Source: Spironucleus salmonicida (Eukaryota). Taken from it: a DNA stretch of 64,000 bases. Made by a program: the position numbers and the translations under genes. Under the pieces are notes generated by a model. The model made no database searches, was not told the DNA's origin, and saw only the letters and a list, made by a program, of their open reading frames with translations. Position 1 is the stretch's first letter, and the number at the start of each line of letters is the position of its first letter. Location of the stretch: positions 806,001 through 870,000 of the forward strand of contig NC_090600.1 of NCBI RefSeq assembly GCF_000497125.1. The letters run 5' to 3'. Below are positions 1 through 64,000 of this stretch, piece by piece.

Positions 1-1108
1 GAGATGATGATTTTTTCTCAACATGATCTAAATTGAGGCCAGCCAGCTTATTCCACTAATCACGTTTATCATATTAATTTTATGGCAAAAACTTACCTAA
101 ATCTGATTTTTATGTTGGTGTTCTACCATATTGTTAACCTCCCATAGGTCCTTACATTAATTTTGCTATACCTGGGTTCATTTTTATAGTATTAAGCATT
201 TATGGTTCTTCAACAAATTCCATATCATTTTAACCATTTGCAATAAGTGTAGCTTGACCAGGAAGGACATCAACATCAATTTTAGTAGGACAAAGTTATT
301 TACGTTGTTAAACAGCATCTGAAGATAAAAGTCTAACGACACCCGGTCGCCTATTTTGCTAACTTAACATCATAGCTCCTATCACGTCCCTGAGATCTTG
401 CGAATAAAACTCATTTACTTTAGCATATGTTCCTCGTAAAACATTTTTCTGAAGGTCTTTCATATCTCTTCCGCTGAATGGGTGTTTCAACATACATAGT
501 TCATAAATCAAACATCCTAACGAATAAATGTCTGTTTTTTCATTATATTTTTCACATCTCCATATTTCAGGAGATAAATAATATGGTGTACCAATAGCTG
601 TTTTCGTAAGATCTTCATGAAGAACCTTAGATACACCAAAATCTGCTATTTTATAAATTGGTTGACCCTTATCAGTTTAGTTTTAAACCACTAAAATATT
701 TTATGATTTGATATCTCTATGTAGTATTTTCTTAGCATGAAGAAGCTTAAGTGCGTTTAAAGACTAAATTAGAACTGACCAAATAATATTTTCTGGCATT
801 TTTGTTTTAGATTACTAGTGTTTTTTAATTAGGCCTTCTAGATCACCAGAATCTGCAAATTCTGTTACAATGTAGAGTTTTCCATTTTCTATGAATGCAT
901 CATAGTATCCAATGATATTTGGATGATATAGAGAAGCAAGAATACGAATTTCATTGAGCTAATCCTAACGATCGCGCGTTGCCATTTTTTAAACATTAAT
1001 TTCCTTTAAAGCATAAATCTTTGAGTCAGCAGATCGTTCGACCAAAGAGACTGAACCATATGAACCTTTACCTAAGTGCTTAAGCGTTCTAAAGTCTGAT
1101 TTTGGCAT
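1..1108 (-). CDS. NEK (NIMA-related) Ser/Thr kinase, 3' end beyond the window start
   Basis: Code 6: MPKSDFRTLKHLGKGSYGSV..YALKEIN..NEIRILASLYHPNIIGYYDAF..HRDIKSQNIL..DFG..GTPYYLSPE. Confidence 0.93.
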
Positions 1109-1169
1109 TTTGCAGATTAAGGAAAGAATACCATAAATCGATTATTATATATATTAAATCACTATTGTA

Positions 1170-1685
1170 TCAAAATAATTCTAATTCCACAAAATCTTCG
1201 TCAAGAAACTGATTCGCTATTTGGTCATAAATCTCTACTATCTCTTAATCCTACTTAACCCTACTTTACTTTTTATGAGACTACTTGAACTTTCTGATTT
1301 AAAAGACCTATTTTTATATTTTAAATTCTTAGTATTTAACGAACTGATATAATTACTCTGTATTTAAACCTAGATCCGAAAAAGCTTTCATGGTATCCCC
1401 AATTATATTTTCAGGCGATTTTTATCTTAATTCTTTGATTGTTTCAGATATAGATTTTTTATAGTCGTTCAAGTTTACACAAAACTATCTTGAAAATTGG
1501 CCTATAAACCATTTGCGGACAGCATTTTTTGTAGAAGAAGCAAATTATGCAGTTAAAGAGAATATATTTTTCTTCTATTTAGGTGTTAAGGTTATTAAAA
1601 ATCTATAAAGCATGGCATCATCTGTAAATTTTTATAGGAATAGCTGCTCTGCAGCTTGATTAAGATATTATCTATAGTCGTACAT
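1170..1685 (-). CDS. hypothetical protein, 171 aa
   Basis: Code-6 ORF MYDYRQYLNQAAEQLF...DEDFVELELF*, with an acidic C-terminus. Confidence 0.7.
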
Positions 1686-1861
1686 TTAAATAAAAGTATA
1701 AATACAATTGTTATTATATCAAAATTCCCATAATATAAAAAACAATGGATACTAAATGATTTATATATAACTATATTTAATATGAAGCAATGTTTACAAT
1801 AATAATTTATTATACTTTATAATTTCAGTAGTTGCTTTCGTCGCTAAAACTTAAAATATTT

Positions 1862-2098
1862 TCACTAAAAACTATATTAATTGCTAACTAGTTTGTTGCT
1901 TACGGTTCTGGCTGATCTGAACACAATAAGTGGTAAATGTTATGGTTCTCTTATTTAAATTGTTTTGTTTACAGGTCTAGTCTAAAGTTTTTTAATCTAA
2001 GGTGAATCAAAAATTTAATTAATTTGCAGCTATTATAAAGTATCTTTAATTTCATTTTTAGATAATCCTTTGGCTGTAACAGATCTAATAACATACAT
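1862..2098 (-). CDS. small hypothetical protein, 78 aa
   Basis: MYVIRSVTAKG...; ends TAG TGA (AGTGA); TATA-like tract upstream. Confidence 0.55.
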
Positions 2099-2206
2099 TT
2101 CTGTTATCAAGTATATTATATTAAAATATTCTTAATTATTTTAATTTATAAATCTAAATTATAATACATCATATTATATATAATAAAAAATAAACTGGTG
2201 GAAAGA

Positions 2207-2371
2207 ATGAACGAGACTCCAGCCTATCTTAGCAATCTTAATTAGTTAAACAAAATGGCAAATTAACATATAAATAAGCCAATTAATGAAGAAACTACGT
2301 TTGCTCTTAAAGGTATTATTTTAGAAATGATTGAATATAAAGAAATTGAGTCAAAATAGGTTCGGAAATGA
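2207..2371 (+). CDS. small hypothetical protein, 54 aa
   Basis: MNETPAYLSNLNQLNK...KQVRK*; divergent from the previous gene across an AT-rich spacer. Confidence 0.45.
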
Positions 2372-3148
2372 ATTAATAATACTTATTGTAATTGTTTGTT
2401 TTTATTTTACATAATATTGATCAGTGTATGATATGCATTTAATTAGTATAAATTAATGCTATAGTATTTTTTAGCTATGATCGTTCGAAGTCGTAAATCA
2501 AGCTATATGTGTTGCAGTTGCAGAAATATTTATTGATATTAGAATTATGGTACTTTCCTAAATTCCTATTGTTAATAGCATAGAAGATAACTAAATATAA
2601 ATTACCTAGTATTTAGTACTTTTTTAAATTAGAAAATTAGTTACTAGAATAATTAAATTCATATAATTGATTAGAATTAATAGTATTTGGTTCAAGGCTG
2701 TTATAACTATATTAATTCCTTTATATTAATAATAATTATATAAATTTCCCAAAGATTGCTAATAAATATTTTACTTACTACACTCTAAATGATTTAATTT
2801 TGTTAATGTAGTAGAAAAATATTAATATGTATTTGAAGTTATTTTAGTATTGCTATTTACAAGATGAACTCTATAGTATCAAATTTATTCAATCTTCTTG
2901 AGTATTCCTTTTCATTTATCATTATTTTAATATTAAGTATTAAATTTGTAACATTGTAAAACTAAAGTCCAGATAATATTTATCACTATAATTAAAATTA
3001 TTTGATTGAAGTTATAGGATATGAAGTCATTGTATTGTCCTAAGTTTAGATAATATTTCACATAATATATAAGAAATATTTTAATATTTAAGTCTTATGA
3101 ATTTATTAGTTTATCAAATAAATTTGAAGACAAAGAATCAATCTATAG

Positions 3149-3646
3149 TCAAAGAATTGTTACTTGAAGATAATCTATATGTTTCCCTTCTGTTATCATT
3201 TTGTATGTTGAAATCCAATTCGTATTTTTATAAATGAACTTATCTTTAATGAGTGGCTGCAAAGCGCAAGTTCTTTTTATATTGGTTGTATTTGCTGAAT
3301 TCAAGTATTGACATAATTACAAACATGAGGTGGTAGTAAATTAGTATTCGTCAGATTTTGTTGAATGTAACTAATCTAAGAAAGAAATTTAAATTATTTT
3401 CTTTTTGTTACTTTTCTCATTTTTATGAGTAAAAGGTGATTATTTTATATAGATTTATACATACTAATACTTGAACAATAAACAGAATAACTAGATCTAT
3501 ATTTACTTATAAAGTAATTGGATTGATATATTTAGGATTAATTTTTGAGGAATAAGTGGTTGTATGAAACTTTAATAACTTTTGACATATTAACTATTGA
3601 TTAAATTATTTTGTCTGGTTAAAATGTAATAATAATAAATAAGCAT
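3149..3646 (-). CDS. hypothetical membrane protein, 165 aa
   Basis: Code-6 ORF with the hydrophobic stretch LVILFIVQVLVCINLY. Confidence 0.4.
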
Positions 3647-4587
3647 AAACTTATGATATAAATTAGAAAAATATTAAATTTCTACTCATTGCTATTTATT
3701 ACTACTACTTTATCCTTTAATTATTACTATGTAACATTTAGTATTATATTAGTAAAATACAATAAATATATTACATATTATCAAATATTATTTTTGGCAT
3801 TAGAACTAATTGCTCCATGATAAGTTTAGTTGAAATATCTAAGAATTACACAAAAAATCTCCAAGTTATGAATGTTTATGTTCGTTAAAATTTAACAGTA
3901 TCGTTTAAAAATGTTTAAAAAAGTTATATTATAAAATATCCAGTATCAGTCATCATAAATAACATTAATGATTAATAGTTTCTGTTCATATCAAGTTTTA
4001 ATGTGACTTTTTAATAGTTAGTTATACATATTTAATGAAAAGTAGTACCTTCTATTGACATATAAAATAATTAGGTTAATATTTACCTTATTAATTTCAG
4101 TATTTTACACTAAATTTAGTGATGTAATTTATATTGAGTTAATCTAATTATAATGTATGTAATTATTATAGTTAATTTACAATATATAATATTATTTCAG
4201 TAGTATAAGCTTTTGTAAATGTATCCTATTTGTAAAATTATAAGTAAGATTGTGTTTGTAAATTTAAAACATTAATGGCAAAAATTTCAAAAGATTATTA
4301 TTATATATATTATAATGCATTTATATAAACCAATTAGAAAATTGTAAAAATAATTATGTTGTAATAAATGATTTATAAATGTATAGTCTATTTTTCAGTA
4401 AGTTTCAAATACTACTTTTTGAACACTTAATATTTTATGTATTTAATATAATATTTATCTACAATTTATATTTCTTAAATATTAGTTAATTAGACGTTAT
4501 AGATCGCAAAAGACTATTAAATTATTGTTAGTTTCAATGCTAATAGATATTAATGTTATCAATATGATCGCTAAATACTAAAATATT

Positions 4588-4890
4588 TCACTAGTCGCTT
4601 TCAAATGTAAAGGTAAAGGTTTACTAGCCTTTACTATCACCATCAATATTATGCGACACTTCTTAAAGCCAATCATCATCGGATGAACTCAGATTTAGCG
4701 ATATTGTAGTCTACGTGTTTGCCTTTTTCTGTAAATTTAACTGTCGCGCCGAAAATGGTTCATTTATTGCCATATGAACAGGCGGTAAAATATTTTTTAT
4801 ATTAAGTTCATTTTTAATGTTACAAATCTACGTCAAAAGCGAATAAGCCTATCTTTTCATTGAAGAGTTCTTTTATTTGATTTTTTTCAT
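4588..4890 (-). CDS. hypothetical protein, 100 aa
   Basis: MKKIKQKNSSMKRQ...FESDQ*; ends AGTGA. Confidence 0.55.
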
Positions 4891-6413
4891 TTTTATATAA
4901 TTAGTAATATTATAATAATGTAAATATAAATAAAATGTTTCTTAGAAGCCATAAAAACGACAATAAAAACTATTTATTATAATTATTTATATAAAGTATA
5001 TAGTGTAAATGTAAATTTATAATAATTCATACGATAAGTATGTTCAACATGATTATTGAAGATGTTCTCATCTAAAAATATATATGGTATTTTAAACAAT
5101 ATAGGTGATAAATTTATTTATATTTTTATAATTTTAATATTATATAATGAATTAATATCATTATTATTTTAGAAATATTACTATTCATATAATATTATGC
5201 AGTTAATTGATATATAGCATAATTCAAGTATACTATGATTATTTTTCTATATTTTAGTAATGATTTTAGAGTTTCCTTTTAAATTTTGAATATTTTTATT
5301 TTATATAATCATGATTCAGACTATTATTTATTTTAATAATAATGGTGACTTTCTATTATTATACTATATACTCCAGATAATTTGCTAAGACAAATAATTC
5401 ATGTAGTAATTGTATCGAAAAGTAGTTAAAGAAATCAGTGATATTTTTTTACACGAAGTGATGTTATTATTATATGAATTAGTATGTGCACAAATTTTAG
5501 TTAATATAGGTTAAATAGCTGCATAATATTTTATAAATGCTTACACATATTAATAATATAATTACATAGTAGCAAATAGTGATATTTAGTTATAAGTTGT
5601 TTTTATCATCAGAAATAGTCAAAATAGGTAAACAATAGCACTAACCGTAAACCAATTTATTTAATATATATGTTTTAATTGTTTATTAAACTTAAATATA
5701 AAAAAATAATAATATTGGTGAACGTGTTTATGCTATCTTTAGTATTTATTTTTAGATTTAAAAGACTAGTCACTTTTTAATTATTAGATATTTGATCTAG
5801 AATTATTCGACATAATACCATCAATAAAATAAGAGAATTATATATAGTTAATATTATTTTACTATAAAGAGATTAATATTATATAGTATGTGTAACATAA
5901 AACATATATTTATAATGCATAGATATTATTTGATGACTATTATTTTGTTTTGCTGATAATATTGATGGATAATTTTACAATACTGAGTATAATATTATTG
6001 ATTATATATTATTAAAAACAAAATTTTTATAGTTTATCGAAATTTTATATAAAGATATAATATTCTTCATTTAAATATAATAAAAATGTCATCTCCATAT
6101 TTAACAGATTAAAAGTTAATCACTAGATAAAATAAAAATTTCATACCATCTATTTAGCCTTCAAAATATACTGTGTCTCATACATATTCTCCTTCAGCTA
6201 GGCCCGTATGTTCTTAAGATTTTTTAAAAAGAATGAAATAATACGCCCCAATTTTATAAAAACTCTCAAAATAGAAAGCAGCTACTGGTAATTAATCAGC
6301 TGATATTGTATAGCTTGAACGAGAGCAGTCAAGATTGCAGATTCTTAGACTGCTTTAATGACTGAATAATTTCACTACACCAACATTGCAGTATTGTCAA
6401 AAATAGTAACATA

Positions 6414-7700
6414 TCACTGTATAAACGACCATATATTCATACTGAAGCTTACTAGCGATACGATAGCTAGTAATCCCAGAAAAATACACCCAATTATTTT
6501 TCTTATTTTGCTATCTTATTTCAGACCTTGATCCGTAGCTATATGTGCCTCTGCAATGGCCATTTCTGTCTCTCCTTCTACATTACCAAGTTTTAAACTC
6601 TAAACATCATGCTATATCCAGCACATCCCAGGTACCAGGAAGTACAAAAACCAACCACAAAAACTAGCAAATAATCCGAAAATGGTCTGTATATCCGTCA
6701 CAAATACGGCCAAAACCGTCGTTATGAGTACTAAAACTGCTCCTAAACTACAAAATACAAGCCTATTGTCTATTGGTACTCGCATCAGCTCCATCGTGCA
6801 GTAGCGGTTAGGTTACGCCCATAGCGGGTAAGCAACCACCAAAACTCCAGCATACACGAGCGGGAGCGCATTTGTGAATGCAAGTTTGCACTGCTGGGCT
6901 GTTCCAAGATTTGAAGGGAGAGTAGCAGCACCGAAGTTTGCAGCCGAAAACCCAGAAATGAGGAACTCGGAGAACACTATCAGAGAGGAGCACAGAATGC
7001 AGATTTTCGTATTCCGGCGCTTGGGAGATAATGCATCACGGTACACAATAGGCACTGATACGGTGATGTTTACGGCGAATATGATAGTGGGGAACAGTTT
7101 CAAAATTTAGAGAAAGTATGATAACGAGAAAGTGACCGGGAAAGGTTATAATTACGACAGAATTCCGTTGCAGAGCTCTGCATTTTGAGGCTTTGCCGAT
7201 AAAACTAACATAGAAAATGTATAAAAAATGGCTATTAATATGGAAAAAGGCGATATTGCGTTGAAGGCCTTAACGGATGTCAGGAACATGGAGGGGAGGA
7301 AAAATACTGCTGCAGTGGCGACCGTAATAGCCTAGGACATGTACTAAAAGTTAATTGATGAGTAAGATTGGAACATATTAAGTATTGCATTTGATACTGA
7401 CAGAATTTGGGTCGCCAGAGTACCTAGAGGTAGAAAAATAATAATGATGTCTAAGAAAACAAGCAGAAATCTGTTCTTAAACAGGTTGCAGTTTAACTAC
7501 GAAATCGTTGTCGAGTTGGTAGCGTCAATATAGTCGATGTACGCAAACTGCAAGACGAAATTTAGAGCCAAACATGCTATGAACAATAACAATGCTGGTA
7601 CAGCTCCTAATTAATGCACTATAAAGCCAGACGAAAGCAGATTTGTGTGAGTCATTCTAGATGTTGTAGTCACAATTGACACTAAAAGTTACTTATTCAT
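6414..7700 (-). CDS. amino-acid transporter (Aa_trans/AAAP-like), 428 aa, multi-pass membrane protein
   Basis: A single code-6 ORF joins track ORFs 6813-7103 and 6612-6794; about 11 hydrophobic segments; IQTIFGLFASFCGWFLYFLVPG resembles the family C-terminus. Confidence 0.8.
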
Positions 7701-7894
7701 AATTATAAACATTATAAGCAATATAATTATATATAACTAATAATAGTTTTAAATTCAAATTCAAATAACGAAGTTTATAGAAATAACTCTATTTTGAAAC
7801 TGCTTCAACATTCTAAATCAATAAGAAATAAACTAAATGAAGTCTTAAAAATAACTACCAGCTCCTTTTTCTTAGTGACCAAACAAGACCTAAA

Positions 7895-8593
7895 TCACGA
7901 TGCTAAAACATACGGGTTTGCCTTTCGCCTCCATATAAAAAAGCTTCTCTTCCGGTAGCGCTGCCCATATAAATCTAGCAAAGCCTCCCGAACCTGCACC
8001 TTCTGCGAATGATCCAGCTTGAATTTTGCCTCTTGCGAAAAGCTCTGGCGCATCCAGTAGACTCTAACCCCCACACGTTGCGCCACCAGCGCACTATTCC
8101 GGCGTGTTAGCTCCAGTGTAACTGAGTTGCCGTCGTAAGTAAAAATTTCCTGAATCCGGTGCTCGCGCACGAACGCCTGCAGATAGTTAGTGGCGATGTT
8201 GAGGTCGAACGACATGTGGGGGCAGAAGCGCAGCCGTTCGTCCTCGATCACGTAGTAACCTAGGTCAAACTTCCGCCTAGAGGACTGAAACTACGATATG
8301 GAACGCACTTCGAGTGCGGGGTCCCAATCATCGCCGTTCCACGAGCCAGTGGTCAGCGAAAGCACCAGAACGTTGGGAATCGACAGCAAAGTGGGTGAGA
8401 AGTACAACAACTCGTCCCCAGGCTTAGCGATAAGTATCATAGACATGAAAATGGGCGAGATGGAACAGCGCGGCTCCATCCCACTTTCGGTATGGAAATG
8501 CGAATCCGGAAGATTCAACACATTAAATTGCTAGTTTCTCAGCCTATTCAATTTGATATCGAAATTGGAGAGTTTATACCCAATAAAACACAT
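7895..8593 (-). CDS. PIG-L (GlcNAc-PI de-N-acetylase)-like protein with degenerate catalytic motifs, 232 aa
   Basis: LIAKPGDELLYFSPTL..VLSLTTG resembles VIAHPDDExMFFxPT..LCLSTG; IFTYD resembles ITFD. Start codon uncertain. Confidence 0.65.
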
Positions 8594-8704
8594 AAAACTG
8601 GGGGTTCATGAGTTCCCAGTCAATAGTAATTTTTTTCAATTTATCATAAATTAAAGTAATTATATTATATAATAATATAATTATTTACCACTCCTTTCTT
8701 CCTA

Positions 8705-9145
8705 ATGACCCAATTTAATTTCTACCTGGAATTCGAAGCTGAGAATGTGACAACAATATCGCGAACCCCGCAGCACAAATACATAGCAAATGCAGACTGC
8801 ACGAAGTGCGGCCACGCGTATGCCAGCGTCCAGTTTTCTCCTGACGACACTTCCGAAATCCCAAACTCGCGCGGGACTGCAAACCTGTGCATTTCGTGCC
8901 CGTTTTGTCAGGCAAGGTCCTCGCTGAATTTCTTGAAAGAGGGAAAAGCTACCGCCTCTGGGGATCTCCTGGCGGTTATCGAAGTTCGCGGTCCCTTTCG
9001 GCCGCTCGCATTCGGGCTCACTGGATGGCGCGCTGAGAGTGCCTCTGGAGCCACTTTCGACTGCTACCAGGCGGAGCTCGCCGAGTGGGATGACGAAATA
9101 TAAGGGGACGTGGTTGTGTACGACTTGAAAGGTAGCGTCAAGTGA
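8705..9145 (+). CDS. CZIB: CXXC-motif zinc-binding protein (DUF866/C1orf123), 146 aa
   Basis: CTKC...SRGTANL..CPFC...EWDD; reads through TAA at 9101 to AAG TGA. Confidence 0.85.
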
Positions 9146-9254
9146 AATTTTGCGATAGGCGTTAAGAATCAATATTAAGCCAATTTTTTAGATACTTGAT
9201 AGTAAAAATATTTTAATTTGTATAATAATCATATTAATTTTTTCGTTCCAAATA

Positions 9255-9815
9255 ATGTTTAAATCATGCTGTGCCAAGCCGTTGCCATCTACTAAATAGG
9301 ATCCTGTAGGGTAGTAAAACGAGATTTATATAGAGGATATAGTGGCTCCTTTTGATTAGATCATAGAAGTTGATTCCATCTATAAATCTTTTTTAGTCCT
9401 TAATAATACTGGAAATAGTATTTCATCCTCATCCTCAATATTGCTTAGAAAAAGTACAGTATCAAGCTTTGATATTAGTGATATCAATATATCGGTATCG
9501 GAAGATTAGACATAAGATAATTTTTAGTTGGTTGATTAGGAGCTAATTAGCAGTTAAAATTCTAGCCCTTTAACCGTTAGGAGGCAATTTGTTGATTGCA
9601 ATGAAGTATAATAAATAGATTATGACTAAACTTAAAGCGAGGTTACTTTTCCGTAGCAAATAACAATTTCATTGGTCCAGGCTGAGAGAATAATAAAGAG
9701 AACTCAAAATACACGGCCGGACAAACTGACAATTGATATTAATAATTTTGATTACAAGAGTATTAGATCACTATAACCTGTTTCACAGCGCCCAAAAACT
9801 CCAGTTAGAATGTGA
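9255..9815 (+). CDS. hypothetical protein, 186 aa, with N-terminal Cys-Cys (possible palmitoylation)
   Basis: MFKSCCAKP...RPKTPVRM*; continuous code-6 ORF. Confidence 0.7.
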
Positions 9816-9914
9816 GAAACACTCCAGAATTTTGTCATGGTCCGAATTTTATCATCAAACAAAATATCAGTGATTTATAATGTATCTAACGCTTACATCA
9901 TTAAAAACCATTCC

Positions 9915-11174
9915 TCACTCCATACCGCTCTATTTATCTTTTTCTACTGCCTATCTCTCAAACTCGACTAGCCCTTCAATAAACCCCGGCTCTTGGTAGC
10001 TGAAGATCTCGTTAAATTTATCCGACTTAATTTCCACCTCACCGTTAATATCACATGCAACTTTTACGTTATTCTACCTACCACTATGGCCAAGATACTC
10101 ATAAACACGGATGATGAAGTTCTGGCTCAGTATTTAAACGTGCGATTTGCTCTAAATTTACAAACTGATCTCAAACGCTGCAGGAAGTCTTGTGACGTTC
10201 TGCTCTATCACCACGACGTTGGAGTAGTCTTTCCCACCCGAACTAAGCCGTATTTCGACTGTATTTTAGGCCATAAAGTCGATTTTCAGCGTTCCTGACG
10301 CAACCATTCCAGAGTACAGAAGCGCGCCGTGCGCGAAGCATTCATCAGCATTAAGCCGTTTTTTGACATTAAAATTGCCCTTTTAAAGGTAATTTTGTAT
10401 CAAAATATCGCGAGAACCGCCCCCAACGCACTCAACGAGTACGTTTTCGCACTACAATTCCGCAAAAAGCTGATTTACAAGCCCGCTCCCAGCGTTCAAG
10501 TACGTGGCCTAATCCACGACGCAGTCCCTTTCCACGGCGTTCAGAACGCCGCGCGAGTTGACGCAGAGCATTTTTCGAGTTTTCTTGATTTCGAAGATGT
10601 TCTTATCGCTCCGAATTTGCGAAATTTCAGCCAAAATTTGGTCGAAATTCTTCGCTGAAATCGCTGAAATTCGGTGCTTTAGCACTGAAATTGCGCCATT
10701 TTGCATCTCAAAAACCGTATTCGACGAGAACGTCTCGCTGACGTTCAGGATTTGGGCTTTTAGAGGCGTTTTGAGCTGCCCAAAATACGTGAAATAGAAC
10801 GCAGAAAGCGCTGCCGCAGACGCCGGAATCAGCTAAACGAAGTTGTACAGAGGTGTCAGAGACGACTTGTAGAGCAGTTTCAATTTTATGGTCGCGTAGT
10901 CGGGAACGGTGCAAATTACGGATTGGTCGAGTTTCAGCTGCTTTTTGAGGTAGCAATGAAATGCGTAAATATTGTTGAAATCCGGCGGCGTTTGGGCCGT
11001 AAAGAGAAAATCGGTAGAGGATTTCGAAGATTGAAATGCAAAATTCCTGCTTTCTGCGAACCGGATGCTGGTGGGGATGAGTCGTTGGCCTGTTTAATCG
11101 GCTATTGGCTCGGTTGACTGCGTCGTTCTTCTGTGCACTTTCGTGAAATAGTTCCCAAGATCTACGGAGTACAT
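9915..11174 (-). CDS. highly divergent, truncated Hsp70/Hsp110-family protein, 419 aa
   Basis: MYSVDLGNYFTKV..GQRLIPTSIRF..CTVPDY..VECVGGGSR..LNADECFAHGA. Confidence 0.8.
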
Positions 11175-12340
11175 TAAAGGAGCGGAAATTTATTTTGTAA
11201 TTTAACATATAATAATAAGTTAATTTTTCCGCAAAATGAACACCGAAAGGCTGTCTTTGACAAAACTGCATGCCACACCTTCCATGCAGACGTACAACCG
11301 CCAGCTAGCGTCCTCAGATGCTTCAATGCCGTTCAACGCGATCGGCACATAGCTGGTACCACAAGTTGGGACGATAGTGACGACGAGGTCCGGAAAAGTC
11401 GCATTTTCGGCTATGTAGGACAATGCAGATATCCCAGCGTGCCTAGTACAAAAAGTGAGGTCGCTGTACGCCGAAAAGCCGGTGACTGTGCGCCCGCAGA
11501 AAGTAGAGATCTCGGGCAACGCAATGCGCGGTCTGGTGGGCAGAAAGTGCTGCGAGGACACGGACTGCAGAAACTGGGAGCGCAAGGTGTGAGGTATTGG
11601 TTTTGCACGATTTGTGTTCTGGCAGCCTCGCGCGGGAATGTGAGTTCGCGAAATGGAGGAACTCTGGGCCGAATTCCGCCAGCCTGTGCGTTGTGGGGCC
11701 ATTTTGGATCCATTTAAAGCAATTTGGCCGAAGAGACGAACGGGTGAGAATAAGGTGCGGCAGCAGTTTTCAGGAGACTCCCGGGCTCCCATCCGAGCGT
11801 AATCGCAAGCGAATAAAGTAATAGTGCAAATATACAGTATAATACATAGTTCCGCTTCAACAATGCCCGCGCAGATGGCACAGCGGCGCACTGGCCTGGA
11901 GATGATGTGTGATGGGACGACCGGGAGGGTTTCTGGACATGATGGGTGATGCGAGTAGACAGCCGGTATCTCAGAACGGGATGGGCGGCGGAGTCACAAA
12001 AAGAGATCGCATATGCACGACGTGGGGCTCTGCCAGGGTGCGTGGAAAATATCCGCGAGGCCATGGCTGGTGGGCGGAGCCTCAGGGCTGGAAGGTCGCG
12101 TTAATGGGCACATTTCTGCCGCAATTACCGCAGGCCGAACGCGCAAACGCACAACATGGTGGGTAGCGTTAAATGATTGGTCCCCTCTGGCGACGGCCTG
12201 CTGCAAAAAGATTAAAATGCTGCTAGCCTACCTGCTGCTCCCTTCGCCAGCACGCATCTCGCCCACGCCAACCCCCACGGCACGCAGGGTGCCGCAGATT
12301 CCCCTTCCCGTCCGCTCCACGAACCCCACGAACCCCACCA

Positions 12341-12784
12341 ATGACCGCCCAGCTCTCCCGCCTCCGCAAAGAGCTCGTCGAGTTCCAGCAGTTCCCCGCC
12401 TTCGCCGGCGGCCCGGGCGACGACCTGCGGCACTGGAAGGTGGCCTTCCAGGGGCCCGCGCAGACGCCGTTCGAGGGCGGCACCTTCCACCTCGCCGTGG
12501 CGTTCCCGCTCGAGTACCCGTTCAAGCCCCCGCAGGTGCGGTTCACGAGCCGGGTGTTCCACCCGAACGTGAGCAGCGCGGGCGACATCTGCCTGGACGT
12601 GCTGAAGGCGGAGTGGAGCCCGGTGCTGAGCATCTGCCGCGTGCTGATCAGCATCCAGAGCCTGCTGGACGACCCGAACGCGATGAGCCCGCTCAACGGC
12701 GACGCGGCGCGGCTGTTCCGCGAGAACCGCGCGCAGTACGAGCGGCAGGTGCGGAAGTACGTGCGGGCCTACGCGAGTGAGTGA
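12341..12784 (+). CDS. ubiquitin-conjugating enzyme E2 (Ubc4/5-like), 147 aa
   Basis: PFEGGTF..YPFKPP..FHPNVSSAGDICLDVL..WSP; active-site Cys84. Confidence 0.95.
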   Translation: MTAQLSRLRKELVEFQQFPAFAGGPGDDLRHWKVAFQGPAQTPFEGGTFHLAVAFPLEYPFKPPQVRFTSRVFHPNVSSAGDICLDVLKAEWSPVLSICRVLISIQSLLDDPNAMSPLNGDAARLFRENRAQYERQVRKYVRAYASE

Positions 12785-12794
12785 AGCCTCTACA

Positions 12795-12876
12795 GACTGG
12801 GTGGCCGAGCGGTTAAGGCGATAGCCTGCTAAGCTATTATACTCTGTATGCGTGGGTTCAATTCCCATCTCAGTCG
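12795..12876 (+). tRNA. tRNA-Ser(GCT)
   Basis: Acceptor stem GACTGGG/CTCAGTC, D arm TGGCCGAGCGGTTAAGGC, anticodon arm ATAGC-CTGCTAA-GCTAT, long variable arm, GGTTCAATTCC. Confidence 0.95.
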
Positions 12877-13295
12877 ATTTGCGGGAGCAGAATGGCCGTC
12901 GGAGGCGAGGATCGGCAGCGCAGGTGCGCGATCCTGGCAGCGGCTGGGAAGGCATGCGCAGTCCGCATATATCTGCGGCAGCCTGCGCAGGGCGAGAGGG
13001 ACGTCCCGTGCAGTTTCGCGTGTGGCCGTAAGCTGCAACGGGACGTCGCGAGGCAGCGTCTGCGTACTCAGCCCAGCGGAGTGCGTTATCCCGGCTGCCG
13101 CGCCTTGGGCCTATCGAACGTACTTGGTCGGCATCAATAATGTGCCGAAGTCTCCCGCGCCAGGCCGGGAGGCTGCTAGGAGAGGTGCGCCCGCCCGCAG
13201 CCATTGCGCTGTCTGGTGGGTATTCACTGCTGCCCGGCGGAGGAGGCCACTCTTGCACACTCGGCACGCCGGAGCGGAAACTGAAAATGAAAGGA

Positions 13296-13985
13296 TCACT
13301 ATCTGACATAGACGCCGCAGTCGGGGACGATGACGCTGGGAGGGCAGTTGGTGTCGGGGATGACACAGTCATCGCAGTTCTCGAGGCCGCACTTGAAGAT
13401 GAAGTTGGGTCTGGTGGCGAGGCCGGACTCGCAGCTGAGGTCGGCGTTGCAGTCGACGTGCATCTCGACGAGGAACTTGAGGGCGACGAAGCCGGTGGGG
13501 ATGGTGCCGCTAAGCTGGTTGCAGGTGAAGTGGACCTCCTTGAGGAAGAGCAGGTTGCCCATGCAAGTAGGGATGGCGCCGGTGATGTCGTTGTTGTTCA
13601 TGTAGACGAACTGCACGTGGGCGAGCTGGCAGATGCACTGTGGGATAGCACCAGTGATGCCGGCATTGTTGGCCTGGAGGTACTGGAGCCCGGTGAGCTT
13701 GCAGACCGAGGCGGGGATGGTGGTGGTCATCTTCTGGTCGTTGAGGTACAGGGACTTGAGCACGGGGAAGGAATCAAAAACATCGGCGAGCTGGCCCGTG
13801 AGCCCGAAGCCGCTGAGGTCGAGCCCCACGACGAAGTCCTGGCTGTTGCAGGTCACGCCGGCCCAGGTGCACACGGAGGCGCTGGTGGTCCAGCCGACGG
13901 AGCCTTTCCAGCTCGCACCGCCGTTGGCCGCGTAGATGGCGTCAAGCGCTTGGCGCTGTGTGAGGACTGCCAGGATGGAAATCAT
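13296..13985 (-). CDS. CWP1: cyst wall protein (Giardia CWP1-like, LRR plus Cys-rich tail), 229 aa
   Basis: TQRQAL..GASW..CTWAGVTC..LDLSGFGLTG..LQYLQ..IPTC..FLKEVH..CNQLSG; ends TAG(Q) TGA. Confidence 0.9.
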
Positions 13986-14551
13986 TGAGGGAAGGGAAAC
14001 GTGGTAGGGGCGCGTAGGGCCGCGTGGTGTAGGGTGGAGGAAGGGAGGGAAGGCATATGTCCTGGAAGGGTGCCTGGGCGCAGTCCCGGTCCTGCTGGGC
14101 TGGCGCCGCTAGCACATCGAGATGCAGCGGCATAACCTGTCTAGGCCCAGTCCGTGGTCTGCCTTTTATACTGATGGCCCGCCCACATCAAGCATACTGC
14201 GCTCCTGGATAGGTCGGGTTGAGAGCATCGTACCGCCCGCCGCCGAGATATACCTGCAGCGTACGGCATCCCCTCCTGCACGTTGAGGGTATTACGATAT
14301 AATGTAAATACTTGCGTAAATTTTTTATATTGTTTCCGAAAATAGTTACTCATGAATACATTAATAATACATTAATAAAACCCCTCATGGAAAAACTAAA
14401 ATTGCAAAAAATAATATCATTGAATATATATAATATTTTAATATATTTTAAATGAATTATACATATTATAATTGATTTAATAAACAAGATCGTTCGTAGC
14501 ATTTCTCGCCTATTTACTTTATATAATATTATGATATAAAAATCTACCAAA

Positions 14552-17500
14552 ATGATTCTATCGCATGCGCTTATAGTATTGTATACTGCCGTGGACTTCA
14601 CGAAGCTCAACAACGTCTAGAATGAGAACTTTGTCCTGAACAACAATATCACGCTGAACATCTTAAACCAGCCCTTGATCGACCAGTTTGTTGGGTCCCT
14701 CTCAGGTGCCCGAAACACGCTTAAAATCACGGAAATACAACCTGGGGGCTCTCTCTTCCAGTAATTCGGCGGTAGTTTCAGCAGCGTAAGTGTAATTGTC
14801 GAATTCGAAATCGGGTACTCCATCGTGCTCGCGCAGGAGTTGCGTGGTGCTCAGCTGCGTGACGCAGCGTTCCGTATCTAGAGTGACGGCGTGCGCAACG
14901 CCCCTGAAATTACATTTTTCAGCGAAATCACAGACGCGACGCTTGGGCGCTGCGTGTTCACCATCGTGTGCAACGCGGCTCCCAGCACGTCATACAGGAT
15001 TTTTGGGATCGCCTTTTCTATCAATAAACTACATACAGAGGGACTTGAGGTGCATATTATTGCCAAAAATGCGTTCCAAGTTGCCGGACTCTGCCGATAA
15101 CTCGGTGCCACATTCCCAGCGCTAGTAACCCTGGGAGGACAGGAAATTGAGGAGGTATTTGGTATAGCGCTCGCCAGTTCACAGCCCCTGAACGCTCTGA
15201 TAGTTCGTATTGTTATACGTGGGATGCGCCTGGTCTGTGGTATCGCGCGGGATGTGTGTGGGGTCGAAAACTCACAAATTTTGCTCATTTTCACCTTGAA
15301 AGAGGGCACTACGGTCATATACGGTGTAGCACGGTCAATTGAAGGACCGTTACATGAGTTATAATTGCAGATAGGTGGAATTTTCCGCTCCAATATGCCC
15401 GCCGAACTCGCGTTTTTGGGTGGTGATCTAGGCGCAAAAACAACGATTTCTCACGTTGCGATTCTCGCAGAGTTCAGCCTCACGGGTGGAGCCCTTAAGA
15501 TGGCGCTACTGGCATCTGGATCTGCTCTTGGCGCCGAGGTACGCTTTCTGGCGATGAACGCATCTATAGAGGCCGAACATAGCGCTTTGTAGCCGATCTA
15601 CTGTTTCTCTGCTGCGGTATAAGATGTAATTATCGAAATGTTGGCCATGAATTTCTCGCTACAGGGGTCGATATCGGGCGACTTTGGAGGTTTCGGAATC
15701 GCTCCCTCGTTAGTGGGGTGCAAATTTACGAATTTTACGATCAATTTCGCGTTGAGAATAAGCGAAATTTCAGGCACCTTGACCTACTGCGCACTGGGTA
15801 TTTATGTGGAAGAAATCAGAATCAACAACGCATCGTTTTACAACTACGTCTTAATAAGTTCTGCTGCTAACGCGATCGGTAGCACAATCTTCGGACTCGC
15901 CAAACAGCTGGTGCGGTCCGACTTGAATTATGTGATCGTATAAAACTAGATCTAGGTAAGATATGCGTCAATTTAGGCATTTGCTGGCCTCGCAGACCAG
16001 CTCATGGATGTGACGATTAACATTCTTGTGCTCTGTGGCACCGTAAATTTGCAGAACCAAGGACAGATTTGCGGAATCGCCAGAATGGGGAGAAAATCGT
16101 ATTTTGTGAGCCTCATGATCAACTTTCATATCGAGAGTTCCAACAACGCAGAGTGTATCTTGTTTTTCGATATTTGCGACAGTAACTAGTTCATAAATAT
16201 TGTCGAACAGGCGAATAACATGCGCTGTCTGAATGACGTGAAATACATCATAACCGACACAAAAAATAACAAGGTCAACTATTTTGCAATGCAAGGGTCT
16301 GGCAAAGAACGTATTTTGTAGACCATCAGCAGGGCCCAAATGAAAGCTGGAGCAGAGGTTAACGAGCTCTTGAAAACGGACAAGTGGGAAGTTGACTCTA
16401 AAAACGATGGCCTTGTGCGCCTTAAAAATTTCTTCTCCGTGAAATCTACGTAATTTGCAGAGGAGGCGAATCCAGAAATTCAGCCGTTCACTCAGTAGCA
16501 AACGACGGCCTTTTTGTACATAAACATTAAAAATCAAGAGAACCTCTGCTTCGATAACTGCTAGGGTACATTTGACGGTAAATAATTAGTATGTAAACAG
16601 GGATATACTGGCGTCGGTTGTGAAGAGTTTGAGTGCAAGGTAGATTTCTGCTAAGATGGTGCTACATGCAATAGAGTTCACGGCTGCGAGTGTGTATCCG
16701 GAAAAGGTGGGGTCTAGTGTGAGATCGACCTGTGTCCATTCTGCCTAGGTGGATATTCTAATTGCGATACGAAATTTAGCTTTCCAGTCTGCATAAACGA
16801 CTAGACAACAACTTGTCATCATGGTATTGTAGTTAATAACTTTTGCGCATGTTCAGACGGATACACAAGTGTTAGCGGTATTTGTGATAAATTTGCTTGT
16901 AAGGACTCGGATGATTGCAACGGAAATTTATGTAAGGACGAGATCTGCCACTGTGTGAGTAAAATGGGTGGAATAAGCTGCTAGTTTTGCACAACGCCTG
17001 GTTAACGGGATTGTAAAAATATATGCTCAACAGGTAGCTGCTAGTACGGTACTGCGTGTGTTTATTTGACGGGAAATAGTGGGATTTGGGAATGTTCAGC
17101 GTGTATGGTAGGTCATATTCCCCCATTGTGTTAAGACTGTTTTGTTGGCTATATTAAGCATGGTGATGCCTGTCTTTAAAAATGTGAAGAGTGTCATACC
17201 GGGGACTGCTATTTTCTAGAACCATGTGCTCAGCCAGCCGCACAATGTAATACTAAATGCGTATCATGCTTACCAGGCATCAGCGGCGAAAGATGTGACA
17301 AATGCCCAGTTGGCTAGCAATTTTATGAATACTCTTGCTACCCCTTAGAAGACGAGAAGCTAACCAATGGAGTGTGCATTAAGATTGAATCGAAGACTAT
17401 CTGTTTTTCTTGCCTTGCAGATTTTATTTTGATTGACGATTAATGCATTTTCTAGTGTCTTCCAACAAATTGTATTAATGGTGAGTGTTAACCCGACCAA

Positions 17501-20500
17501 TCTTGTCTGTGTAAACGCTACGCCCTGGGAAAACATTGTGATTCTTGTTAGTCAGGTACGGGTAGCTTTATGGGATAATGCCTTTAAATATGTAATGGAT
17601 GTAACGGAGATTGTTACTATGATCGTGGAGAGATAGTATGTTCTTCCTGCAATGATAATTTTTAAGGACCACCATGTTAGGGATGTTGGACAGGGTTTAT
17701 CAATATAGGGACTGAATGCCTAGAAGTCTGTCACAAATGCTAAGGTGATAGATGCTATATTACTATTTCTGGTAACTTTGTATGTTTGGGCCCATGCTAA
17801 GCCGGATATATCTTGGACGGTTGCTTTACTTGTGATACATCTAATGGGTTTGTGGCGGCTCTTGGCGGATGTTTTCAGCAATGCACCACGTGCTCCCAGG
17901 GGACCTGCTTCCAGACTCCATCCGGAATACAGTGTTCGAGCTGCTCTGGATCGTTCACTGGCCAGTAGTGCGATGTTTGCCTGGATGGTTTTGTCTTCGC
18001 TGAAGGCACGTGCCATACATAGGTAACCGACGATGAATGCTACATTGACGGGACTGGGAATATGATCTGCTTGCAATGCCTCGCAGGCAAGGTTCTCGTC
18101 GACCAGCAATGTCTAGTAAAGTGCGTGCTTCCAGACTGCGCGGGGGAGTGCTATCACAAGGTCCCCTCATACTTTTGCCGCAGCTGTTACTTCGGGTTTA
18201 TATTCCATGAGAACAAGTGCTACCCGCCCACTTCAAACCCGAACGGGGACTGTTTCGTTCTTCAAGACAGAACGTTATGTAGTTGCTACAAAGGGTACGC
18301 TGGACCCTCTTGTGACGAGTGCTCGGAGCTGGAGAAAGGGGGCAGCTGCTACTACCGAAACGACGTAGCCACCGGGTCTTGTTTCAGTAACGCCGACGAC
18401 TCTCTGGATAGCTTCTGCCAGCAGTGCTAGTACAACTACGCGATGCCGCTCTGTCTCAGCTGCGCAATGGGATACGCAATGGATTCATCTGGTGAGTGCA
18501 ACGAGTGCCAGCCTGGTTACACCAGCTCCAATTCTCTGCCTCCGAGCGAGAGAGCAATTATTGGAGATAATAGGTGTCTGATTTCGTGCGCAGATTGCGC
18601 TCAGGGGAACTGCTTCTATGCGGGAGAGTCGATCTTATGCGCGTCCTGTTCGCCTGGCTACGCTATTTCCACAAACTGTCTCTAGTGCGAGGATGGCTTT
18701 GCTGAGTTCGGGGGCTACTGCCTTACCTCTGGTACCAGTTCCTGTGGGGAGGACAACTCCGGCGATACGTATTGTACAACGTGCGGGCCATAGTAGTAGT
18801 CATTCAACTGCTCCTTGTGCACAGTAGAGGGCACTTTCGGGTCGGATTGTAAGCAGCACGCAACTCACTTCCCCGGAGAGTGCTACTAAACTAGTAGCAC
18901 CGTAACATGTACAGATGCACCGTGCCTTAGTTTTGACATAGCATCTAATTAGTGTCTTATCTGCAGGTCAGATCTTATAAATATAAAGGGATATTGCGGA
19001 ACGATTACTCTCCCACAAAACGACAAACTGCGAGGTAATTGCATAAATGTAGGTACTTACTAGGTATGTGGTACGTGTTAAAAAGGCTGGTCTGGAAATA
19101 TCTGTTCAGAATGTGATAAAGGTTATATAAGATGTTAATGTAATACTGAATTATTTTAACATTGTTGTTGTCCGCTATTACCATTATTGAATGGAGTATG
19201 TTTTACTACTCAACTAACCTCGATAATCTGTGAATACTGTGGACCTAGGTATGAATTATTATAAAAATAATGCGTTCAATAAAATATCTCTATTACTAAG
19301 TTAGTTACAATAGTTTTAGTTCCCATATTAACAGGATTTTTATTATTAATAATTTTGGTATTGTTGGTTAAATTATTTAAAGTAAAAAGAAGATAAATTT
19401 TTATTTCGGTGAAGCGAATCATCAAGCGTATTGGGCCGCATCTTGTATTTGTTATATTATCCTAGGCATTAGCAATTATTATTGCAATCCAGGATGTTTA
19501 TATTGGCGACTTTTTCATGTAAATTTCAGTAAATATCTTCTCAATGATACCATTCATACTGGCATTCTTCTTTTTAGCTGTTCCAACATATAAGTAATTT
19601 TTCTATAATCTACCGTCGCACTTCTTTCTTTTTGTATTATCAGCACTAATCGAACTTAGTTTCCATTTCACTTAGTATATAGTAGTTTCTGAGGTAGTAT
19701 AAAATTTTGGGGAGTAAATTTATAAACTGGCTGGACCCCTTATAACACTACTAATGTGTATATGTCTTGCTGGATTCCGGTTTAAATCTTAGTAAAAATT
19801 ATCAGTTTTTATAGCAGTTACTGTCCCACTCATATCTTAGATTATGTATGCAATTTTAGATTCTGAATAGTCAGGTTATTTTTCAGAATCATCTATTTGG
19901 AATATTATATCTGGATAAATGATGGTTACTATAGCAATCTTGTTGAATGGTGTGTAATTTTACTTGTTTGACCTCATTTTAGGGAAATATGGTGAAATAG
20001 AGGCTATTGGACGGCTTGCATTAGCTTCATTCATGGTAAATAGCATGATTGGGCTTACAAATCCTGGAGAAATAATCAATTCCATACTTTAGTATGATAT
20101 ATTCTTTTCTAGTCTATGTACGTAAATATTTTTTAACTTTATAAACATAATAATAATGATGCATATTTCAGCAGTAGAATTTGGAATTAACCTAATTTCA
20201 TCAGCTATTTGGGCATAATTTATATCAGCAGTAGGTGAATTTTATATCGCTAGTAACAATAGTTACAATATATCCCTTATATCTCTTATTTTATAGTCTT
20301 TATCATTAGTTATAGTTTTCGTTAGTTTACTATATTTTAATATAAGAAGCTCATATTGGGATCATCGTAACAATGACAAACTTTCTAAAGAGTCTATAGC
20401 AATAACAGGTGTAAATGAATTCATTAAATCCAGAAGATAATATAAACAACTGTTCAAAAAAATGCAATAAAATAAACTTCATGACAATTTGAGCTAAGTT

Positions 20501-20800
20501 ACACATAATTAAGTACTAAAAGATATGTAATCTAAATTAAATTAGATGAATTAACCATACAACTAAACTACACTGAGGTAAAATACTGGAAGTTGCTTTA
20601 TGTAAGATATAGTAAAACAAAAATCATCTAGATAAGTGTATTACCTTAAAAATAATGACACATTAATTACTAAGCTACCGCAGAAACAAAACAATAAAAC
20701 TGTTGGTTAATTGTAATTGGCCTCAGATTAAATTTGTTAAAGCTAAGATTTATCTTTTCATAGTATTCATTAATACATGGACTAAAATAAATTTAAGTGA
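14552..20800 (+). CDS. giant cysteine-rich membrane protein A, 2082 aa: N-terminal beta-rich domain, EGF/CxxC repeats, TM helix, ~10-TM SLC35F/DMT-like domain
   Basis: Track fragments at 14891, 15365, 15638, 16004, 18062 and 18443 share one frame linked by TAA/TAG; ends AAG TGA. Alternative in-frame ATG at 14531. Confidence 0.85.
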
Positions 20801-21427
20801 TTATTACATATAATAATGATATAATTTGTATAAAAATTTATCTTAAGATTAACTATAAAGTGTACTATTATTTCCATATCAGATATAAACTAAGAATAAA
20901 TTAACTGTTAATATAATGATTTATTAGTATTATTATACAGGCCTCTTTATTATTTTACTACAAAATTAAAGCAATACATTATTTTTATTTTGTTATGTTC
21001 TATTACACTTAATATTTAAAAATATATTATTACATTTTTAAAATACTAATTATAAAACATAGAATTTAATTACGAATTTGTTTATCATTTATTTTAATTT
21101 TATGATCTGATTATATCGTAATATCCTCAACGTGCAGGAGGGGATGCCGTACGCTGCAGGTATATCTCGGCGGCGGGCGGTACGATGCTCTCAACCCGAC
21201 CTATCCAGGAGCGCAGTATGCTTGATGTGGGCGGGCCATCAGTATAAAAGGCAGACCACGGACTGGGCCTAGACAGGTTATGCCGCTGCATCTCGATGTG
21301 CTAGCGGCGCCAGCCCAGCAGGACCGGGACTGCGCCCAGGCACCCTTCCAGGACATATGCCTTCCCTCCCTTCCTCCACCCTACACCACGCGGCCCTACG
21401 CGCCCCTACCACGTTTCCCTTCCCTCA

Positions 21428-22117
21428 ATGATTTCCATCCTGGCAGTCCTCACACAGCGCCAAGCGCTTGACGCCATCTACGCGGCCAACGGCGGTGCGA
21501 GCTGGAAAGGCTCCGTCGGCTGGACCACCAGCGCCTCCGTGTGCACCTGGGCCGGCGTGACCTGCAACAGCCAGGACTTCGTCGTGGGGCTCGACCTCAG
21601 CGGCTTCGGGCTCACGGGCCAGCTCGCCGATGTTTTTGATTCCTTCCCCGTGCTCAAGTCCCTGTACCTCAACGACCAGAAGATGACCACCACCATCCCC
21701 GCCTCGGTCTGCAAGCTCACCGGGCTCCAGTACCTCCAGGCCAACAATGCCGGCATCACTGGTGCTATCCCACAGTGCATCTGCCAGCTCGCCCACGTGC
21801 AGTTCGTCTACATGAACAACAACGACATCACCGGCGCCATCCCTACTTGCATGGGCAACCTGCTCTTCCTCAAGGAGGTCCACTTCACCTGCAACCAGCT
21901 TAGCGGCACCATCCCCACCGGCTTCGTCGCCCTCAAGTTCCTCGTCGAGATGCACGTCGACTGCAACGCCGACCTCAGCTGCGAGTCCGGCCTCGCCACC
22001 AGACCCAACTTCATCTTCAAGTGCGGCCTCGAGAACTGCGATGACTGTGTCATCCCCGACACCAACTGCCCTCCCAGCGTCATCGTCCCCGACTGCGGCG
22101 TCTATGTCAGATAGTGA
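21428..22117 (+). CDS. CWP1: cyst wall protein, copy 2
   Basis: Protein identical to 13296-13985. Confidence 0.9.
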
Positions 22118-22536
22118 TCCTTTCATTTTCAGTTTCCGCTCCGGCGTGCCGAGTGTGCAAGAGTGGCCTCCTCCGCCGGGCAGCAGTGAATACCCACCAG
22201 ACAGCGCAATGGCGGAGGGCGGGCGCACCTCTCCTAGCAGCCTCCCGGCCTGGCGCGGGAGACTTCGGCACATTATTGATGCCGACCAAGTACGTTCGAT
22301 AGGCCCAAGGCGCGGCAGCCGGGATAACGCACTCCGCTGGGCTGAGTACGCAGACGCTGCCTCGCGACGTCCCGTTGCAGCTTACGGCCACACGCGAAAC
22401 TGCACGGGACGTCCCTCTCGCCCTGCGCAGGCTGCCGCAGATATATGCGGACTGCGCATGCCTTCCCAGCCGCTGCCAGGATCGCGCACCTGCGCTGCCG
22501 ATCCTCGCCTCCGACGGCCATTCTGCTCCCGCAAAT

Positions 22537-22618
22537 CGACTGAGATGGGAATTGAACCCACGCATACAGAGTATAATAGCTTAGCAGGCTATCGCCTTAA
22601 CCGCTCGGCCACCCAGTC
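22537..22618 (-). tRNA. tRNA-Ser(GCT), copy 2
   Basis: Reverse complement of 12795-12876. Confidence 0.95.
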
Positions 22619-22628
22619 TGTAGAGGCT

Positions 22629-23072
22629 TCACTCACTCGCGTAGGCCCGCACGTACTTCCGCACCTGCCGCTCGTACTGCGCGCGGTTCTCGCGGAACAG
22701 CCGCGCCGCGTCGCCGTTGAGCGGGCTCATCGCGTTCGGGTCGTCCAGCAGGCTCTGGATGCTGATCAGCACGCGGCAGATGCTCAGCACCGGGCTCCAC
22801 TCCGCCTTCAGCACGTCCAGGCAGATGTCGACCGCGCTGCTCACGTTCGGGTGGAACACCCGGCTCGTGAACCGCACCTGCGGGGGCTTGAACGGGTACT
22901 CGAGCGGGAACGCCACGGCGAGGTGGAAGGTGCCGCCCTCGAACGGCGTCTGCGCGGGCCCCTGGAAGGCCACCTTCCAGTGCCGCAGGTCGTCGCCCGG
23001 GCCGCCGGCGAAGGCGGGGAACTGCTGGAACTCGACGAGCTTTTTGCGGAGGCGGGAGAGCTGGGCGGTCAT
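22629..23072 (-). CDS. ubiquitin-conjugating enzyme E2, copy 2 (E11K, G81V)
   Basis: As copy 1, but RKKL and SSAVDICL. Confidence 0.9.
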   Translation of the reverse strand: MTAQLSRLRKKLVEFQQFPAFAGGPGDDLRHWKVAFQGPAQTPFEGGTFHLAVAFPLEYPFKPPQVRFTSRVFHPNVSSAVDICLDVLKAEWSPVLSICRVLISIQSLLDDPNAMSPLNGDAARLFRENRAQYERQVRKYVRAYASE

Positions 23073-24081
23073 TGGTGGGGTTCGTGGGGTTCGTGGAGCG
23101 GACGGGAAGGGGAATCTGCGGCACCCTGCGTGCCGTGGGGGTTGGCGTGGGCGAGATGCGTGCTGGCGAAGGGAGCAGCAGGTAGGCTAGCAGCATTTTA
23201 ATCTTTTTGCAGCAGGCCGTCGCCAGAGGGGACCAATCATTTAACGCTACCCACCATGTTGTGCGTTTGCGCGTTCGGCCTGCGGTAATTGCGGCAGAAA
23301 TGTGCCCATTAACGCGACCTTCCAGCCCTGAGGCTCCGCCCACCAGCCATGGCCTCGCGGATATTTTCCACGCACCCTGGCAGAGCCCCACGTCGTGCAT
23401 ATGCGATCTCTTTTTGTGACTCCGCCGCCCATCCCGTTCTGAGATACCGGCTGTCTACTCGCATCACCCATCATGTCCAGAAACCCTCCCGGTCGTCCCA
23501 TCACACATCATCTCCAGGCCAGTGCGCCGCTGTGCCATCTGCGCGGGCATTGTTGAAGCGGAACTATGTATTATACTGTATATTTGCACTATTACTTTAT
23601 TCGCTTGCGATTACGCTCGGATGGGAGCCCGGGAGTCTCCTGAAAACTGCTGCCGCACCTTATTCTCACCCGTTCGTCTCTTCGGCCAAATTGCTTTAAA
23701 TGGATCCAAAATGGCCCCACAACGCACAGGCTGGCGGAATTCGGCCCAGAGTTCCTCCATTTCGCGAACTCACATTCCCGCGCGAGGCTGCCAGAACACA
23801 AATCGTGCAAAACCAATATCTCACACCTTGCGCTCCCAGTTTCTGCAGTCCGCCCATTGCGTACCTAATGACAGGAAACGCGCATTCCTAGACTGAAAAT
23901 ACAGCAGAACTGTCATTAGGGCCAAAAACTTGTCCGAAACCCACGATCCGGACACGTTGAATATCCTAATTCTTTATCTAATTCCAAACAAAAAATAATT
24001 ATTATTATATTATAATACAATCATTTTATATTTGAAAATTTCATTTCACAAATATATACATTATTATATAAAAACTTAACA

Positions 24082-25017
24082 TCACATGAAACCTCCGTTT
24101 TTCAGTTTCTGCCCGAACGCTTCGAGTTCGTCAATTCCCCTCACCTCGGTCTCGCCCAGGCTCATGAAAACGAGCGCAAAGTCCTCGTACAGCTCCTTCA
24201 TTTGCGTGATGTACTTGGACTGCATTTTGCTTCGGGCCCTGCAGAAACCGCAGTCGTTTTGGCAGTCCAGGACCTGGTTAACGACAACGCTGCCGCAGTC
24301 AATATCTAGTCTCATGAGCTACTGGACGAGGCGCTCCGTCTCGTAAAGCGACAGAAACTCTGGAATGCAAACGCAGACGAATTGCGTCATGTTCGGATCC
24401 TTGAACTGCTGCTCCACCTCATCGCACTGGTCGAAAACGGCGGTTACCTTGTCCATATCACCTGCTTCGCCGCCCATCATTTAGAGCATCGGGCCCATCA
24501 TCTGCTTCATCGAGGTAAAAATCGTCTTCATCTGCTTAGCGGTCTGGGGGATTTCCAGGAAACGTAGCGTGTGGCCTGTTGGCGCAGTGTCGAAAATGAC
24601 GGTTTTATAGGTGTTCTGGGTCGCGATATCCATGACTTCCACGAATGACATGAGCTCATCCATACCTGGCATAGATGATTGCGCGAAAAGGTTCATAATG
24701 GGCTAAAATGCAGCATTTTGCTCGGCAGCATTCTCATTTTTGAATTTTTTGGTGGGGTTTATCTCCATAGCGAATAAATTCGGTACTGAGTTAACAGCTG
24801 TTGGAGTATCAGTAAACTACTGCGAGAATGCGTCGGATAAGTTATGTGCTGGATCTGTAGAAAGAATAAGTGTTTTATCATTGGTAAGAGAATTTTTGTG
24901 TGCGATTTGGATTGCGAGAGAAGAAGATGTTGTAGTCTTGCCAACACCACCTTTTCCACCTACAAATATCCAACGGAGGTTAGAGTCGATAATGTGTTAA
25001 AGATTATTTGACGACAT
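24082..25017 (-). CDS. GET3: GET3/ASNA1 (ArsA-family) ATPase, 311 aa
   Basis: [61 protein letters not shown]. Confidence 0.95.
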
Positions 25018-25157
25018 AAATTTAGAGGAGTGAGTTTAAATTTTTAGATTATTGGGTATCAAGATATAATATTAAATAATAATTGAAGATGTTAGGAAAA
25101 ATCATATATTTTAATTATTAGTAAGTAATAGAGTTAATAAACTATAGCTGAAGGTAA

Positions 25158-26321
25158 AATCGATTATAAAATTTGGATAGATAGTATCAACAAGTTAGAA
25201 TTTCTTGGCGCATACCAATGTCTTGAGATTATCATGAATGCATTTATAAAAGTTGAAAATCAATGAAAATTATCCAATAAAGTATGTAAGGTCATTGCCC
25301 ATACTGCATGTGTTTGTCGTAGTGAGATGGATGCATCTTCGAAAGCAGCCTTATTTCATTGAAAAATGAAAATAGAGAATATAGTCAGACGTCCATCAAG
25401 TAGCATTGCTCCTCAATGCCACAATCGTTGGTCCCTCTTACAATCCTGAAGAATCCATTTTCACCCCAAGTTGCACTCCAAGAGTTTTTGAGGATCCAAA
25501 ACTTAACGTGGTTCTCCTCGCCATATCCGACGAAATTTACTGCGTGACCGCCAACTGGACCACCGAATACATGCTAATAAATTCCACTTTCATAATATGA
25601 AAAATCTTCATATGTGGTTAAAGCTGTTGTCACAGTACCTATCTGAAGAGCTTCAAGAATTGATTGCTCATTCTGGCAGACAAATTTAAAACTTTTAGAA
25701 CGAGTCTTCTCGGGAAGAGAAGATCCATCGTCACACTTAGTATCACATGGCAGTTAATATTATTAATAAGATAAGCAACTTTCTGGGACTGTGCCGGTCT
25801 TTTGAAGGAAATTCTAGACTAAGGGAAGATATCCACCAGTACAGCCCACCTCAAGAGTATCGCAATCAACTAGATATTACTCAGACAGAGGAGTTCTTGC
25901 ATCATCTTTGGAGGCAATACAAAGATTGTCAGCAAGCTAGTGGCTAGCAGAGAAAGCCCAGCATGATGCGCACCGGTTCTAATCACGAACAGTTTCTGGA
26001 CCAACACACTTAGGTCTAAGCTCTGGCCAAGATAATTACTTAGCAATGGGCTTTCCATTACTTGCAAATGGGGCATGCGGTTGAGATCTCTATTTAAGAA
26101 TTGGGGAAAGTCTAGCTTAAAACTCTTATCTAGTTAACTCTGGGTCAAATTTCGGTTTCCAAGTAAGCCTGGGTGTATTAATAAGTTGTTGATACACTTT
26201 TTCAGAGTGCATGAACTACGAGAGCACTGCAAGCATTTCTGGAATGGGCAGTTATACTGGTGTAATGTAAAATTATTTACATTAATTGTTAAATAAATAG
26301 CTCCCCTCCAGTTGAGCAAAT
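25158..26321. repeat. inverted segmental duplication IR2, left arm (1164 bp)
   Basis: Reverse complement of 28079-29242 (paired coordinates sum to 54400). Confidence 0.97.
25385..26236 (-). CDS. cathepsin B-like papain-family cysteine protease, 283 aa
   Basis: [37 protein letters not shown]. Confidence 0.95.
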
Positions 26322-26569
26322 TTAAGAATCAAAAAGTAAAAAATTATAAAGTAGTCTATTTAACATAGATATAATAAATAAATAATCAAGATATAAATAT
26401 ATCTTTAATATACTTCATTTGGAATCATAAATAACAACTATAGTTTTCGTCAATATTGAGATATAAAAAAAGCTATGCTTAAAATAAAAATAAAGGAAAT
26501 AACCATTTATAATGATCATTCTATCAGTATTATGATTAAAATCATGAAAAATATATATATTTGGAAATG

Positions 26570-26738
26570 AATGGGATAGCCCTCATCAAGTTGAGGTTAA
26601 TCTATAAAGATTCCTCTGGCAGGATGACTGTCTCTTACATCTTCCTTAGCGTGTGCTAAGGATTCCATTACTAGAGATACTTTCTATCGAAGATATGAGG
26701 AACTTCCCCTGAGCGAACTCAGAACCTGCCTTCCCATT
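26570..26738 (-). ncRNA. RNase MRP RNA (compact, ~169 nt)
   Basis: P1 AAUGGGA/UCCCAUU; P2 GGCAGG/CCUGCC; P3 CUGAG-UUCG-CUCAG; P4 AG(U)UCCUC/GAGGGCU; P8 GAUA-GAAAG-UAUC (GARAR loop); ACAGUCA (ANAGNNA) before P2'; P19 AAUCU-UUAU-AGAUU. Confidence 0.85.
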
Positions 26739-26812
26739 AAGAAGTGGTGTTCAAATTTTAATTTTTAAAATGAATATATTAATAGATATAATATATTATA
26801 ATAATATAATTT

Positions 26813-27169
26813 TCACTCTAGATTACTTAGGATTTCCTATTGACCATTCCATAGCTCCTTCATATAAAACTCCTCAATTTACTAAATTCGCTTTTCGATT
26901 TTAAACGTTTTTTTCAATAAATGATTAGCAGCTCTTATACCCATCTTAATTTTTTCATTTATACTTAAATCGGAATCCATGTTTATCTAGTGGTCAATGT
27001 TTATCTCTTCTTAAGCATCTATCTCCTATAATGCATCAGCTAATTATAAAAATTTTGAATCTAATTAAGTTTTAGCGTTAAGTGTTCGGGGTATAGGCCT
27101 CATTCCATGCATTAATGCAAAGGCTTAACCAATATCAGCCTTCTATTATCGTTTTAGTGAATTATCCAT
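26813..27169 (-). CDS. hypothetical protein, 118 aa
   Basis: MDNSLKRQQK...ILSNLE*; ends GAG TGA. Confidence 0.65.
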
Positions 27170-27235
27170 TCAATTAAAAGGAAAGGTATTTATAAAATTA
27201 TGAGTATATAATATTGATTCGGTTTAAATTTGAAG

Positions 27236-27568
27236 TCACTAGTCAAATTAGTTGCAATTATCTACCTCACTTAGATCACCACCACTCATTACATAAAGCA
27301 TCATCAAATTTTAATCATGCACATATAATGCCAGATTTTCCTTAATATGAGTAATTTATTCTTAACTTAATAGTTCTTACTATTCTTCTGGTTCGAATTA
27401 CTCTTCGACTGGACCTTCAGGTATACCCAACTCTCCTAATAAATCATTCATAACATCTCTAAAAACATCAGATGGGCAATGTTCTAATTAACTAGTGCCT
27501 ACTAAAGGTAATATCTGTGGTTTAACAAAGAAGCTTTTAAGATAACGCCAAAGGTTTGATATTATCAT
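27236..27568 (-). CDS. hypothetical acidic protein, 110 aa
   Basis: MIISNLWRYLKSFF...NQFDQ*; ends TAG TGA. Confidence 0.65.
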
Positions 27569-28078
27569 TAAAAGGAGTGACGGATCAAATATTATTGGTA
27601 TTATATATATTATTATTATAATATTTTCTGTAACGTAATAGTAATAATTTAATCATGATAAATTTATCTAGTTACAAATTATTCAAAATTATTTAATAAT
27701 ATCTATATAGATAATTATTTTATTTATTTTATAGAAAACACACATAATGTATTACTTAAAAAAAGATTATTTAACCCAGATTTATTTAAATATGAACTAA
27801 CATTATTTTTCATAATATTAACATTCATGAACTAATAAGGATCATATATCATTTATGTTATCATACTGCAATTCTACAAACAGTTTCAGTTGACATTTAA
27901 TTTATATTTATATATATTAATATATAATTTCCAAAGCTGCGATTGCTTGGATAGTTACGATATAGAAGATTAGAAGAAATTTAGTATTGTGTTTAAATAA
28001 AAATTATGCAAGTCTTGTCAGTTGATTGCTTTAAATATATAAATAGTCTTTATTGAGCTTATTAGCCAATGTTTTTAT

Positions 28079-29242
28079 ATTTGCTCAACTGGAGGGGAGC
28101 TATTTATTTAACAATTAATGTAAATAATTTTACATTACACCAGTATAACTGCCCATTCCAGAAATGCTTGCAGTGCTCTCGTAGTTCATGCACTCTGAAA
28201 AAGTGTATCAACAACTTATTAATACACCCAGGCTTACTTGGAAACCGAAATTTGACCCAGAGTTAACTAGATAAGAGTTTTAAGCTAGACTTTCCCCAAT
28301 TCTTAAATAGAGATCTCAACCGCATGCCCCATTTGCAAGTAATGGAAAGCCCATTGCTAAGTAATTATCTTGGCCAGAGCTTAGACCTAAGTGTGTTGGT
28401 CCAGAAACTGTTCGTGATTAGAACCGGTGCGCATCATGCTGGGCTTTCTCTGCTAGCCACTAGCTTGCTGACAATCTTTGTATTGCCTCCAAAGATGATG
28501 CAAGAACTCCTCTGTCTGAGTAATATCTAGTTGATTGCGATACTCTTGAGGTGGGCTGTACTGGTGGATATCTTCCCTTAGTCTAGAATTTCCTTCAAAA
28601 GACCGGCACAGTCCCAGAAAGTTGCTTATCTTATTAATAATATTAACTGCCATGTGATACTAAGTGTGACGATGGATCTTCTCTTCCCGAGAAGACTCGT
28701 TCTAAAAGTTTTAAATTTGTCTGCCAGAATGAGCAATCAATTCTTGAAGCTCTTCAGATAGGTACTGTGACAACAGCTTTAACCACATATGAAGATTTTT
28801 CATATTATGAAAGTGGAATTTATTAGCATGTATTCGGTGGTCCAGTTGGCGGTCACGCAGTAAATTTCGTCGGATATGGCGAGGAGAACCACGTTAAGTT
28901 TTGGATCCTCAAAAACTCTTGGAGTGCAACTTGGGGTGAAAATGGATTCTTCAGGATTGTAAGAGGGACCAACGATTGTGGCATTGAGGAGCAATGCTAC
29001 TTGATGGACGTCTGACTATATTCTCTATTTTCATTTTTCAATGAAATAAGGCTGCTTTCGAAGATGCATCCATCTCACTACGACAAACACATGCAGTATG
29101 GGCAATGACCTTACATACTTTATTGGATAATTTTCATTGATTTTCAACTTTTATAAATGCATTCATGATAATCTCAAGACATTGGTATGCGCCAAGAAAT
29201 TCTAACTTGTTGATACTATCTATCCAAATTTTATAATCGATT
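28079..29242. repeat. inverted segmental duplication IR2, right arm
   Basis: Reverse complement of 25158-26321. Confidence 0.97.
28164..29015 (+). CDS. cathepsin B-like cysteine protease, copy 2
   Basis: MLAVLSQ...; catalytic Gln (encoded by TAG), Cys, His and Asn all present. Confidence 0.95.
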
Positions 29243-30671
29243 CCAATGCATCAGTAAAATCTAATTTGTTAAGTTACATATAAACAGTTATATTCTTGCG
29301 ATAGATAATGAATATTCTAATAAATTACAAATATTATACAATTTCTATTAGAATTTTAGTAAGACATTTTTGATACACGATATATTAATATAAGTTGTTA
29401 AACACTAAATAATACCATCGATAAGATTAACGTTCGGATGTGATATGATTTTTAATATAATGTTAGTTGCAATATAATTTTAATATTATTTATAGATTAT
29501 TATAGGTATACATTTAACACAAATAATAAATAATAACGTGTTAAAATAACTAATAATCAGTTTTTCCAAGGGTTTTCGTATATATAATTTATGTTAAGTA
29601 TATTAACCCTGTGTATAAATTTGCATGCTAAAGTAGATTTTTATTATTTAATATGTAATTTTACTCCTATAGATTTTAGTGACTATAAATAAGGTTTAAT
29701 GGTTGAAACTATCACACGCTACTAGTAATTATCATTAGAAAAACACCAAAGCTATATTTTACATATTGTCCAAGCAATTACCTAATTTATTGACAATTAC
29801 TGCAAGATAAACCAATTCTAGCTATAAGATTCAAAACAGGACACATAATAGTCATTCACTAAGTTCGAAGGTACCGGCCAGCCTTGCAGAATGTATTAAT
29901 TTGATATCTATAATTTTTAACGCATCTATAAAAGACCCTAGGCGAACCCTAGGCGAGCTAGGAGGTATGCTCTGCTGGAACATGCGGGTCTCATTAAAAT
30001 TTTACTTTGTTATTTGCTTGAGGATGTGCTTCGGTAGCCTCTAAATCCTTTTCATTATGGAAGCTAATATTATTTAGTTTTATTAATTTTTATCTAGATT
30101 TTTAACTACCAGTTTTAATTTCGATATTGCTTTATATATTTATATTATTGCGAATTATCATGAAATTTTGTTTACACATTACTTTTCGAATATATTATAT
30201 TATTATATAATTACAACAAAATATTTTAATCTAATTCCAAAATATAAAATTAGTGCTTATATACACTTAATAATTCACTCCACAATTCTACAAAACCACA
30301 CCCGAACTGCCCACGCGAGACTCTGCAGTCGGCAAAAGCAGTTGGAGCCTGCCATATCGCATTTCTGCTGCACATGGGAGATTTTACAACTCAAGAACAC
30401 CGTTTCTGCCCAGAGGAGCACCCACTACCGGAGCGGTTTGAGTTCACTTTCAGCGAAAGAGGCTCGCAACGTGGCCCGTGTTTGGAAGGGGGAAAAGAAA
30501 AGAATAGGAATATGTAAAATAATGCATTATACCTCCCGTAAACTTGAATGCCATCGCGTTTCAAGTTTACGCGCGCCGCCATACTTTTTCTGTGCAGTGA
30601 AAACCACAGTCCCGGGAAGGCCATTTCGGAGCGAATTTAGGAGATTTCAGCACATTCTGGGACAGCTTATA

Positions 30672-31142
30672 TCAGCAGGCGAGCCAGGAAACTCGTGCTG
30701 CGAAGTAGCGCCGCGGCGCTAATTGGAAACTGTGCGAAACTTGTATGCAGATTGCACGCCCTGCTTATATCACTTCGCGATAAACTATAAACCAGAATTT
30801 GTACAAACTGACGCACTCCGTCTGCAATAAGGCATGCATTTGTGAGCGTTATATCAGCAGGCGCAAATCGCGCGGCTAGAGCCGTGTTCTGGGCAGCTTG
30901 CTCAGAAGATGCGGCCCTAAAACGCTGCTTTTGACGGGCTAGTCTTCTGGAAAACTGGAAGGCTGCTGGACGCAAATCACACGCGGCGGCTGCTGGTTTT
31001 CGTTGGTTTTGCTAGTACCGTCCAGTAAGGCAATTGGCGACTCCAAGCGCGATATTGGACCTAGAGGGCTGACATTAATTTGCTGCTCAATTTTGATATT
31101 TTTAAGCTAGTCACAGCGTGATGTAATTGTGGTTATGAGCAT
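30672..31142 (-). CDS. possible hypothetical protein, 156 aa
   Basis: Code-6 ORF MLITTITSRCD..., divergent from the GH77 gene; no recognisable motifs. Confidence 0.3.
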
Positions 31143-31239
31143 TCATTATTGAGTGGTAAGCAAATACGATTTTTTTATTGTCTTATATATTATATAATAT
31201 TATAATCATAAATAATTTTGTAACTTACACCAAATCAGA

Positions 31240-32886
31240 ATGAGGTATACTTTTACACTGGCGAGCTACAATCTCCAGGAAGGCGAAGTACTGAGAGTGG
31301 TGTCTAAATGCAGTGACTTTCCGGTGGATGGAATAGACCTCATATATAAAAATGAGCAGCTGTAAGGTTCGGTTATAATTTCTAAACCATTTCCGCCCCA
31401 AACGACGTATAGTTATGTCTCTAACCTAAATGACACGTATTCTGATCTAAGATTAATGTAGTTTTAATCAGTAAATGTAGCCCTATATGATGATTTTGAA
31501 CCTTCATCCAGGGACCCTTGGAACATTTCACCATTAAAAACCATCTTTCCAACCATTAAACCCGAACGCTCCATAATCGACTCCAATATTTCTACGTCTG
31601 CATTTAATTGTGTCTTGGTGTTCCGAGTCTTAGCCGCATACCCTGTGAGCCGTATGAGCGTATGTGGCTCGTTTACAAACTGGACAGACAACCTCCCCAT
31701 GCGATACGTTGGAAACCGGTCCTTTGAGGCAGAGCTTCAACTACCGAAAAATCAGTTTATCCAGTTCAAGTATTTTGCTGACGACTACGAAGCGGGGGAG
31801 CACAGGAATATTACCGCATCTGAGCCCATAACGGTCATTAACTCATTTTTCAGATTCGGTGATAACCGGCTGAAACTTGGCGGTCTGACCGTGGACATGG
31901 ACGTGCTAGCTCTAAACTATTCGAACTTGAAGACTGTAACCGATATTGCCGCCCAGAGCAGGCTTAGTGGCGTAAAACTGCTGCAGAATACACAGTGTGT
32001 GAGCTCATTTGCACTGAACCCGATATATCTGGATACCTCACTTTTAACCCTATCAGGTGACAAGGTGCTCCCCGGTGAAGCGCACATGCGTGCGTGGTGG
32101 GCGCAGAACGGCAACAATATTTTGCTCTAAAAGGCGCGGAACTGGGCCAAAAGTGCTGTAATAACATACTGGCTGCCCGGCTACTGCCTATTCATGGCTC
32201 TATCACACGAGTTCGGCTCTACAGACCCCATTACATGGCCAGAAACTTCCTTCTTCAACTAGTGTGCTTTTGAAGTGCTGAGCCCTCTGGAACGGGAAAC
32301 GTTCATTTTAGGCTTCTCGGGATTGGGGGTGCTTCAGGACGAGCTAGACACGTAACTTTACCTACAATTCGTGCTACACGGGCAGCTTCTGGGTGCAGCT
32401 CGCTACGCGGCCGAGCGGCGTATTTTCTTGCAGGGTGACTTAGAGCTAGCGGGGTCAGCGCACCCTCACGATGTCTGGCAGTTTGGAGCACTCCGGTATA
32501 ATTTTGCAGGGGCAGATTCCGCCGGCATCCTACACGCTGGGCGGATTTTTTCGTTGAAGGCGCTATATTTCGGGGCTTTTGAGCTGCTGGGGATTGCAGA
32601 TGTTTGGGAAGGTGATTTTTACGACAATTTCAGGCAGCTGAAGAGACTGACGAATAATATGCTAATAGTAGACTATTGTGATGGTGCACTCGAGCGGCTG
32701 GGAATTCTGTCACGCGATAAAGGCTGGCTAAGCTAGAGCTCATTTAAGAGCGAGGCATTGGTAGCGTATCTAGATTTAAGCTCATTTTTAGGCTGTTCTA
32801 GATAGTTATAGCTCTAGAAAGGTTGTGTGGATGAGTTGGGTGTAGAGCTATTAAAAATTGCAGAAAGTACAGGAAGGGCGTAGTGA
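31240..32886 (+). CDS. degenerate 4-alpha-glucanotransferase (DPE2-like: carbohydrate-binding modules plus GH77), 548 aa
   Basis: VCGSFTNW..QFKYF (CBM); SSFALNPIYLD; WLPGYCLFMAL; LHGQL..AAERRIFLQGDL..DVW. Confidence 0.8.
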
Positions 32887-33390
32887 GGGATGAATATTGA
32901 TTCGAAAATAGGCGTGTAGAGATGTAAATAGTTTTATTGGTCATTTCACATGAGAATGAATATAGTAGGTGGAGGTAAGAATTCGTACATCTGAGTGTGG
33001 TGTGAATGAAGGTTAATTTATTATCAAATAATAATGACAATAAATTTTTAAAAAACGATTTATCATTTTGTGCACATAAAAAATTACTCATTTAAAAGAT
33101 ATTAATAAAGTAAATAATTTCAAATTTTAATTTGATAAATATTATATAATATAATCATAATGTTGATAATTAGTTAGTTTCGTCTAAGTTCAAGCTCACT
33201 ATAATATGATAACTCATCATTTAGAAATTGTATTAATTCGGAGTATTAATTGTATTTTATAAAAATTAAAGTACTATTAAAATTAATTTTACTAAAATAG
33301 ATTATTCATATATTCTACTACTTAATATATGGACTTGTTAACAGTATTTGTTATATATTTATTATAATATACTTTATATAAAAACGAAAA

Positions 33391-36300
33391 ATGTTTCTAA
33401 CATTGAACGTTATTTTAATAGAAAAAGCAGATGACTTTAGACAGCTTAATATACTTAAGGATGCTAATTTTGCTATTCTTACGGATTTGACAATATAAGT
33501 GTCAGAATCTTCCTCAATAAAGCAGTTTAGTGGGGCCCTATCTGGAGCGCGTAATACATTAAAAATAACTGATATTCAATAAGGAAGTATGTTTATAGAG
33601 AACTTGTCTGGTTTTCTTAGTAATATTAGAATAATTTTAGAATTCGAAATTTAAATTTCTATCCTATTGATTTAACAGTTGAACGGAGCTACTATTTACG
33701 ATTCTTGGTTTCTAATTGAAAGTAGTAATATAAATAATAACGTAGATATTTCATATTTTAACGAAATCTTTAATTCCGAATTCACCAGATGCAATTTTGC
33801 TATTACTTGCAATATAATTTTTAAGACAGACGTTAAAATTTTTGGACTATCCAAAACCATAGATAGCTTGAATTCTAGATTTTTACATATAAATTTGTAA
33901 ATATCTAATTCATCTTAAGTATTTGGACTCTGTAAAATGCTCAATAACGGTTTTCCAGTTGCTATTGTTCTTGATATAAAAGACTCTAACTAACTATTTG
34001 GGATAGCTTCAAGTTGTGTTGGTACTTTGTCATAAGTTAAGGTTAACATAATAGGGAGGGAGGTTAATGAAATTTATGGAATTTCATAAAATGCTAATAA
34101 TATTATCAGTTGCTAGATTATATTAGAAATCTGTTCTTATTCTTCATTGCCAAATATTAATATATATGGGGTTACTGATATATTGTAGGGTAACATAGCA
34201 AAATTGAAACTATAAATTAGGGTAATTTCATAGAACGCAGGAAATATTTTTATAGATTAAATAGCATAATAGATAAATTATAATATCAAAATATCTAATA
34301 TTGCAATTCAATCATATTATGAAAAATTAGATACTACATTCTTAATAACATTATTAGCCAGGAATAGTATAGAAAATGTTGAAATAGCTTCTATATCCTG
34401 TAATTCATCATTACTAATGGAAAATTCATAATCATAAGGGATTTCATACTTCTATAATAATTTGAAGAATGTTTAGCTAGATGAAGTATCACTGAATTTA
34501 ACTATTAAAGGAGATCATGATGGAGAATTTAGTAGTTTTGGTATCGGGAAGATAAATTAAAACTGTAAGTTTACCAATATCTCATATAATTTTAATATTT
34601 AAATAAATAAAATAGGATACTGTTTAAATACGTACAGTTTGGGATTAGAAACAGATAATCTAGTTATTTAGAATGCTTCATTTCATAATTATATTAACAT
34701 AAAACAGGGCTAATATCATAATAAAGGTGTTATATTTGGTATATGTAAATCTATAAAATCGAGTATATTAAATTATATAATTGTTTAAAATGAAATAAAG
34801 ATAGAGTTATTAGGTATATCTTAATTTAGTGGGGTTGCGGAGAAAATTATGGATACTAATATTAATTTCATAATAGTAAGTGGGAATATTGAATTATAAA
34901 ATACTGGAATGTTCTTTGGTGTTGTACCTACTTTTAAAAGAAATATTTTAAAGAATCTTCTTATGAATTTTGTCATTAATACCCCTGAAAGCTCAAATTG
35001 CGATATTATGTTTGATAATTCACACGATAATAAACTTTATAATATAGTTGATTAATCTACAGTTATAAACAGTGTAGATGACGCCTTTATTGTCGTATAA
35101 CAGAGCGGGAATATTTATGAGAATATGTATATAGTTAATGCATCTGGTAAACAAAATGGATCATATACTATAAGTTATGATGCTATGAAAGCTGGGGCTG
35201 AGGTTAATATTTTATTAGCAACTGGTGACTGGATAGTGGATTAAAAAAATAGTGGCTTGGTTCGGTTAAAAGGATTCTTTTCTGTTGATATTACTGGATT
35301 CGTAGAAGAAGTTATACCAGAAATTTAACCATTCACTTAATAATAAATAAAGAAATAAATATTAATAAATATTAAAAATTAAGAAAATCTATGCATACTT
35401 TAGTGCTAAGGTACGTTTAATGGCCGATCTTTGACATGTAAAGATGGATATAAAGGTTAAAATTGTGATGAATATTAATGCAAACCAGGATTTTGCTAAG
35501 ACGGTGTGTCATGTGATGAACTTAAAGGTTGCTAATGTAAGGAAGGAAAAACTGGAGAGTAATGTTAAATTGATCTTTGTAAGTTTTGTTTTGGTGGGGC
35601 TAATAGCTGTAATTTTATACCGAAATTCCCAAGGTGTAATAACGATTAAACATCAACATGTTATCATGGCTAGGTTGTTAACAATTTATGTATTTGTTTT
35701 AATGGGTATGCGAATAAGTATAGTATTTGTGATACATTTGAATGTCGGAATAAACTTGATTGCAATGATAATACTTGTTATGATAGGCACTGCCATTGTT
35801 CTGAACGATAAGGTGGGATCAGCTGTTAGTTTTGTATAGATCCAAATTAGGAAGATTGTAAAACACCTTGTAGTAAAGAATGGTGTTAGTATGGTGTAGG
35901 ATGTGTATATTTAACTGGTAATAGTGGAATTTGGGAATGTTCAGCATGTTTAGTAGGGTATAAATCGCCTTTGTGTAAAGACTGTGTAGTTGGATATGTT
36001 AAACAAGGTCAAAAATGTCTTTAAAAATGTGAAGAGTGTCATACCGGGGACTGCTATTTTCTAGAACCATGTGCTCAGCCAGCCGCACAATGTAATACTA
36101 AATGCGTATCATGCTTACCAGGCATCAGCGGCGAAAGATGTGACAAATGCCCAGTTGGCTAGCAATTTTATGAATACTCTTGCTACCCCTTAGAAGACGA
36201 GAAGCTAACCAATGGAGTGTGCATTAAGATTGAATCGAAGACTATCTGTTTTTCTTGCCTTGCAGATTTTATTTTGATTGACGATTAATGCATTTTCTAG

Positions 36301-39300
36301 TGTCTTCCCACAAATTGTATTAATGGTGAGTGTTAACCCGACCAATCTTGTCTGTGTAAACGCTACGCCCTGGGAAAACATTGTGATTCTTGTTAGTCAG
36401 GTACGGGTAGCTTTATGGGATAATGCCTTTAAATATGTAATGGATGTAACGGAGATTGTTACTATGATCGTGGAGAGATAGTATGTTCTTCTTGTAATGA
36501 TAATTTTTAAGGACCTACATGTTAGGGGTGTTAGATAGGGTTTATCAATATAGGGACTGAATGCCTAGAAGTCTGTCAAAAATGCTAAGGTGATAGATGC
36601 TATATTACTATTTCTGGTAACTTTGTATGTTTGGGCCCATGCTAAGCCGGATATATCTTGGGCGGTTGCTTTACTTGTGATACATCTAATGGGTTTGTGG
36701 CGGCTCTTGGCGGATGTTTTCAGCAATGCACCACGTGCCCCTAGGGGACCTGCTTCCAGACTCCATCCGGAATACAGTGTTCGAGCTGCTCTGGATCGTT
36801 CACTGGCCAGTAGTGCGATGTTTGCCTGGATGGTTTTGTCTTCGCTGAAGGCATGTGCCATACATAGGTAACCGACGATGAATGCTACATTGACGGGACT
36901 GGGAATATGATCTGCTTGCAATGCCTCGCAGGCAAGGTTCTCGTCGACCAGCAATGTCTAGTAAAGTGCGTGCTTCCAGACTGCGCGGGGGAGTGCTATC
37001 ACAAGGTCCCCTCACACTTTTGCCGCAGCTGTTACATTGGGTTTATATTCCATGAGAACAAGTGCTACCCGCCCACTTCAAACCCGAACGGGGACTGTTT
37101 CGTTCTTCAAGACAGAACGTTATGTAGTTGCTACAAAGGGTACGCTGGACCCTCTTGTGACGAGTGCTCGGAGCTGGAGAAAGGGGGCAGCTGCTACTAC
37201 CGAAACGACGTAGCCACCGGGTCTTGTTTCAGTAACGCCGACGACTCTCTGGATAGCTTCTGCCAGCAGTGCTAGTACAACTACGCGATGCCGCTCTGTC
37301 TCAGCTGCGCAATGGGATACGCAATGGATTCATCTGGTGAGTGCAACGAGTGCCAGCCTGGTTACACCAGCTCCAATTCTCTGCCTCCGAGCGAGAGAGC
37401 AATTATTGGAGATAATAGGTGTCTGATTTCGTGCGCAGATTGCGCTCAGGGGAACTGCTTCTATGCGGGAGAGTCGATCTTATGCGCGTCCTGTTCGCCT
37501 GGCTACGCTATTTCCACAAACTGTCTCTAGTGCGAGGATGGCTTTGCTGAGTTCGGGGGCTACTGCCTTACCTCTGGTACCAGTTCCTGTGGGGAGGACA
37601 ACTCCGGCGATACGTATTGTACAACGTGCGGGCCATAGTAGTAGTCCTTCAACTGCTCCTTGTGCACAGTAGAGGGCACTTTCGGGTCGGATTGTAAGCA
37701 GCACGCAACTCACTTCCCCGGAGAGTGCTACTAAACTAGTAGCACCGTAACATGTACAGATGCACCGTGCCTTAGTTTTGACATAGCATCTAATTAGTGT
37801 CTTATCTGCAGGTCAGATCTTATAAATATAAAGGGATATTGCGGAACGATTACTCTCCCACAAAACGACAAACTGCGAGGTAATTGCATAAATGTAGGCG
37901 CTTACTAGGTATGTGGTACGTGTTAAAAAGGCTGGTCTGGAAATATCTGTTCAGAATGTGATAAAGGATACACAACATGTGAATGCCACACTGAATAGTT
38001 TTCACGATGTTGCTGTCTACTAGAATCTACGAGAAACGGAGTTTGTTATAAAAGTTAGTGGGAACTTATACTATGTGAATACTGCGGTCCTAATTATATA
38101 TTGGTATCAAAAAGATGTGTTAAATAGATTATAACTTCAAGTAATTTGTTAAAGATAATTTTAATATCTCTGCTTATTATACTGATATTAGTAGTAATAT
38201 TAGTATTTATATTTAAAACAACTAAAAGAACTAAGCGCTTGATGATAATTTATTCAAAAAAACGTATAAAACATATTGGGCCGCATCTTGTATTTGTTAT
38301 ATTATCCTAGGCATTAGCAATTATTATTGCAATCCAGGATGTTTATATTGACGACTTTTTCATGTAAATTTCAGTAAATATCTTCTCAATGATACCATTC
38401 ATACTGGTATTCTTCTTTTTAGCTGTTCCAACATATAAGTAATTTTTCTATAATCTACCGTCGCACTTCTTTCTTTTTGTATTATCAGCACTAATCGAAC
38501 TTAGTTTTCACTTTGTGCAATACATTGCAGTAACTGATGTTGTGTAAGATTTCGGAGAATAAATTTATAAGATTGCTGGACCCCTGGTTACACTTTTTAT
38601 GTGTATATTTCTTGCTGGTTTTAGGTTTAAATTATAATAAAAACTGTCAGTATTTATAGCAGTTGCATTGCCTATCGTCACCTAAATAGTATATGCCATA
38701 TAAAAATCCTTAGACCCAGGGTATTTTTCTTAGTCATCGGATTCGAATATTATGTTTGGATAATTAATGGTATATGCAGCAATTGTTTTAAACGGAGCTT
38801 AATTTTATCTTTTTGATATAATTCTTGGTAAATACGGTGAGGTAGGTGCAATAGGTAGACTATCGATAGCTTCCTTTATAGTAAATGGCACAATTGGTAT
38901 AATATATCCAGGAGAAATCTTTAACGCTGTTCTATAATACGATGTATTTTTTTCTAGTCTTTGCACCCAAATATTTTTTAATGTCATTAATGTTATTATA
39001 ATGATGCATATATCAGCAGTAGAATTTGGTATAAACTTAATTTCCTCGGCAATCTGGGCATAGTTCATCACTTCAATAGGAGATTTTGAGATAGCAAGAC
39101 GAAATAATTATTCAAGCTCGTAGTTAGAAATATTATTGTAATCAGTTTCACTTATTATAGTGTTTGTAAGTCTTTTATATTTTAATTTATAAGGCTCCCA
39201 TTGGTATCATAGGAAAAATGTACGACTTTAAGAGGGATATTTTGGAATAACTGGTGTTAAAAGAATTTTTAAAACACGAAAACAGTATGTATAATACCTT

Positions 39301-39648
39301 TGTGATATTCGATAGTAAGAAAATCCTGATAAGAACAATATCAAGTCGAAAAAACTTTTAGCTATGATGTTAAACAATGATAGTACTAGTAATGATGATG
39401 AGAGTATAAATAATTTAACAAAAATTCCAAATTCTACATTTGAGGAACCCTTAGTTATTAATTACTAATAGCCGGATACTCATACATGTTCCATTAAATA
39501 ATATAATGCTTTGGGTAGCAAATTAACCATATAAGATCAAAGCAATATGTTTCCAACAATTCAACTTGCTTCATAGGAAATATCATATAGTCCAATAAAA
39601 GCAGATTTAAAACTACAAACGTTTTTAGATGTTTAAAACTTTAAGTGA
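33391..39648 (+). CDS. giant cysteine-rich membrane protein B, 2085 aa, paralogue of 14552-20800
   Basis: Shares LSGARNTLKI, the Cys-rich repeats and the C-terminal multi-TM domain; single code-6 frame ending AAG TGA. Confidence 0.85.
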
Positions 39649-40524
39649 GTTTTATTTTATAAAAATTTTTGCAAATATATTTATATTTCGACATATGAAC
39701 TAAAAAATAGGGTAACTTGCATTCATCAATTTCAGATTGTAAAAGAAAAATCAGCAGAGATACTAATATTAATTTAAGTATAATTTATGATGAATTTTAG
39801 TTTCTTAACTCGGACAGTGTAAGCAATAAAATGACATATAAAACTAAAAGTAAATAATAATTTATTTTCATTATTTAGTAAAACTTAATACGGAATAGTG
39901 ACTACTTATTCTGGTTACAATAAATAATTGTATATCTGATATTTATTTTATTCAAAATCCAATTTTTATAATGTTCAATTGAATCTGATATGTAAGGAAT
40001 TCATGGTTTATCTAATAATTTATTATGTAAATAAAAATTATCTTTATATGTATATAGATTAGTTCTAATAAACTATTAATCCAGTATGTATAATATCTAG
40101 AAATATTGTGCTAAATAATTTCATTAAATATTAGCAGGATTAATCTTATATTCGTAAAAATATTCATAAGATAATTTTACCAATAACTATGCTAAATTAT
40201 TAACATATTTTTAAATTTCAACATATATCATTTAATTATAATTATCCGACTTAATAGCTACGTGACTGCCAAAAATCATAGACCATAAGAAGTAAAAATA
40301 TTTATTGCTTAGAATAAAGTATTGTAATGTAAGATGTAAACAGTATAAGAATATTATCCTTACTAGTCTATTTATTAATTACTATCATAGAATTGAATGC
40401 AATAACTTAAGATGGAATAAATATTTATCTATTATCTAGTAAATAAATGGAGTTTAAATTATTTAATTAAGCAATATAAATTATATATTATAATTAATAA
40501 AGATAACTTTCTTTTCAATTTAGT

Positions 40525-40695
40525 ATGACGAGAGGAAACTAGAGAGATACTGACCGCGAAAGATCTAGAAAAAGAAACGAATAGAACTAAAAGCAAGAAA
40601 AACGTGGTGATTAAACCCAAACCATGGAAAATAATGCTAATATTATGAGAGAAAAGTAGAGACTGGCTGAAGAAAAAAGAAAGGCAGAGTAATGA
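40525..40695 (+). CDS. SERF: small EDRK-rich factor (4F5/SERF), 56 aa
   Basis: MTRGNQRDTDRERSRK...ANIMREKQ. Confidence 0.9.
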
Positions 40696-41010
40696 TTCAT
40701 ATTTTGTCCACATCATTAGCTTAGGTATCACTAGTATTACTTTTAACGTTACATCGTTAGTTATTTAATTTATTTTTATGGTACTGGAAATCGTGTACAA
40801 AAATAATTAAATCAGGACAATAACCAAAATCTATCAAATCTCCTCGCCTCATTACAACCAAATACACCTTAATTCATAACTACTCCGAAAATTTATCAGT
40901 TCCAGCTTTTCTATAGTGCTAATTATTATACAATATAACAGATAATCTACCGTATAATGACCAAACTCTACCCGCAAACTTCTCATCATGCACTAAATAA
41001 AATAAGCTCC

Positions 41011-44000
41011 TCACTTTTTCAGCACACCGCTCGCGGCCAATAACTGCATAATGCCGTCCTGGCGCGCGTTGGACTTTCCACTGCCAACCCGCTGGCTTCC
41101 GCCGCTCATCGGGCGCTGCCTGAAGCCACTTTTCGTAGCCAGCTGGCTGATCTCCAAATCATCAACCTTGGAGCTTACCGGGCGCCCAAATGCGCGCTTT
41201 ACGGGCGAGTTGAACTTCATGCTTACCGATGAATTCTGGAAGTGCACGATCTAGCTCGCCTTCTGCAGCTTGCTCTACGTGAGCTGGCTGCGCGCCTCTT
41301 TCACGGAGAAGAGCCCACGCTCTGGAGACGGGAAGTTCTCGATGAAGAGCGAGAGGCTGCGCAGCACGCGCTCAGTTGTGCGCTTTCGCTCCTGTAAAAT
41401 CAGATCGCGCTTGCGGTTGAAGCGCACTTCGAGCTCGCGCGCACGCAAAATCAGACGATCGAACACGCCCTGCGTCTCTATTTTCGTGATCTTCGACTTG
41501 TGCGCGGAGAGCACGCGGTGATGCGGGTCATACTTCGGCTGCGCATAATTCGGTGCCGACGTGATGCGATTCACGCCAGGGATGACCTCCGCGTCCTCGA
41601 AGACAAACGTTGGGTACCCGACCGCATTTTGCAGCAAATTCGACTCCAAATTGATCGCGCCGATGGGGGTGATTTTCTGGCAGTGCGGGCAGTTGTAAGT
41701 GAGCATATTGCGCGAATCCGCACCGTTCTGCTTATATCCGTTATTTCCATTCCCCAAATCCCTCAAAGTCTCGCCGTCGCCGGGGCTCAAAACGATGTCA
41801 CGCGCCATTTGCGCCGCGTGCATATCTCCATTTCTTGCGATTCCGGACCCCGGGCGGCTGTTTCCGTTCCTATTTTCCGTTCCTTTTCCTTTTACCTCCC
41901 AATCATCCTCGCCAAAATACTCGATTTCGTCCTCATTTTCGGCCTCCGCAAACACGCCAATGGCCCCAATTTTACCAGATTTGAGGCAGCCGTGGCATGC
42001 GATTTCAGGCCGCGAAGTGCGCTAATTGCAGTCCCCGCAGGCGCCGCTGACGTTCAAAGCCGCAACATTTCCATCTGATCCAACGATTTCAATGCGTGAA
42101 ATTCGGCCCGATTTGTTGCATTCTGGGCAGGCATAGAGGCTCGAATTCGGCCGCTGGCCGTCGCCGCTGAACTGCAGGTCGTCGTTTGTGGTTCGCGTCG
42201 TCTGGCTGTTGTTCAAATGCTCAGATTTGCCGCCCGGGCGCCGCTAGAAACCGTCGTCAAGGAGCGCGATTCCGGAGCTGGGGCGCTGCGAGAAATGATC
42301 GGTTTAATTTACTTAGTCTATTATATGTTAATTAGTATTTAAATTTTCCCTTCCACTTTAATTACTTTACTTTATTATATTCCCATTAATGTTTTAATTT
42401 TACCTTCCACTACCGTAGTCACCATTACACCCACTATTATATGACCTTTGCAACTAATTAGCTCCGCCCAATTACGCTGATCCTGGCCGCGACCCGAAAT
42501 TCTGCGAACCGCCCAAAATCGAATTCCGGCCGCTTCTCGAGCTGCTACAACGCTCACACTCGTACATGACCGATTTATCGACCAAAATGGCCATTCCTAC
42601 CGGCCCATCGTCCAAACTCGCGCAAATCGACGTATTGATGCCGATCTCGCAGTTCGCGCCCATCTGAAGCCGCTCCGTTTGTTGCACTGAGGGATGCAAC
42701 AGAACCGAATTTACGGCCCCAGGCGTCGGTTTCCGGTCCATTTCAGACCGTTTTTCGTACTAACCAGCCAAGTTATCAAAATCAAAATCTTCGGTTTTCG
42801 CGGATTCCGCGTCCGGGCAGAACTGCAAGCACCAGTTTTTGAGCAAACTGAGGCTCTTGGCGAGCGGTTTCAGCTGCTCTGGGGCGATTTTCTGCTTCTT
42901 CATGTCGCTCCTGAGCTGCTCGTAAGGGCTGTGGCGCTTGTCTTGAAACTGCGCAAAACGCGTTATTCCACCCTTTTCCAAATCAAATAAGGAGTGAAAA
43001 ATCGAATTTGAAGTCGCTTTTAACGCTTCATATTCGGATTTTCCCAATCTTAAGAGATTTTGCAAATCTTTTATGTCCTGCGAAACGCTCGATTCGAACG
43101 TCTAGGCGTCATTTTCGCTCCCTTTGGCGCCGTTTTCGGCCGCTTTGAGCGCGTCAAACGCCTCCTAAACGTACGCTTTCTGCCGTTCCGCTTCCTCCAA
43201 ATTCCCTTCCAATCGACGAATTTCGGACCGCAAAAAATCGATTTCCTTCAAAAATTCGGGCGAATTTCGCTCCTTTTGATCCTTTTGGCCCTTTTGGGCG
43301 TTTTCCAGCTCCTTCCGCTGCCGCTCCAAATCGTCTTTTGAGAGCGTCTGGAGCGCCTTCAGACGCGAAATTAGCGCCTCCAAATCCGCGATTTTGGCGT
43401 CCCGCTCCTCCAGAAGGTCCTCGTAGCGGCCCACTGCGCTCTTGAGCTTCTGCTGCAAGTCCGCCAGCTGCGTCTGGAGCGACAAAATGAGATGCTCGTA
43501 TTCTGAGCTGTTTCCCTGCATTTCGGACTCAAAGCGCGAATTCAGGCGCTCCAGCTCGCTTTCCAGCTGTTGTATGCGTTCTCTGAGCGCCTGGTTGTCT
43601 TTCTGGGCGTTTTGGGTTTGCTGGAGCATCTGCTGCAGCTCGGATCTGTTCTTTTCCTCGAGTTTCTTCTGTAGGTTGGCGTTCTTGCTCAGGATTTCGG
43701 CCACGATGTCGTCGTGCTCTTTTTTGGAGAACGTATCTTTCGTTTCCTGCTTCTGCTGGAAACCGTCGTAATCTGGCTTGTAGATCGTGCCGATCCGCTT
43801 GGACTGGAAGAGCATCTCGCGCAGGGCTAGGATTTCGCTCTGGAGCTTCTTCTGGATAGTGTCTTTTTGGAGCTAGATGTCTTTAATGATTTGCTCCTGC
43901 TCGACGAGTTTCCGCTTCTGGAGCTCCGCTGTGAAGTCGATTTCCTTATATTTTTTCATTATTTTGCCGTTTTCGCCTTTCCAGGAGAGCTCGGTATTCT

Positions 44001-44277
44001 GGACCAGCGTGATGATTATTGGCTCCAGTTCTTTCAGTATTTGGCACTGAAGTGATGCAAATAGCTCCTAAAAATCAGTTTTAAAGACCGGTAGCACCGA
44101 CCGGGATACCGTGTGGTCAGACTACGCGTTGCACCCTAATCTGGGCTCAAAAAGCACAAAAAATGGGTGTGAATTAACTATGGTGTGTAGGTCTTAATTT
44201 GCTAGCTGTATTTTAGACTATATTGATTGCGATAGCAAAGATAGTGTAGTAGACTGGTGCTAGATGACATCGTCCAT
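41011..44277 (-). CDS. large coiled-coil protein, 1088 aa, with RPSS/RPGS motifs and CxxC pairs
   Basis: Six track ORFs in one frame joined through TAA/TAG; ends AAG TGA. Confidence 0.8.
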
Positions 44278-44479
44278 GAATTCTGTGTATTGTTTGAATA
44301 AGGATGTCTATATATAATAATAGTATAAAATCTTAAAAAGTGAAGATATTCATAATTTGTTTGCGGTAATTCTAGATTTACAAATAAAATTGCGGTAAGT
44401 TTTAACTAAAAATATTGATATTTAATTACAGTATAATAATAATTATTAAAATTATTAAGTCAAGATTTAATGTGAAAAA

Positions 44480-44887
44480 TCACTACGTTTTCTATAAAGA
44501 GTTTAGTAGCGCTAGAATCTCATCAAAATTTTCGTATAAAGGCCTTTCATCGATTGTATCATGTTCTTGTATAACCTTTGCATGAAAGCTATTTTCGATA
44601 GTGAAACTCTTAGAGAAATTCATAGAATTGTTACTAATGGAAGCTAGAGAGGCCAAGGAATCATTATTCAACTAGGTATCAAAATGCAATTCATCATCTA
44701 GCAGCATTTCTGGTCTTCTTTGCTTGATATTATTAAACTACCTTTTAAGCTGATTTATTGACCTAGTAGAAATTCTCTATTAGATAATACTCCACTATAT
44801 TCTATTCTATGTATCTTTACAAGTAGATGTTAGCTTCACTAAGTTGCACATTTCTTTATTTGTCCATTTTTAACCTTGAGAAGACAT
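44480..44887 (-). CDS. Myb/SANT-like DNA-binding protein, 135 aa
   Basis: QKWTNKEMCNLVKL..IQWSIIQQRISTRSINQLKRQF. Confidence 0.8.
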
Positions 44888-45243
44888 TTACTGTAAATGA
44901 GAAATAATAGATCCTTCAAATATATATTTTATATCATTTATTTTTATCGTAAATATAATTTACATATAAAGAATTGCTGTAATTCAATATAGTAAAAGAT
45001 CCATAATGTTATTATACGGGATCAGATTAAAAATAATAGTATCCTGCAGTATCGAGTTTATTATTTAATAAGTTGAATAGGTTGGTAGTTTAGTAAATTT
45101 AGAGAGTTATAATAACACATATCTAGTTATATTACTTACTAATGAAGTTTCTGCTTATTTACCAATACTATTAAATAGTCATATTTAAACATAATCAAGT
45201 TCTTAAATTTCAGGTGAGTTTCCAACCCATACAAACAAATATC

Positions 45244-46188
45244 TCACCATTTACCCATAGCTCCTGGGTTGAGCATATTGCCGATCTCGGCCCTACCATC
45301 AAAATCCACACTACACTCGAATACTATGTATTCCCTAACTCCATTTTAGCCCATTTTTACTATAGCGGCCAAATTTTGCTTATTGGTATATCTGGGAGCG
45401 CTCCATACCGTGCTTAGCAGGTCGTTGAAATAGATCATGTAGCCGTCATTCTGCATCTGGTGGGACCGAAATATATGCTGAAGGTCATTTTCGTAACAGA
45501 ACTTTTTTGCTACCAGCGCCCCAAATCCACATCCAGCACCCCGTGAGCTTTTCTCGAAGGTCGATATATCGATCGATGGGTCCGACCATAGAAGGTCGTT
45601 GATGATGCACTACTAGGACTCGGGAAATTCTGAAAACCGTGGAATCGCGTTGATCTGTGACATACTGAACAACGATGGTGACAACCCCGCGTGCACTGCA
45701 AATGTCGTGTAGTCGCCTGACTTTATAGCCGCCGCGAGTGGCATTGTTTCGAAGCAATCGATCATGGCCCGCCAAATTTCCCTTGGAAAGTCTGATATTT
45801 TAGCTGTGATCTCAGTCGAAAAGCCGTAGTTGGAGCATATTTTTGCGTCCTCGTGGTTACCGCGGATCATATGAAATGAGCGCGGGTGCATGCATTTGAG
45901 GGCCAAAAGGAGCGAAATTGTCTCAATCGAATGCTGGCCCCGATCGACGTAGTCACCCAGTAGCAAATAACGAGTAGTAGGGGGAGGACCCGCGATGGTG
46001 AATATTTCCAGCAAATCGAACAGCTGGCCGTGCAAGTCCCCTACTATGGTCACTGGGGAGTCAATTTGCAGAAGATTAGGTTCTGCTGCAAAGAGTTCGG
46101 TTGCTTTTTGGACTGTTTGTAGGATTAGTGAAGTGGGAGGAAAGATATTGGCATGGATAAGCTCGATTAGCTGAGCTGGACCGTCCAT
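45244..46188 (-). CDS. Ser/Thr protein phosphatase (PPP family, PP2A/PP4/PP6-like), 314 aa
   Basis: GDLHGQ, GDYVDRG, RGNHE, DLLWSDP, RSHQ, TVWSAP. Confidence 0.93.
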
Positions 46189-46910
46189 TTGGTATTTTAT
46201 GGAGTGGATAATATTTATATATATTATATATTTAAAATGATTTTATGGTAAACTTCAAATGACACAGTAATTTACTTACTAGTGAGACGTCTAGCAAAAG
46301 TTATATTTATTGAGATTTCTGTTTATAATTAATAATTTTTCAGTTGTAATACTTATATTATATAGAAACTTTGATTTTAATTGAAAATATATCATTATCT
46401 TAACAGTAGCTGATCGAATCTATTTACTGTTATTTTTCTGATTCCTAGAAATTGGATATCATCTGTTCTGGTTTATTAGAACTTATGATTTTATATATAG
46501 TTTATTCTGTAGATATGTGTTATGCTACGACAGTCAATTCAATAAAAATAAAGGAATAGGTTATGAAGTTCATACAATGATTTTTATGATTTTTGATTAT
46601 TTGAAGTGTATAGTTTAGTAGTAGGCCAAGAAATATTTTTTGACAAATTTATCTAAATACTATTATTTTACTAATTATTTATATAAACACGTTAAATTTA
46701 ATATGATAATCAGTTAGTGAAATATTTCTTTAATTCCACTTATGGTTAGTAGTATCCACTAAGGATATTTTACTTATAAATTGTTATTCAGATTCTGTTT
46801 TTTAATAACTTAATATAATTAGATTATATTTATATATAATTTAGATTTAAATTAATATTATTATTTCGTATTGACAATTATCCTAATTGACTTAATTTTA
46901 CTTTATTAAA

Positions 46911-47114
46911 ATGGGAGGGTGTATAGATTACGTTCAAAATAAGGATGAAAAGCTTTAGAATATATCTGACTTGAGTAATGGTATTCCGTTAGATGATGAT
47001 GAGTTATCCTAGGATGCAATTAAATTTGCATACAATGATTAAACACAAACTCCAATTTGTTATAGCATTATGGAGGCCAGTCAATCTAGCTATGGATATT
47101 TATTTACAGAGTGA
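46911..47114 (+). CDS. small protein with MGGC N-terminus (putative dual acylation), 67 aa
   Basis: MGGCIDYVQNKDEK...LFTE*; ends AGTGA. Confidence 0.65.
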
Positions 47115-47319
47115 TATAGATTAGCTGGTTATAAATTATTAGTATTTTAATCTTTTTTTTATAGTCAAGCACCTTCAAATTCTATTTTTCATATAATACA
47201 ATTATAAATAAATTATTATGTTTTATACTTATAAAAATTTAAAACAAACAAAATGTTTCTAAAAGTGATTGCTTTTTATATATGATATATACGTATTAGT
47301 ATAAAAAATAGATTCGATA

Positions 47320-47553
47320 ATGCATAAACATGAGAAGGATCATAATAATGCGTAATTACATCATAATTGTGAGCCAGCATTATAGCAAGACATTTAAATA
47401 GCCTAAGTTGCTACGTAGTTTGATTAAGCTGAATAAGTATAAGTTACTCATTAACATCATATAAAAGAGTGGATAGAAGATCATATGCATCATGAAAATC
47501 ACTAAATAAAAATGAAGGATTCTAATTGTGATCATTTTGAGAAACATCAATGA
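47320..47553 (+). CDS. small His-rich protein, 77 aa
   Basis: MHKHEKDHNNAQLHHNC...HQHHIKEWIEDHMHHENH..DHFEKHQ*. Confidence 0.6.
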
Positions 47554-47861
47554 TTTTTTTAATGATTACTTCAGAACTTATTTTGAAATAACTGATGCTA
47601 AATATTATTTATTTATATTAATAAAGATTATATGAAGAAATCACCAAATTTTGATATTATTTTATACACCTTAAATTATGCCAACTAATGATTTTATGAA
47701 ATATAAAAATGATTTCGTATACCTATTTATCATTATATTTCTATAATAAATTTGATAAAATTATTAATTCCTATTTGACTATAAATTTAAATATCAAAGA
47801 TTTTCAAAGTACCTAACTTATTGCGTATTAATGTATTATAAATAATGAATCTATATACCAA

Positions 47862-48068
47862 TCAATCTGAAATTTAAGTTAGATCTGAATTTTCACTTAT
47901 AAGATTATGAAACGAAAATGTTTAATTAGGAATAGCGATGATCTTGTCATCTCCTATCAACTATTCTAGCGTTAGAATTCTTCTAAGTGAAGGAGGAAGT
48001 ATCGCGGGCTATTAATAACTATAACAGCGTATGATTGATGTTTTAGATTTTCTAACTATCTGCTTCAT
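47862..48068 (-). CDS. small hypothetical protein, 68 aa
   Basis: MKQIVRKSKTSIIRC...QISD*. Confidence 0.4.
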
Positions 48069-48452
48069 TTCAAAGGTCCTAAAATAATTTTTCAATTTAG
48101 TTTAAATACGAATAACTATATAAAATAGTTTCTTTTTCTAATTTCTTAACATCCCTTTATATGGCAAATAAGATAAGTTTCCTTTCCCAAAACTCCTCCA
48201 GGCAAAACTGCATAGTTGCCCCAATTAGTACTTAATACAGAAACTTATCAAACGTTCATACTCAAAAAAGTAAAATTAGAATTTAAACCCCGCTTACACA
48301 TATCTATTAGCACAATATCCATCAAATACGCACAATAACCACAGCCCCCTAAGCCCTGCAGCGCCATTAACTATTCCTACCTCAACTAAAATGCGTAATT
48401 CTCTCACACCCAATTTTTTCAGCACCCTACAACCCCAACCCCAACCCCACGC

Positions 48453-50912
48453 TCACTCCATGTACTCTCCCCGGTTGCAGCCCGCCTTCCAGCTCGCCAC
48501 ATCGTCCGCACCGCCCAGCGCCGCGCGCTCCCAGGGCAGCTCAACAAGTTCAGCAAGCGCCTCCGGCGCGCTCCCGAGCACGCAGCGCGCCGCGAGCGCG
48601 ATATTGGGCCTGGCGTCGCGCTCGTAGCCGCGAATCGCATCCGCGTCGCCGAGCACGAACGCGCACAGCAGCGCCATTTCGTCGTCCCCGGCGACGCGGT
48701 ACAGCGCCAGCGCGTCACGAACGCGACCGCTGCGCAGCAGGAGCTCCGCGCCGGCGAGCACCACGGGCGCGCTCCCGAGGCCCTCCGCAACCCCCAAAAT
48801 CTGCTCGTAGAACGCGTAGCGCACCGCCAGCTGCGCCAGAACCTCGTTATCGTCGCTGAGCGACATGATATAACGACTTTTTCCGCTCCTTTTCAGGAAT
48901 TCTGCGCAGATGAAAACCCTTCCCAAATCGGCCCCAAACGCCTCGCAGCAGTACGCAGCGGCGTCCTCAGCGCCCTAATCGCCAGCAGCGCACCGGAGCC
49001 GGAATTCCACAATCGCCGAATCGAGCGGAATTTCCATCAATTCAAATTGATTTCCGATTTTCGCTCCCGCGACGCACAAAACGCCGCGCGGCCGCACCTC
49101 CAAAATCTCCAAAAGCTCCAAATTTTCGCTCCGCGGAAGCTCCAAAAACAGCTCATCGCCCTCTAAAATCTCCTCCAAAAAGCCTTAAAAGACGCCGTTT
49201 TGGCTCTGGAAAACGACCGTTTTTGCCCCAAAAAGCACTTTTTGGGCGGCCGGAATTTCGCTAAAAATCGAAATTTCGAGCGCTCGCGGGTCCAGGCGCG
49301 CCAGGAACGTCGTTTCTGCCGTCAGGATCGCGCAGAACTCGCCGGACGGCGCGCACTGGAGCGATTTTACGGCCAGCTCGAACTATGCGATAAAGGCGCC
49401 CGCGAACGTGAAAATCGCGAGAAACTGAGCGTTCGCCACGAAAACGTACGGCCCAGAAAACAGCATTGTGGGCACAAAATCCACTTAAATGGTGCAAATC
49501 GTTTCCGTAGAATTTTTTACAGTAATCTTATTATTATATAATATAACATAATATTGCTCCGCTCCAAAGGAAGGGAAAACGAAATCGTCGAGTTTTTGAA
49601 CGAAATTCGCAGCGTCGAAATCGCGCGCGAACGCGATCTGGCTGCAGCTTTCTTCCAGCTTCATTTTGCCGGTTTGCGCCGAGCAAATTACCGCTTTTCC
49701 GCTTCTAATTCCGCAGAATAATTTGCCGTTTCCGAGCATTTTCACGCTCCGAAAAGGCTCCGTTTCGAACGTTTTTGCCTCATTTTTTGAATTCAAAATT
49801 GAAATTCCACTCCCTTCTTAAACCGAAAATTTTCCGCTCTCAAATTTGCCCAAAAACGCGAATTTTCCCTCAAAAAAGTCGAAAACGGGCCGCGATTCGC
49901 CGATTTTCGCGAAAACGGCCCCCTGGTCGAATCCGATGGCGATAACGGTCGCTGCGCCGATTTAAATTGCTGAAACGCACCAGGCGCGTTCTAGCGCGTA
50001 CTGCAGCACCATAGCACGCTCCAGGCGCGCCATGTCGAAAATTTGGACCGAAAAATCCTCTGACGTCGCTAGCAGCCTCTGCTGCGCGCGGCAGTAGGCG
50101 ATTTGCGTTACTGGGCCGCTGAATGGCCCGAAAATAGCTATTTGCTGTTTGTTGAATGAGTCGAATACGAGCACCTCGCCATTGTCCGTTGCGGCCGCCA
50201 GGAATGCCAGCGGTGTTTCAGCGCCCGAAATCGTCGGGCAGTTCGTCCAGCAAAGCGCGTTTAAGCATACGCCGCAGGAGATCGTAAAGAGCGGTGTGAG
50301 CTGTCTGCAGGGGCGATTTTGGGCTGACGAGCGGCCTAGCAGCCCTTTTGCGAGCTTGTGCGCGATGTCGATTACGTTATCTGAGTGGTGTGTAGGGTTG
50401 CATTCGTCGTTTTTGGGGTCAATTTCGATATTTGTGGCGTCGAAAACACGAATTTCGCCTCCCTGGCCGCAGGTTGCGAGGCGGCCGTTCGCGAGCGCGA
50501 GGCCCAGCAGGAAGCCGCTGGAGGCGCGCGCTTCGGCGATCAGCTCGATCGCAGCGGTGAATCGGAAAACTCGCAGGAATCCGTCGTCTGTGGCGGTGAA
50601 AATGTGCGGGGCGGAGTAGATTATAGACCGGATATAGTCCGTCGAGATCTGAAGCTCCTGCAGCGTGGAGAGCGACGAGTCGGACAGGACGCGCAAGATT
50701 CCGTCGTCTGATCCTGTGAAAATGTACGGGGCAGCGTAGAAAACGGTTCTGATGGGCGTGGGCGAAATTTCGCGTTTTAGCGTTACTTGCTGCGTTTTGA
50801 GGTCAAATAGCTGCACTTCGCCTGTGTACTAGCCGATTACGGCCTTCATGGCGTTTTCGGAGAAGGAAATCGCTTTTACGCGAGAGGAACGCAGCGTAGA
50901 GGTTGTCTGCAT
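48453..50912 (-). CDS. COPB2: coatomer beta' subunit (WD40), 819 aa
   Basis: RSSRVKAISF..GSDDG..DYIRSI..SEDFSV..YALERAWCVS..IAIGFDQG. Confidence 0.85.
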
Positions 50913-51197
50913 GTGATTGGGAGTGGGAAAATAATAATGGTATTATTATAATAAAATATTGTTAGTAACAATAAATAATCATTCGAAACTAGCTTTCTGG
51001 ATTTTGGGGTATTGTGCCGAGGTGGTGGTTTGAAGGGTACAGATATGGTAATTAGGGGTGGGGTTCGGAGCTTGAGGTTGAAAAATGTTCGTTTGGAGGT
51101 GCGGGTGGATTCTTATGGTTGTTGTGTGAATTTCGCGTGGTAGCTGCTTCAGGTGTGGACAATTGGGGCAATGTCTTGCGAGCGGAAAGCCCTCCGT

Positions 51198-52513
51198 TAG
51201 TGCGCAGAGCACGCCCCGCGCGCGGCCGAGGCACATTTTGACCGTTCCAAATTCCGAATGCGCTCCATCCGCAAGACGCTGGCCCGAAAGCAGAGGCAGA
51301 TCACCGACAACGAGTACGGGGCGCCGAAGCTCCTGCCGATCGCGGAGGACCTGCCCCACCTAGAGTCGCTGGGCACGGTCTGCCTCGACCGGGACGACAA
51401 CGGGGACGGGACGCTGCTGCTGGGGAACAGGGACATCTCGAGCCAGAGCATGATGCAGGGGCCGTAGTGAGACATTCGTTCACTAGAATCCCGCCGCACC
51501 GGGCTGCACCTGCCCGTCTGAGAACTGCCTAGGCAGGGGAGCGCGCAGCGAGGGCAGCCTGGCGGACTAGCCGAGAGTCTCCACGGTATGGAGCGCACCC
51601 AGCTGTGGCGGGAGCTGGAAGCCGCCCCGGAGCAGCATGGAGGCCGCGTTGCGCCGGATCCGCTGCCGGTGCGGGGACTGGCTGACCATAGGACTGGGCT
51701 TCTGGGGGCTCCGCGGCGGTACCTGAATGTAGTCGAGGTTGCACCCGGCGGGGGTGAAGGTGAAGAAGTTGAGCGGGGACGTCATTCTGCCGCCGCGGGA
51801 ACCACTGCTCGCGGTCCTGGCCGCAACCCAGAGAAACCGAAAATCCCGTTTCTCCAAAACCGCGAATAGTGACAAATACCTCACTGCGTGGTATCCAGCC
51901 CGCCAGGCTTAGAGTGGTCCGAGGAGTCCGTGGTAACCTCGAGGTTGGACTTGATCACCTGCGTCTTGGCGTAGGAGCTGTTCACGAGGCTCTCCAGCAG
52001 GCTCGTGTTGCGGTTGGCGCCAATCTTGCTCAGCTGCAGGAAGTTCACGGACTGGTTGGAGAGGAAGTTCCCCGTGTCGAACGGCTCCTCCACAGGTTCC
52101 TTCGTCTTGTTCACCGGGGTGCGTGGTGCGCTGGGCAGGTCTTCGCCGCGCTCGGACTCCTCGGCAAACCGGCCCCCGTGGCGCTCGAGGGCAAAGCGAT
52201 GGACGAGGCCGCCAATGGCGAGCAGCAGGATCGTCAGGGTCTGCACAGTGAACACGCAGTTGAAATTATAAGTGGGGTCAGCGCAGTAGATCCAGATGAA
52301 CGAGGCGATGATTGCAAGCGAGCGCACGGTGCCGCTGAAGATCGCGAAGGACCCCCCGCGGCACACGGCGTGGTGCGCCTGCACGAACGCGTACAGCGGC
52401 ATCACCATTCCGCGCAGCGCCCCGTTACGTGTGTAGCTCAGCAGCCCTGTGTAGTGGTTGTTCAGCATCGCAGTGGGCAGCCGCGAGCCCACAGATAGCG
52501 TAATAAATTTATA
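51198..52513. repeat. inverted segmental duplication IR3, left arm (1316 bp)
   Basis: Reverse complement of 56868-58207 (sum 109381 outside a 24-bp indel near the outer end). Confidence 0.96.
51258..51470 (+). CDS. small hypothetical protein, 70 aa (inside IR3)
   Basis: MRSIRKTLARK...MQGPQ*; high GC3; ends TAG TGA. Confidence 0.5.
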
Positions 52514-53476
52514 CCAGCTTAAGAATATTATAATAGATGTAACTAGACCAATTAAACCGTACATCCATACATTACGATAAATGTTAGACATTCCACTTTT
52601 ATGGATAATAGATAACCTCGTACTTTAAACGTATACATCGTATAACTATCCACTGAAAATACAGCTAAGTCTCATACAATAATAATATAAACAAATGCTC
52701 AAAAGCACTACTTCCTCTCGGTTTACTTTTAATGCAATTACTATAACCAACTCTTCTGCTGCATCAAATGCTAAGAACTTTAAGAATGATAGAAGGCACT
52801 GTAATTATAGAGCTGGCCGGAATGGTTTCAATATAGAGAATTACATATAAAGATAACGCTGATCTCTGAGGATAATTGGTATAAAAATCATTCCCGGTAA
52901 GGTATATGAAACTATAAGAGTGATATTCTATGATACACTAAAAAAAGATAATACACAATATAATACTATGCTAAGTGTTGGACTTATTAGGGCTGCTATT
53001 ATTTACGACATATTCCATCGCTCTGCCTTTCCTACCTCAAACAAATGAGATATAGCTGCCTGTGAAAAAGGTGCTAAACTAAATAATATTAGATTGTTAA
53101 ATCTAGAATACGCTCCAAATCCTATAAAAAATAGTATTGAAATCAACAGATAGTGAATAATGGAGTAGTTAAAAACAACCCTACCAGCGTTAATTTATGC
53201 AGTTCCTAGTATTGGAGAAATAATTTCAAATGCAACTTTTCCTACGAGTTATGGAACTATTAATATAATTTCATAGTTTGTGATCAGGTTAAACGTATTA
53301 ATAGCATTGCTTTCGTCAAATTGTAAACAAAAAATAAAAATAAAAAATGCTCTGAAAATAACTAAAAAATGATACATAGGAGATGCGAATTAGTATTATT
53401 ATACTCTATCTTTTAGTTCATATACTAAAACATCAGTTGAAGTAGATGATTCTACTGAACGAGAATACTGTGTCAT
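51881..53476 (-). CDS. multi-pass membrane transporter, MATE-like, 531 aa
   Basis: Code-6 ORF from MTQYSRS with many hydrophobic segments; continues into track ORF 51881-52591. Family assignment tentative. Confidence 0.7.
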
Positions 53477-53812
53477 TTTAAAATAGTAAATAAAATTATA
53501 TATAATTCATATTTTTCAAAATTTAACTGTAAATCAGTTAAGTTGTTTGTTACTTTATGACTTGATTAATCTGCCAAAAATTATTTGGAATCTACATTTA
53601 AACTAATGTACTAGTAATAATATTATCATTCAAAATTAATTAACAATTATAAATAATTCTTTTTAATTGACTATATTGAAATGTACTAATTACTTATTAA
53701 ACACACCGGATTACATAAATTTAAAGACATTTTTAATAAATGAAAAAAAGATTTAGTATGAATAATTAAAATAACAGATATAATATTGAACTAGTAAAAA
53801 TAAATTGGTCAT

Positions 53813-54505
53813 TCAAGATTTAATGGCCTCAAACGTTTTTGATGGTTACTATTATTAATTAAAAACAGTGTCATACTCTAATTGCTTAACTAATTTCAAT
53901 GAGCAAATAAACTAATCTCCTGATAATTATTAATTCTTTTATATTATATTAAGTTAGGCTGCAAAATCAAATAACATTAGTTATACTATTTCCCGATAAT
54001 GTCTCAGACTATCCTAAGTTTTTTCAACCTTTTGAGCCTGATTAATAATTTATAAAGTTAATTATTATAATAATTGGTATCTATTCTTTTTACTACGCTC
54101 CAATTTAGCTTATTACTCTAATTTATCCAAAACAATATTTTACTAATGCAGGATTTTACTTAGCTTAGCTAGCTACTTTTCTTTTTATTAAATCTATTTT
54201 GATATTAATTTGATATCAACCATTTGCTTTTTGATATTGGTGGTAAAAATTAAATATGCATTATTAAAAGTTTTATTTGCATATTTTGTCTATTCATAAG
54301 TAAATTTACAGTACTATTAAAATAAATTTTAAATTGATGATTAAACGTTTATTCTGCGTGCTTTATTAAATTGCAACAACATTTATCTAGTAAACTACTT
54401 ATATTTTATAGATTAGCTACAAGACATTTTTGCTACTTGATATAATTATTGCTAAACTTTGTATCTTTGTATCACTTAAATCTTAATTGGTGTAAGATCA
54501 ATCAT
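53813..54505 (-). CDS. hypothetical coiled-coil protein, 230 aa
   Basis: MIDLTPIKIQ...EAIKS*; Q/K/E-rich. Confidence 0.6.
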
Positions 54506-55530
54506 TTCTAATCTTATATTATGAGATGGTCATTATTTTGAATAATGGAATATATAGCTTATATATAATAAAATAGTTAAAAACAAATTGAAAATTATAA
54601 ATTTCGCCTCATCTATTCATGAATCTTCTCTAGCAGGTCTCAAGGGGGTTAATTAACCTAGAACCGTAACCTCCCCATCTTATTGCTCTAACTAGCCTTA
54701 CATACGTTTTAATCTTAAGTCATACTTCCGACAACATGCACATTAGACTGTTTGTGATAAAAACCCATACAAACCAACAAATAGAACCATTGCTATAATA
54801 GCTAATGAATCAAATAACCTGGCACCTTATTCTTACATTTTTAATGTTTATATATGTAAGTAATATAAGATATATTTTTATTTCATTTCCTAGTATTTTT
54901 AAACTGTTGACTAAATTACATAGTATGCACAAATATAAATTAACTTGCTAAAAAATTAGACTACATATAATATTAATAATCAAAATAGGTGCAAAACAAA
55001 AATAAATACATTTCATCACTTTAAACGTTTGATGCTAAGCGCTTCCAATCGTTACCGTTATGCGCGTACACCTGTACTCTCGATTATAGGTTTTTTCTCA
55101 GGATAGCGATCTACATATGCACCACCGTTAAAATGCATTTTAACAAAAGGAATTTATCTATCAATTACACGATAATTAAAATAAAGAGGTTATGATTATT
55201 TAACATGTGATTCTACATCATATCCTCGATGCTACGTCTTATAAAACATTTACTATGCCGATGTTGAGCGAGAAATATTAATATTCTAGCTTAGTTACTT
55301 TGAGTTGAAAAAGTTTGTCTAATTTAAAGTAAGCGTCTTAGACATTTATTTTAAGTAAACAGTCTTAGTTTATGGTGTTAAGTAAGGATCTAGTTGATTA
55401 AGCTACCGAATATTCATTTAGCAAAATGATAATATCAATAATACAAGTTATATTATATAATAAAAATGATATACTAATGCATTAAGAGTATTATATTATT
55501 AAGTTAATTAAAAATTTAACTTCTATAATC

Positions 55531-56769
55531 ATGCCATTTGACGATATTCCATCTATTTAAACAACCATTGCTGCCATTTCAGATAATTATAAAAATTATA
55601 TAATACCCTATCACATTGATCTATAATTAAACCCTCCTCCGATGCCTAACCGTCGTTTTACAATTTTAATTTTAGGTAATTAAAATGCAGGAAAATCCTC
55701 TTTTATTAACAATTGTATTGGTTAAAAACTGCTTAAAACTGGACATGGAGCCACAACAAACCATATCTCAATCATTATTCCAGGAGCATCACGTTAAACT
55801 TTGTCATTGAATTAAGCTCAGAATTTGGTGCCGTTTACCAATCTTCCCCCATAATCTACAGTTGAAATATTTGATGGTTATAAGAAAAATGACTAAGATC
55901 TATAGAATTCATAATTTTTATCATAAGTTTCAGCAATTTTTGAAGTTGAAAATTAACCAAAATCTATATCGCCTTTTATCTTCATTGATACGCCAGGATT
56001 CGTTGAAAAAACTGACTTTTAACCGCTTAAATAGCTAATTAAGCAAGTGGACTTAATTTTGCTTTTTGTAGAATCCTCTAAATTTTAGCTTACAAACTAG
56101 ACAATTGAATTAATTAATCATATAGTTAACAAAAACATTGATATGAAAATTATTCTTTCAAAAATTGATTTGGTAGGAAGTAAATTTGAGTATGTTTAAA
56201 ATGTTGTTTCCTGTAGTTAAATGATACAACGATGCATTCAATTTAAAGAATTTGATATCTATCCAATTACACTACCTAAATTTTCTTCTGCAAAATCTAA
56301 AGTTCAAAGCGAATTAAATGGGAGCGGTATGTCACTCGAAAAATTAGAAGCACCATTTATTGTAAGCAATTTCGACTGTTTGAAGGATTTTGAAGATGAA
56401 ATGGAAAATCAAATTATAATTTAATTCAGAAATTTGCTTGATAGGTTTAAAATTGACTGCAAAAATCTTAATAGAAGTATCAAGGACTACGAACAGACAT
56501 GTAAGTAGATCAAAAAATTTACTATAAAGATGTGGAGTTTAAGAGTATTTTTAATATGTTCTTTGATAGGAATAGTTATGATAAAATTTAATAAAAACAC
56601 CTAAATCTTTAGTAACTTAGTAATTATAAATATTATATCGTTGATAGCTAGTTTATTTATCTGGAAAAAACCCCTTGTTGGTATGCAAAAAATTGGTGAA
56701 ATGGAAAGCCTTGTTGATGGAAACTTGATGCAGTGCGTTAAAAAATTAGAGGCTGTTTAAATTGAGTGA
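55531..56769 (+). CDS. dynamin/EHD-like P-loop GTPase with C-terminal TM hairpin, 412 aa
   Basis: LGNQNAGKSSFIN, TGHGATT, FIDTPG, SKID; two hydrophobic segments near the C-terminus. Confidence 0.8.
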
Positions 56770-56867
56770 GGAAGTTCTGTTTTTTACTATATATTTTATG
56801 TAAGAATAATAGAATTTTCATCAAAATTTTGATACTGCACATTGAGTAAAATTTAATAAGGGATTTT

Positions 56868-57500
56868 TATAAATTTATTACGCTATCTGTGGGCTCGCGG
56901 CTGCCCACTGCGATGCTGAACAACCACTACACAGGGCTGCTGAGCTACACACGTAACGGGGCGCTGCGCGGAATGGTGATGCCGCTGTACGCGTTCGTGC
57001 AGGCGCACCACGCCGTGTGCCGCGGGGGGTCCTTCGCGATCTTCAGCGGCACCGTGCGCTCGCTTGCAATCATCGCCTCGTTCATCTGGATCTACTGCGC
57101 TGACCCCACTTATAATTTCAACTGCGTGTTCACTGTGCAGACCCTGACGATCCTGCTGCTCGCCATTGGCGGCCTCGTCCATCGCTTTGCCCTCGAGCGC
57201 CACGGGGGCCGGTTTGCCGAGGAGTCCGAGCGCGGCGAAGACCTGCCCAGCGCACCACGCACCCCGGTGAACAAGACGAAGGAACCTGTGGAGGAGCCGT
57301 TCGACACGGGGAACTTCCTCTCCAACCAGTCCGTGAACTTCCTGCAGCTGAGCAAGATTGGCGCCAACCGCAACACGAGCCTGCTGGAGAGCCTCGTGAA
57401 CAGCTCCTACGCCAAGACGCAGGTGATCAAGTCCAACCTCGAGGTTACCACGGACTCCTCGGACCACTCTAAGCCTGGCGGGCTGGATACCACGCAGTGA
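56868..57500 (+). pseudogene. 5'-truncated copy of the last ~210 codons of the MATE-like gene
   Basis: Matches 51881-52513 but lacks the first ~320 codons and the native promoter. Confidence 0.7.
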
Positions 57501-57910
57501 GGTATTTGTCACTATTCGCGGTTTTGGAGAAACGGGATTTTCGGTTTCTCTGGGTTGCGGCCAGGACCGCGAGCAGTGGTTCCCGCGGCGGCAGAATGAC
57601 GTCCCCGCTCAACTTCTTCACCTTCACCCCCGCCGGGTGCAACCTCGACTACATTCAGGTACCGCCGCGGAGCCCCCAGAAGCCCAGTCCTATGGTCAGC
57701 CAGTCCCCGCACCGGCAGCGGATCCGGCGCAACGCGGCCTCCATGCTGCTCCGGGGCGGCTTCCAGCTCCCGCCACAGCTGGGTGCGCTCCATACCGTGG
57801 AGACTCTCGGCTAGTCCGCCAGGCTGCCCTCGCTGCGCGCTCCCCTGCCTAGGCAGTTCTCAGACGGGCAGGTGCAGCCCGGTGCGGCGGGATTCTAGTG
57901 AACGAATGTC

Positions 57911-58123
57911 TCACTACGGCCCCTGCATCATGCTCTGGCTCGAGATGTCCCTGTTCCCCAGCAGCAGCGTCCCGTCCCCGTTGTCGTCCCGGTCGAGGCA
58001 GACCGTGCCCAGCGACTCTAGGTGGGGCAGGTCCTCCGCGATCGGCAGGAGCTTCGGCGCCCCGTACTCGTTGTCGGTGATCTGCCTCTGCTTTCGGGCC
58101 AGCGTCTTGCGGATGGAGCGCAT
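57911..58123 (-). CDS. small hypothetical protein, copy 2 (IR3)
   Basis: Identical to 51258-51470. Confidence 0.5.
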
Positions 58124-58750
58124 TCGGAATTTGGAACGGTCAAAATGTGCCTCGGCCGCGCGCGGGCGCGAACTCGGGGTTGGGCGCGGGGCGTGCTCTG
58201 CGCACTAGCAGATGACATCATGTCCATGCCACGAGTAGCCTACATGCGCTAATTATCACTATTATAGCTACAATGTCCCTTTACAGCAATGCTACTTTGG
58301 CTACCTGCCTTAAGATCCAGTTATAAGTCACACTGCTATCAGGCTATTTTACGCCTTAGCACTGAAAACCTAAATAGAGCTAAAGCTTAGTCCTCTTGTC
58401 TACACCGCTAAACTCATGCACGGATTCACCGCGTAGTATCATATGACGCATTCTAGCTTATAATTTGCTCAAACCTTTATACTCACCGGAAAACCTCATA
58501 ATTTATCTATTTTCACCAATTCCTGCACTACCTCGATACCCACGTTTTAAATATTTCAACCCTCCAAATTAGCTCATAATTAACCCCCACACAACCCCAT
58601 CCAACCCCCTCCACCCCCCTCCACACCCCAATTACCACCCACACCACAAACGTAAATTCCACATCCTTCGCCATTTTCTATTTTTATTTTCTATTATTAC
58701 ATACTATTATTATACATTAATTTTCACTATACCACATTTTCCCCTTCCAA

Positions 58751-61054
58751 ATGAATTTGGACCTGAGAATTTTTCTGCGCCATTTCGCGAACCAGGACAT
58801 CATCCAGCGCGGCTGGCACCGCCTGACCTTCCAGTTCTCGCACCCGATCGAGCTCGCGGGCGTCTCCCCGCTGATCCACGACTTCGTGGACCGGCGCGAC
58901 CCGTCGCGATTTTTCGACAGGGCGACCGATTTTTCGTACAATTCGGCCACAAATTCGATTTCCACTCCCTCTTTTCGCATCGAATTTTTCGACCAAATCG
59001 TCCAATTTTCGGCGCTGCTTTTGACGCGTTTGCGCCTCGCCACAACGAATTTCTCGCTCGAAATTTCGCTAAAACTCGATTTCACGCATTTTCCGAATTA
59101 GATTCCGGCCGCTGCGCCGAGCGTTTTTGCCACAACTTTCATACGCAAAATTCTACTGTAAAATATGCTAATCCCGTCGATTTAGCCGTTTTCCGAGTCG
59201 TTCCAGGACGTCCATTTCAGCGATTTCGAGCTCGTTTTCATGTGGCGAATTAGCAGCGCGCAGGGCGTCAAGAACGCGCAGAGCGTCCTCCTGCTGCAGG
59301 ATTACTGCTTCGAAATTTTTTACCGCGAGAGCTTCGAAAACGCGTTTCGGCAGCTTAAAAATATGAAGAATTGCGGGCAATTTCTGCTCTAGTACGCTGA
59401 GCAGAAAAAGCGCTATTCGCACGTTTTTAGCGATGCCGCGGAAGCGAAGAATTTCGCGAAATTGCAGCTTCAGCTGGTCCAGAAATTCCACTTTCTGCTG
59501 AACCAGGACGTCGCGGAAGTGAAAATTAGGCAAAAGCAGCAATAGCCGTCCTGCGTCGACTTTTTCGAGGACGAGCAGGTCTCGTCGCTGAGCGCTTCGA
59601 ATTTCGAGTTTTCGGAGCTCCAGGACGCGGTTTCCGTCGATTATCCGGGCGAAACGATTCAGAATAGCGAGAAATTCGCGGTGGTTAAAACTGATGGATT
59701 TCGCCGTAAGAACGTCTATGAGACGAAAAGTTAGCTGATTCTGAGGATCGATAGTGATAGCGAGAATTTTGGTGCGGAAAATGCTTAAAAATCAGGTTTT
59801 AGCGAGCAGAATAAGCTGGAAAATGAAGATAGCGAGTATTTAGTTGATAATGTGGGATAAATAGGGGTGGAAGGTGATGTTTAACAGTTATAGTGTGATG
59901 TTTAAGAGAAAGAACGTGATATTTAAAAGCAAAAACCTATCATTTAGCCCCAAAAAGGTGAAACTTAAGAGCAGTAATGTGTTATTTAACCCCAAAAACC
60001 TCTCTACATCGAGCAAATCGTCCCAGACGAAATCTTCTTCAAACAGCTCTTTAACGCGGCCCAGGACATCAGAATTAACGTGAAAACGTGCGTTTACCAG
60101 TCGGATTTCGCACTGCCTTTTCTCACGAAAATCGCGCAAAACGTCCCCTCAAAACAGGAATTTATCGGCCTTTTTGACGCCAAAACACAGAAATTCTTGA
60201 CCGAAAAATTCTCTCAGAAACCAAAGAAACTGCGAAACAACTTGATTGTCACAACATTTGTTCACGGTTTCTAGGGAAATTCCAACGATTTGCGCTATTT
60301 TAAGAATGTGATATAACAGCAGAACAAGGGTCCAAATCACCTGTTCCTGCTCGCCTCTAAGTTCTACAAGAACGCGGCGCCGACGGTTTCGATTTTCGAG
60401 CTCGGCTACCAGCTGGCGCTCGAAATAATACACTTTCTGGCCGAAAATAACGCTAGCATTTAGCAGCTCAAAAACATCAATTTCGTGGGGTTCTCGCTCG
60501 GAAATATCGTCGTTTAGGCTTGCATTTAGAGCAAAATTTTCGAGGATTTTCTGCCTTTTCTTGACTAAAATATCAGCATAAACGGGCCGCATTTGGGCGC
60601 TAATAGCGACAAATAGTTGGTCAATATGGGCATGTGCTTTTTGAAGTGTTTTAACAAGCAGCGGTGCATTTCTGAGCTTGAAAATCACCAAATTAGCGAT
60701 TTGCAGCGTTAAATTCCAAGATATAACGTTTTGTAAGCTGTTGATCAGACGGATTGCATGGAGTTAGTGAGTATCGGCAGTCTAGGATTTTTGTTTAATC
60801 GATAGGTTTTTATAGGAAGTCAGGGCGATGGTTACGTAAAATGCAGTTCAGCTGCATTGAATAATCGCAAGCTTTGGAAGCTTACTGGGAGCGGGGTCGG
60901 GTGTGAAAATTTGCAGTAGATAATATTGATTAATGCGAAAGAAAAATTCAAGAAAGGGCCATTTTTAGATGTTTAGACAGGAAGAAATGTGCATATTACG
61001 CCGTTAATTGATTTTTATACGATAGAACTTATAATTGACGCTTTGTGGTAGTGA
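58751..61054 (+). CDS. FAM135: FAM135-like protein (C-terminal DUF676 putative serine esterase), 767 aa
   Basis: LRHFANQDIIQRGW N-terminus; FVHGFQGNSNDLR; FVGFSLGN; NGPHLG; GSQGDGYV. Confidence 0.85.
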
Positions 61055-61444
61055 GTTCGTTTACCTGACTGATAATTTTATAGATTTTACAAGTAAATTA
61101 AAAAATTGGTTCGTAATGTAATTATCGCTGTAAATAATATAAACATAAGGTTTATATGTAAGGGATCTTTTTAGTGTGAGTTTATTTAATCTAGATTATC
61201 AACAAAATAAATTAATATATTATAATGATGCGTATAGTTTGAATATTTATTTTAGTATTATTTCTTATAGCGTTTAATTTATGTAATAATTTTAAGTTTG
61301 CTGTTAATCTCACTAAAATAACTCGATCAATATTTATTAATTACATATATATAAAGTATTGTATTCTTAAAAGTATTCAGTAAAAAAGGTAATGTAGTAT
61401 ATATATGCAAAGTATAAATATTGTCCTTATTTATTCTATCAAAA

Positions 61445-61726
61445 ATGAGAAAGATCTCGCTAAAGTCGAATAAATCTTTCAAGATAACCAGGAGTACATC
61501 ATATTCAAAATCTGCAAATTTGCTACCCCCTATCTCTACACCTCGCATCATGCTTAAGCAACTATCATGCAAAGATGTTAAGTAGAAGGAATTATTCAGA
61601 GAATCTATCGACTCCAAGACATTAGAATTGTCTACTACGGACGATGGTTATGATGATATGTACCTTGATAGTTGTTTACTCGAAAATGTAGATTAGGTAG
61701 AGTTAGATGATGAATTTATAGAATGA
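61445..61726 (+). CDS. small hypothetical protein, 93 aa (basic N-terminus, acidic C-terminus)
   Basis: MRKISLKSNKSF..LPPISTPR..ELDDEFIE*. Confidence 0.6.
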
Positions 61727-62192
61727 CGCCAATTCAGCCTAACTGTGATTTAGTTTATTCGACTGTAAATATATGATGATATGTAGACTAGTAATATAAA
61801 TGAAAATTTCTAAAATATTAATATTGATAGTTTTGCTTAAATTAAAAAAAAATACAACAAATTTGTTATTATCATTATCGATTAATCCAAAAATGTATGT
61901 TTTTTTTAAATTTTACCATAAATTTTTAGACAAAATTCGTAGATGATGAGTATTTAATCGATATAATTATATAAAGAATAAATTTGTTGTATGGAATATT
62001 TATATATAAATGCATTATTAATAATGATATAGTATCTTAATATACATTAATAATTTGACAATTCCAAACAAAAAAGTAACATTATTACAAGTAATAAAGT
62101 ATATATTCATTACAAATATATTTCAGATAAGTAGTAACTGTCTATTCATTATACAAATGAGTAATAAAAGATAATTAATGAAATTTAGCTGA

Positions 62193-63146
62193 TCACTTGC
62201 TAACAACATCATTTATGAAGAAGTTGAGCACAGCCATAGCAGACCAAAGTCTGTTACCAGCTTCAGTGTAGGCGATAGATTTAGGTCCATCCATTACACT
62301 AGCAGTTTACTCATCACCACGTTAAGCAGGAAGGCAATTCATGAATACAGAGTTAGTAGCAGTAAGAGCCATAGCTTCGTCATTGATCTGGAAAGGCATG
62401 AGGTGTTTATAACGTTCAGCCTTCTGATCTTTAGAGATGTGATAAGACATCCAAGAATCAGCATACATAATGTTAACACCAGCACAAGCTTTAATATCAT
62501 GAGCGATGGTACATTTACCACCGGAAATACGGTTAAGAGTGGCTACTTCATCAATGACTTCCTAAACTGGGGAATAATCTTTATGATCAGGGCAAATAAC
62601 AACCATTTCCATACCAAGCATGGCACAAGCACGCATAATATCATAGGTAACATTATTATAACAATCTCCAGAATAGCACATTCTAAGGCCCTTGAAGGAA
62701 CCAAAATGCATCTTGATTGTCATGAAGTCACACACCATTTAAAGAGGATGCGCCCAATCATCAAGAGCATTGATACAAGGAACAGAGGCAAATTTTGCGA
62801 GCTCAGTCATAGAAGCACGAGTGGGAAGACGGGCAGAAACGACGTCTACCATTCTGGAGATAACTTCAGCAGTATCCTACATGGTCTCTTTTACACCTAA
62901 GTTAGAATTAGCACCTAATTCATAGTAAATGCAGTGACCACCGAGGTTTGTCATGGCAGTCTCAAGAGAAATACGAGTACGAAGAGAAGGCTTGGCAAAG
63001 AAGGCTAAAAGTTACTTGCCAGAGCAAGATTTTTGATATTTCTCTGGGTTAATCTTCATATCAATAGCAGTATCAATAAGGCGTTCAAACTCAGCAGGAG
63101 CAAGAGATGAGATAGTAAGAAGATGTCTGGTATTCTTGTAAGGCAT
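62193..63146 (-). CDS. OTC: ornithine carbamoyltransferase (arginine dihydrolase pathway), 317 aa
   Basis: MPYKNTRHLLTIS..FFAKPSLRTR..HPLQ..DSWMS..NCLPA..EAGNRL. Confidence 0.96.
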
Positions 63147-64000
63147 TGGGAAGTGGTGACCAAATCTAGAAAAAAGATTTAAGAATATTATTTGTTAAAT
63201 TATTAATCTCTATTATTTCCCCCTCCATTATGTTCAAAAATATATATAAATATACCATAATTATTCTACTTATTTTGTGATTTTCTTAAATATGTGAGTA
63301 TGCCTCAAAAATAGTTTTTAAATAATGACATATAAAAAAATATTACAATATTAGTAAAAACTAATATATTTTTTAATTAATAAGTTTGTTCAAATATCAT
63401 AAAGTCTGTATTGCTCAAATAATTATAACTAGACTAATAATCATTACTAATCTCCACAATATTATCTGCCACTGTATTATTACTTATAAATTTATTTATA
63501 TAATCTGTCATTGGGTTTTATATTATTAATTATTCATATCCTGTAACTTTTTAATGCACTATATATTTATTTTATAAATAATAGTAATCCTACTTCATAT
63601 TGGGTTTATATAAAAGTCATACATTTAAACATTAATATTAATTGCTTAAGTATGATAAACATAGAAGAGATATTTAATATACTTTCACATTGCAATATCA
63701 TCATCGCTCACTATGAACCACTTAACCTATAACGAATAATTACTAACCAAATACAATATTATTATCTTATATATAACTCCAAAACTATGTATATTCTAGA
63801 TCATTTATTAGTACGTAAATATACTGAATTTACAATGGTTAGTGGGGGAAAGTGTTTTTATCTGAATCAGATAATTAATTCTTTTCTGCCATGATATCCT
63901 CAATACTCCGATTGGAAGGTCCAGGTACTACTCACGCGCACTTAATAACGGTTGCTGCAGGATGGACATTCATAAAATGATTCCTTTCTAAATGCGTAAT

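What the first reader, a model, noticed from the sequence alone, without database searches (positions are those of the whole stretch)
11561..58207. Three independent inverted-repeat cassettes within 47 kb: a possible system of invertible, self-homogenising segments
Seen: IR1 (11561-14303/21110-23852) encloses essentially one gene, giant surface protein A. IR2 (25158-26321/28079-29242) encloses the MRP RNA and two small genes. IR3 (51198-52513/56868-58207) encloses the 5' part of a transporter, a coiled-coil gene and a GTPase. The arms carry ordinary host genes (CWP, E2, tRNA, cathepsin), with no transposase. Inference: recombination between arms would flip each spacer without breaking any gene, and arm-to-arm conversion would keep the arms near-identical. 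This suggests a recurring palindrome-like architecture for dosage of encystation/virulence genes and orientation switching. The few substitutions in IR1 and the indel in IR3 argue against a simple fold-back artefact.
Basis: partly seen in the sequence, partly recalled or inferred. Interest (0 to 1): 0.8.

Follow-up and report, generated by a model that had tools for sequence, protein, structure and literature searches.

The report
GC-rich inverted gene duplications in Spironucleus
Three real, near-identical inverted duplications sit in this fish-parasite chromosome; they look like self-correcting palindromes of a kind already common in this group of parasites, not a dedicated DNA-flipping switch.

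Summary
Three inverted-repeat pairs lie at the stated coordinates (2743, 1171 and about 1316 nt; 99.8-99.9% identical) around unique spacers of 6.8, 1.7 and 4.4 kb. The DNA reads with TAA/TAG as glutamine, and its cyst-wall-protein paralogues are named Spironucleus salmonicida.

Short-read contigs of runs X1-X4 (one sample) show all eight arm junctions of IR1 and IR2. I laid no reads on IR3.

The IR1 and IR3 arms are sharp GC islands: 62-63% GC against 27-39% in the spacers. One gene crosses an IR3 arm boundary, and its GC3 jumps from 0.24 to 0.84 there.

My best reading is long-lived palindrome-like duplications kept alike by GC-biased arm-to-arm gene conversion.

Flipping would break no gene, but it would also change no gene. 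I found no recombinase, no MRP RNA and no switch logic, and spacer orientation could not be tested.

Identical inverted gene pairs are known in Giardia, and GC-rich duplications covering 19% of the genome are published for S. salmonicida. The kind is therefore known; the sharp GC step is the new detail.

The parts
11561..14303 (.). IR1 left arm (2743 nt, 61.9% GC)
21110..23852 (.). IR1 right arm (reverse complement of the left arm, 6 mismatches)
12341..12784 (+). Ubiquitin-conjugating enzyme E2 (GC3 0.98); mirror copy at 22629-23072 on the minus strand
   Evidence: Pfam UQ_con E 8e-45; GC3
12795..12876 (+). tRNA-Ser(GCT); mirror copy at 22537-22618 on the minus strand
13296..13985 (-). LRR cyst-wall-type protein, 229 aa (GC3 0.89); mirror copy at 21428-22117 on the plus strand
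   Evidence: Pfam LRR families; 90% and 59% identical to proteins named 'Cyst wall protein [Spironucleus salmonicida]'
14304..21109 (.). IR1 spacer (6806 nt, 39% GC). It holds one gene, 14531-20800 (+): 2089 aa, 156 Cys, 32 CXXC motifs and about 8 C-terminal TM-like segments
   Evidence: no Pfam family
25158..26328 (.). IR2 left arm (1171 nt, 38.6% GC) with a papain-family protease gene at 25385-26236 (-)
26329..28071 (.). IR2 spacer (1743 nt, 25.9% GC). It holds a 341-aa ORF of unknown function at 26770-27795 (+); no RNA family
28072..29242 (.). IR2 right arm with the protease copy at 28164-29015 (+)
51198..52513 (.). IR3 left arm (1316 nt, 63.4% GC). It holds the 3' 633 nt of the membrane-protein gene
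51881..53476 (-). 531-aa orphan membrane protein with a flippase/MATE-like predicted fold. Codons 1-321 lie in the spacer (GC3 0.24, 11 TAR-Gln codons); codons 322-531 lie in the arm (GC3 0.84, 0 TAR-Gln codons)
52514..56867 (.). IR3 spacer (4354 nt, 26.7% GC). It holds the 5' part of the membrane-protein gene, a 230-aa Q/K-rich ORF at 53813-54505 (-) and a dynamin-like GTPase at 55372-56769 (+)
56868..58207 (.). IR3 right arm (1340 nt) with 24 extra nt at 58167-58190. It carries a 5'-truncated copy of the membrane-protein gene: 210 identical codons, first ATG at 56913
17171..19122 (+). Direct-repeat conversion tract. This 1952 nt is 99.0% identical to 36016-37967 in the paralogous giant gene (33160-39648), while the flanks are only 45-65% identical
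   Evidence: contig depth 1.55-1.9x

Best explanation
These are three palindrome-like inverted segmental duplications in a Spironucleus salmonicida chromosome.

Each arose when a 1.2-2.7 kb block was copied in inverted orientation a few kb away. In IR3 the left arm is the native copy, and the right arm holds a 5'-truncated gene fragment.

The inverted arrangement persists because recombination between inverted copies cannot delete anything. The arms are kept near-identical by repeated arm-to-arm gene conversion. For the cyst-wall gene, conversion probably also involves other family members.

In IR1 and IR3 this conversion is GC-biased. It has driven both coding and non-coding arm DNA to 57-70% GC and GC3 to 0.84-0.98, and has nearly removed TAA/TAG glutamine codons. 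IR2 shows no such enrichment and is probably young.

An occasional crossover would flip a spacer, but this changes no gene product and no promoter-gene linkage. Inversion is therefore a neutral by-product, not a switch.

Shown: the repeats, their junctions in independent contigs (IR1 and IR2), and the composition steps. Inferred: conversion, its GC bias, the relative ages of the repeats, and neutral inversion.
For: 1. Repeats and identities.

2. Contigs of four runs from one sample.
- All four IR1 junctions appear: contigs covering 11000-11590, 14259-17200, 19633-21154 and 23823-25187.
- All four IR2 junctions appear: contigs ending at 25187, spanning 26292-28108, and starting at 29213.
- Each contig stops about 30 nt inside an arm.
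- The inner-edge variant 14289/21124 is phased with its own spacer end in all four runs.
- The IR2 arm is one 1164-nt contig at 1.8-2.4x the depth of its flank.

3. Composition of arms and spacers.
- IR1 arms are 0.62 GC against a spacer of 0.39.
- IR3 arms are 0.63 GC against a spacer of 0.27.

4. GC3.
- E2 is 0.98, the cyst-wall gene 0.89, and the arm part of the membrane gene 0.84.
- The 15 gene segments outside the arms range from 0.23 to 0.67.

5. The step inside one gene.
- GC3 rises from 0.24 to 0.84 at the arm boundary.
- TAR-Gln codons fall from 11 to 0.
- GARP residues rise from 16% to 24%.

6. This is one gene.
- The Atlas model (pTM 0.68) aligns to MurJ, Polysacc_synt and MatE clusters over residues 8-436, TM 0.61-0.64, across the boundary at residue 321.
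- TM-like segments lie on both sides of the boundary.
- No paralogue exists that could have donated the GC-rich part.

7. Non-coding arm DNA.
- Segments 11561-12310, 12761-13285 and 13900-14260 are mostly 0.5-0.68 GC with no 3-base periodicity.
- The published intergenic mean is 25.4% (PMC3916229, passages).

8. GC changepoints fall within 4-20 nt of 6 of the 8 IR1/IR3 boundaries.

9. Five of the 9 arm differences lie within 33 nt of an arm end.

10. Ectopic conversion is visibly active nearby: a 1952-nt tract at 99.0% identity sits inside paralogues that are otherwise 45-65% identical.

11. Published context.
- S. salmonicida duplicated regions average 44.7% GC against 30.7% for the rest of the genome (PMC9509377, passages).
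- Human Y palindrome P6 shows GC-biased arm-to-arm conversion with rare inversions (PMC3723533, abstract).
Against: - No outgroup, second strain or polymorphism data were available. Conversion and its GC bias are therefore inferred from composition and were not observed.
- IR2 arms are not GC-enriched: protease GC3 is 0.35 and non-coding arm DNA is 0.30 GC.
- The two outer boundaries of IR1 show no sharp GC step. The changepoints lie about 300 nt away with a likelihood-ratio statistic of 20, and the left flank 11112-11560 is already 0.49 GC.
- No decayed homology lies beyond any arm end, as an old, shrinking repeat might leave.
- Depth of the IR1 arm contig 11561-12824 is only 1.0-1.4x that of the spacer contig, not 2x. 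I attribute this to composition bias. The 26%-GC IR2 spacer runs at 0.6-0.9x of its flank, but the bias at 62% GC was not measured.
- The fold continuity of the membrane protein rests on one language-model structure. My AlphaFold run was unusable.
- I laid no reads on IR3.
Confidence: 0.6

Rival explanations
1. These are recent one-off inverted duplications of DNA that was already GC-rich, with no ongoing conversion. On this view the near-identity simply reflects youth, and the breakpoints fell at existing GC/AT transitions.
For: - Arm ends are abrupt, with no decayed homology outside them.
- IR2 shows that a near-identical pair can exist without GC enrichment.
- GC-rich genes (GC3 up to 0.67) occur outside the arms.
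- The left flank of IR1 is GC-elevated although it is unique.
Against: - It needs three independent breakpoints to coincide within 4-20 nt with GC steps.
- One of these lies in the middle of a single-fold orphan gene, where GC3 jumps from 0.24 to 0.84.
- Arm genes have the three highest GC3 values of the 19 gene segments measured.
- Differences between arms cluster at the arm ends.
Confidence: 0.2
2. This is the first reader's proposal: a recurring system of invertible cassettes that the cell uses to switch orientation or to tune the dosage of encystation and virulence genes.
For: - Three pairs lie within 47 kb, and the geometry allows gene-preserving flips.
- The arms hold cyst-wall and protease genes in two copies.
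- The IR1 spacer holds a cysteine-rich surface-type protein.
Against: - No recombinase was found among the 29 ORFs scanned.
- The arms are kilobases long, not short recombinase sites.
- Each spacer gene carries its own upstream region, and the split membrane gene rejoins an identical 3' part. A flip therefore changes nothing.
- The duplicate content of the window (>=15.2%) is about the published genome average of 19.2%.
- E2 and tRNA-Ser are housekeeping genes.
- Orientation and expression were not tested.
Confidence: 0.05
3. This is an assembly or polishing artefact: one or more arms do not exist, or their identity was inflated by polishing with multi-mapped reads.
For: - Depth of the IR1 arm contig is only 1.0-1.4x single-copy depth.
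- I laid no reads on IR3.
- All four runs come from one sample, which may be the sample the window was assembled from.
Against: - For IR1 and IR2, both ends of each spacer contig run into the arm sequence in opposite orientations, and two different outer flanks join the same arm. A linear molecule must therefore cross the arm twice.
- The IR2 arm has 1.8-2.4x the depth of its flank.
- Arms collapse into single contigs in a 31-mer graph, so they are near-identical in the reads themselves.
- Unique spacers of 1.7-6.8 kb are not what fold-back chimeras give.
Confidence: 0.05

Closest known systems
Giardia 'inverted pairs' of identical vsp genes. G. lamblia WB has 14 pairs (PMC2996952, passages); G. 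muris has 7 pairs (PMC7641422, passages)
   Same: - Same group of organisms (diplomonads).
- Identical ORFs lie head-to-head or tail-to-tail.
- A few kb of unique DNA lies between them (2190-3847 bp in G. lamblia).
- Flanks are near-identical up to a point of abrupt divergence a few hundred bp from the coding region.
- In G. lamblia no identical gene pair was found in any other arrangement. Here all three >99.7% pairs are inverted as well.
   Different: - The arms here carry non-VSP genes: E2, a tRNA, a cyst-wall protein, a protease and a gene fragment.
- Spacers span a wider range, 1.7-6.8 kb.
- The passages I read mention no GC-island signature for Giardia.
S. salmonicida 'duplicated regions' (PMC9509377, passages)
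   Same: - Same species.
- Near-identical duplications, often of one gene, cover 19.2% of the genome.
- They average 44.7% GC against 30.7% for the rest of the genome.
- The authors suggest gene conversion near cysteine-rich gene families.
   Different: - The passages I read do not give orientation, spacer structure or boundary-exact GC steps.
- The paper has no occurrence of words beginning 'palindrom' or 'invers'.
- Only repeats of >=2 kb were counted, so IR2 and IR3 fall below that threshold.
Human Y-chromosome palindromes, e.g. P6 (PMC3723533, abstract)
   Same: - Inverted arms more than 99.9% alike around a unique spacer.
- Identity is maintained by arm-to-arm gene conversion that is GC-biased.
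- Crossover resolution, which gives inversion, is rare.
   Different: - The Y palindrome arms are much larger, by my recollection (no call checked this).
- Conversion there was demonstrated on a phylogeny; here it is inferred.
- The GC shift here is far larger (GC3 from 0.24 to 0.84).
Long near-perfect inverted repeats of gene pairs in C. elegans (PMC1803023, abstract)
   Same: Gene pairs plus intergenic DNA form inverted repeats whose structure is conserved more than their sequence, which implies active maintenance.
   Different: That work had cross-species evidence, which is lacking here. It is a different lineage, and the abstract reports no GC signature.
Site-specific invertible switches of bacteria and phages (Hin, Gin, Fim, shufflons).
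   Same: A DNA segment bounded by inverted repeats that can flip.
   Different: - Those use short repeats and a dedicated recombinase.
- Flipping changes which gene or promoter is connected.
- None of these features is present here.

Membership tests
Palindrome with arm-to-arm gene conversion (Y-chromosome type) | Two inverted arms more than 99% identical around a unique spacer | tested here: met
   Identities are 99.78%, 99.83% and 99.92%; spacers are 6806, 1743 and 4354 nt
Palindrome with arm-to-arm gene conversion (Y-chromosome type) | Identity maintained over evolutionary time (concerted evolution seen against an outgroup or a phylogeny) | not testable with these tools
   No whole genome, second isolate or related species DNA was available. 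The only indirect signs are the GC islands and the arm differences clustered at arm ends
Palindrome with arm-to-arm gene conversion (Y-chromosome type) | GC bias of conversion | tested here: inconclusive
   For: composition steps at 6 of 8 IR1/IR3 boundaries and a within-gene GC3 jump from 0.24 to 0.84. Against: IR2 shows none. The direction of substitutions could not be polarised
Palindrome with arm-to-arm gene conversion (Y-chromosome type) | Spacer found in both orientations (inversion isomers) | not testable with these tools
   Only short-read contigs could be laid, and they end at the arm borders
Diplomonad inverted pairs of identical genes (Giardia vsp type) | Identical ORFs in head-to-head or tail-to-tail orientation with a few kb between them | tested here: met
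   The E2, cyst-wall and protease ORFs are duplicated in inverted orientation; spacers are 1.7-6.8 kb, against 2.2-3.8 kb in Giardia
Diplomonad inverted pairs of identical genes (Giardia vsp type) | Flanks near-identical up to an abrupt divergence point close to the coding region | tested here: met
   Arm ends are abrupt, with no homology beyond them in 400 nt on each side. For example, the protease copies diverge 92 nt upstream of the start codon and 227 nt downstream of the stop
Diplomonad inverted pairs of identical genes (Giardia vsp type) | The paired genes are variant surface protein genes | tested here: not met
   The arms carry E2, tRNA-Ser, a cyst-wall-type LRR protein, a papain-family protease and a transporter fragment. 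The cysteine-rich gene sits in the IR1 spacer, not in the arms
Site-specific invertible switch (inverton or shufflon) | A dedicated recombinase gene in or beside the segment | tested here: not met
   No recombinase, integrase or transposase family was found among the 29 ORFs scanned against Pfam. Smaller ORFs were not scanned
Site-specific invertible switch (inverton or shufflon) | Flipping reconnects a promoter or alternative coding segments | tested here: not met
   Spacer genes keep their own upstream DNA, and the split membrane gene rejoins 210 identical codons
Transposon or foldback element | Terminal inverted repeats with a target-site duplication and transposition genes | tested here: not met
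   The bases outside the two outer ends of each pair share no direct repeat. No transposase was found
Assembly fold-back artefact | Junctions absent from independent reads, with no unique spacer | tested here: not met
   All eight junctions of IR1 and IR2 are present in contigs of X1-X4, and the spacers are unique. I laid no reads on IR3

The most novel reading that the evidence does not exclude
In S. salmonicida, near-identical inverted duplicates act as long-lived conversion sinks. Mitotic arm-to-arm gene conversion with a strong GC bias has raised GC3 from about 0.24 to 0.84-0.98 and has all but removed TAA/TAG glutamine codons inside the arms. GC islands would then mark duplicated DNA genome-wide, which would explain the published 44.7% versus 30.7% GC contrast. 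The spacers would exist as two flip isomers in the cell population. This would be an unusually strong and cleanly bounded case of GC-biased gene conversion in a protist with no known sexual cycle.
Probability: 0.4. Interest if true: 0.6.

Novelty: new member of a known kind. Interest (0 to 1): 0.4.

Why it matters
It turns a suggested 'invertible cassette system' into something more ordinary but useful.

These repeats are further examples of the near-identical inverted gene pairs typical of diplomonads. They also carry an unusually clean natural experiment. In one gene, the two thirds lying outside the repeat are AT-rich and the third lying inside it is GC-rich. If GC-biased conversion causes this, three things follow:

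- It explains why duplicated DNA in this fish pathogen is GC-rich.
- It warns that identity between copies is not a clock for duplication age.
- It warns that codon usage and amino-acid composition of duplicated genes (cyst-wall proteins, proteases, surface proteins) are shaped by a neutral repair bias, not by selection.

I found no paper linking Spironucleus with 'biased gene conversion' in the held library.

Tried and rejected
- Whole-genome self-alignment: no genome is held for this window.
- One Pfam call with 147 ORFs was too large. I replaced it with selected sets.
- Homologues of the boundary-crossing membrane protein, to test colinearity: only the protein itself turned up in both large libraries. 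Shorter and longer length ranges were not searched.
- AlphaFold2 without an alignment gave mean pLDDT 38.5 and pTM 0.24, which is unusable, so I ran no fold search on it.
- Decayed homology beyond the arm ends: none collinear. The IR1 outer flanks scored z 4.9, but for an off-register 30-nt match.
- RNase MRP or any other RNA in the IR2 spacer: nothing at E<=1. An 8-nt conserved-core motif I recalled is absent there; its single window hit is at 41071 and is expected by chance.
- The giant spacer protein has no Pfam family.
- Small ORFs in the IR3 arm at 51150-51870 have no family above cut-off.
- Copy number of the IR1 arms from contig depth is ambiguous at 1.0-1.4x. Contig depth varies with composition, so I do not rely on it.
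- Earlier notes of this scan on the same genome: none.
- Other repeats in the window: there are none apart from the giant-gene tract.

Full report
**Observation**

A seed-and-extend scan and a BLAST self-comparison both find exactly three long inverted pairs in the window.

- IR1: 11561-14303 / 21110-23852. It is 2743 nt long with 6 mismatches and no gaps.
- IR2: 25158-26328 / 28072-29242. It is 1171 nt long with 2 mismatches, both within 7 nt of the inner end.
- IR3: 51198-52513 / 56868-58207. A 1299-nt core has no mismatch. The right arm has 24 extra nt (58167-58190), 17 nt from the outer end.

The only other long repeat in the window is direct. It joins the two giant genes: 17057-19172 matches 35902-38017 at 97.2%.

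**Organism and genes**

Long ORFs open only when TAA and TAG are read as glutamine (NCBI table 6; compare).

The LRR protein in the IR1 arms is 90% and 59% identical to two proteins named 'Cyst wall protein [Spironucleus salmonicida]'. Both sit on a contig of the same length (1,732,135 bp) as the window's own protein. I therefore take the window to be S. salmonicida nuclear DNA.

- The IR1 arms carry a ubiquitin-conjugating E2 (Pfam UQ_con, E 8e-45), tRNA-Ser(GCT) and the cyst-wall-type protein.
- The IR1 spacer carries one 2089-aa protein with 156 cysteines, 32 CXXC motifs and about eight C-terminal hydrophobic segments. It has no Pfam family.
- By the motif definition in PMC3916229 (passages) this protein resembles the CRMP-2 class.
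- The IR2 arms each carry a complete papain-family protease gene.
- The IR2 spacer holds a 341-aa ORF of unknown function.
- The IR3 left arm holds the last 210 codons of a 531-aa membrane protein, whose first 321 codons lie in the spacer.
- The IR3 spacer also holds a 230-aa Q/K-rich ORF and a dynamin-like GTPase.
- The IR3 right arm holds an identical copy of those 210 codons with no 5' part. The frame opens just after the stop codon (TGA at 56767-56769) of the neighbouring GTPase gene, and the first ATG is at 56913.

**Are the repeats real DNA?**

Four public runs from one sample hold the region. I laid their contigs on 11000-29800.

- Every arm border of IR1 and IR2 appears as a contig end about 30 nt inside the arm. 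This is what a 31-mer graph gives at a repeat.
- For IR1 the contigs cover 11000-11590 (one run listed), 14259-17200 and 19633-21154 (all four runs), and 23823-25187 (two runs; a third run crosses that border in a longer contig).
- For IR2 the contigs end at 25187, span 26292-28108, and start at 29213.
- Both ends of each spacer contig enter the arm in opposite orientations. A linear molecule must therefore traverse the arm twice.
- The inner-edge variant (14289 against 21124) is phased with its own spacer end in all four runs.
- The IR2 arm is one 1164-nt contig at 1.8-2.4x the depth of the unique flank.
- The conversion tract shared by the giant genes runs at 1.55-1.9x.

Against this, the IR1 arm contig 11561-12824 runs at only 1.0-1.4x the depth of the spacer contig. 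Depth in these runs varies with composition: the 26%-GC IR2 spacer runs at 0.6-0.9x of its flank. I therefore do not read copy number from it, and I could not measure the bias at 62% GC.

The runs may come from the sample the window was assembled from, so this is support from another data type, not from another isolate.

**The unexpected feature: the arms are GC islands**

- IR1 arms are 61.9% GC against 39.3% in the spacer. IR3 arms are 63.4-63.7% against 26.7%. IR2 arms are 38.6% against 25.9%.
- Genes in the IR1 and IR3 arms have the three highest GC3 values of the 19 gene segments measured. E2 is 0.98, the cyst-wall gene 0.89, and the arm part of the membrane gene 0.84.
- Fifteen segments outside the arms range from 0.23 to 0.67. 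The IR2 protease is 0.35.
- Only 1 of the 27 glutamine codons in those three arm genes is TAA or TAG. In the 15 segments outside the arms, 346 of 645 are.
- Arm DNA with no 3-base periodicity (11561-12310, 12761-13285, 13900-14260) is still mostly 0.5-0.68 GC.
- The published intergenic mean is 25.4% (PMC3916229). The enrichment is therefore not a codon-usage effect.

A two-segment likelihood scan places the GC changepoint within 4-20 nt of six of the eight IR1/IR3 borders.

- IR1 inner borders: offsets of -14 and +15 nt, exactly at the last arm mismatch.
- IR3 borders: offsets of -20, -13, +13 and -4 nt.
- The two IR1 outer borders show only a weak step about 300 nt away.

**The within-gene step**

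In the 531-aa membrane protein, GC3 is 0.24 over codons 1-321 (spacer) and 0.84 over codons 322-531 (arm).

- The switch falls inside one 60-codon sliding window at the border.
- GC1 and GC2 also rise, from 0.35 to 0.55 and from 0.32 to 0.45.
- TAR-glutamine codons fall from 11 to 0.
- GARP residues rise from 16% to 24%.

The protein has no detectable relative in either large protein library, so no paralogue could have donated the GC-rich part. It looks like one gene.

- The ESM Atlas's own model (pTM 0.68, pLDDT 0.63) aligns with MurJ, Polysacc_synt and MatE flippase clusters over residues 8-436 at TM 0.61-0.64. That span crosses residue 321.
- Hydrophobic segments lie on both sides of the border.
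- This is a single line of structural evidence. My AlphaFold run without an alignment failed, with pLDDT 38.5.

**Interpretation**

The simplest account has three steps. The duplicated part of an originally AT-rich gene became GC-rich after duplication, together with the rest of the arm. The process stopped where homology stops. Both copies moved together.

That is the expected footprint of repeated arm-to-arm gene conversion with a GC bias, as demonstrated for human Y palindrome P6 (PMC3723533, abstract). Three further observations fit this account.

- Five of the nine arm differences lie within 33 nt of an arm end, where conversion tracts reach least often. The alignment rule itself allows a few mismatches just inside an end, so this is weak support.
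- Ectopic conversion is plainly at work 3 kb away. The two giant paralogues share a 1952-nt tract with 19 mismatches inside sequence that is otherwise 45-65% identical.
- IR2 is as identical as IR1 and IR3 but is not GC-enriched. Identity therefore does not track the compositional 'age'.

The rival is a recent duplication of blocks that were already GC-rich. It is not excluded, and I give it 0.2. It must explain a mid-gene GC step and three independent coincidences between breakpoint and changepoint.

**Invertibility**

It would also change nothing.

- The spacer genes keep their own upstream DNA.
- The split membrane gene would rejoin 210 identical codons.
- No recombinase was found among the 29 ORFs scanned.

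I see no switch logic. Whether both orientations exist could not be tested, because contigs stop at the arms. I put detectable isomers at roughly one in three. That estimate rests on general knowledge of recombination between kilobase-sized inverted repeats, not on any result here.

**Comparison with what is known**

The architecture is that of the 'inverted pairs' described in Giardia lamblia (PMC2996952, passages).

- There are 14 pairs of identical vsp genes, head-to-head or tail-to-tail, with 2190-3847 bp between them.
- Their flanks are identical up to an abrupt divergence 139-729 bp from the coding region.
- No identical genes occur in any other arrangement.

G. muris has seven such pairs with genes in the intervening DNA (PMC7641422). 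I did not test it.

For S. salmonicida itself, the chromosome-scale assembly paper reports three things (PMC9509377).

- 19.2% of the genome lies in duplications of >=2 kb and >=95% identity, mostly of one gene.
- These regions average 44.7% GC against 30.7% elsewhere.
- The authors suggest gene conversion around the cysteine-rich gene families.

By the same criterion at least 15.2% of this window is duplicated, so the cluster is not exceptional.

Neither that paper (no word beginning 'palindrom' or 'invers') nor the 2014 genome paper (no word beginning 'inverted') discusses inverted architecture. No paper in the held library pairs Spironucleus with 'biased gene conversion'. I did not read the supplements of these papers, and they may list the duplications.

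**Verdict**

They are not a dedicated invertible system and they hold no MRP RNA.

These are new members of a known kind. The boundary-exact GC step is the one detail worth following up genome-wide.

Noticed in passing
17171-19122 and 36016-37967: The two giant cysteine-rich membrane-protein genes (14531-20800 and 33160-39648) share a 1952-nt tract with only 19 mismatches, inside sequence that is otherwise 45-65% identical. A second short tract near 19400-19700 is 84-98% identical. This looks like ectopic gene conversion between direct paralogues 18.8 kb apart. In gene B the tract is 46% GC against 27-29% for the rest of the gene.
   Followed up: partly
56766-57500: The right arm of IR3 carries a 5'-truncated copy (210 codons) of the membrane-protein gene, with no in-frame ATG before 56913. 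A probably non-functional fragment is kept 100% identical to the working copy.
   Followed up: partly
11112-11560: The unique left flank of IR1 is already 49% GC, and the GC changepoint lies about 300 nt outside the arm. The matching right flank (23853-24081) is 30% GC. I have no explanation; an earlier, longer arm or a promoter region are both possible.
   Followed up: no
51200-51800 (mirror in 57600-58200): Strong 3-base GC periodicity suggests a small unannotated coding region in the IR3 arms downstream of the membrane gene. No Pfam family was found for the candidate ORFs.
   Followed up: partly
12795-12876 and 22537-22618: Contigs of runs X1-X4 break at the tRNA-Ser(GCT) gene and continue into other sequence (loose ends at 12880 and 22533). 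Further copies of this tRNA must therefore lie elsewhere in the genome.
   Followed up: no
13296-13985: The cyst-wall-type protein is a mosaic relative to its 90%-identical paralogue P0003. The first 32 and the last roughly 60 residues are identical and the middle has diverged. Summed contig depth near 13776 is several-fold single copy in three of the four runs. Both fit a multi-copy family that exchanges sequence; PMC3916229 reports eight highly similar cyst-wall candidates.
   Followed up: partly
58167-58190: The 24-nt insertion in the right arm of IR3 lies in a run of CG-rich near-repeats (the CGCCCCGCGC type). It looks like replication slippage.
   Followed up: no
2001-6000: This stretch is very AT-rich (20-21% GC) with no convincing gene among the ORFs I looked at.
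   Followed up: no
26329-28071: The IR2 spacer has 0.6-0.9x the contig depth of its flanks in all four runs. This shows that depth in these runs depends strongly on composition.
   Followed up: no

Follow-up and report, generated by a model that had tools for sequence, protein, structure and literature searches.

A long reading frame in a 64,000-nucleotide window (the whole stretch of Spironucleus salmonicida DNA that was analysed) raised the question whether a single protein combines a large cysteine-rich ectodomain with a multi-helix domain of the transporter type and, if so, what such a protein might do.

The reading frame and its paralogues

Translation with genetic code table 6 yielded one open reading frame at 14531..20800 on the forward strand, which comprised 2,089 amino acids and contained 88 TAA or TAG codons read as glutamine. 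Counted from the ATG at 14552, which lies in the context CCAAAatg, the frame has 2,083 codons, including 52 TAA, 35 TAG, and a single TGA, which is the stop codon. The two alternative forward frames contain 36 and 52 TGA codons over 14552-20800. With table 11, eight ORFs of at least 150 amino acids were found in the region, and none of them spanned the gene. The coding sequence (14552..20800, forward strand, 2,082 codons plus TGA) corresponds to the database protein P0003 (2,082 aa), which starts at the same ATG and the paralogues of which are named in the sources merely 'Transmembrane domain-containing protein'. The region is a single open frame under code 6 (TAA and TAG encoding glutamine), and it is unbroken between the stalk and the transmembrane part, with neither a gap nor a restart. 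The encoded parts are, in order, a hydrophobic N-terminus, a beta-helix, a CXXC-rich stalk, a single transmembrane helix (TM0), a K/R-rich linker, ten transmembrane helices, and a tail. Copies of an LRR gene (LRR by Pfam match) are found on both sides of the gene, and we take them to be of the kind that forms the cyst walls of diplomonads. A palindrome also flanks the gene.

The window contains a paralogue of the same architecture, P0006 (33391..39648, forward strand, 2,085 aa), which is collinear from end to end and 63% identical. The identity differs between the parts: it is 34% in the beta-helix, 86% in the stalk, 32% in TM0, and 74-77% in the ten-helix domain, and the C-terminal tails could not be aligned. 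Within the stalk, the tract 17171..19120 (forward strand) is 95-100% identical at the DNA level to 36016-37965, while the flanks are 55-69% identical, and we read this pattern as the trace of a recent gene conversion. A second gene-conversion tract between the two copies covers TM1-TM3, and part of the conservation of the ten-helix domain between them is due to it. Beyond the window, eight further loci of the same species were found, so that, with old and new gene models merged, the fusion is present at 10 S. salmonicida loci on at least four contigs. These form two subfamilies that are about 25% identical. At each full-length locus, a Cys-rich region is followed by TM0 and then by the ten-helix domain with all of its helices, and the domain was present in 12 of the 13 family sequences examined. 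Two family members, P0024 with beta-helix and stalk and P0013 with stalk and ten-helix domain, carry consecutive accession numbers and seem to be one locus split into two gene models. No free-standing relative of the carrier domain was found among the 14 matches of a phmmer search of all libraries. The first-pass annotation had pointed to the paralogue at 33391-39648 as evidence against a chance readthrough, and this argument holds: the architecture recurs in that paralogue and in the eight further loci, and the fusion is therefore no chance readthrough.

The N-terminal domain and the cysteine-rich stalk

The protein starts with a short hydrophobic segment, MILSHALIVLYTAVDF (14552..14599, forward strand), which may be an atypical signal peptide. 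The paralogues have starts that resemble MILSHALIVLYTAVDF. Signal peptides of diplomonads are hard to recognise, according to the account given in PMC3916229. The following 616 to 620 residues (14579..16426, forward strand) are Cys-poor, with 0-5 Cys per 100 amino acids over residues ~17-632, and the AlphaFold2 model predicts a right-handed parallel beta-helix with pLDDT values of 80-96 across model residues ~10-625. A structural comparison with VIA gave Z scores of at least 8 for 189 of 264 chains, and the 50 matches listed had Z scores of 16.0-21.2 with 275-354 aligned residues. They included NosD, IgA1 protease, tailspikes, PL6 lyases, polygalacturonases, and pertactin. The E-values obtained with Foldseek were weak (four matches at E<=0.001, TMq 0.14-0.15), and no Pfam Beta_helix or lyase model matched the N-terminal domain at E<=10. 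On the basis of the model, the N-terminal ~620 residues are predicted to have the right-handed parallel beta-helix (pectin-lyase-like) fold, a fold that is common among bacterial adhesins and glycan-binding enzymes. What the domain shares with pertactin and other autotransporter passengers, phage tailspikes, PL6 lyases, polygalacturonases, and NosD is the fold; in contrast to these solved proteins, to which it is 6-12% identical, it comes from a eukaryote and is attached to a membrane carrier.

The Cys-rich stalk of 914 residues (16541..19282, forward strand, residues ~671-1584) has a Cys content of about 14.5%, compared with 7.5% for the whole protein, and 32 CXXC and 7 CXC motifs were counted over residues 641-1590. 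Its pLDDT values were 25-50. The stalk is EGF-like by its pattern alone. No Pfam family, including EGF, matched it at E<=10, and a phmmer search of the PDB returned uromodulin as the sole match (E 0.12). EGF_Teneurin/laminin clusters were retrieved at 0.82-0.86 in an Atlas language-model search, which is a weak lead, the relative P0013 matched EGF_LMN_ATRN at E 0.042, below the cut-off, and one source calls relatives 'EGF-like domain-containing'. In the ectodomain of ~1580 residues that had been described as Cys-rich/EGF, the Cys-rich character is thus confined to residues ~671-1584, whereas residues ~17-632 form the Cys-poor beta-helix and the EGF assignment found no Pfam match.

Fold, topology and conservation of the ten-helix domain

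The stalk is followed by TM0 (19283..19393, forward strand, residues 1585-1621, peak hydropathy 3.2), which lies at the position given for the TM helix in the first-pass annotation, and by a linker (19364..19435, forward strand) with 9 K/R in 24 residues, which is putatively cytoplasmic by the positive-inside rule. The ten-helix domain (19436..20347, forward strand, residues 1636-1939 of P0001) and a presumably cytoplasmic Q/N/K-rich tail of about 150 residues (20348..20797, forward strand) complete the protein. The earlier observation that the frame runs on past the TM helix into about ten hydrophobic helices agreed with both lines of evidence: the hydropathy profile showed about ten hydrophobic segments between TM0 and residue 1939, and the AlphaFold2 model of the C-terminal part, which was built on 12 family sequences, contained ten long helices (pLDDT 75.4, pTM 0.70).

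A comparison of this model with the PDB using Foldseek, the check that had been proposed for the DMT-like nature of the C-terminal part, gave 18 matches at E<=0.001, and carriers of the drug/metabolite transporter (DMT) fold occupied all listed ranks from 1 to 38, including LicB, PfCRT, Vrg4, SLC35B1, the CMP-sialic acid transporter, YddG, and TPT. The first protein outside this group had an E-value of 0.13. With VIA, Z scores of at least 8 were found for 8 chains among 48,161 PDB representatives, and all eight were DMT carriers (Z 14.7-20.7; 241-299 aligned residues, spanning model residues ~15-337): 20.7 for the CMP-sialic acid transporter, 18.8 for PfCRT, 18.5 for YddG, 18.1 for LicB, 17.6 for Vrg4, and 14.7 for SLC35B1. 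The next chain was an MFS protein (Z 7.9). In the Atlas search, 9 of the 9 listed cluster sets with a Pfam family belonged to the DMT clan, with scores of 0.96-0.97, and were spread over UAA, EamA, SLC35F, Nuc_sug_transp, and CRT-like.

The searches by sequence yielded no such link. For the whole protein, no Pfam family was found at E<=1, and for the ten-helix domain alone none was found at E<=10 in either paralogue. The DMT clan models (EamA, UAA, TPT, Nuc_sug_transp, SLC35F, and CRT-like) had no match at E<=0.1 in eight further family members, and a family profile had none at E<=10 among all PDB sequences. A 5+5 internal repeat was not detected by sequence (half-versus-half hhalign probability 0.1), and it is the structural match that implies two homologous five-helix halves. 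Because no sequence method connects the domain with a known transporter family, the support for a DMT fold comes from a predicted model, itself of middling confidence, and from the language-model search. The more specific proposal of SLC35F membership was not supported: PF06027 did not match at E<=10, and among the 9 Atlas cluster sets that carry a family, SLC35F appeared in 2, on 43% and 40% of their members. The motifs that had been quoted as resembling SLC35F have no counterpart in a Pfam match at E<=10. The likeness to the solved DMT carriers (CMP-sialic acid transporter, 6i1r and 6oh4; PfCRT, 6ukj; YddG, 5i20; LicB, 7b0k and 7paf; Vrg4, 5oge; triose-phosphate translocator, 5y78; SLC35B1, 9gry) lies in the ten-helix fold, with Foldseek TM-scores of up to 0.62-0.69. 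However, the structural alignments have 5-15% identity and no counterpart at the HMM level, and, whereas the solved carriers are chains of 255-350 residues, the Spironucleus domain has an extra TM helix and an ectodomain of ~1,580 residues ahead of it and the tail behind it. The loops defined by the AlphaFold2 helices contain 14 K/R on the linker side versus 0 on the opposite side, and from this bias we infer an N-in/C-in topology.

For the ten-helix part of the two window paralogues, dN/dS was 0.14, and outside of the converted tract pN was 0.177 and pS was 0.729. Judged from these comparisons, this part is under purifying selection, and no other non-converted part of the protein is as constrained. 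Across nine full-length domains of both subfamilies, 27 columns were invariant. They include Q1645, Q1654, D1655, and Y1657 in TM1, K1732 in TM4, Q1755 in TM5, R1828 in TM7, N1869 in TM8, and N1887, S1891, and W1894 in TM9. Fixed charged and polar residues within helices are required by a substrate path, not by a mere anchor.

Related systems and possible functions

Ectodomain and ten-helix transporter-type domain together make up one membrane protein of ~2,080 residues, a design that is still nameless. It shares several features with Giardia VSP/HCMP and with S. salmonicida CRMP-1/CRMP-2, namely an extracellular region that is rich in CXXC/CXC and precedes a TM helix, a mosaic pattern of gene conversion among paralogues, and the organism group, as far as these are described in PMC3916229, PMC11437800, and PMC9509377. 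The motif counts of the stalk lie above the three CXXC/CXC that characterise CRMP/VSP-type proteins. The remark that diplomonad Cys-rich surface proteins typically have one TM and a short tail accords with the class definitions in PMC3916229 and PMC11437800, which name a single C-terminal TM and a short tail (in PMC11437800, fewer than 100 residues), and CRMP-1 is defined by a [KR][KR]X[KR][KR] motif. The present protein departs from this type in that 476 residues and ten helices follow TM0; the motif is absent throughout the protein, and, in contrast to the diplomonad class, a beta-helix is added at the N-terminus and the Cys content of the whole protein is 7.5%. Apicomplexan CRMPA/B and PCRMP1-4 are likewise parasite proteins in which a single chain combines EGF-like modules rich in Cys with a polytopic core, and could be a precedent for an ectodomain that senses and a core that assembles. 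The account in PMC9815656 describes their cores as the interface through which the heterodimer of an invasion complex forms; it gives them nine TM helices and does not describe them as a transporter fold. No apicomplexan CRMP was among the 14 phmmer matches from all libraries. Yeast Snf3/Rgt2 and Ssy1 are transceptors, in which a carrier fold is used (also) for signalling. They have MFS or APC folds, signal via cytoplasmic extensions, and are not known to have a giant ectodomain. A carrier fold is what the Spironucleus fusion has in common with them, whereas its signalling is hypothetical.

The reading that we prefer, and that we regard as an even call, is that an adhesin-like ectodomain is tethered to a still-functional DMT-type secondary carrier. 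The protein would be a type-I-like polytopic membrane protein of S. salmonicida, with a beta-helix of ~620 residues atop a disulfide-rich stalk of ~900 residues, both of them extracellular or lumenal. TM0 would take the chain to the cytoplasmic side, and would thereby provide the N-in/C-in topology needed by DMT carriers. The ten-helix domain would operate as an alternating-access secondary carrier for a small, polar or charged solute, and the ectodomain may bring it to a contact site, keep it there, or control it. The topology, a location at the surface, transport, and any coupling of the ectodomain to the carrier are what we infer.

It is possible, if somewhat doubtful, that the DMT fold was kept while transport was lost, and that the core now anchors a surface receptor or adhesin, mediates its oligomerisation, or takes part in its signalling, like the apicomplexan CRMP cores or sensing transceptors. 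The CRMPs would be its precedent (PMC9815656), and the divergence of the sequence from every DMT family model, the many paralogues with fast-changing ectodomains, as for receptors and adhesins, and a long variable cytoplasmic tail that could recruit partners all fit a core without transport. However, the low dN/dS of the domain contrasts with the 32-34% identity of TM0 and the beta-helix, every full-length member has kept ten helices, and D, K, R, N, and Q are invariant within helices across subfamilies that are 25% identical, while an anchor or dimer interface usually needs less. We consider it unlikely that the protein resides in the ER, a Golgi-like compartment, or encystation/secretory vesicles, with a lumenal 'ectodomain' and an SLC35-type nucleotide-sugar or nucleotide carrier that feeds a lumenal process. 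The top structural matches do include the Golgi/ER carriers CMP-sialic acid transporter, Vrg4, and SLC35B1, but PfCRT, YddG, and LicB of plasma or vacuolar membranes match equally well; the Atlas neighbours are mostly nucleotide-sugar transporter clusters, but the Nuc_sug_transp, UAA, and TPT models found no sequence match. The flanking LRR genes, presumably cyst-wall-like, would suit such a location, but in eukaryotes the neighbours of a gene say little about its function. Of three S. salmonicida CRMP-1 proteins that were tagged, one localised to ER-like structures by the account in PMC3916229. A beta-helix on a 900-residue disulfide stalk, on the other hand, is a combination typical of proteins exposed at the surface.

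Least of all do we expect a gene-model artefact or decaying gene, in which a Cys-rich single-pass gene runs by chance or stop loss into a transporter gene or unexpressed sequence. Long chance frames are commoner in this organism than elsewhere because TGA is the sole stop codon, the annotation contains no domain names, and one family locus seems to be represented by two gene models (P0024 and P0013). Nevertheless, a single TGA among 2,083 in-frame codons contrasts with the numbers in the remaining frames, the order of the parts is repeated at 10 loci in both subfamilies, the ten-helix part is under purifying selection, and TM0 supplies the exact parity for the DMT topology.

The preferred reading, a tethered and functional carrier, can be extended to a contact-coupled carrier, a speculation that we consider improbable. 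A host or particle ligand bound by the beta-helix and stalk would gate or position the DMT domain, or the DMT cycle would report binding via the tail. The family would then represent a class of eukaryotic adhesin-transporters, or transceptors, that is built on the DMT fold and arose in hexamitid diplomonads before the two subfamilies split, and solute exchange would be confined to the sites where the parasite touches its target.

Architecture and reading frame of the fused gene

The gene at 14552-20800 (+ strand) encodes a new domain architecture assembled from known parts, in the order N-terminus, predicted beta-helix, Cys-rich stalk, TM helix (TM0), K/R-rich linker, ten-helix domain of the drug/metabolite transporter (DMT) type, and tail. 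With the bacterial code the region contains no long frame. With NCBI table 6, by contrast, a single + strand frame extends over 14531-20800 (2,089 codons), in which 88 TAA and TAG codons are read as Gln. The ATG at 14552 is found in the context CCAAAatg, and the 2,082 aa database copy P0003 begins at the same ATG. According to passages of the genome paper, AAAatg is the common initiator in S. salmonicida (PMC3916229). The only annotation name is 'Transmembrane domain-containing protein'.

A gene-model artefact, i.e. readthrough from a Cys-rich gene into transporter-like sequence, is extremely improbable. Counted from the ATG, one TGA is present in frame, which is the stop codon, compared to 36 and 52 in the two alternative frames of this strand. 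Taken together, these frame statistics, the recurrence of the same architecture across loci and purifying selection on the DMT part almost rule out an artefact. The first-pass annotation had excluded a chance readthrough on the grounds of a paralogue at 33391-39648 (P0006), and this argument holds, as P0006 is collinear over its entire length. Its gene coordinates and its choice of genetic code are also correct, and hydropathy and the helices of the AlphaFold2 (AF2) model bore out the position of its TM helix and its count of about ten further helices.

The gene was also compared with contigs from four runs of one study (X1-X4), the RNA nature of which is only a guess. Pieces that agreed with the gene exactly or nearly so (0-2 other letters, depth 2-6) covered sections of the beta-helix, the stalk, the DMT domain (19416-19619, 19492-19662 and 19957-20236) and the tail (20435-20799). 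Among the listed pieces of the studied gene from these presumed RNA runs, none bridged the stalk and the DMT domain across 19172-19416. Long contigs at 17057-19172 in X1-X4 contained 60 other letters at a depth of 14-22 and had paralogue sequence at both ends. The paralogue at 33391-39648 seems to be better represented in these runs, in which contig depth cannot rank genes.

Predicted folds and membrane topology

The ten-helix unit comprises residues 1636-1939 of the translation. Pfam contained no family for the whole protein, for the ten-helix domain alone of both window copies, or for eight relatives, and neither the full-length protein nor four pieces of it nor ten relatives had a relevant match. 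A Stevor match on the TM domain (E 0.074) was dismissed as noise. A profile built from a family alignment of the DMT domain (A1, 12 sequences) had no match at E<=10 among all PDB sequences. The same alignment yielded an AF2 model of the domain with a pLDDT of 75.4 and a pTM of 0.70. When this model was compared with the PDB using Foldseek, 18 matches at E<=0.001 were obtained, and the rows listed at ranks 1-38 were all DMT carriers, including LicB, PfCRT, Vrg4, SLC35B1, the CMP-sialic acid transporter, YddG and the triose-phosphate translocator. The best-ranked protein unrelated to these carriers had an E of 0.13. VIA, a structure search independent of Foldseek with 48,161 representatives, found eight chains with a Z score of at least 8, and 8/8 were DMT proteins (Z 14.7-20.7, 241-299 residues aligned). 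The next-best match was an MFS protein with a Z of 7.9. For helical bundles, chance matches with a Z up to about 13 are to be expected, and the DMT matches are well clear of this level. In Atlas, a language-model feature search, the named neighbours belonged exclusively to the DMT clan (UAA, EamA, SLC35F, Nuc_sug_transp, TPT, PUNUT and CRT-like, 0.96-0.97), and SLC35F was not singled out among them. The first-pass annotation had interpreted the C-terminal domain as an SLC35F-type transporter. The structure searches with the AF2 model and Atlas support the predicted DMT fold, whereas membership in SLC35F is not supported, as the Atlas neighbours were spread over several families of the DMT clan and Pfam gave no match to any family. 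Comparison of the two five-helix halves using hhalign gave no sequence signal of a 5+5 repeat.

After TM0 (residues 1585-1621, nt 19283-19393) comes a linker in which 9 of 24 residues are K/R. When the helix borders of the AF2 model were applied, 14 K/R of the loops were located on the side of this linker and 0 on the opposite side. Based on the positive-inside rule, the linker would be cytoplasmic and the ten-helix unit would have an N-in/C-in orientation, which fits an extracellular or lumenal location of the large N-terminal part. TM0 would then be exactly the additional crossing that an N-in/C-in unit requires.

The protein starts with a short hydrophobic stretch that is alike in the paralogues and may be an atypical signal peptide. 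Residues ~17-632 are Cys-poor, and an AF2 model based on 8 family sequences showed repeating strands in an all-beta arrangement with a pLDDT of 80-96. Foldseek matches were weak; there were 4 at E<=0.001, all to chains from a single PL6 lyase entry (TMq 0.14-0.15). VIA gave Z scores of 16.0-21.2 over 275-354 aligned residues with NosD, IgA1 protease, phage tailspikes, PL6 lyases, polygalacturonases and pertactin. As modelled, the region is a right-handed parallel beta-helix. The first-pass annotation had described the ectodomain as Cys-rich and EGF-like and had overlooked the Cys-poor beta-helix. The Cys-rich region is the stalk (residues ~671-1584): 14.5% Cys, 32 CXXC and 7 CXC motifs were counted over residues 641-1590. 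The designation 'EGF-like' is plausible but unproven, because Pfam gave no family for the stalk at E<=10, the sole match of a phmmer search of PDB sequences was uromodulin (E 0.12), the AF2 model was poor in this part (pLDDT 25-50), and the teneurin and laminin-type EGF clusters found by Atlas (0.82-0.86) were rated by the tool as a lead only.

Family distribution, selection and gene conversion

In a database search, 6/6 matches came from S. salmonicida or from the window itself. A phmmer search of all libraries yielded 14 matches at E<=0.001, of which 12 were family members: nine could be assigned to S. salmonicida by name or by tracing, and the other three are short fragments (P0018-20). These fragments are 20-28% identical to each subfamily and are the sole matches outside named S. 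salmonicida records. P0016 and P0017, bacterial Ig-repeat proteins that matched via 9 and 18 short repeated stretches, were discarded as spurious. According to a cluster look-up, the two distant full-length matches, P0013 and P0014, are also S. salmonicida proteins; they are encoded on another contig and are 25-27% identical in the DMT domain. The DMT domain was carried by 12 of the 13 family sequences examined, which represent 10 loci once old and new gene models are merged: P0003, P0006, P0004, P0005, P0007, P0008 and P0023 in subfamily A, and P0013, P0025 and P0030 in subfamily B. The order beta-helix, stalk, TM0, DMT is present in both subfamilies, so the fusion is older than their split; by this comparison it is both real and old. 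The beta-helix is missing in P0007 and P0013. P0013 and P0024 have consecutive accessions and may be two parts of a single split locus, P0013 being its 3' half.

A free-standing relative was found neither by the all-library phmmer search nor by a profile search of 72-602 aa proteins, word-based searches being weak. The five matches of the latter were four S. salmonicida fragments and P0019. A profile search at 603-2000 aa had one match, P0007, and missed P0013, which is within this range, indicating a weak search. A metagenome scan with the A3 alignment gave 96 pattern matches, 0 of which were confirmed.

Between the two window copies, dN/dS is 0.14 for the DMT part overall, and the unconverted stretch TM4-TM10 has a pN of 0.177 and a saturated pS of 0.729. 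Amino acid identity is 34% in the beta-helix and 32% in TM0, and the Q/N/K-rich C-terminal tail (~150 aa) cannot be aligned with that of the paralogue. Two tracts of these genes, which are 19 kb apart, are nearly identical. In the stalk, 17171-19120 and 36016-37965 (~1.95 kb) have 95-100% DNA identity and a dS of 0.03, and a short tract in the first DMT helices (19421-19570 and 38266-38415) has 97%, compared to 55-69% in the sequences flanking both tracts. This pattern indicates mosaic gene conversion. The beta-helix copies differ in GC content (0.38-0.57 at 14552-16420 versus 0.19-0.33 at 33391-35265, 150-nt windows) and in residues, one being rich in Ala/Gly/Arg and the other in Asn/Ile/Lys.

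Possible function and genomic surroundings

DMT carriers are compact, free-standing ten-helix proteins, and diplomonad cysteine-rich surface proteins are single-pass antigens. The studied family fits neither type: it joins both and has an adhesin-type beta-helix on top. Passages of three papers define diplomonad Cys-rich proteins by one C-terminal TM and a short tail, as the first-pass annotation had stated (PMC3916229, PMC11437800, PMC9509377), and one of them limits the part behind the TM to less than 100 aa (PMC11437800). Because a short tail after the TM is required, current screens miss this family. At the level of listings, abstracts and passages, including those of PMC3916229, PMC11437800, PMC6397501 and PMC9509377, neither a polytopic nor a DMT domain is mentioned for these proteins, and no paper links diplomonads with a DMT fusion.

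There is about an even chance that an adhesin-like ectodomain is tethered to a DMT domain that acts as a working carrier. The transceptor function proposed by the first-pass annotation would be a candidate role. Across nine full-length DMT domains 27 columns are invariant, and many of these residues are polar or charged and are located within helices, e.g. D1655, K1732, R1828, N1869 and N1887. We read them as a preserved substrate path, in which case the domain would be a carrier that works or, at the least, a core that binds a ligand. It is less probable, though a serious possibility, that the DMT fold was retained as a non-transporting core. It would then be analogous to the cysteine repeat modular proteins of apicomplexans, for which a passage of PMC9815656 describes the 9-TM cores as a heterodimer interface. 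A secretory-pathway SLC35-like carrier, with the N-terminal part as a lumenal domain, is unlikely. If the tethered carrier works, a tissue-invasive fish pathogen could couple solute uptake or export to surface contacts, and the family would be a natural test case for the control of a secondary transporter by an extracellular domain. If it does not, a transporter fold would have been recruited as a receptor core. The question is directly testable, since S. salmonicida is transfectable and the number of loci is small (10).

Seven neighbouring genes could be named with Pfam: an ArsA/GET3-type ATPase (24082-25017, -), a GH77-like 4-alpha-glucanotransferase with a CBM (31240-32886, +), a calcineurin-like phosphatase (45244-46188, -), a WD40 protein (48453-50912, -), a dynamin-family GTPase (55372-56769, +), a DUF676 serine esterase (58145-61054, +) and an ornithine carbamoyltransferase (62193-63146, -). 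They are ordinary, and none suggests a tie to the adhesin-DMT fusion.

The studied gene is located in an AT-rich spacer of 6,806 nt between the arms of an inverted repeat (11561-14303 and 21110-23852), which are 2,743 nt each and 100% identical. Their GC content is ~0.60-0.64, compared to ~0.41-0.47 in the gene. Each arm encodes an LRR protein (LRRNT_2 and LRR repeats in Pfam), which we take to be cyst-wall-protein-like. A second inverted gene pair, 25385-26428 (-) and 28164-29015 (+), encodes papain-family cysteine proteases (Peptidase_C1, E ~1e-53); the genes point away from each other, and their shared part is identical in the printed protein sequence. One X3 contig with a depth of 32 ends at 14332 and continues with a run of A and then adapter-like letters, which suggests that a polyadenylated + strand transcript stops immediately beyond the left repeat arm. 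On the - strand, opposite to this presumed transcript, is the LRR frame near 14332.

Follow-up and report, generated by a model that had tools for sequence, protein, structure and literature searches.

RNase MRP cuts ribosomal RNA precursors. Its RNA is described as having three signatures: P5 lies beside CR-I, P8 is capped by a GARAR pentaloop, and CR-IV has six nucleotides (PMC13184271; here and below, papers are cited for their accessible text). The GARAR loop is treated in the literature as an MRP signature, in part as one that is unique to MRP (PMC13184271, PMC1796607, PMC3737539), and an AnAGUnA consensus lies 0-3 nt before P2' in MRP RNA (PMC1796607). The closest described systems come from two reduced genomes. 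Giardia intestinalis, a diplomonad, has an MRP RNA with a short P3 that lacks an internal loop and with a CR-IV of the ANAGNNA type; its assignment was computational and backed by transcript contigs, and the RNA had been missed by the then-standard models (PMC3228867). Our candidate resembles it in each of these respects. The MRP RNA of the microsporidian Encephalitozoon cuniculi is similar to the candidate in its reduced P3 and 3' domain and in a C-rich motif near its start (PMC5499648).

Here we describe a fish-parasite protist, Spironucleus salmonicida, as the carrier of a candidate RNase MRP RNA gene. The analysis covered a stretch of 64 kb (referred to as the window), for which a first-pass annotation made from the letters alone had proposed an RNase MRP RNA. 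That assignment is supported, partly on grounds other than those first given.

A candidate RNase MRP RNA gene in the spacer of an inverted repeat

The candidate gene (26570-26738, minus strand) is supported by folding, by a descriptor search, by its single copy and by contigs in two of four sequencing runs. Read from 26738 to 26570, it measures 169 nt from P1 5' to P1 3' (predicted ends), which is as small as the smallest known versions. DNA, Rfam and pattern searches of the genome (14.5 Mb, 42 contigs) found the candidate DNA in a single copy. Its G+C content is 43%, versus 18% and 11% in its flanks.

The gene lies in a spacer of 1743 nt, bounded by perfect inverted arms at 25158-26328 and 28072-29242. 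A papain-family (cathepsin) gene lies inside the left arm, and the right arm holds a cathepsin gene at 28164-29015 (plus strand). Mapping of the arms and the Pfam match of the papain-family gene confirm that the candidate is situated between cathepsin repeats, as had been claimed. Two orphan genes share its spacer and strand and lie upstream of it, one of 118 aa (26813-27169, minus strand) and one of 110 aa (27236-27568, minus strand); neither gave a Pfam family or a usable Atlas match. An ArsA/GET3-type ATPase gene (24082-25017, minus strand; Pfam PF02374, E 3e-93) adjoins the left cathepsin arm. The window reads sensibly in genetic code 6, with genes that end in AGTGA-type stops and with C-rich motifs preceding the starts; AGTGA-type stops and C-rich motifs before start codons have both been described for S. 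salmonicida (PMC3916229).

Within the 64 kb, inverted arms with 100% identity enclose a unique spacer in three places. Besides the pair at 25158-26328/28072-29242 (arms of 1171 nt), these are 11561-14303/21110-23852 (2743 nt) and 51215-52513/56868-58166 (1299 nt). The largest repeat holds a tRNA gene in each of its arms (12795-12876, plus strand; 22537-22618, minus strand). These two genes are identical; they have a long variable arm, and their anticodon, read by eye, is GCU (Ser). A cysteine-rich protein of 2089 aa with several predicted membrane-like stretches toward its C-terminus is encoded at 14531-20800 (plus strand), and part of it recurs 18.8 kb downstream at about 90% identity.

Structure of the predicted RNA

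All helices and motifs named in the first-pass annotation were found on the minus strand where it had placed them. The order along this strand is P1, P2, P3, CR-I, P5, P8, P9, P10, ACAGUCA, P2', P19, CR-V and P1', with the core helices P1, P2, P3 and P19 in the sequence that the RNase MRP RNA family requires. P1 consists of 7 bp between 26732-26738 and 26570-26576 (pair probabilities 0.54-1.0), and P2 of six Watson-Crick pairs between 26725-26730 and its 3' strand P2' at 26618-26623 (about 0.65). P3 (26709-26722) is a single 5-bp hairpin with a UUCG loop and no internal loop. CR-I with the 5' strand of P4 occupies 26696-26708, and CR-V with the 3' strand 26578-26586. Between them the P4 pseudoknot typical of the family can form, with its bulged U: A26704-U26578, G26703-C26579, the bulged U26702 and then 5-6 more pairs. 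The UCCUC/GAGGG version of P4 had been called a compensatory variation; this was gauged solely against CCCC/GGGG, which we take to be the P4 consensus, and not against homologs. A P4 other than CCCC is not unique, because the MRP primer for E. cuniculi has a CCUC variant in CR-I (PMC5499648).

Two stems that the first list of elements lacked, P5 and P9, were found as well. The 5' strand of P5 (26691-26696) follows right after P4 and pairs with 26637-26642, so that P5 stands directly beside CR-I as in MRP RNA, though 5-6 bp are possible rather than 3. At this P4/P5 junction the register is ambiguous by one base: the base one downstream of P5, which forms the +4 anchor and is a pyrimidine by the MRP rule (PMC13184271), is U26637 if P5 starts at 26695 and A26636 if it starts at 26696. 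The P8 hairpin (26676-26688; probabilities about 0.75) carries a GAAAG pentaloop of the GARAR type at 26680-26684, and the P9 hairpin (26664-26675; 0.83-0.92) a GUAA tetraloop. The ACAGUCA word (26625-26631) lies one base before P2', and the six nucleotides of CR-IV (26624-26629) abut P2'. In the P19 hairpin (26593-26616) the outer 4 bp have a probability of 0.2 and the inner 5 bp of 0.64-0.87. All of the catalytic domain (P1, P2, P3, P19, the P4 pseudoknot and CR-I/IV/V) can thus form from this sequence, together with P5, P8 and P9, and the specificity domain is cut down to a single 8-bp hairpin, P10 (26643-26662). In the centroid of the free fold P1, P2, P3, P5, P8, P9 and P10 are already present, as is P19 in its inner part.

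Folding statistics and searches for related sequences

The free fold has a z-score of -3.14, and one of 200 shuffles was equally stable. We built a five-level descriptor from the family rules; it was written after the sequence had been seen, and the significance figures therefore lean towards the favourable side and are somewhat overstated. With this reservation, 17 sites in the window passed the first level and a single one, the candidate, passed all five, while shuffled windows held on average 0.034 full-descriptor sites each (1,946 shuffles). When the locus itself was shuffled 20,000 times, no version passed level three. A pattern combining CR-I and GARAR gave 29 matches in the genome versus 25 for the reversed control, which alone is chance level; five of these matches pass level one, and the candidate locus alone goes beyond it.

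In Rfam searches of the window and the locus, the candidate had no match at gathering thresholds or at E values up to 10. The RNase_MRP model in particular is silent at the locus, and the gene is easily missed, as had been foretold. The cut-off of RF00030, 50 bits, is a curation threshold and not a biological feature. The sole genome-wide match of this model lies elsewhere than the candidate (L002, 9.9 bits, E 7.85) and is noise.

No homolog of the candidate was found among at least 120 metagenome loci that match the pattern, and none of these passed the strict descriptor. One of 80 (L048) passed all levels of a loose descriptor and was judged a chance match. With a model built from the candidate, the best metagenome scores were 11.3 bits in the first 80 loci and 12.7 bits in the other 40; the latter locus (L135) proved on inspection to have no CR-I and was likewise put down to chance.

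Comparison with the RNase P RNA of the same genome

A separate RNase P RNA is encoded in the genome and scores 45.6 bits with RF00009 (cut-off 28). It is present at G000:C6:1002776-1002979 (L003, minus strand) and on G000:C31 (L004:1510-1699), two loci that are identical over 3204 of 3204 bases and represent either a true duplicate or an assembly duplicate. Between its P1 ends this RNA measures about 190 nt. Its CR-I word is tandemly repeated, and the segment between CR-II and CR-III is very short. The P8 stem has 4 bp and is closed by a pentaloop of the GARAR type, GAGAG (L004:1566-1578; probabilities 0.94-0.98). In the Rfam alignment a 3-bp stem follows one base after P4, to which the folding probabilities give no support.

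The two RNAs have the same layout of the catalytic domain, common P3 arms and a P8 loop of the GARAR type. The identity at P3 takes in the flanks of the arms, with 7 common bases on the 5' side and, counting the first bases of CR-I, 10 on the 3' side; a P3 sequence common to P and MRP RNA has been described in Giardia and Trichomonas (PMC3228867). In contrast, the RNase P RNA carries CR-II, CR-III, a CR-IV of 8 nt before P2' and a P4 of the GGUCUGA/UCAGAC type, none of which is present in the candidate. CR-IV of the candidate has 6 nt, CR-II is missing, and the only word that resembles CR-III sits within the P9 stem. The candidate shows all three MRP signatures (PMC13184271), and its ACAGUCA is an exact fit to the AnAGUnA consensus (PMC1796607).

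According to the first-pass annotation, the GARAR loop and the ANAGNNA word both distinguish MRP from RNase P RNA. The latter holds here, the word being absent from the genome's RNase P RNA. The former fails, since the P8 of that RNA has its GAGAG loop. What separates the two RNAs in this genome is the length of CR-IV, the presence of CR-II/III and the sequence of P4, and not the GARAR loop; of the three published signatures, only CR-IV length (with the loss of CR-II/III) divides P from MRP cleanly. The GAGAG loop itself was seen in one genome; it may be a trait of the lineage or may have arisen by chance, for which the odds at five given positions are about 1 in 256.

Predicted protein partners and a possible substrate

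A very short Pop1 of 464 aa is encoded on G000:C3 (L005:1453-2847; Pfam E 3.4e-9), of which Pfam detects the N-terminal domain only. In an alignment with yeast Pop1 (E 0.0007), Tyr44 stands at the position of His103, counted along the alignment. The substrate anchor of Pop1 is drawn from a conserved set of His, Tyr or Phe (PMC13184271). Rpp29/Pop4, like Pop1 a subunit shared with RNase P, is encoded in the genome too. For the MRP-specific subunits RMP64/Rmp1 and RMP24/Snm1, family searches with NEPRO_N (PF14780), RMP1 (PF20945) and Rpr2 (PF04032) gave no match, nor was there one for Pop5 and Rpp30. Since Pop5 has been reported in Giardia (PMC1636426), these blanks likely reflect insensitivity of the searches and not absence of the subunits.

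Measured from the Rfam end of 18S rRNA to that of 5.8S rRNA, ITS1 is about 48 nt long (L156:1637-1684 on G000:C10, minus strand) and has an A/U/C-rich stretch at its 5' side and a UUCG-capped hairpin. The 5.8S rRNA scores under the Rfam cut-off (35.8 versus 42 bits). ITS1 may plausibly be the substrate of the predicted RNase MRP. Yeast-type substrate triads (AUC, CUC and CAC; PMC3737539) do occur in it, but they are too short to count.

Probable transcription of the locus

Four public runs from one study hold the spacer. Their origin from RNA is a guess, and their contigs give neither strand nor ends nor level. In all four runs contigs cover the two orphan genes, spanning both end to end and little else, as expected of RNA. 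At the candidate locus, run X1 has a 161-nt contig (26568-26728) that is close to the predicted RNA and stops at most 2 bases from the P1 end. A 240-nt contig of run X2 (26486-26725) extends 84 nt beyond P1'; it fits a 3'-extended precursor or read-through, and it also spans the stop codon of an overlapping ORF. No contig at the locus was found in runs X3 and X4, which is evidence neither way. Contigs in two of four probable RNA runs thus make transcription of the candidate probable.

A C-rich, promoter-like motif with a putative promoter function (26739-26749, minus strand) abuts the gene upstream. Similar motifs stand upstream of the RNase P RNA gene and of the window's protein genes, and a C-rich motif has been noted at microsporidian ncRNA genes (PMC5499648). 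This common occurrence at MRP, P RNA and protein genes suggests, by analogy, that the motif may be an mRNA-type promoter which also serves the genes of the two RNAs.

Alternative explanations

As the first-pass annotation had pointed out, the gene overlaps an ATG ORF (26516-26737, minus strand; 73 aa in code 6), which starts inside P1 and which we too judge to be spurious. Its concern that the locus could be annotated as protein seems not to have come true: the ORF is missing from the protein collection, in which four of the four neighbouring genes are found. Could the transcript nevertheless be the mRNA of this ORF, the RNA structure being incidental or secondary? The ATG comes just behind the C-rich motif in a TAATG context like that of the neighbouring genes, and the X2 contig takes in the stop codon and a further 30 nt. 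However, the protein is absent from the collection, it has no Pfam match, its codon-usage z-score is 0.78 as against 2.4-6.7 in the four neighbours (which are within the training set), its stop context is AATGA and not the usual AGTGA, the six frames of the window hold 277 ATG-TGA ORFs of at least this size, and the X1 contig ends at 26568, no more than two bases away from where P1 ends. We therefore regard an mRNA as extremely improbable. Equally improbable is an MRP copy that has decayed or is not in use, or an arrangement due to chance, to which one might attribute the low depth of the contigs (3.6-8.9 versus 34-213 in neighbours, although contig depth cannot rank genes), their lack in two of four runs and the missing Rfam score. 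Every helix is intact, the gene is single-copy, shuffles fail to recreate the arrangement, and among the 29 pattern matches no other locus passes the descriptor.

A more serious question is whether the candidate is a second RNA of the RNase P type, or a P-derived paralogue with a substrate other than pre-rRNA. The P3 arms, the GARAR-capped P8 and the CR-I-adjacent stem are common to both RNAs, and MRP-specific proteins escaped detection in the family searches. In addition, the candidate-built model puts the P RNA first of 53 hits in a full-length alignment, with 11.7 bits and an E value of 0.32. This match is not significant alone, because a chance metagenome match reached 12.7 bits, and a MAFFT alignment of the candidate with the RNase P RNA did not bring the homologous parts together. 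Against an RNase P RNA speak the lack of the tRNA-binding CR-II/III T-loops, the short CR-IV, the ACAGUCA of MRP type and a CR-I/V unlike the P sequence; moreover RF00009 has no match at the candidate locus, while it readily finds the genome's own RNase P RNA. The suspicion that the RNA fits RNase P better than MRP is thus not borne out, and we consider an RNase P-type RNA or paralogue very unlikely. Given a separate canonical RNase P RNA, a CR-IV of six nucleotides, no CR-II/III and P3 arms in common with the P RNA, the candidate is best taken as the MRP partner, and we are highly confident that this hexamitid diplomonad encodes the catalytic RNA of its RNase MRP at this locus, in a single gene.

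Discussion

As such, the MRP RNA would have a C-rich promoter of its own, similar to those of protein genes, and would assemble with Pop1 and Rpp29, both common to RNase P. If the human and yeast enzymes are a guide, the GAAAG loop of P8 might dock on the P4 minor groove, N6 of CR-IV (C26626) might stack on substrate position -2 and Tyr44 of Pop1 might floor the +4 pocket. By the same analogy, the P4 centre would cut pre-rRNA where it is single-stranded, with the ITS1 of roughly 48 nt as the most likely site. P3, short and devoid of an internal loop, suggests that Rpp20/Rpp25 may not be bound, as has been proposed in Giardia and microsporidia.

It might even be possible that the two RNAs form a stripped P/MRP pair with the same protein-facing surface (the P3 arms in common, the GARAR-capped P8 and the CR-I-adjacent stem), which would share a very small set of proteins without RMP64/RMP24. 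The RNA alone would then choose the substrate, by the length of CR-IV and by whether CR-II/III are present; C-rich promoters of the mRNA type would drive both genes, and the MRP RNA would be trimmed from a 3'-extended precursor. We consider this scenario rather unlikely. If it were true, GARAR could no longer count as unique to MRP, and the pair would be a minimal system in which to study how a ribozyme that cuts tRNA becomes one that cuts rRNA.

On our preferred reading, a conventional RNase MRP RNA, the P and MRP RNAs of one reduced genome put the three published MRP signatures to a natural test. The clean split in CR-IV favours the view that CR-IV is matched to the substrate, and it warns against the use of GARAR alone in annotation. 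That a diplomonad has MRP was to be expected, so that the surprise is moderate. In the distribution of RNase MRP the candidate closes a gap: an MRP RNA had been predicted for Giardia, and for hexamitids we found none. We came across no printed report of a hexamitid MRP RNA, although the alignment figures of PMC13184271 are not searchable and might contain a hexamitid; the accessible text of a paper on Spironucleus snRNAs (PMC6679479) makes no mention of MRP or RNase P. The candidate adds to a known RNA family; for hexamitids it is apparently unreported, and Rfam does not detect it. It can serve as a seed for MRP RNA searches in Hexamita, Trepomonas and other fornicates.

Compared with human RMRP and yeast NME1, the candidate shares a P5 adjacent to CR-I, GARAR on P8, a CR-IV of 6 nt and an aromatic Pop1 anchor (RF00030; PMC13184271). 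It differs in being about 100 nt shorter than the 266-position model RF00030, in lacking a P3 internal loop and P12, in a P5 that can be extended to 5-6 bp and in N6 of CR-IV, which is C in the candidate and U in the human and yeast RNAs (PMC13184271). Proteins of the RMP64/RMP24 type were not detected in its genome. The MRP RNA of Giardia is 189 nt long by its published coordinates, versus 169 nt here, a comparison made by description and not by alignment (PMC3228867). That of E. cuniculi measures 170 nt and, unlike the candidate, has been validated by RACE and is in Rfam; it belongs to an unrelated lineage, and its similarity is one of convergent reduction (PMC5499648). Because of these 170 nt, the 169 nt of the candidate are no clear size record. 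Together with the microsporidian RNAs, they rather indicate a seeming lower size limit that was reached twice independently, which helps to define the minimal functional core of RNase MRP RNA.
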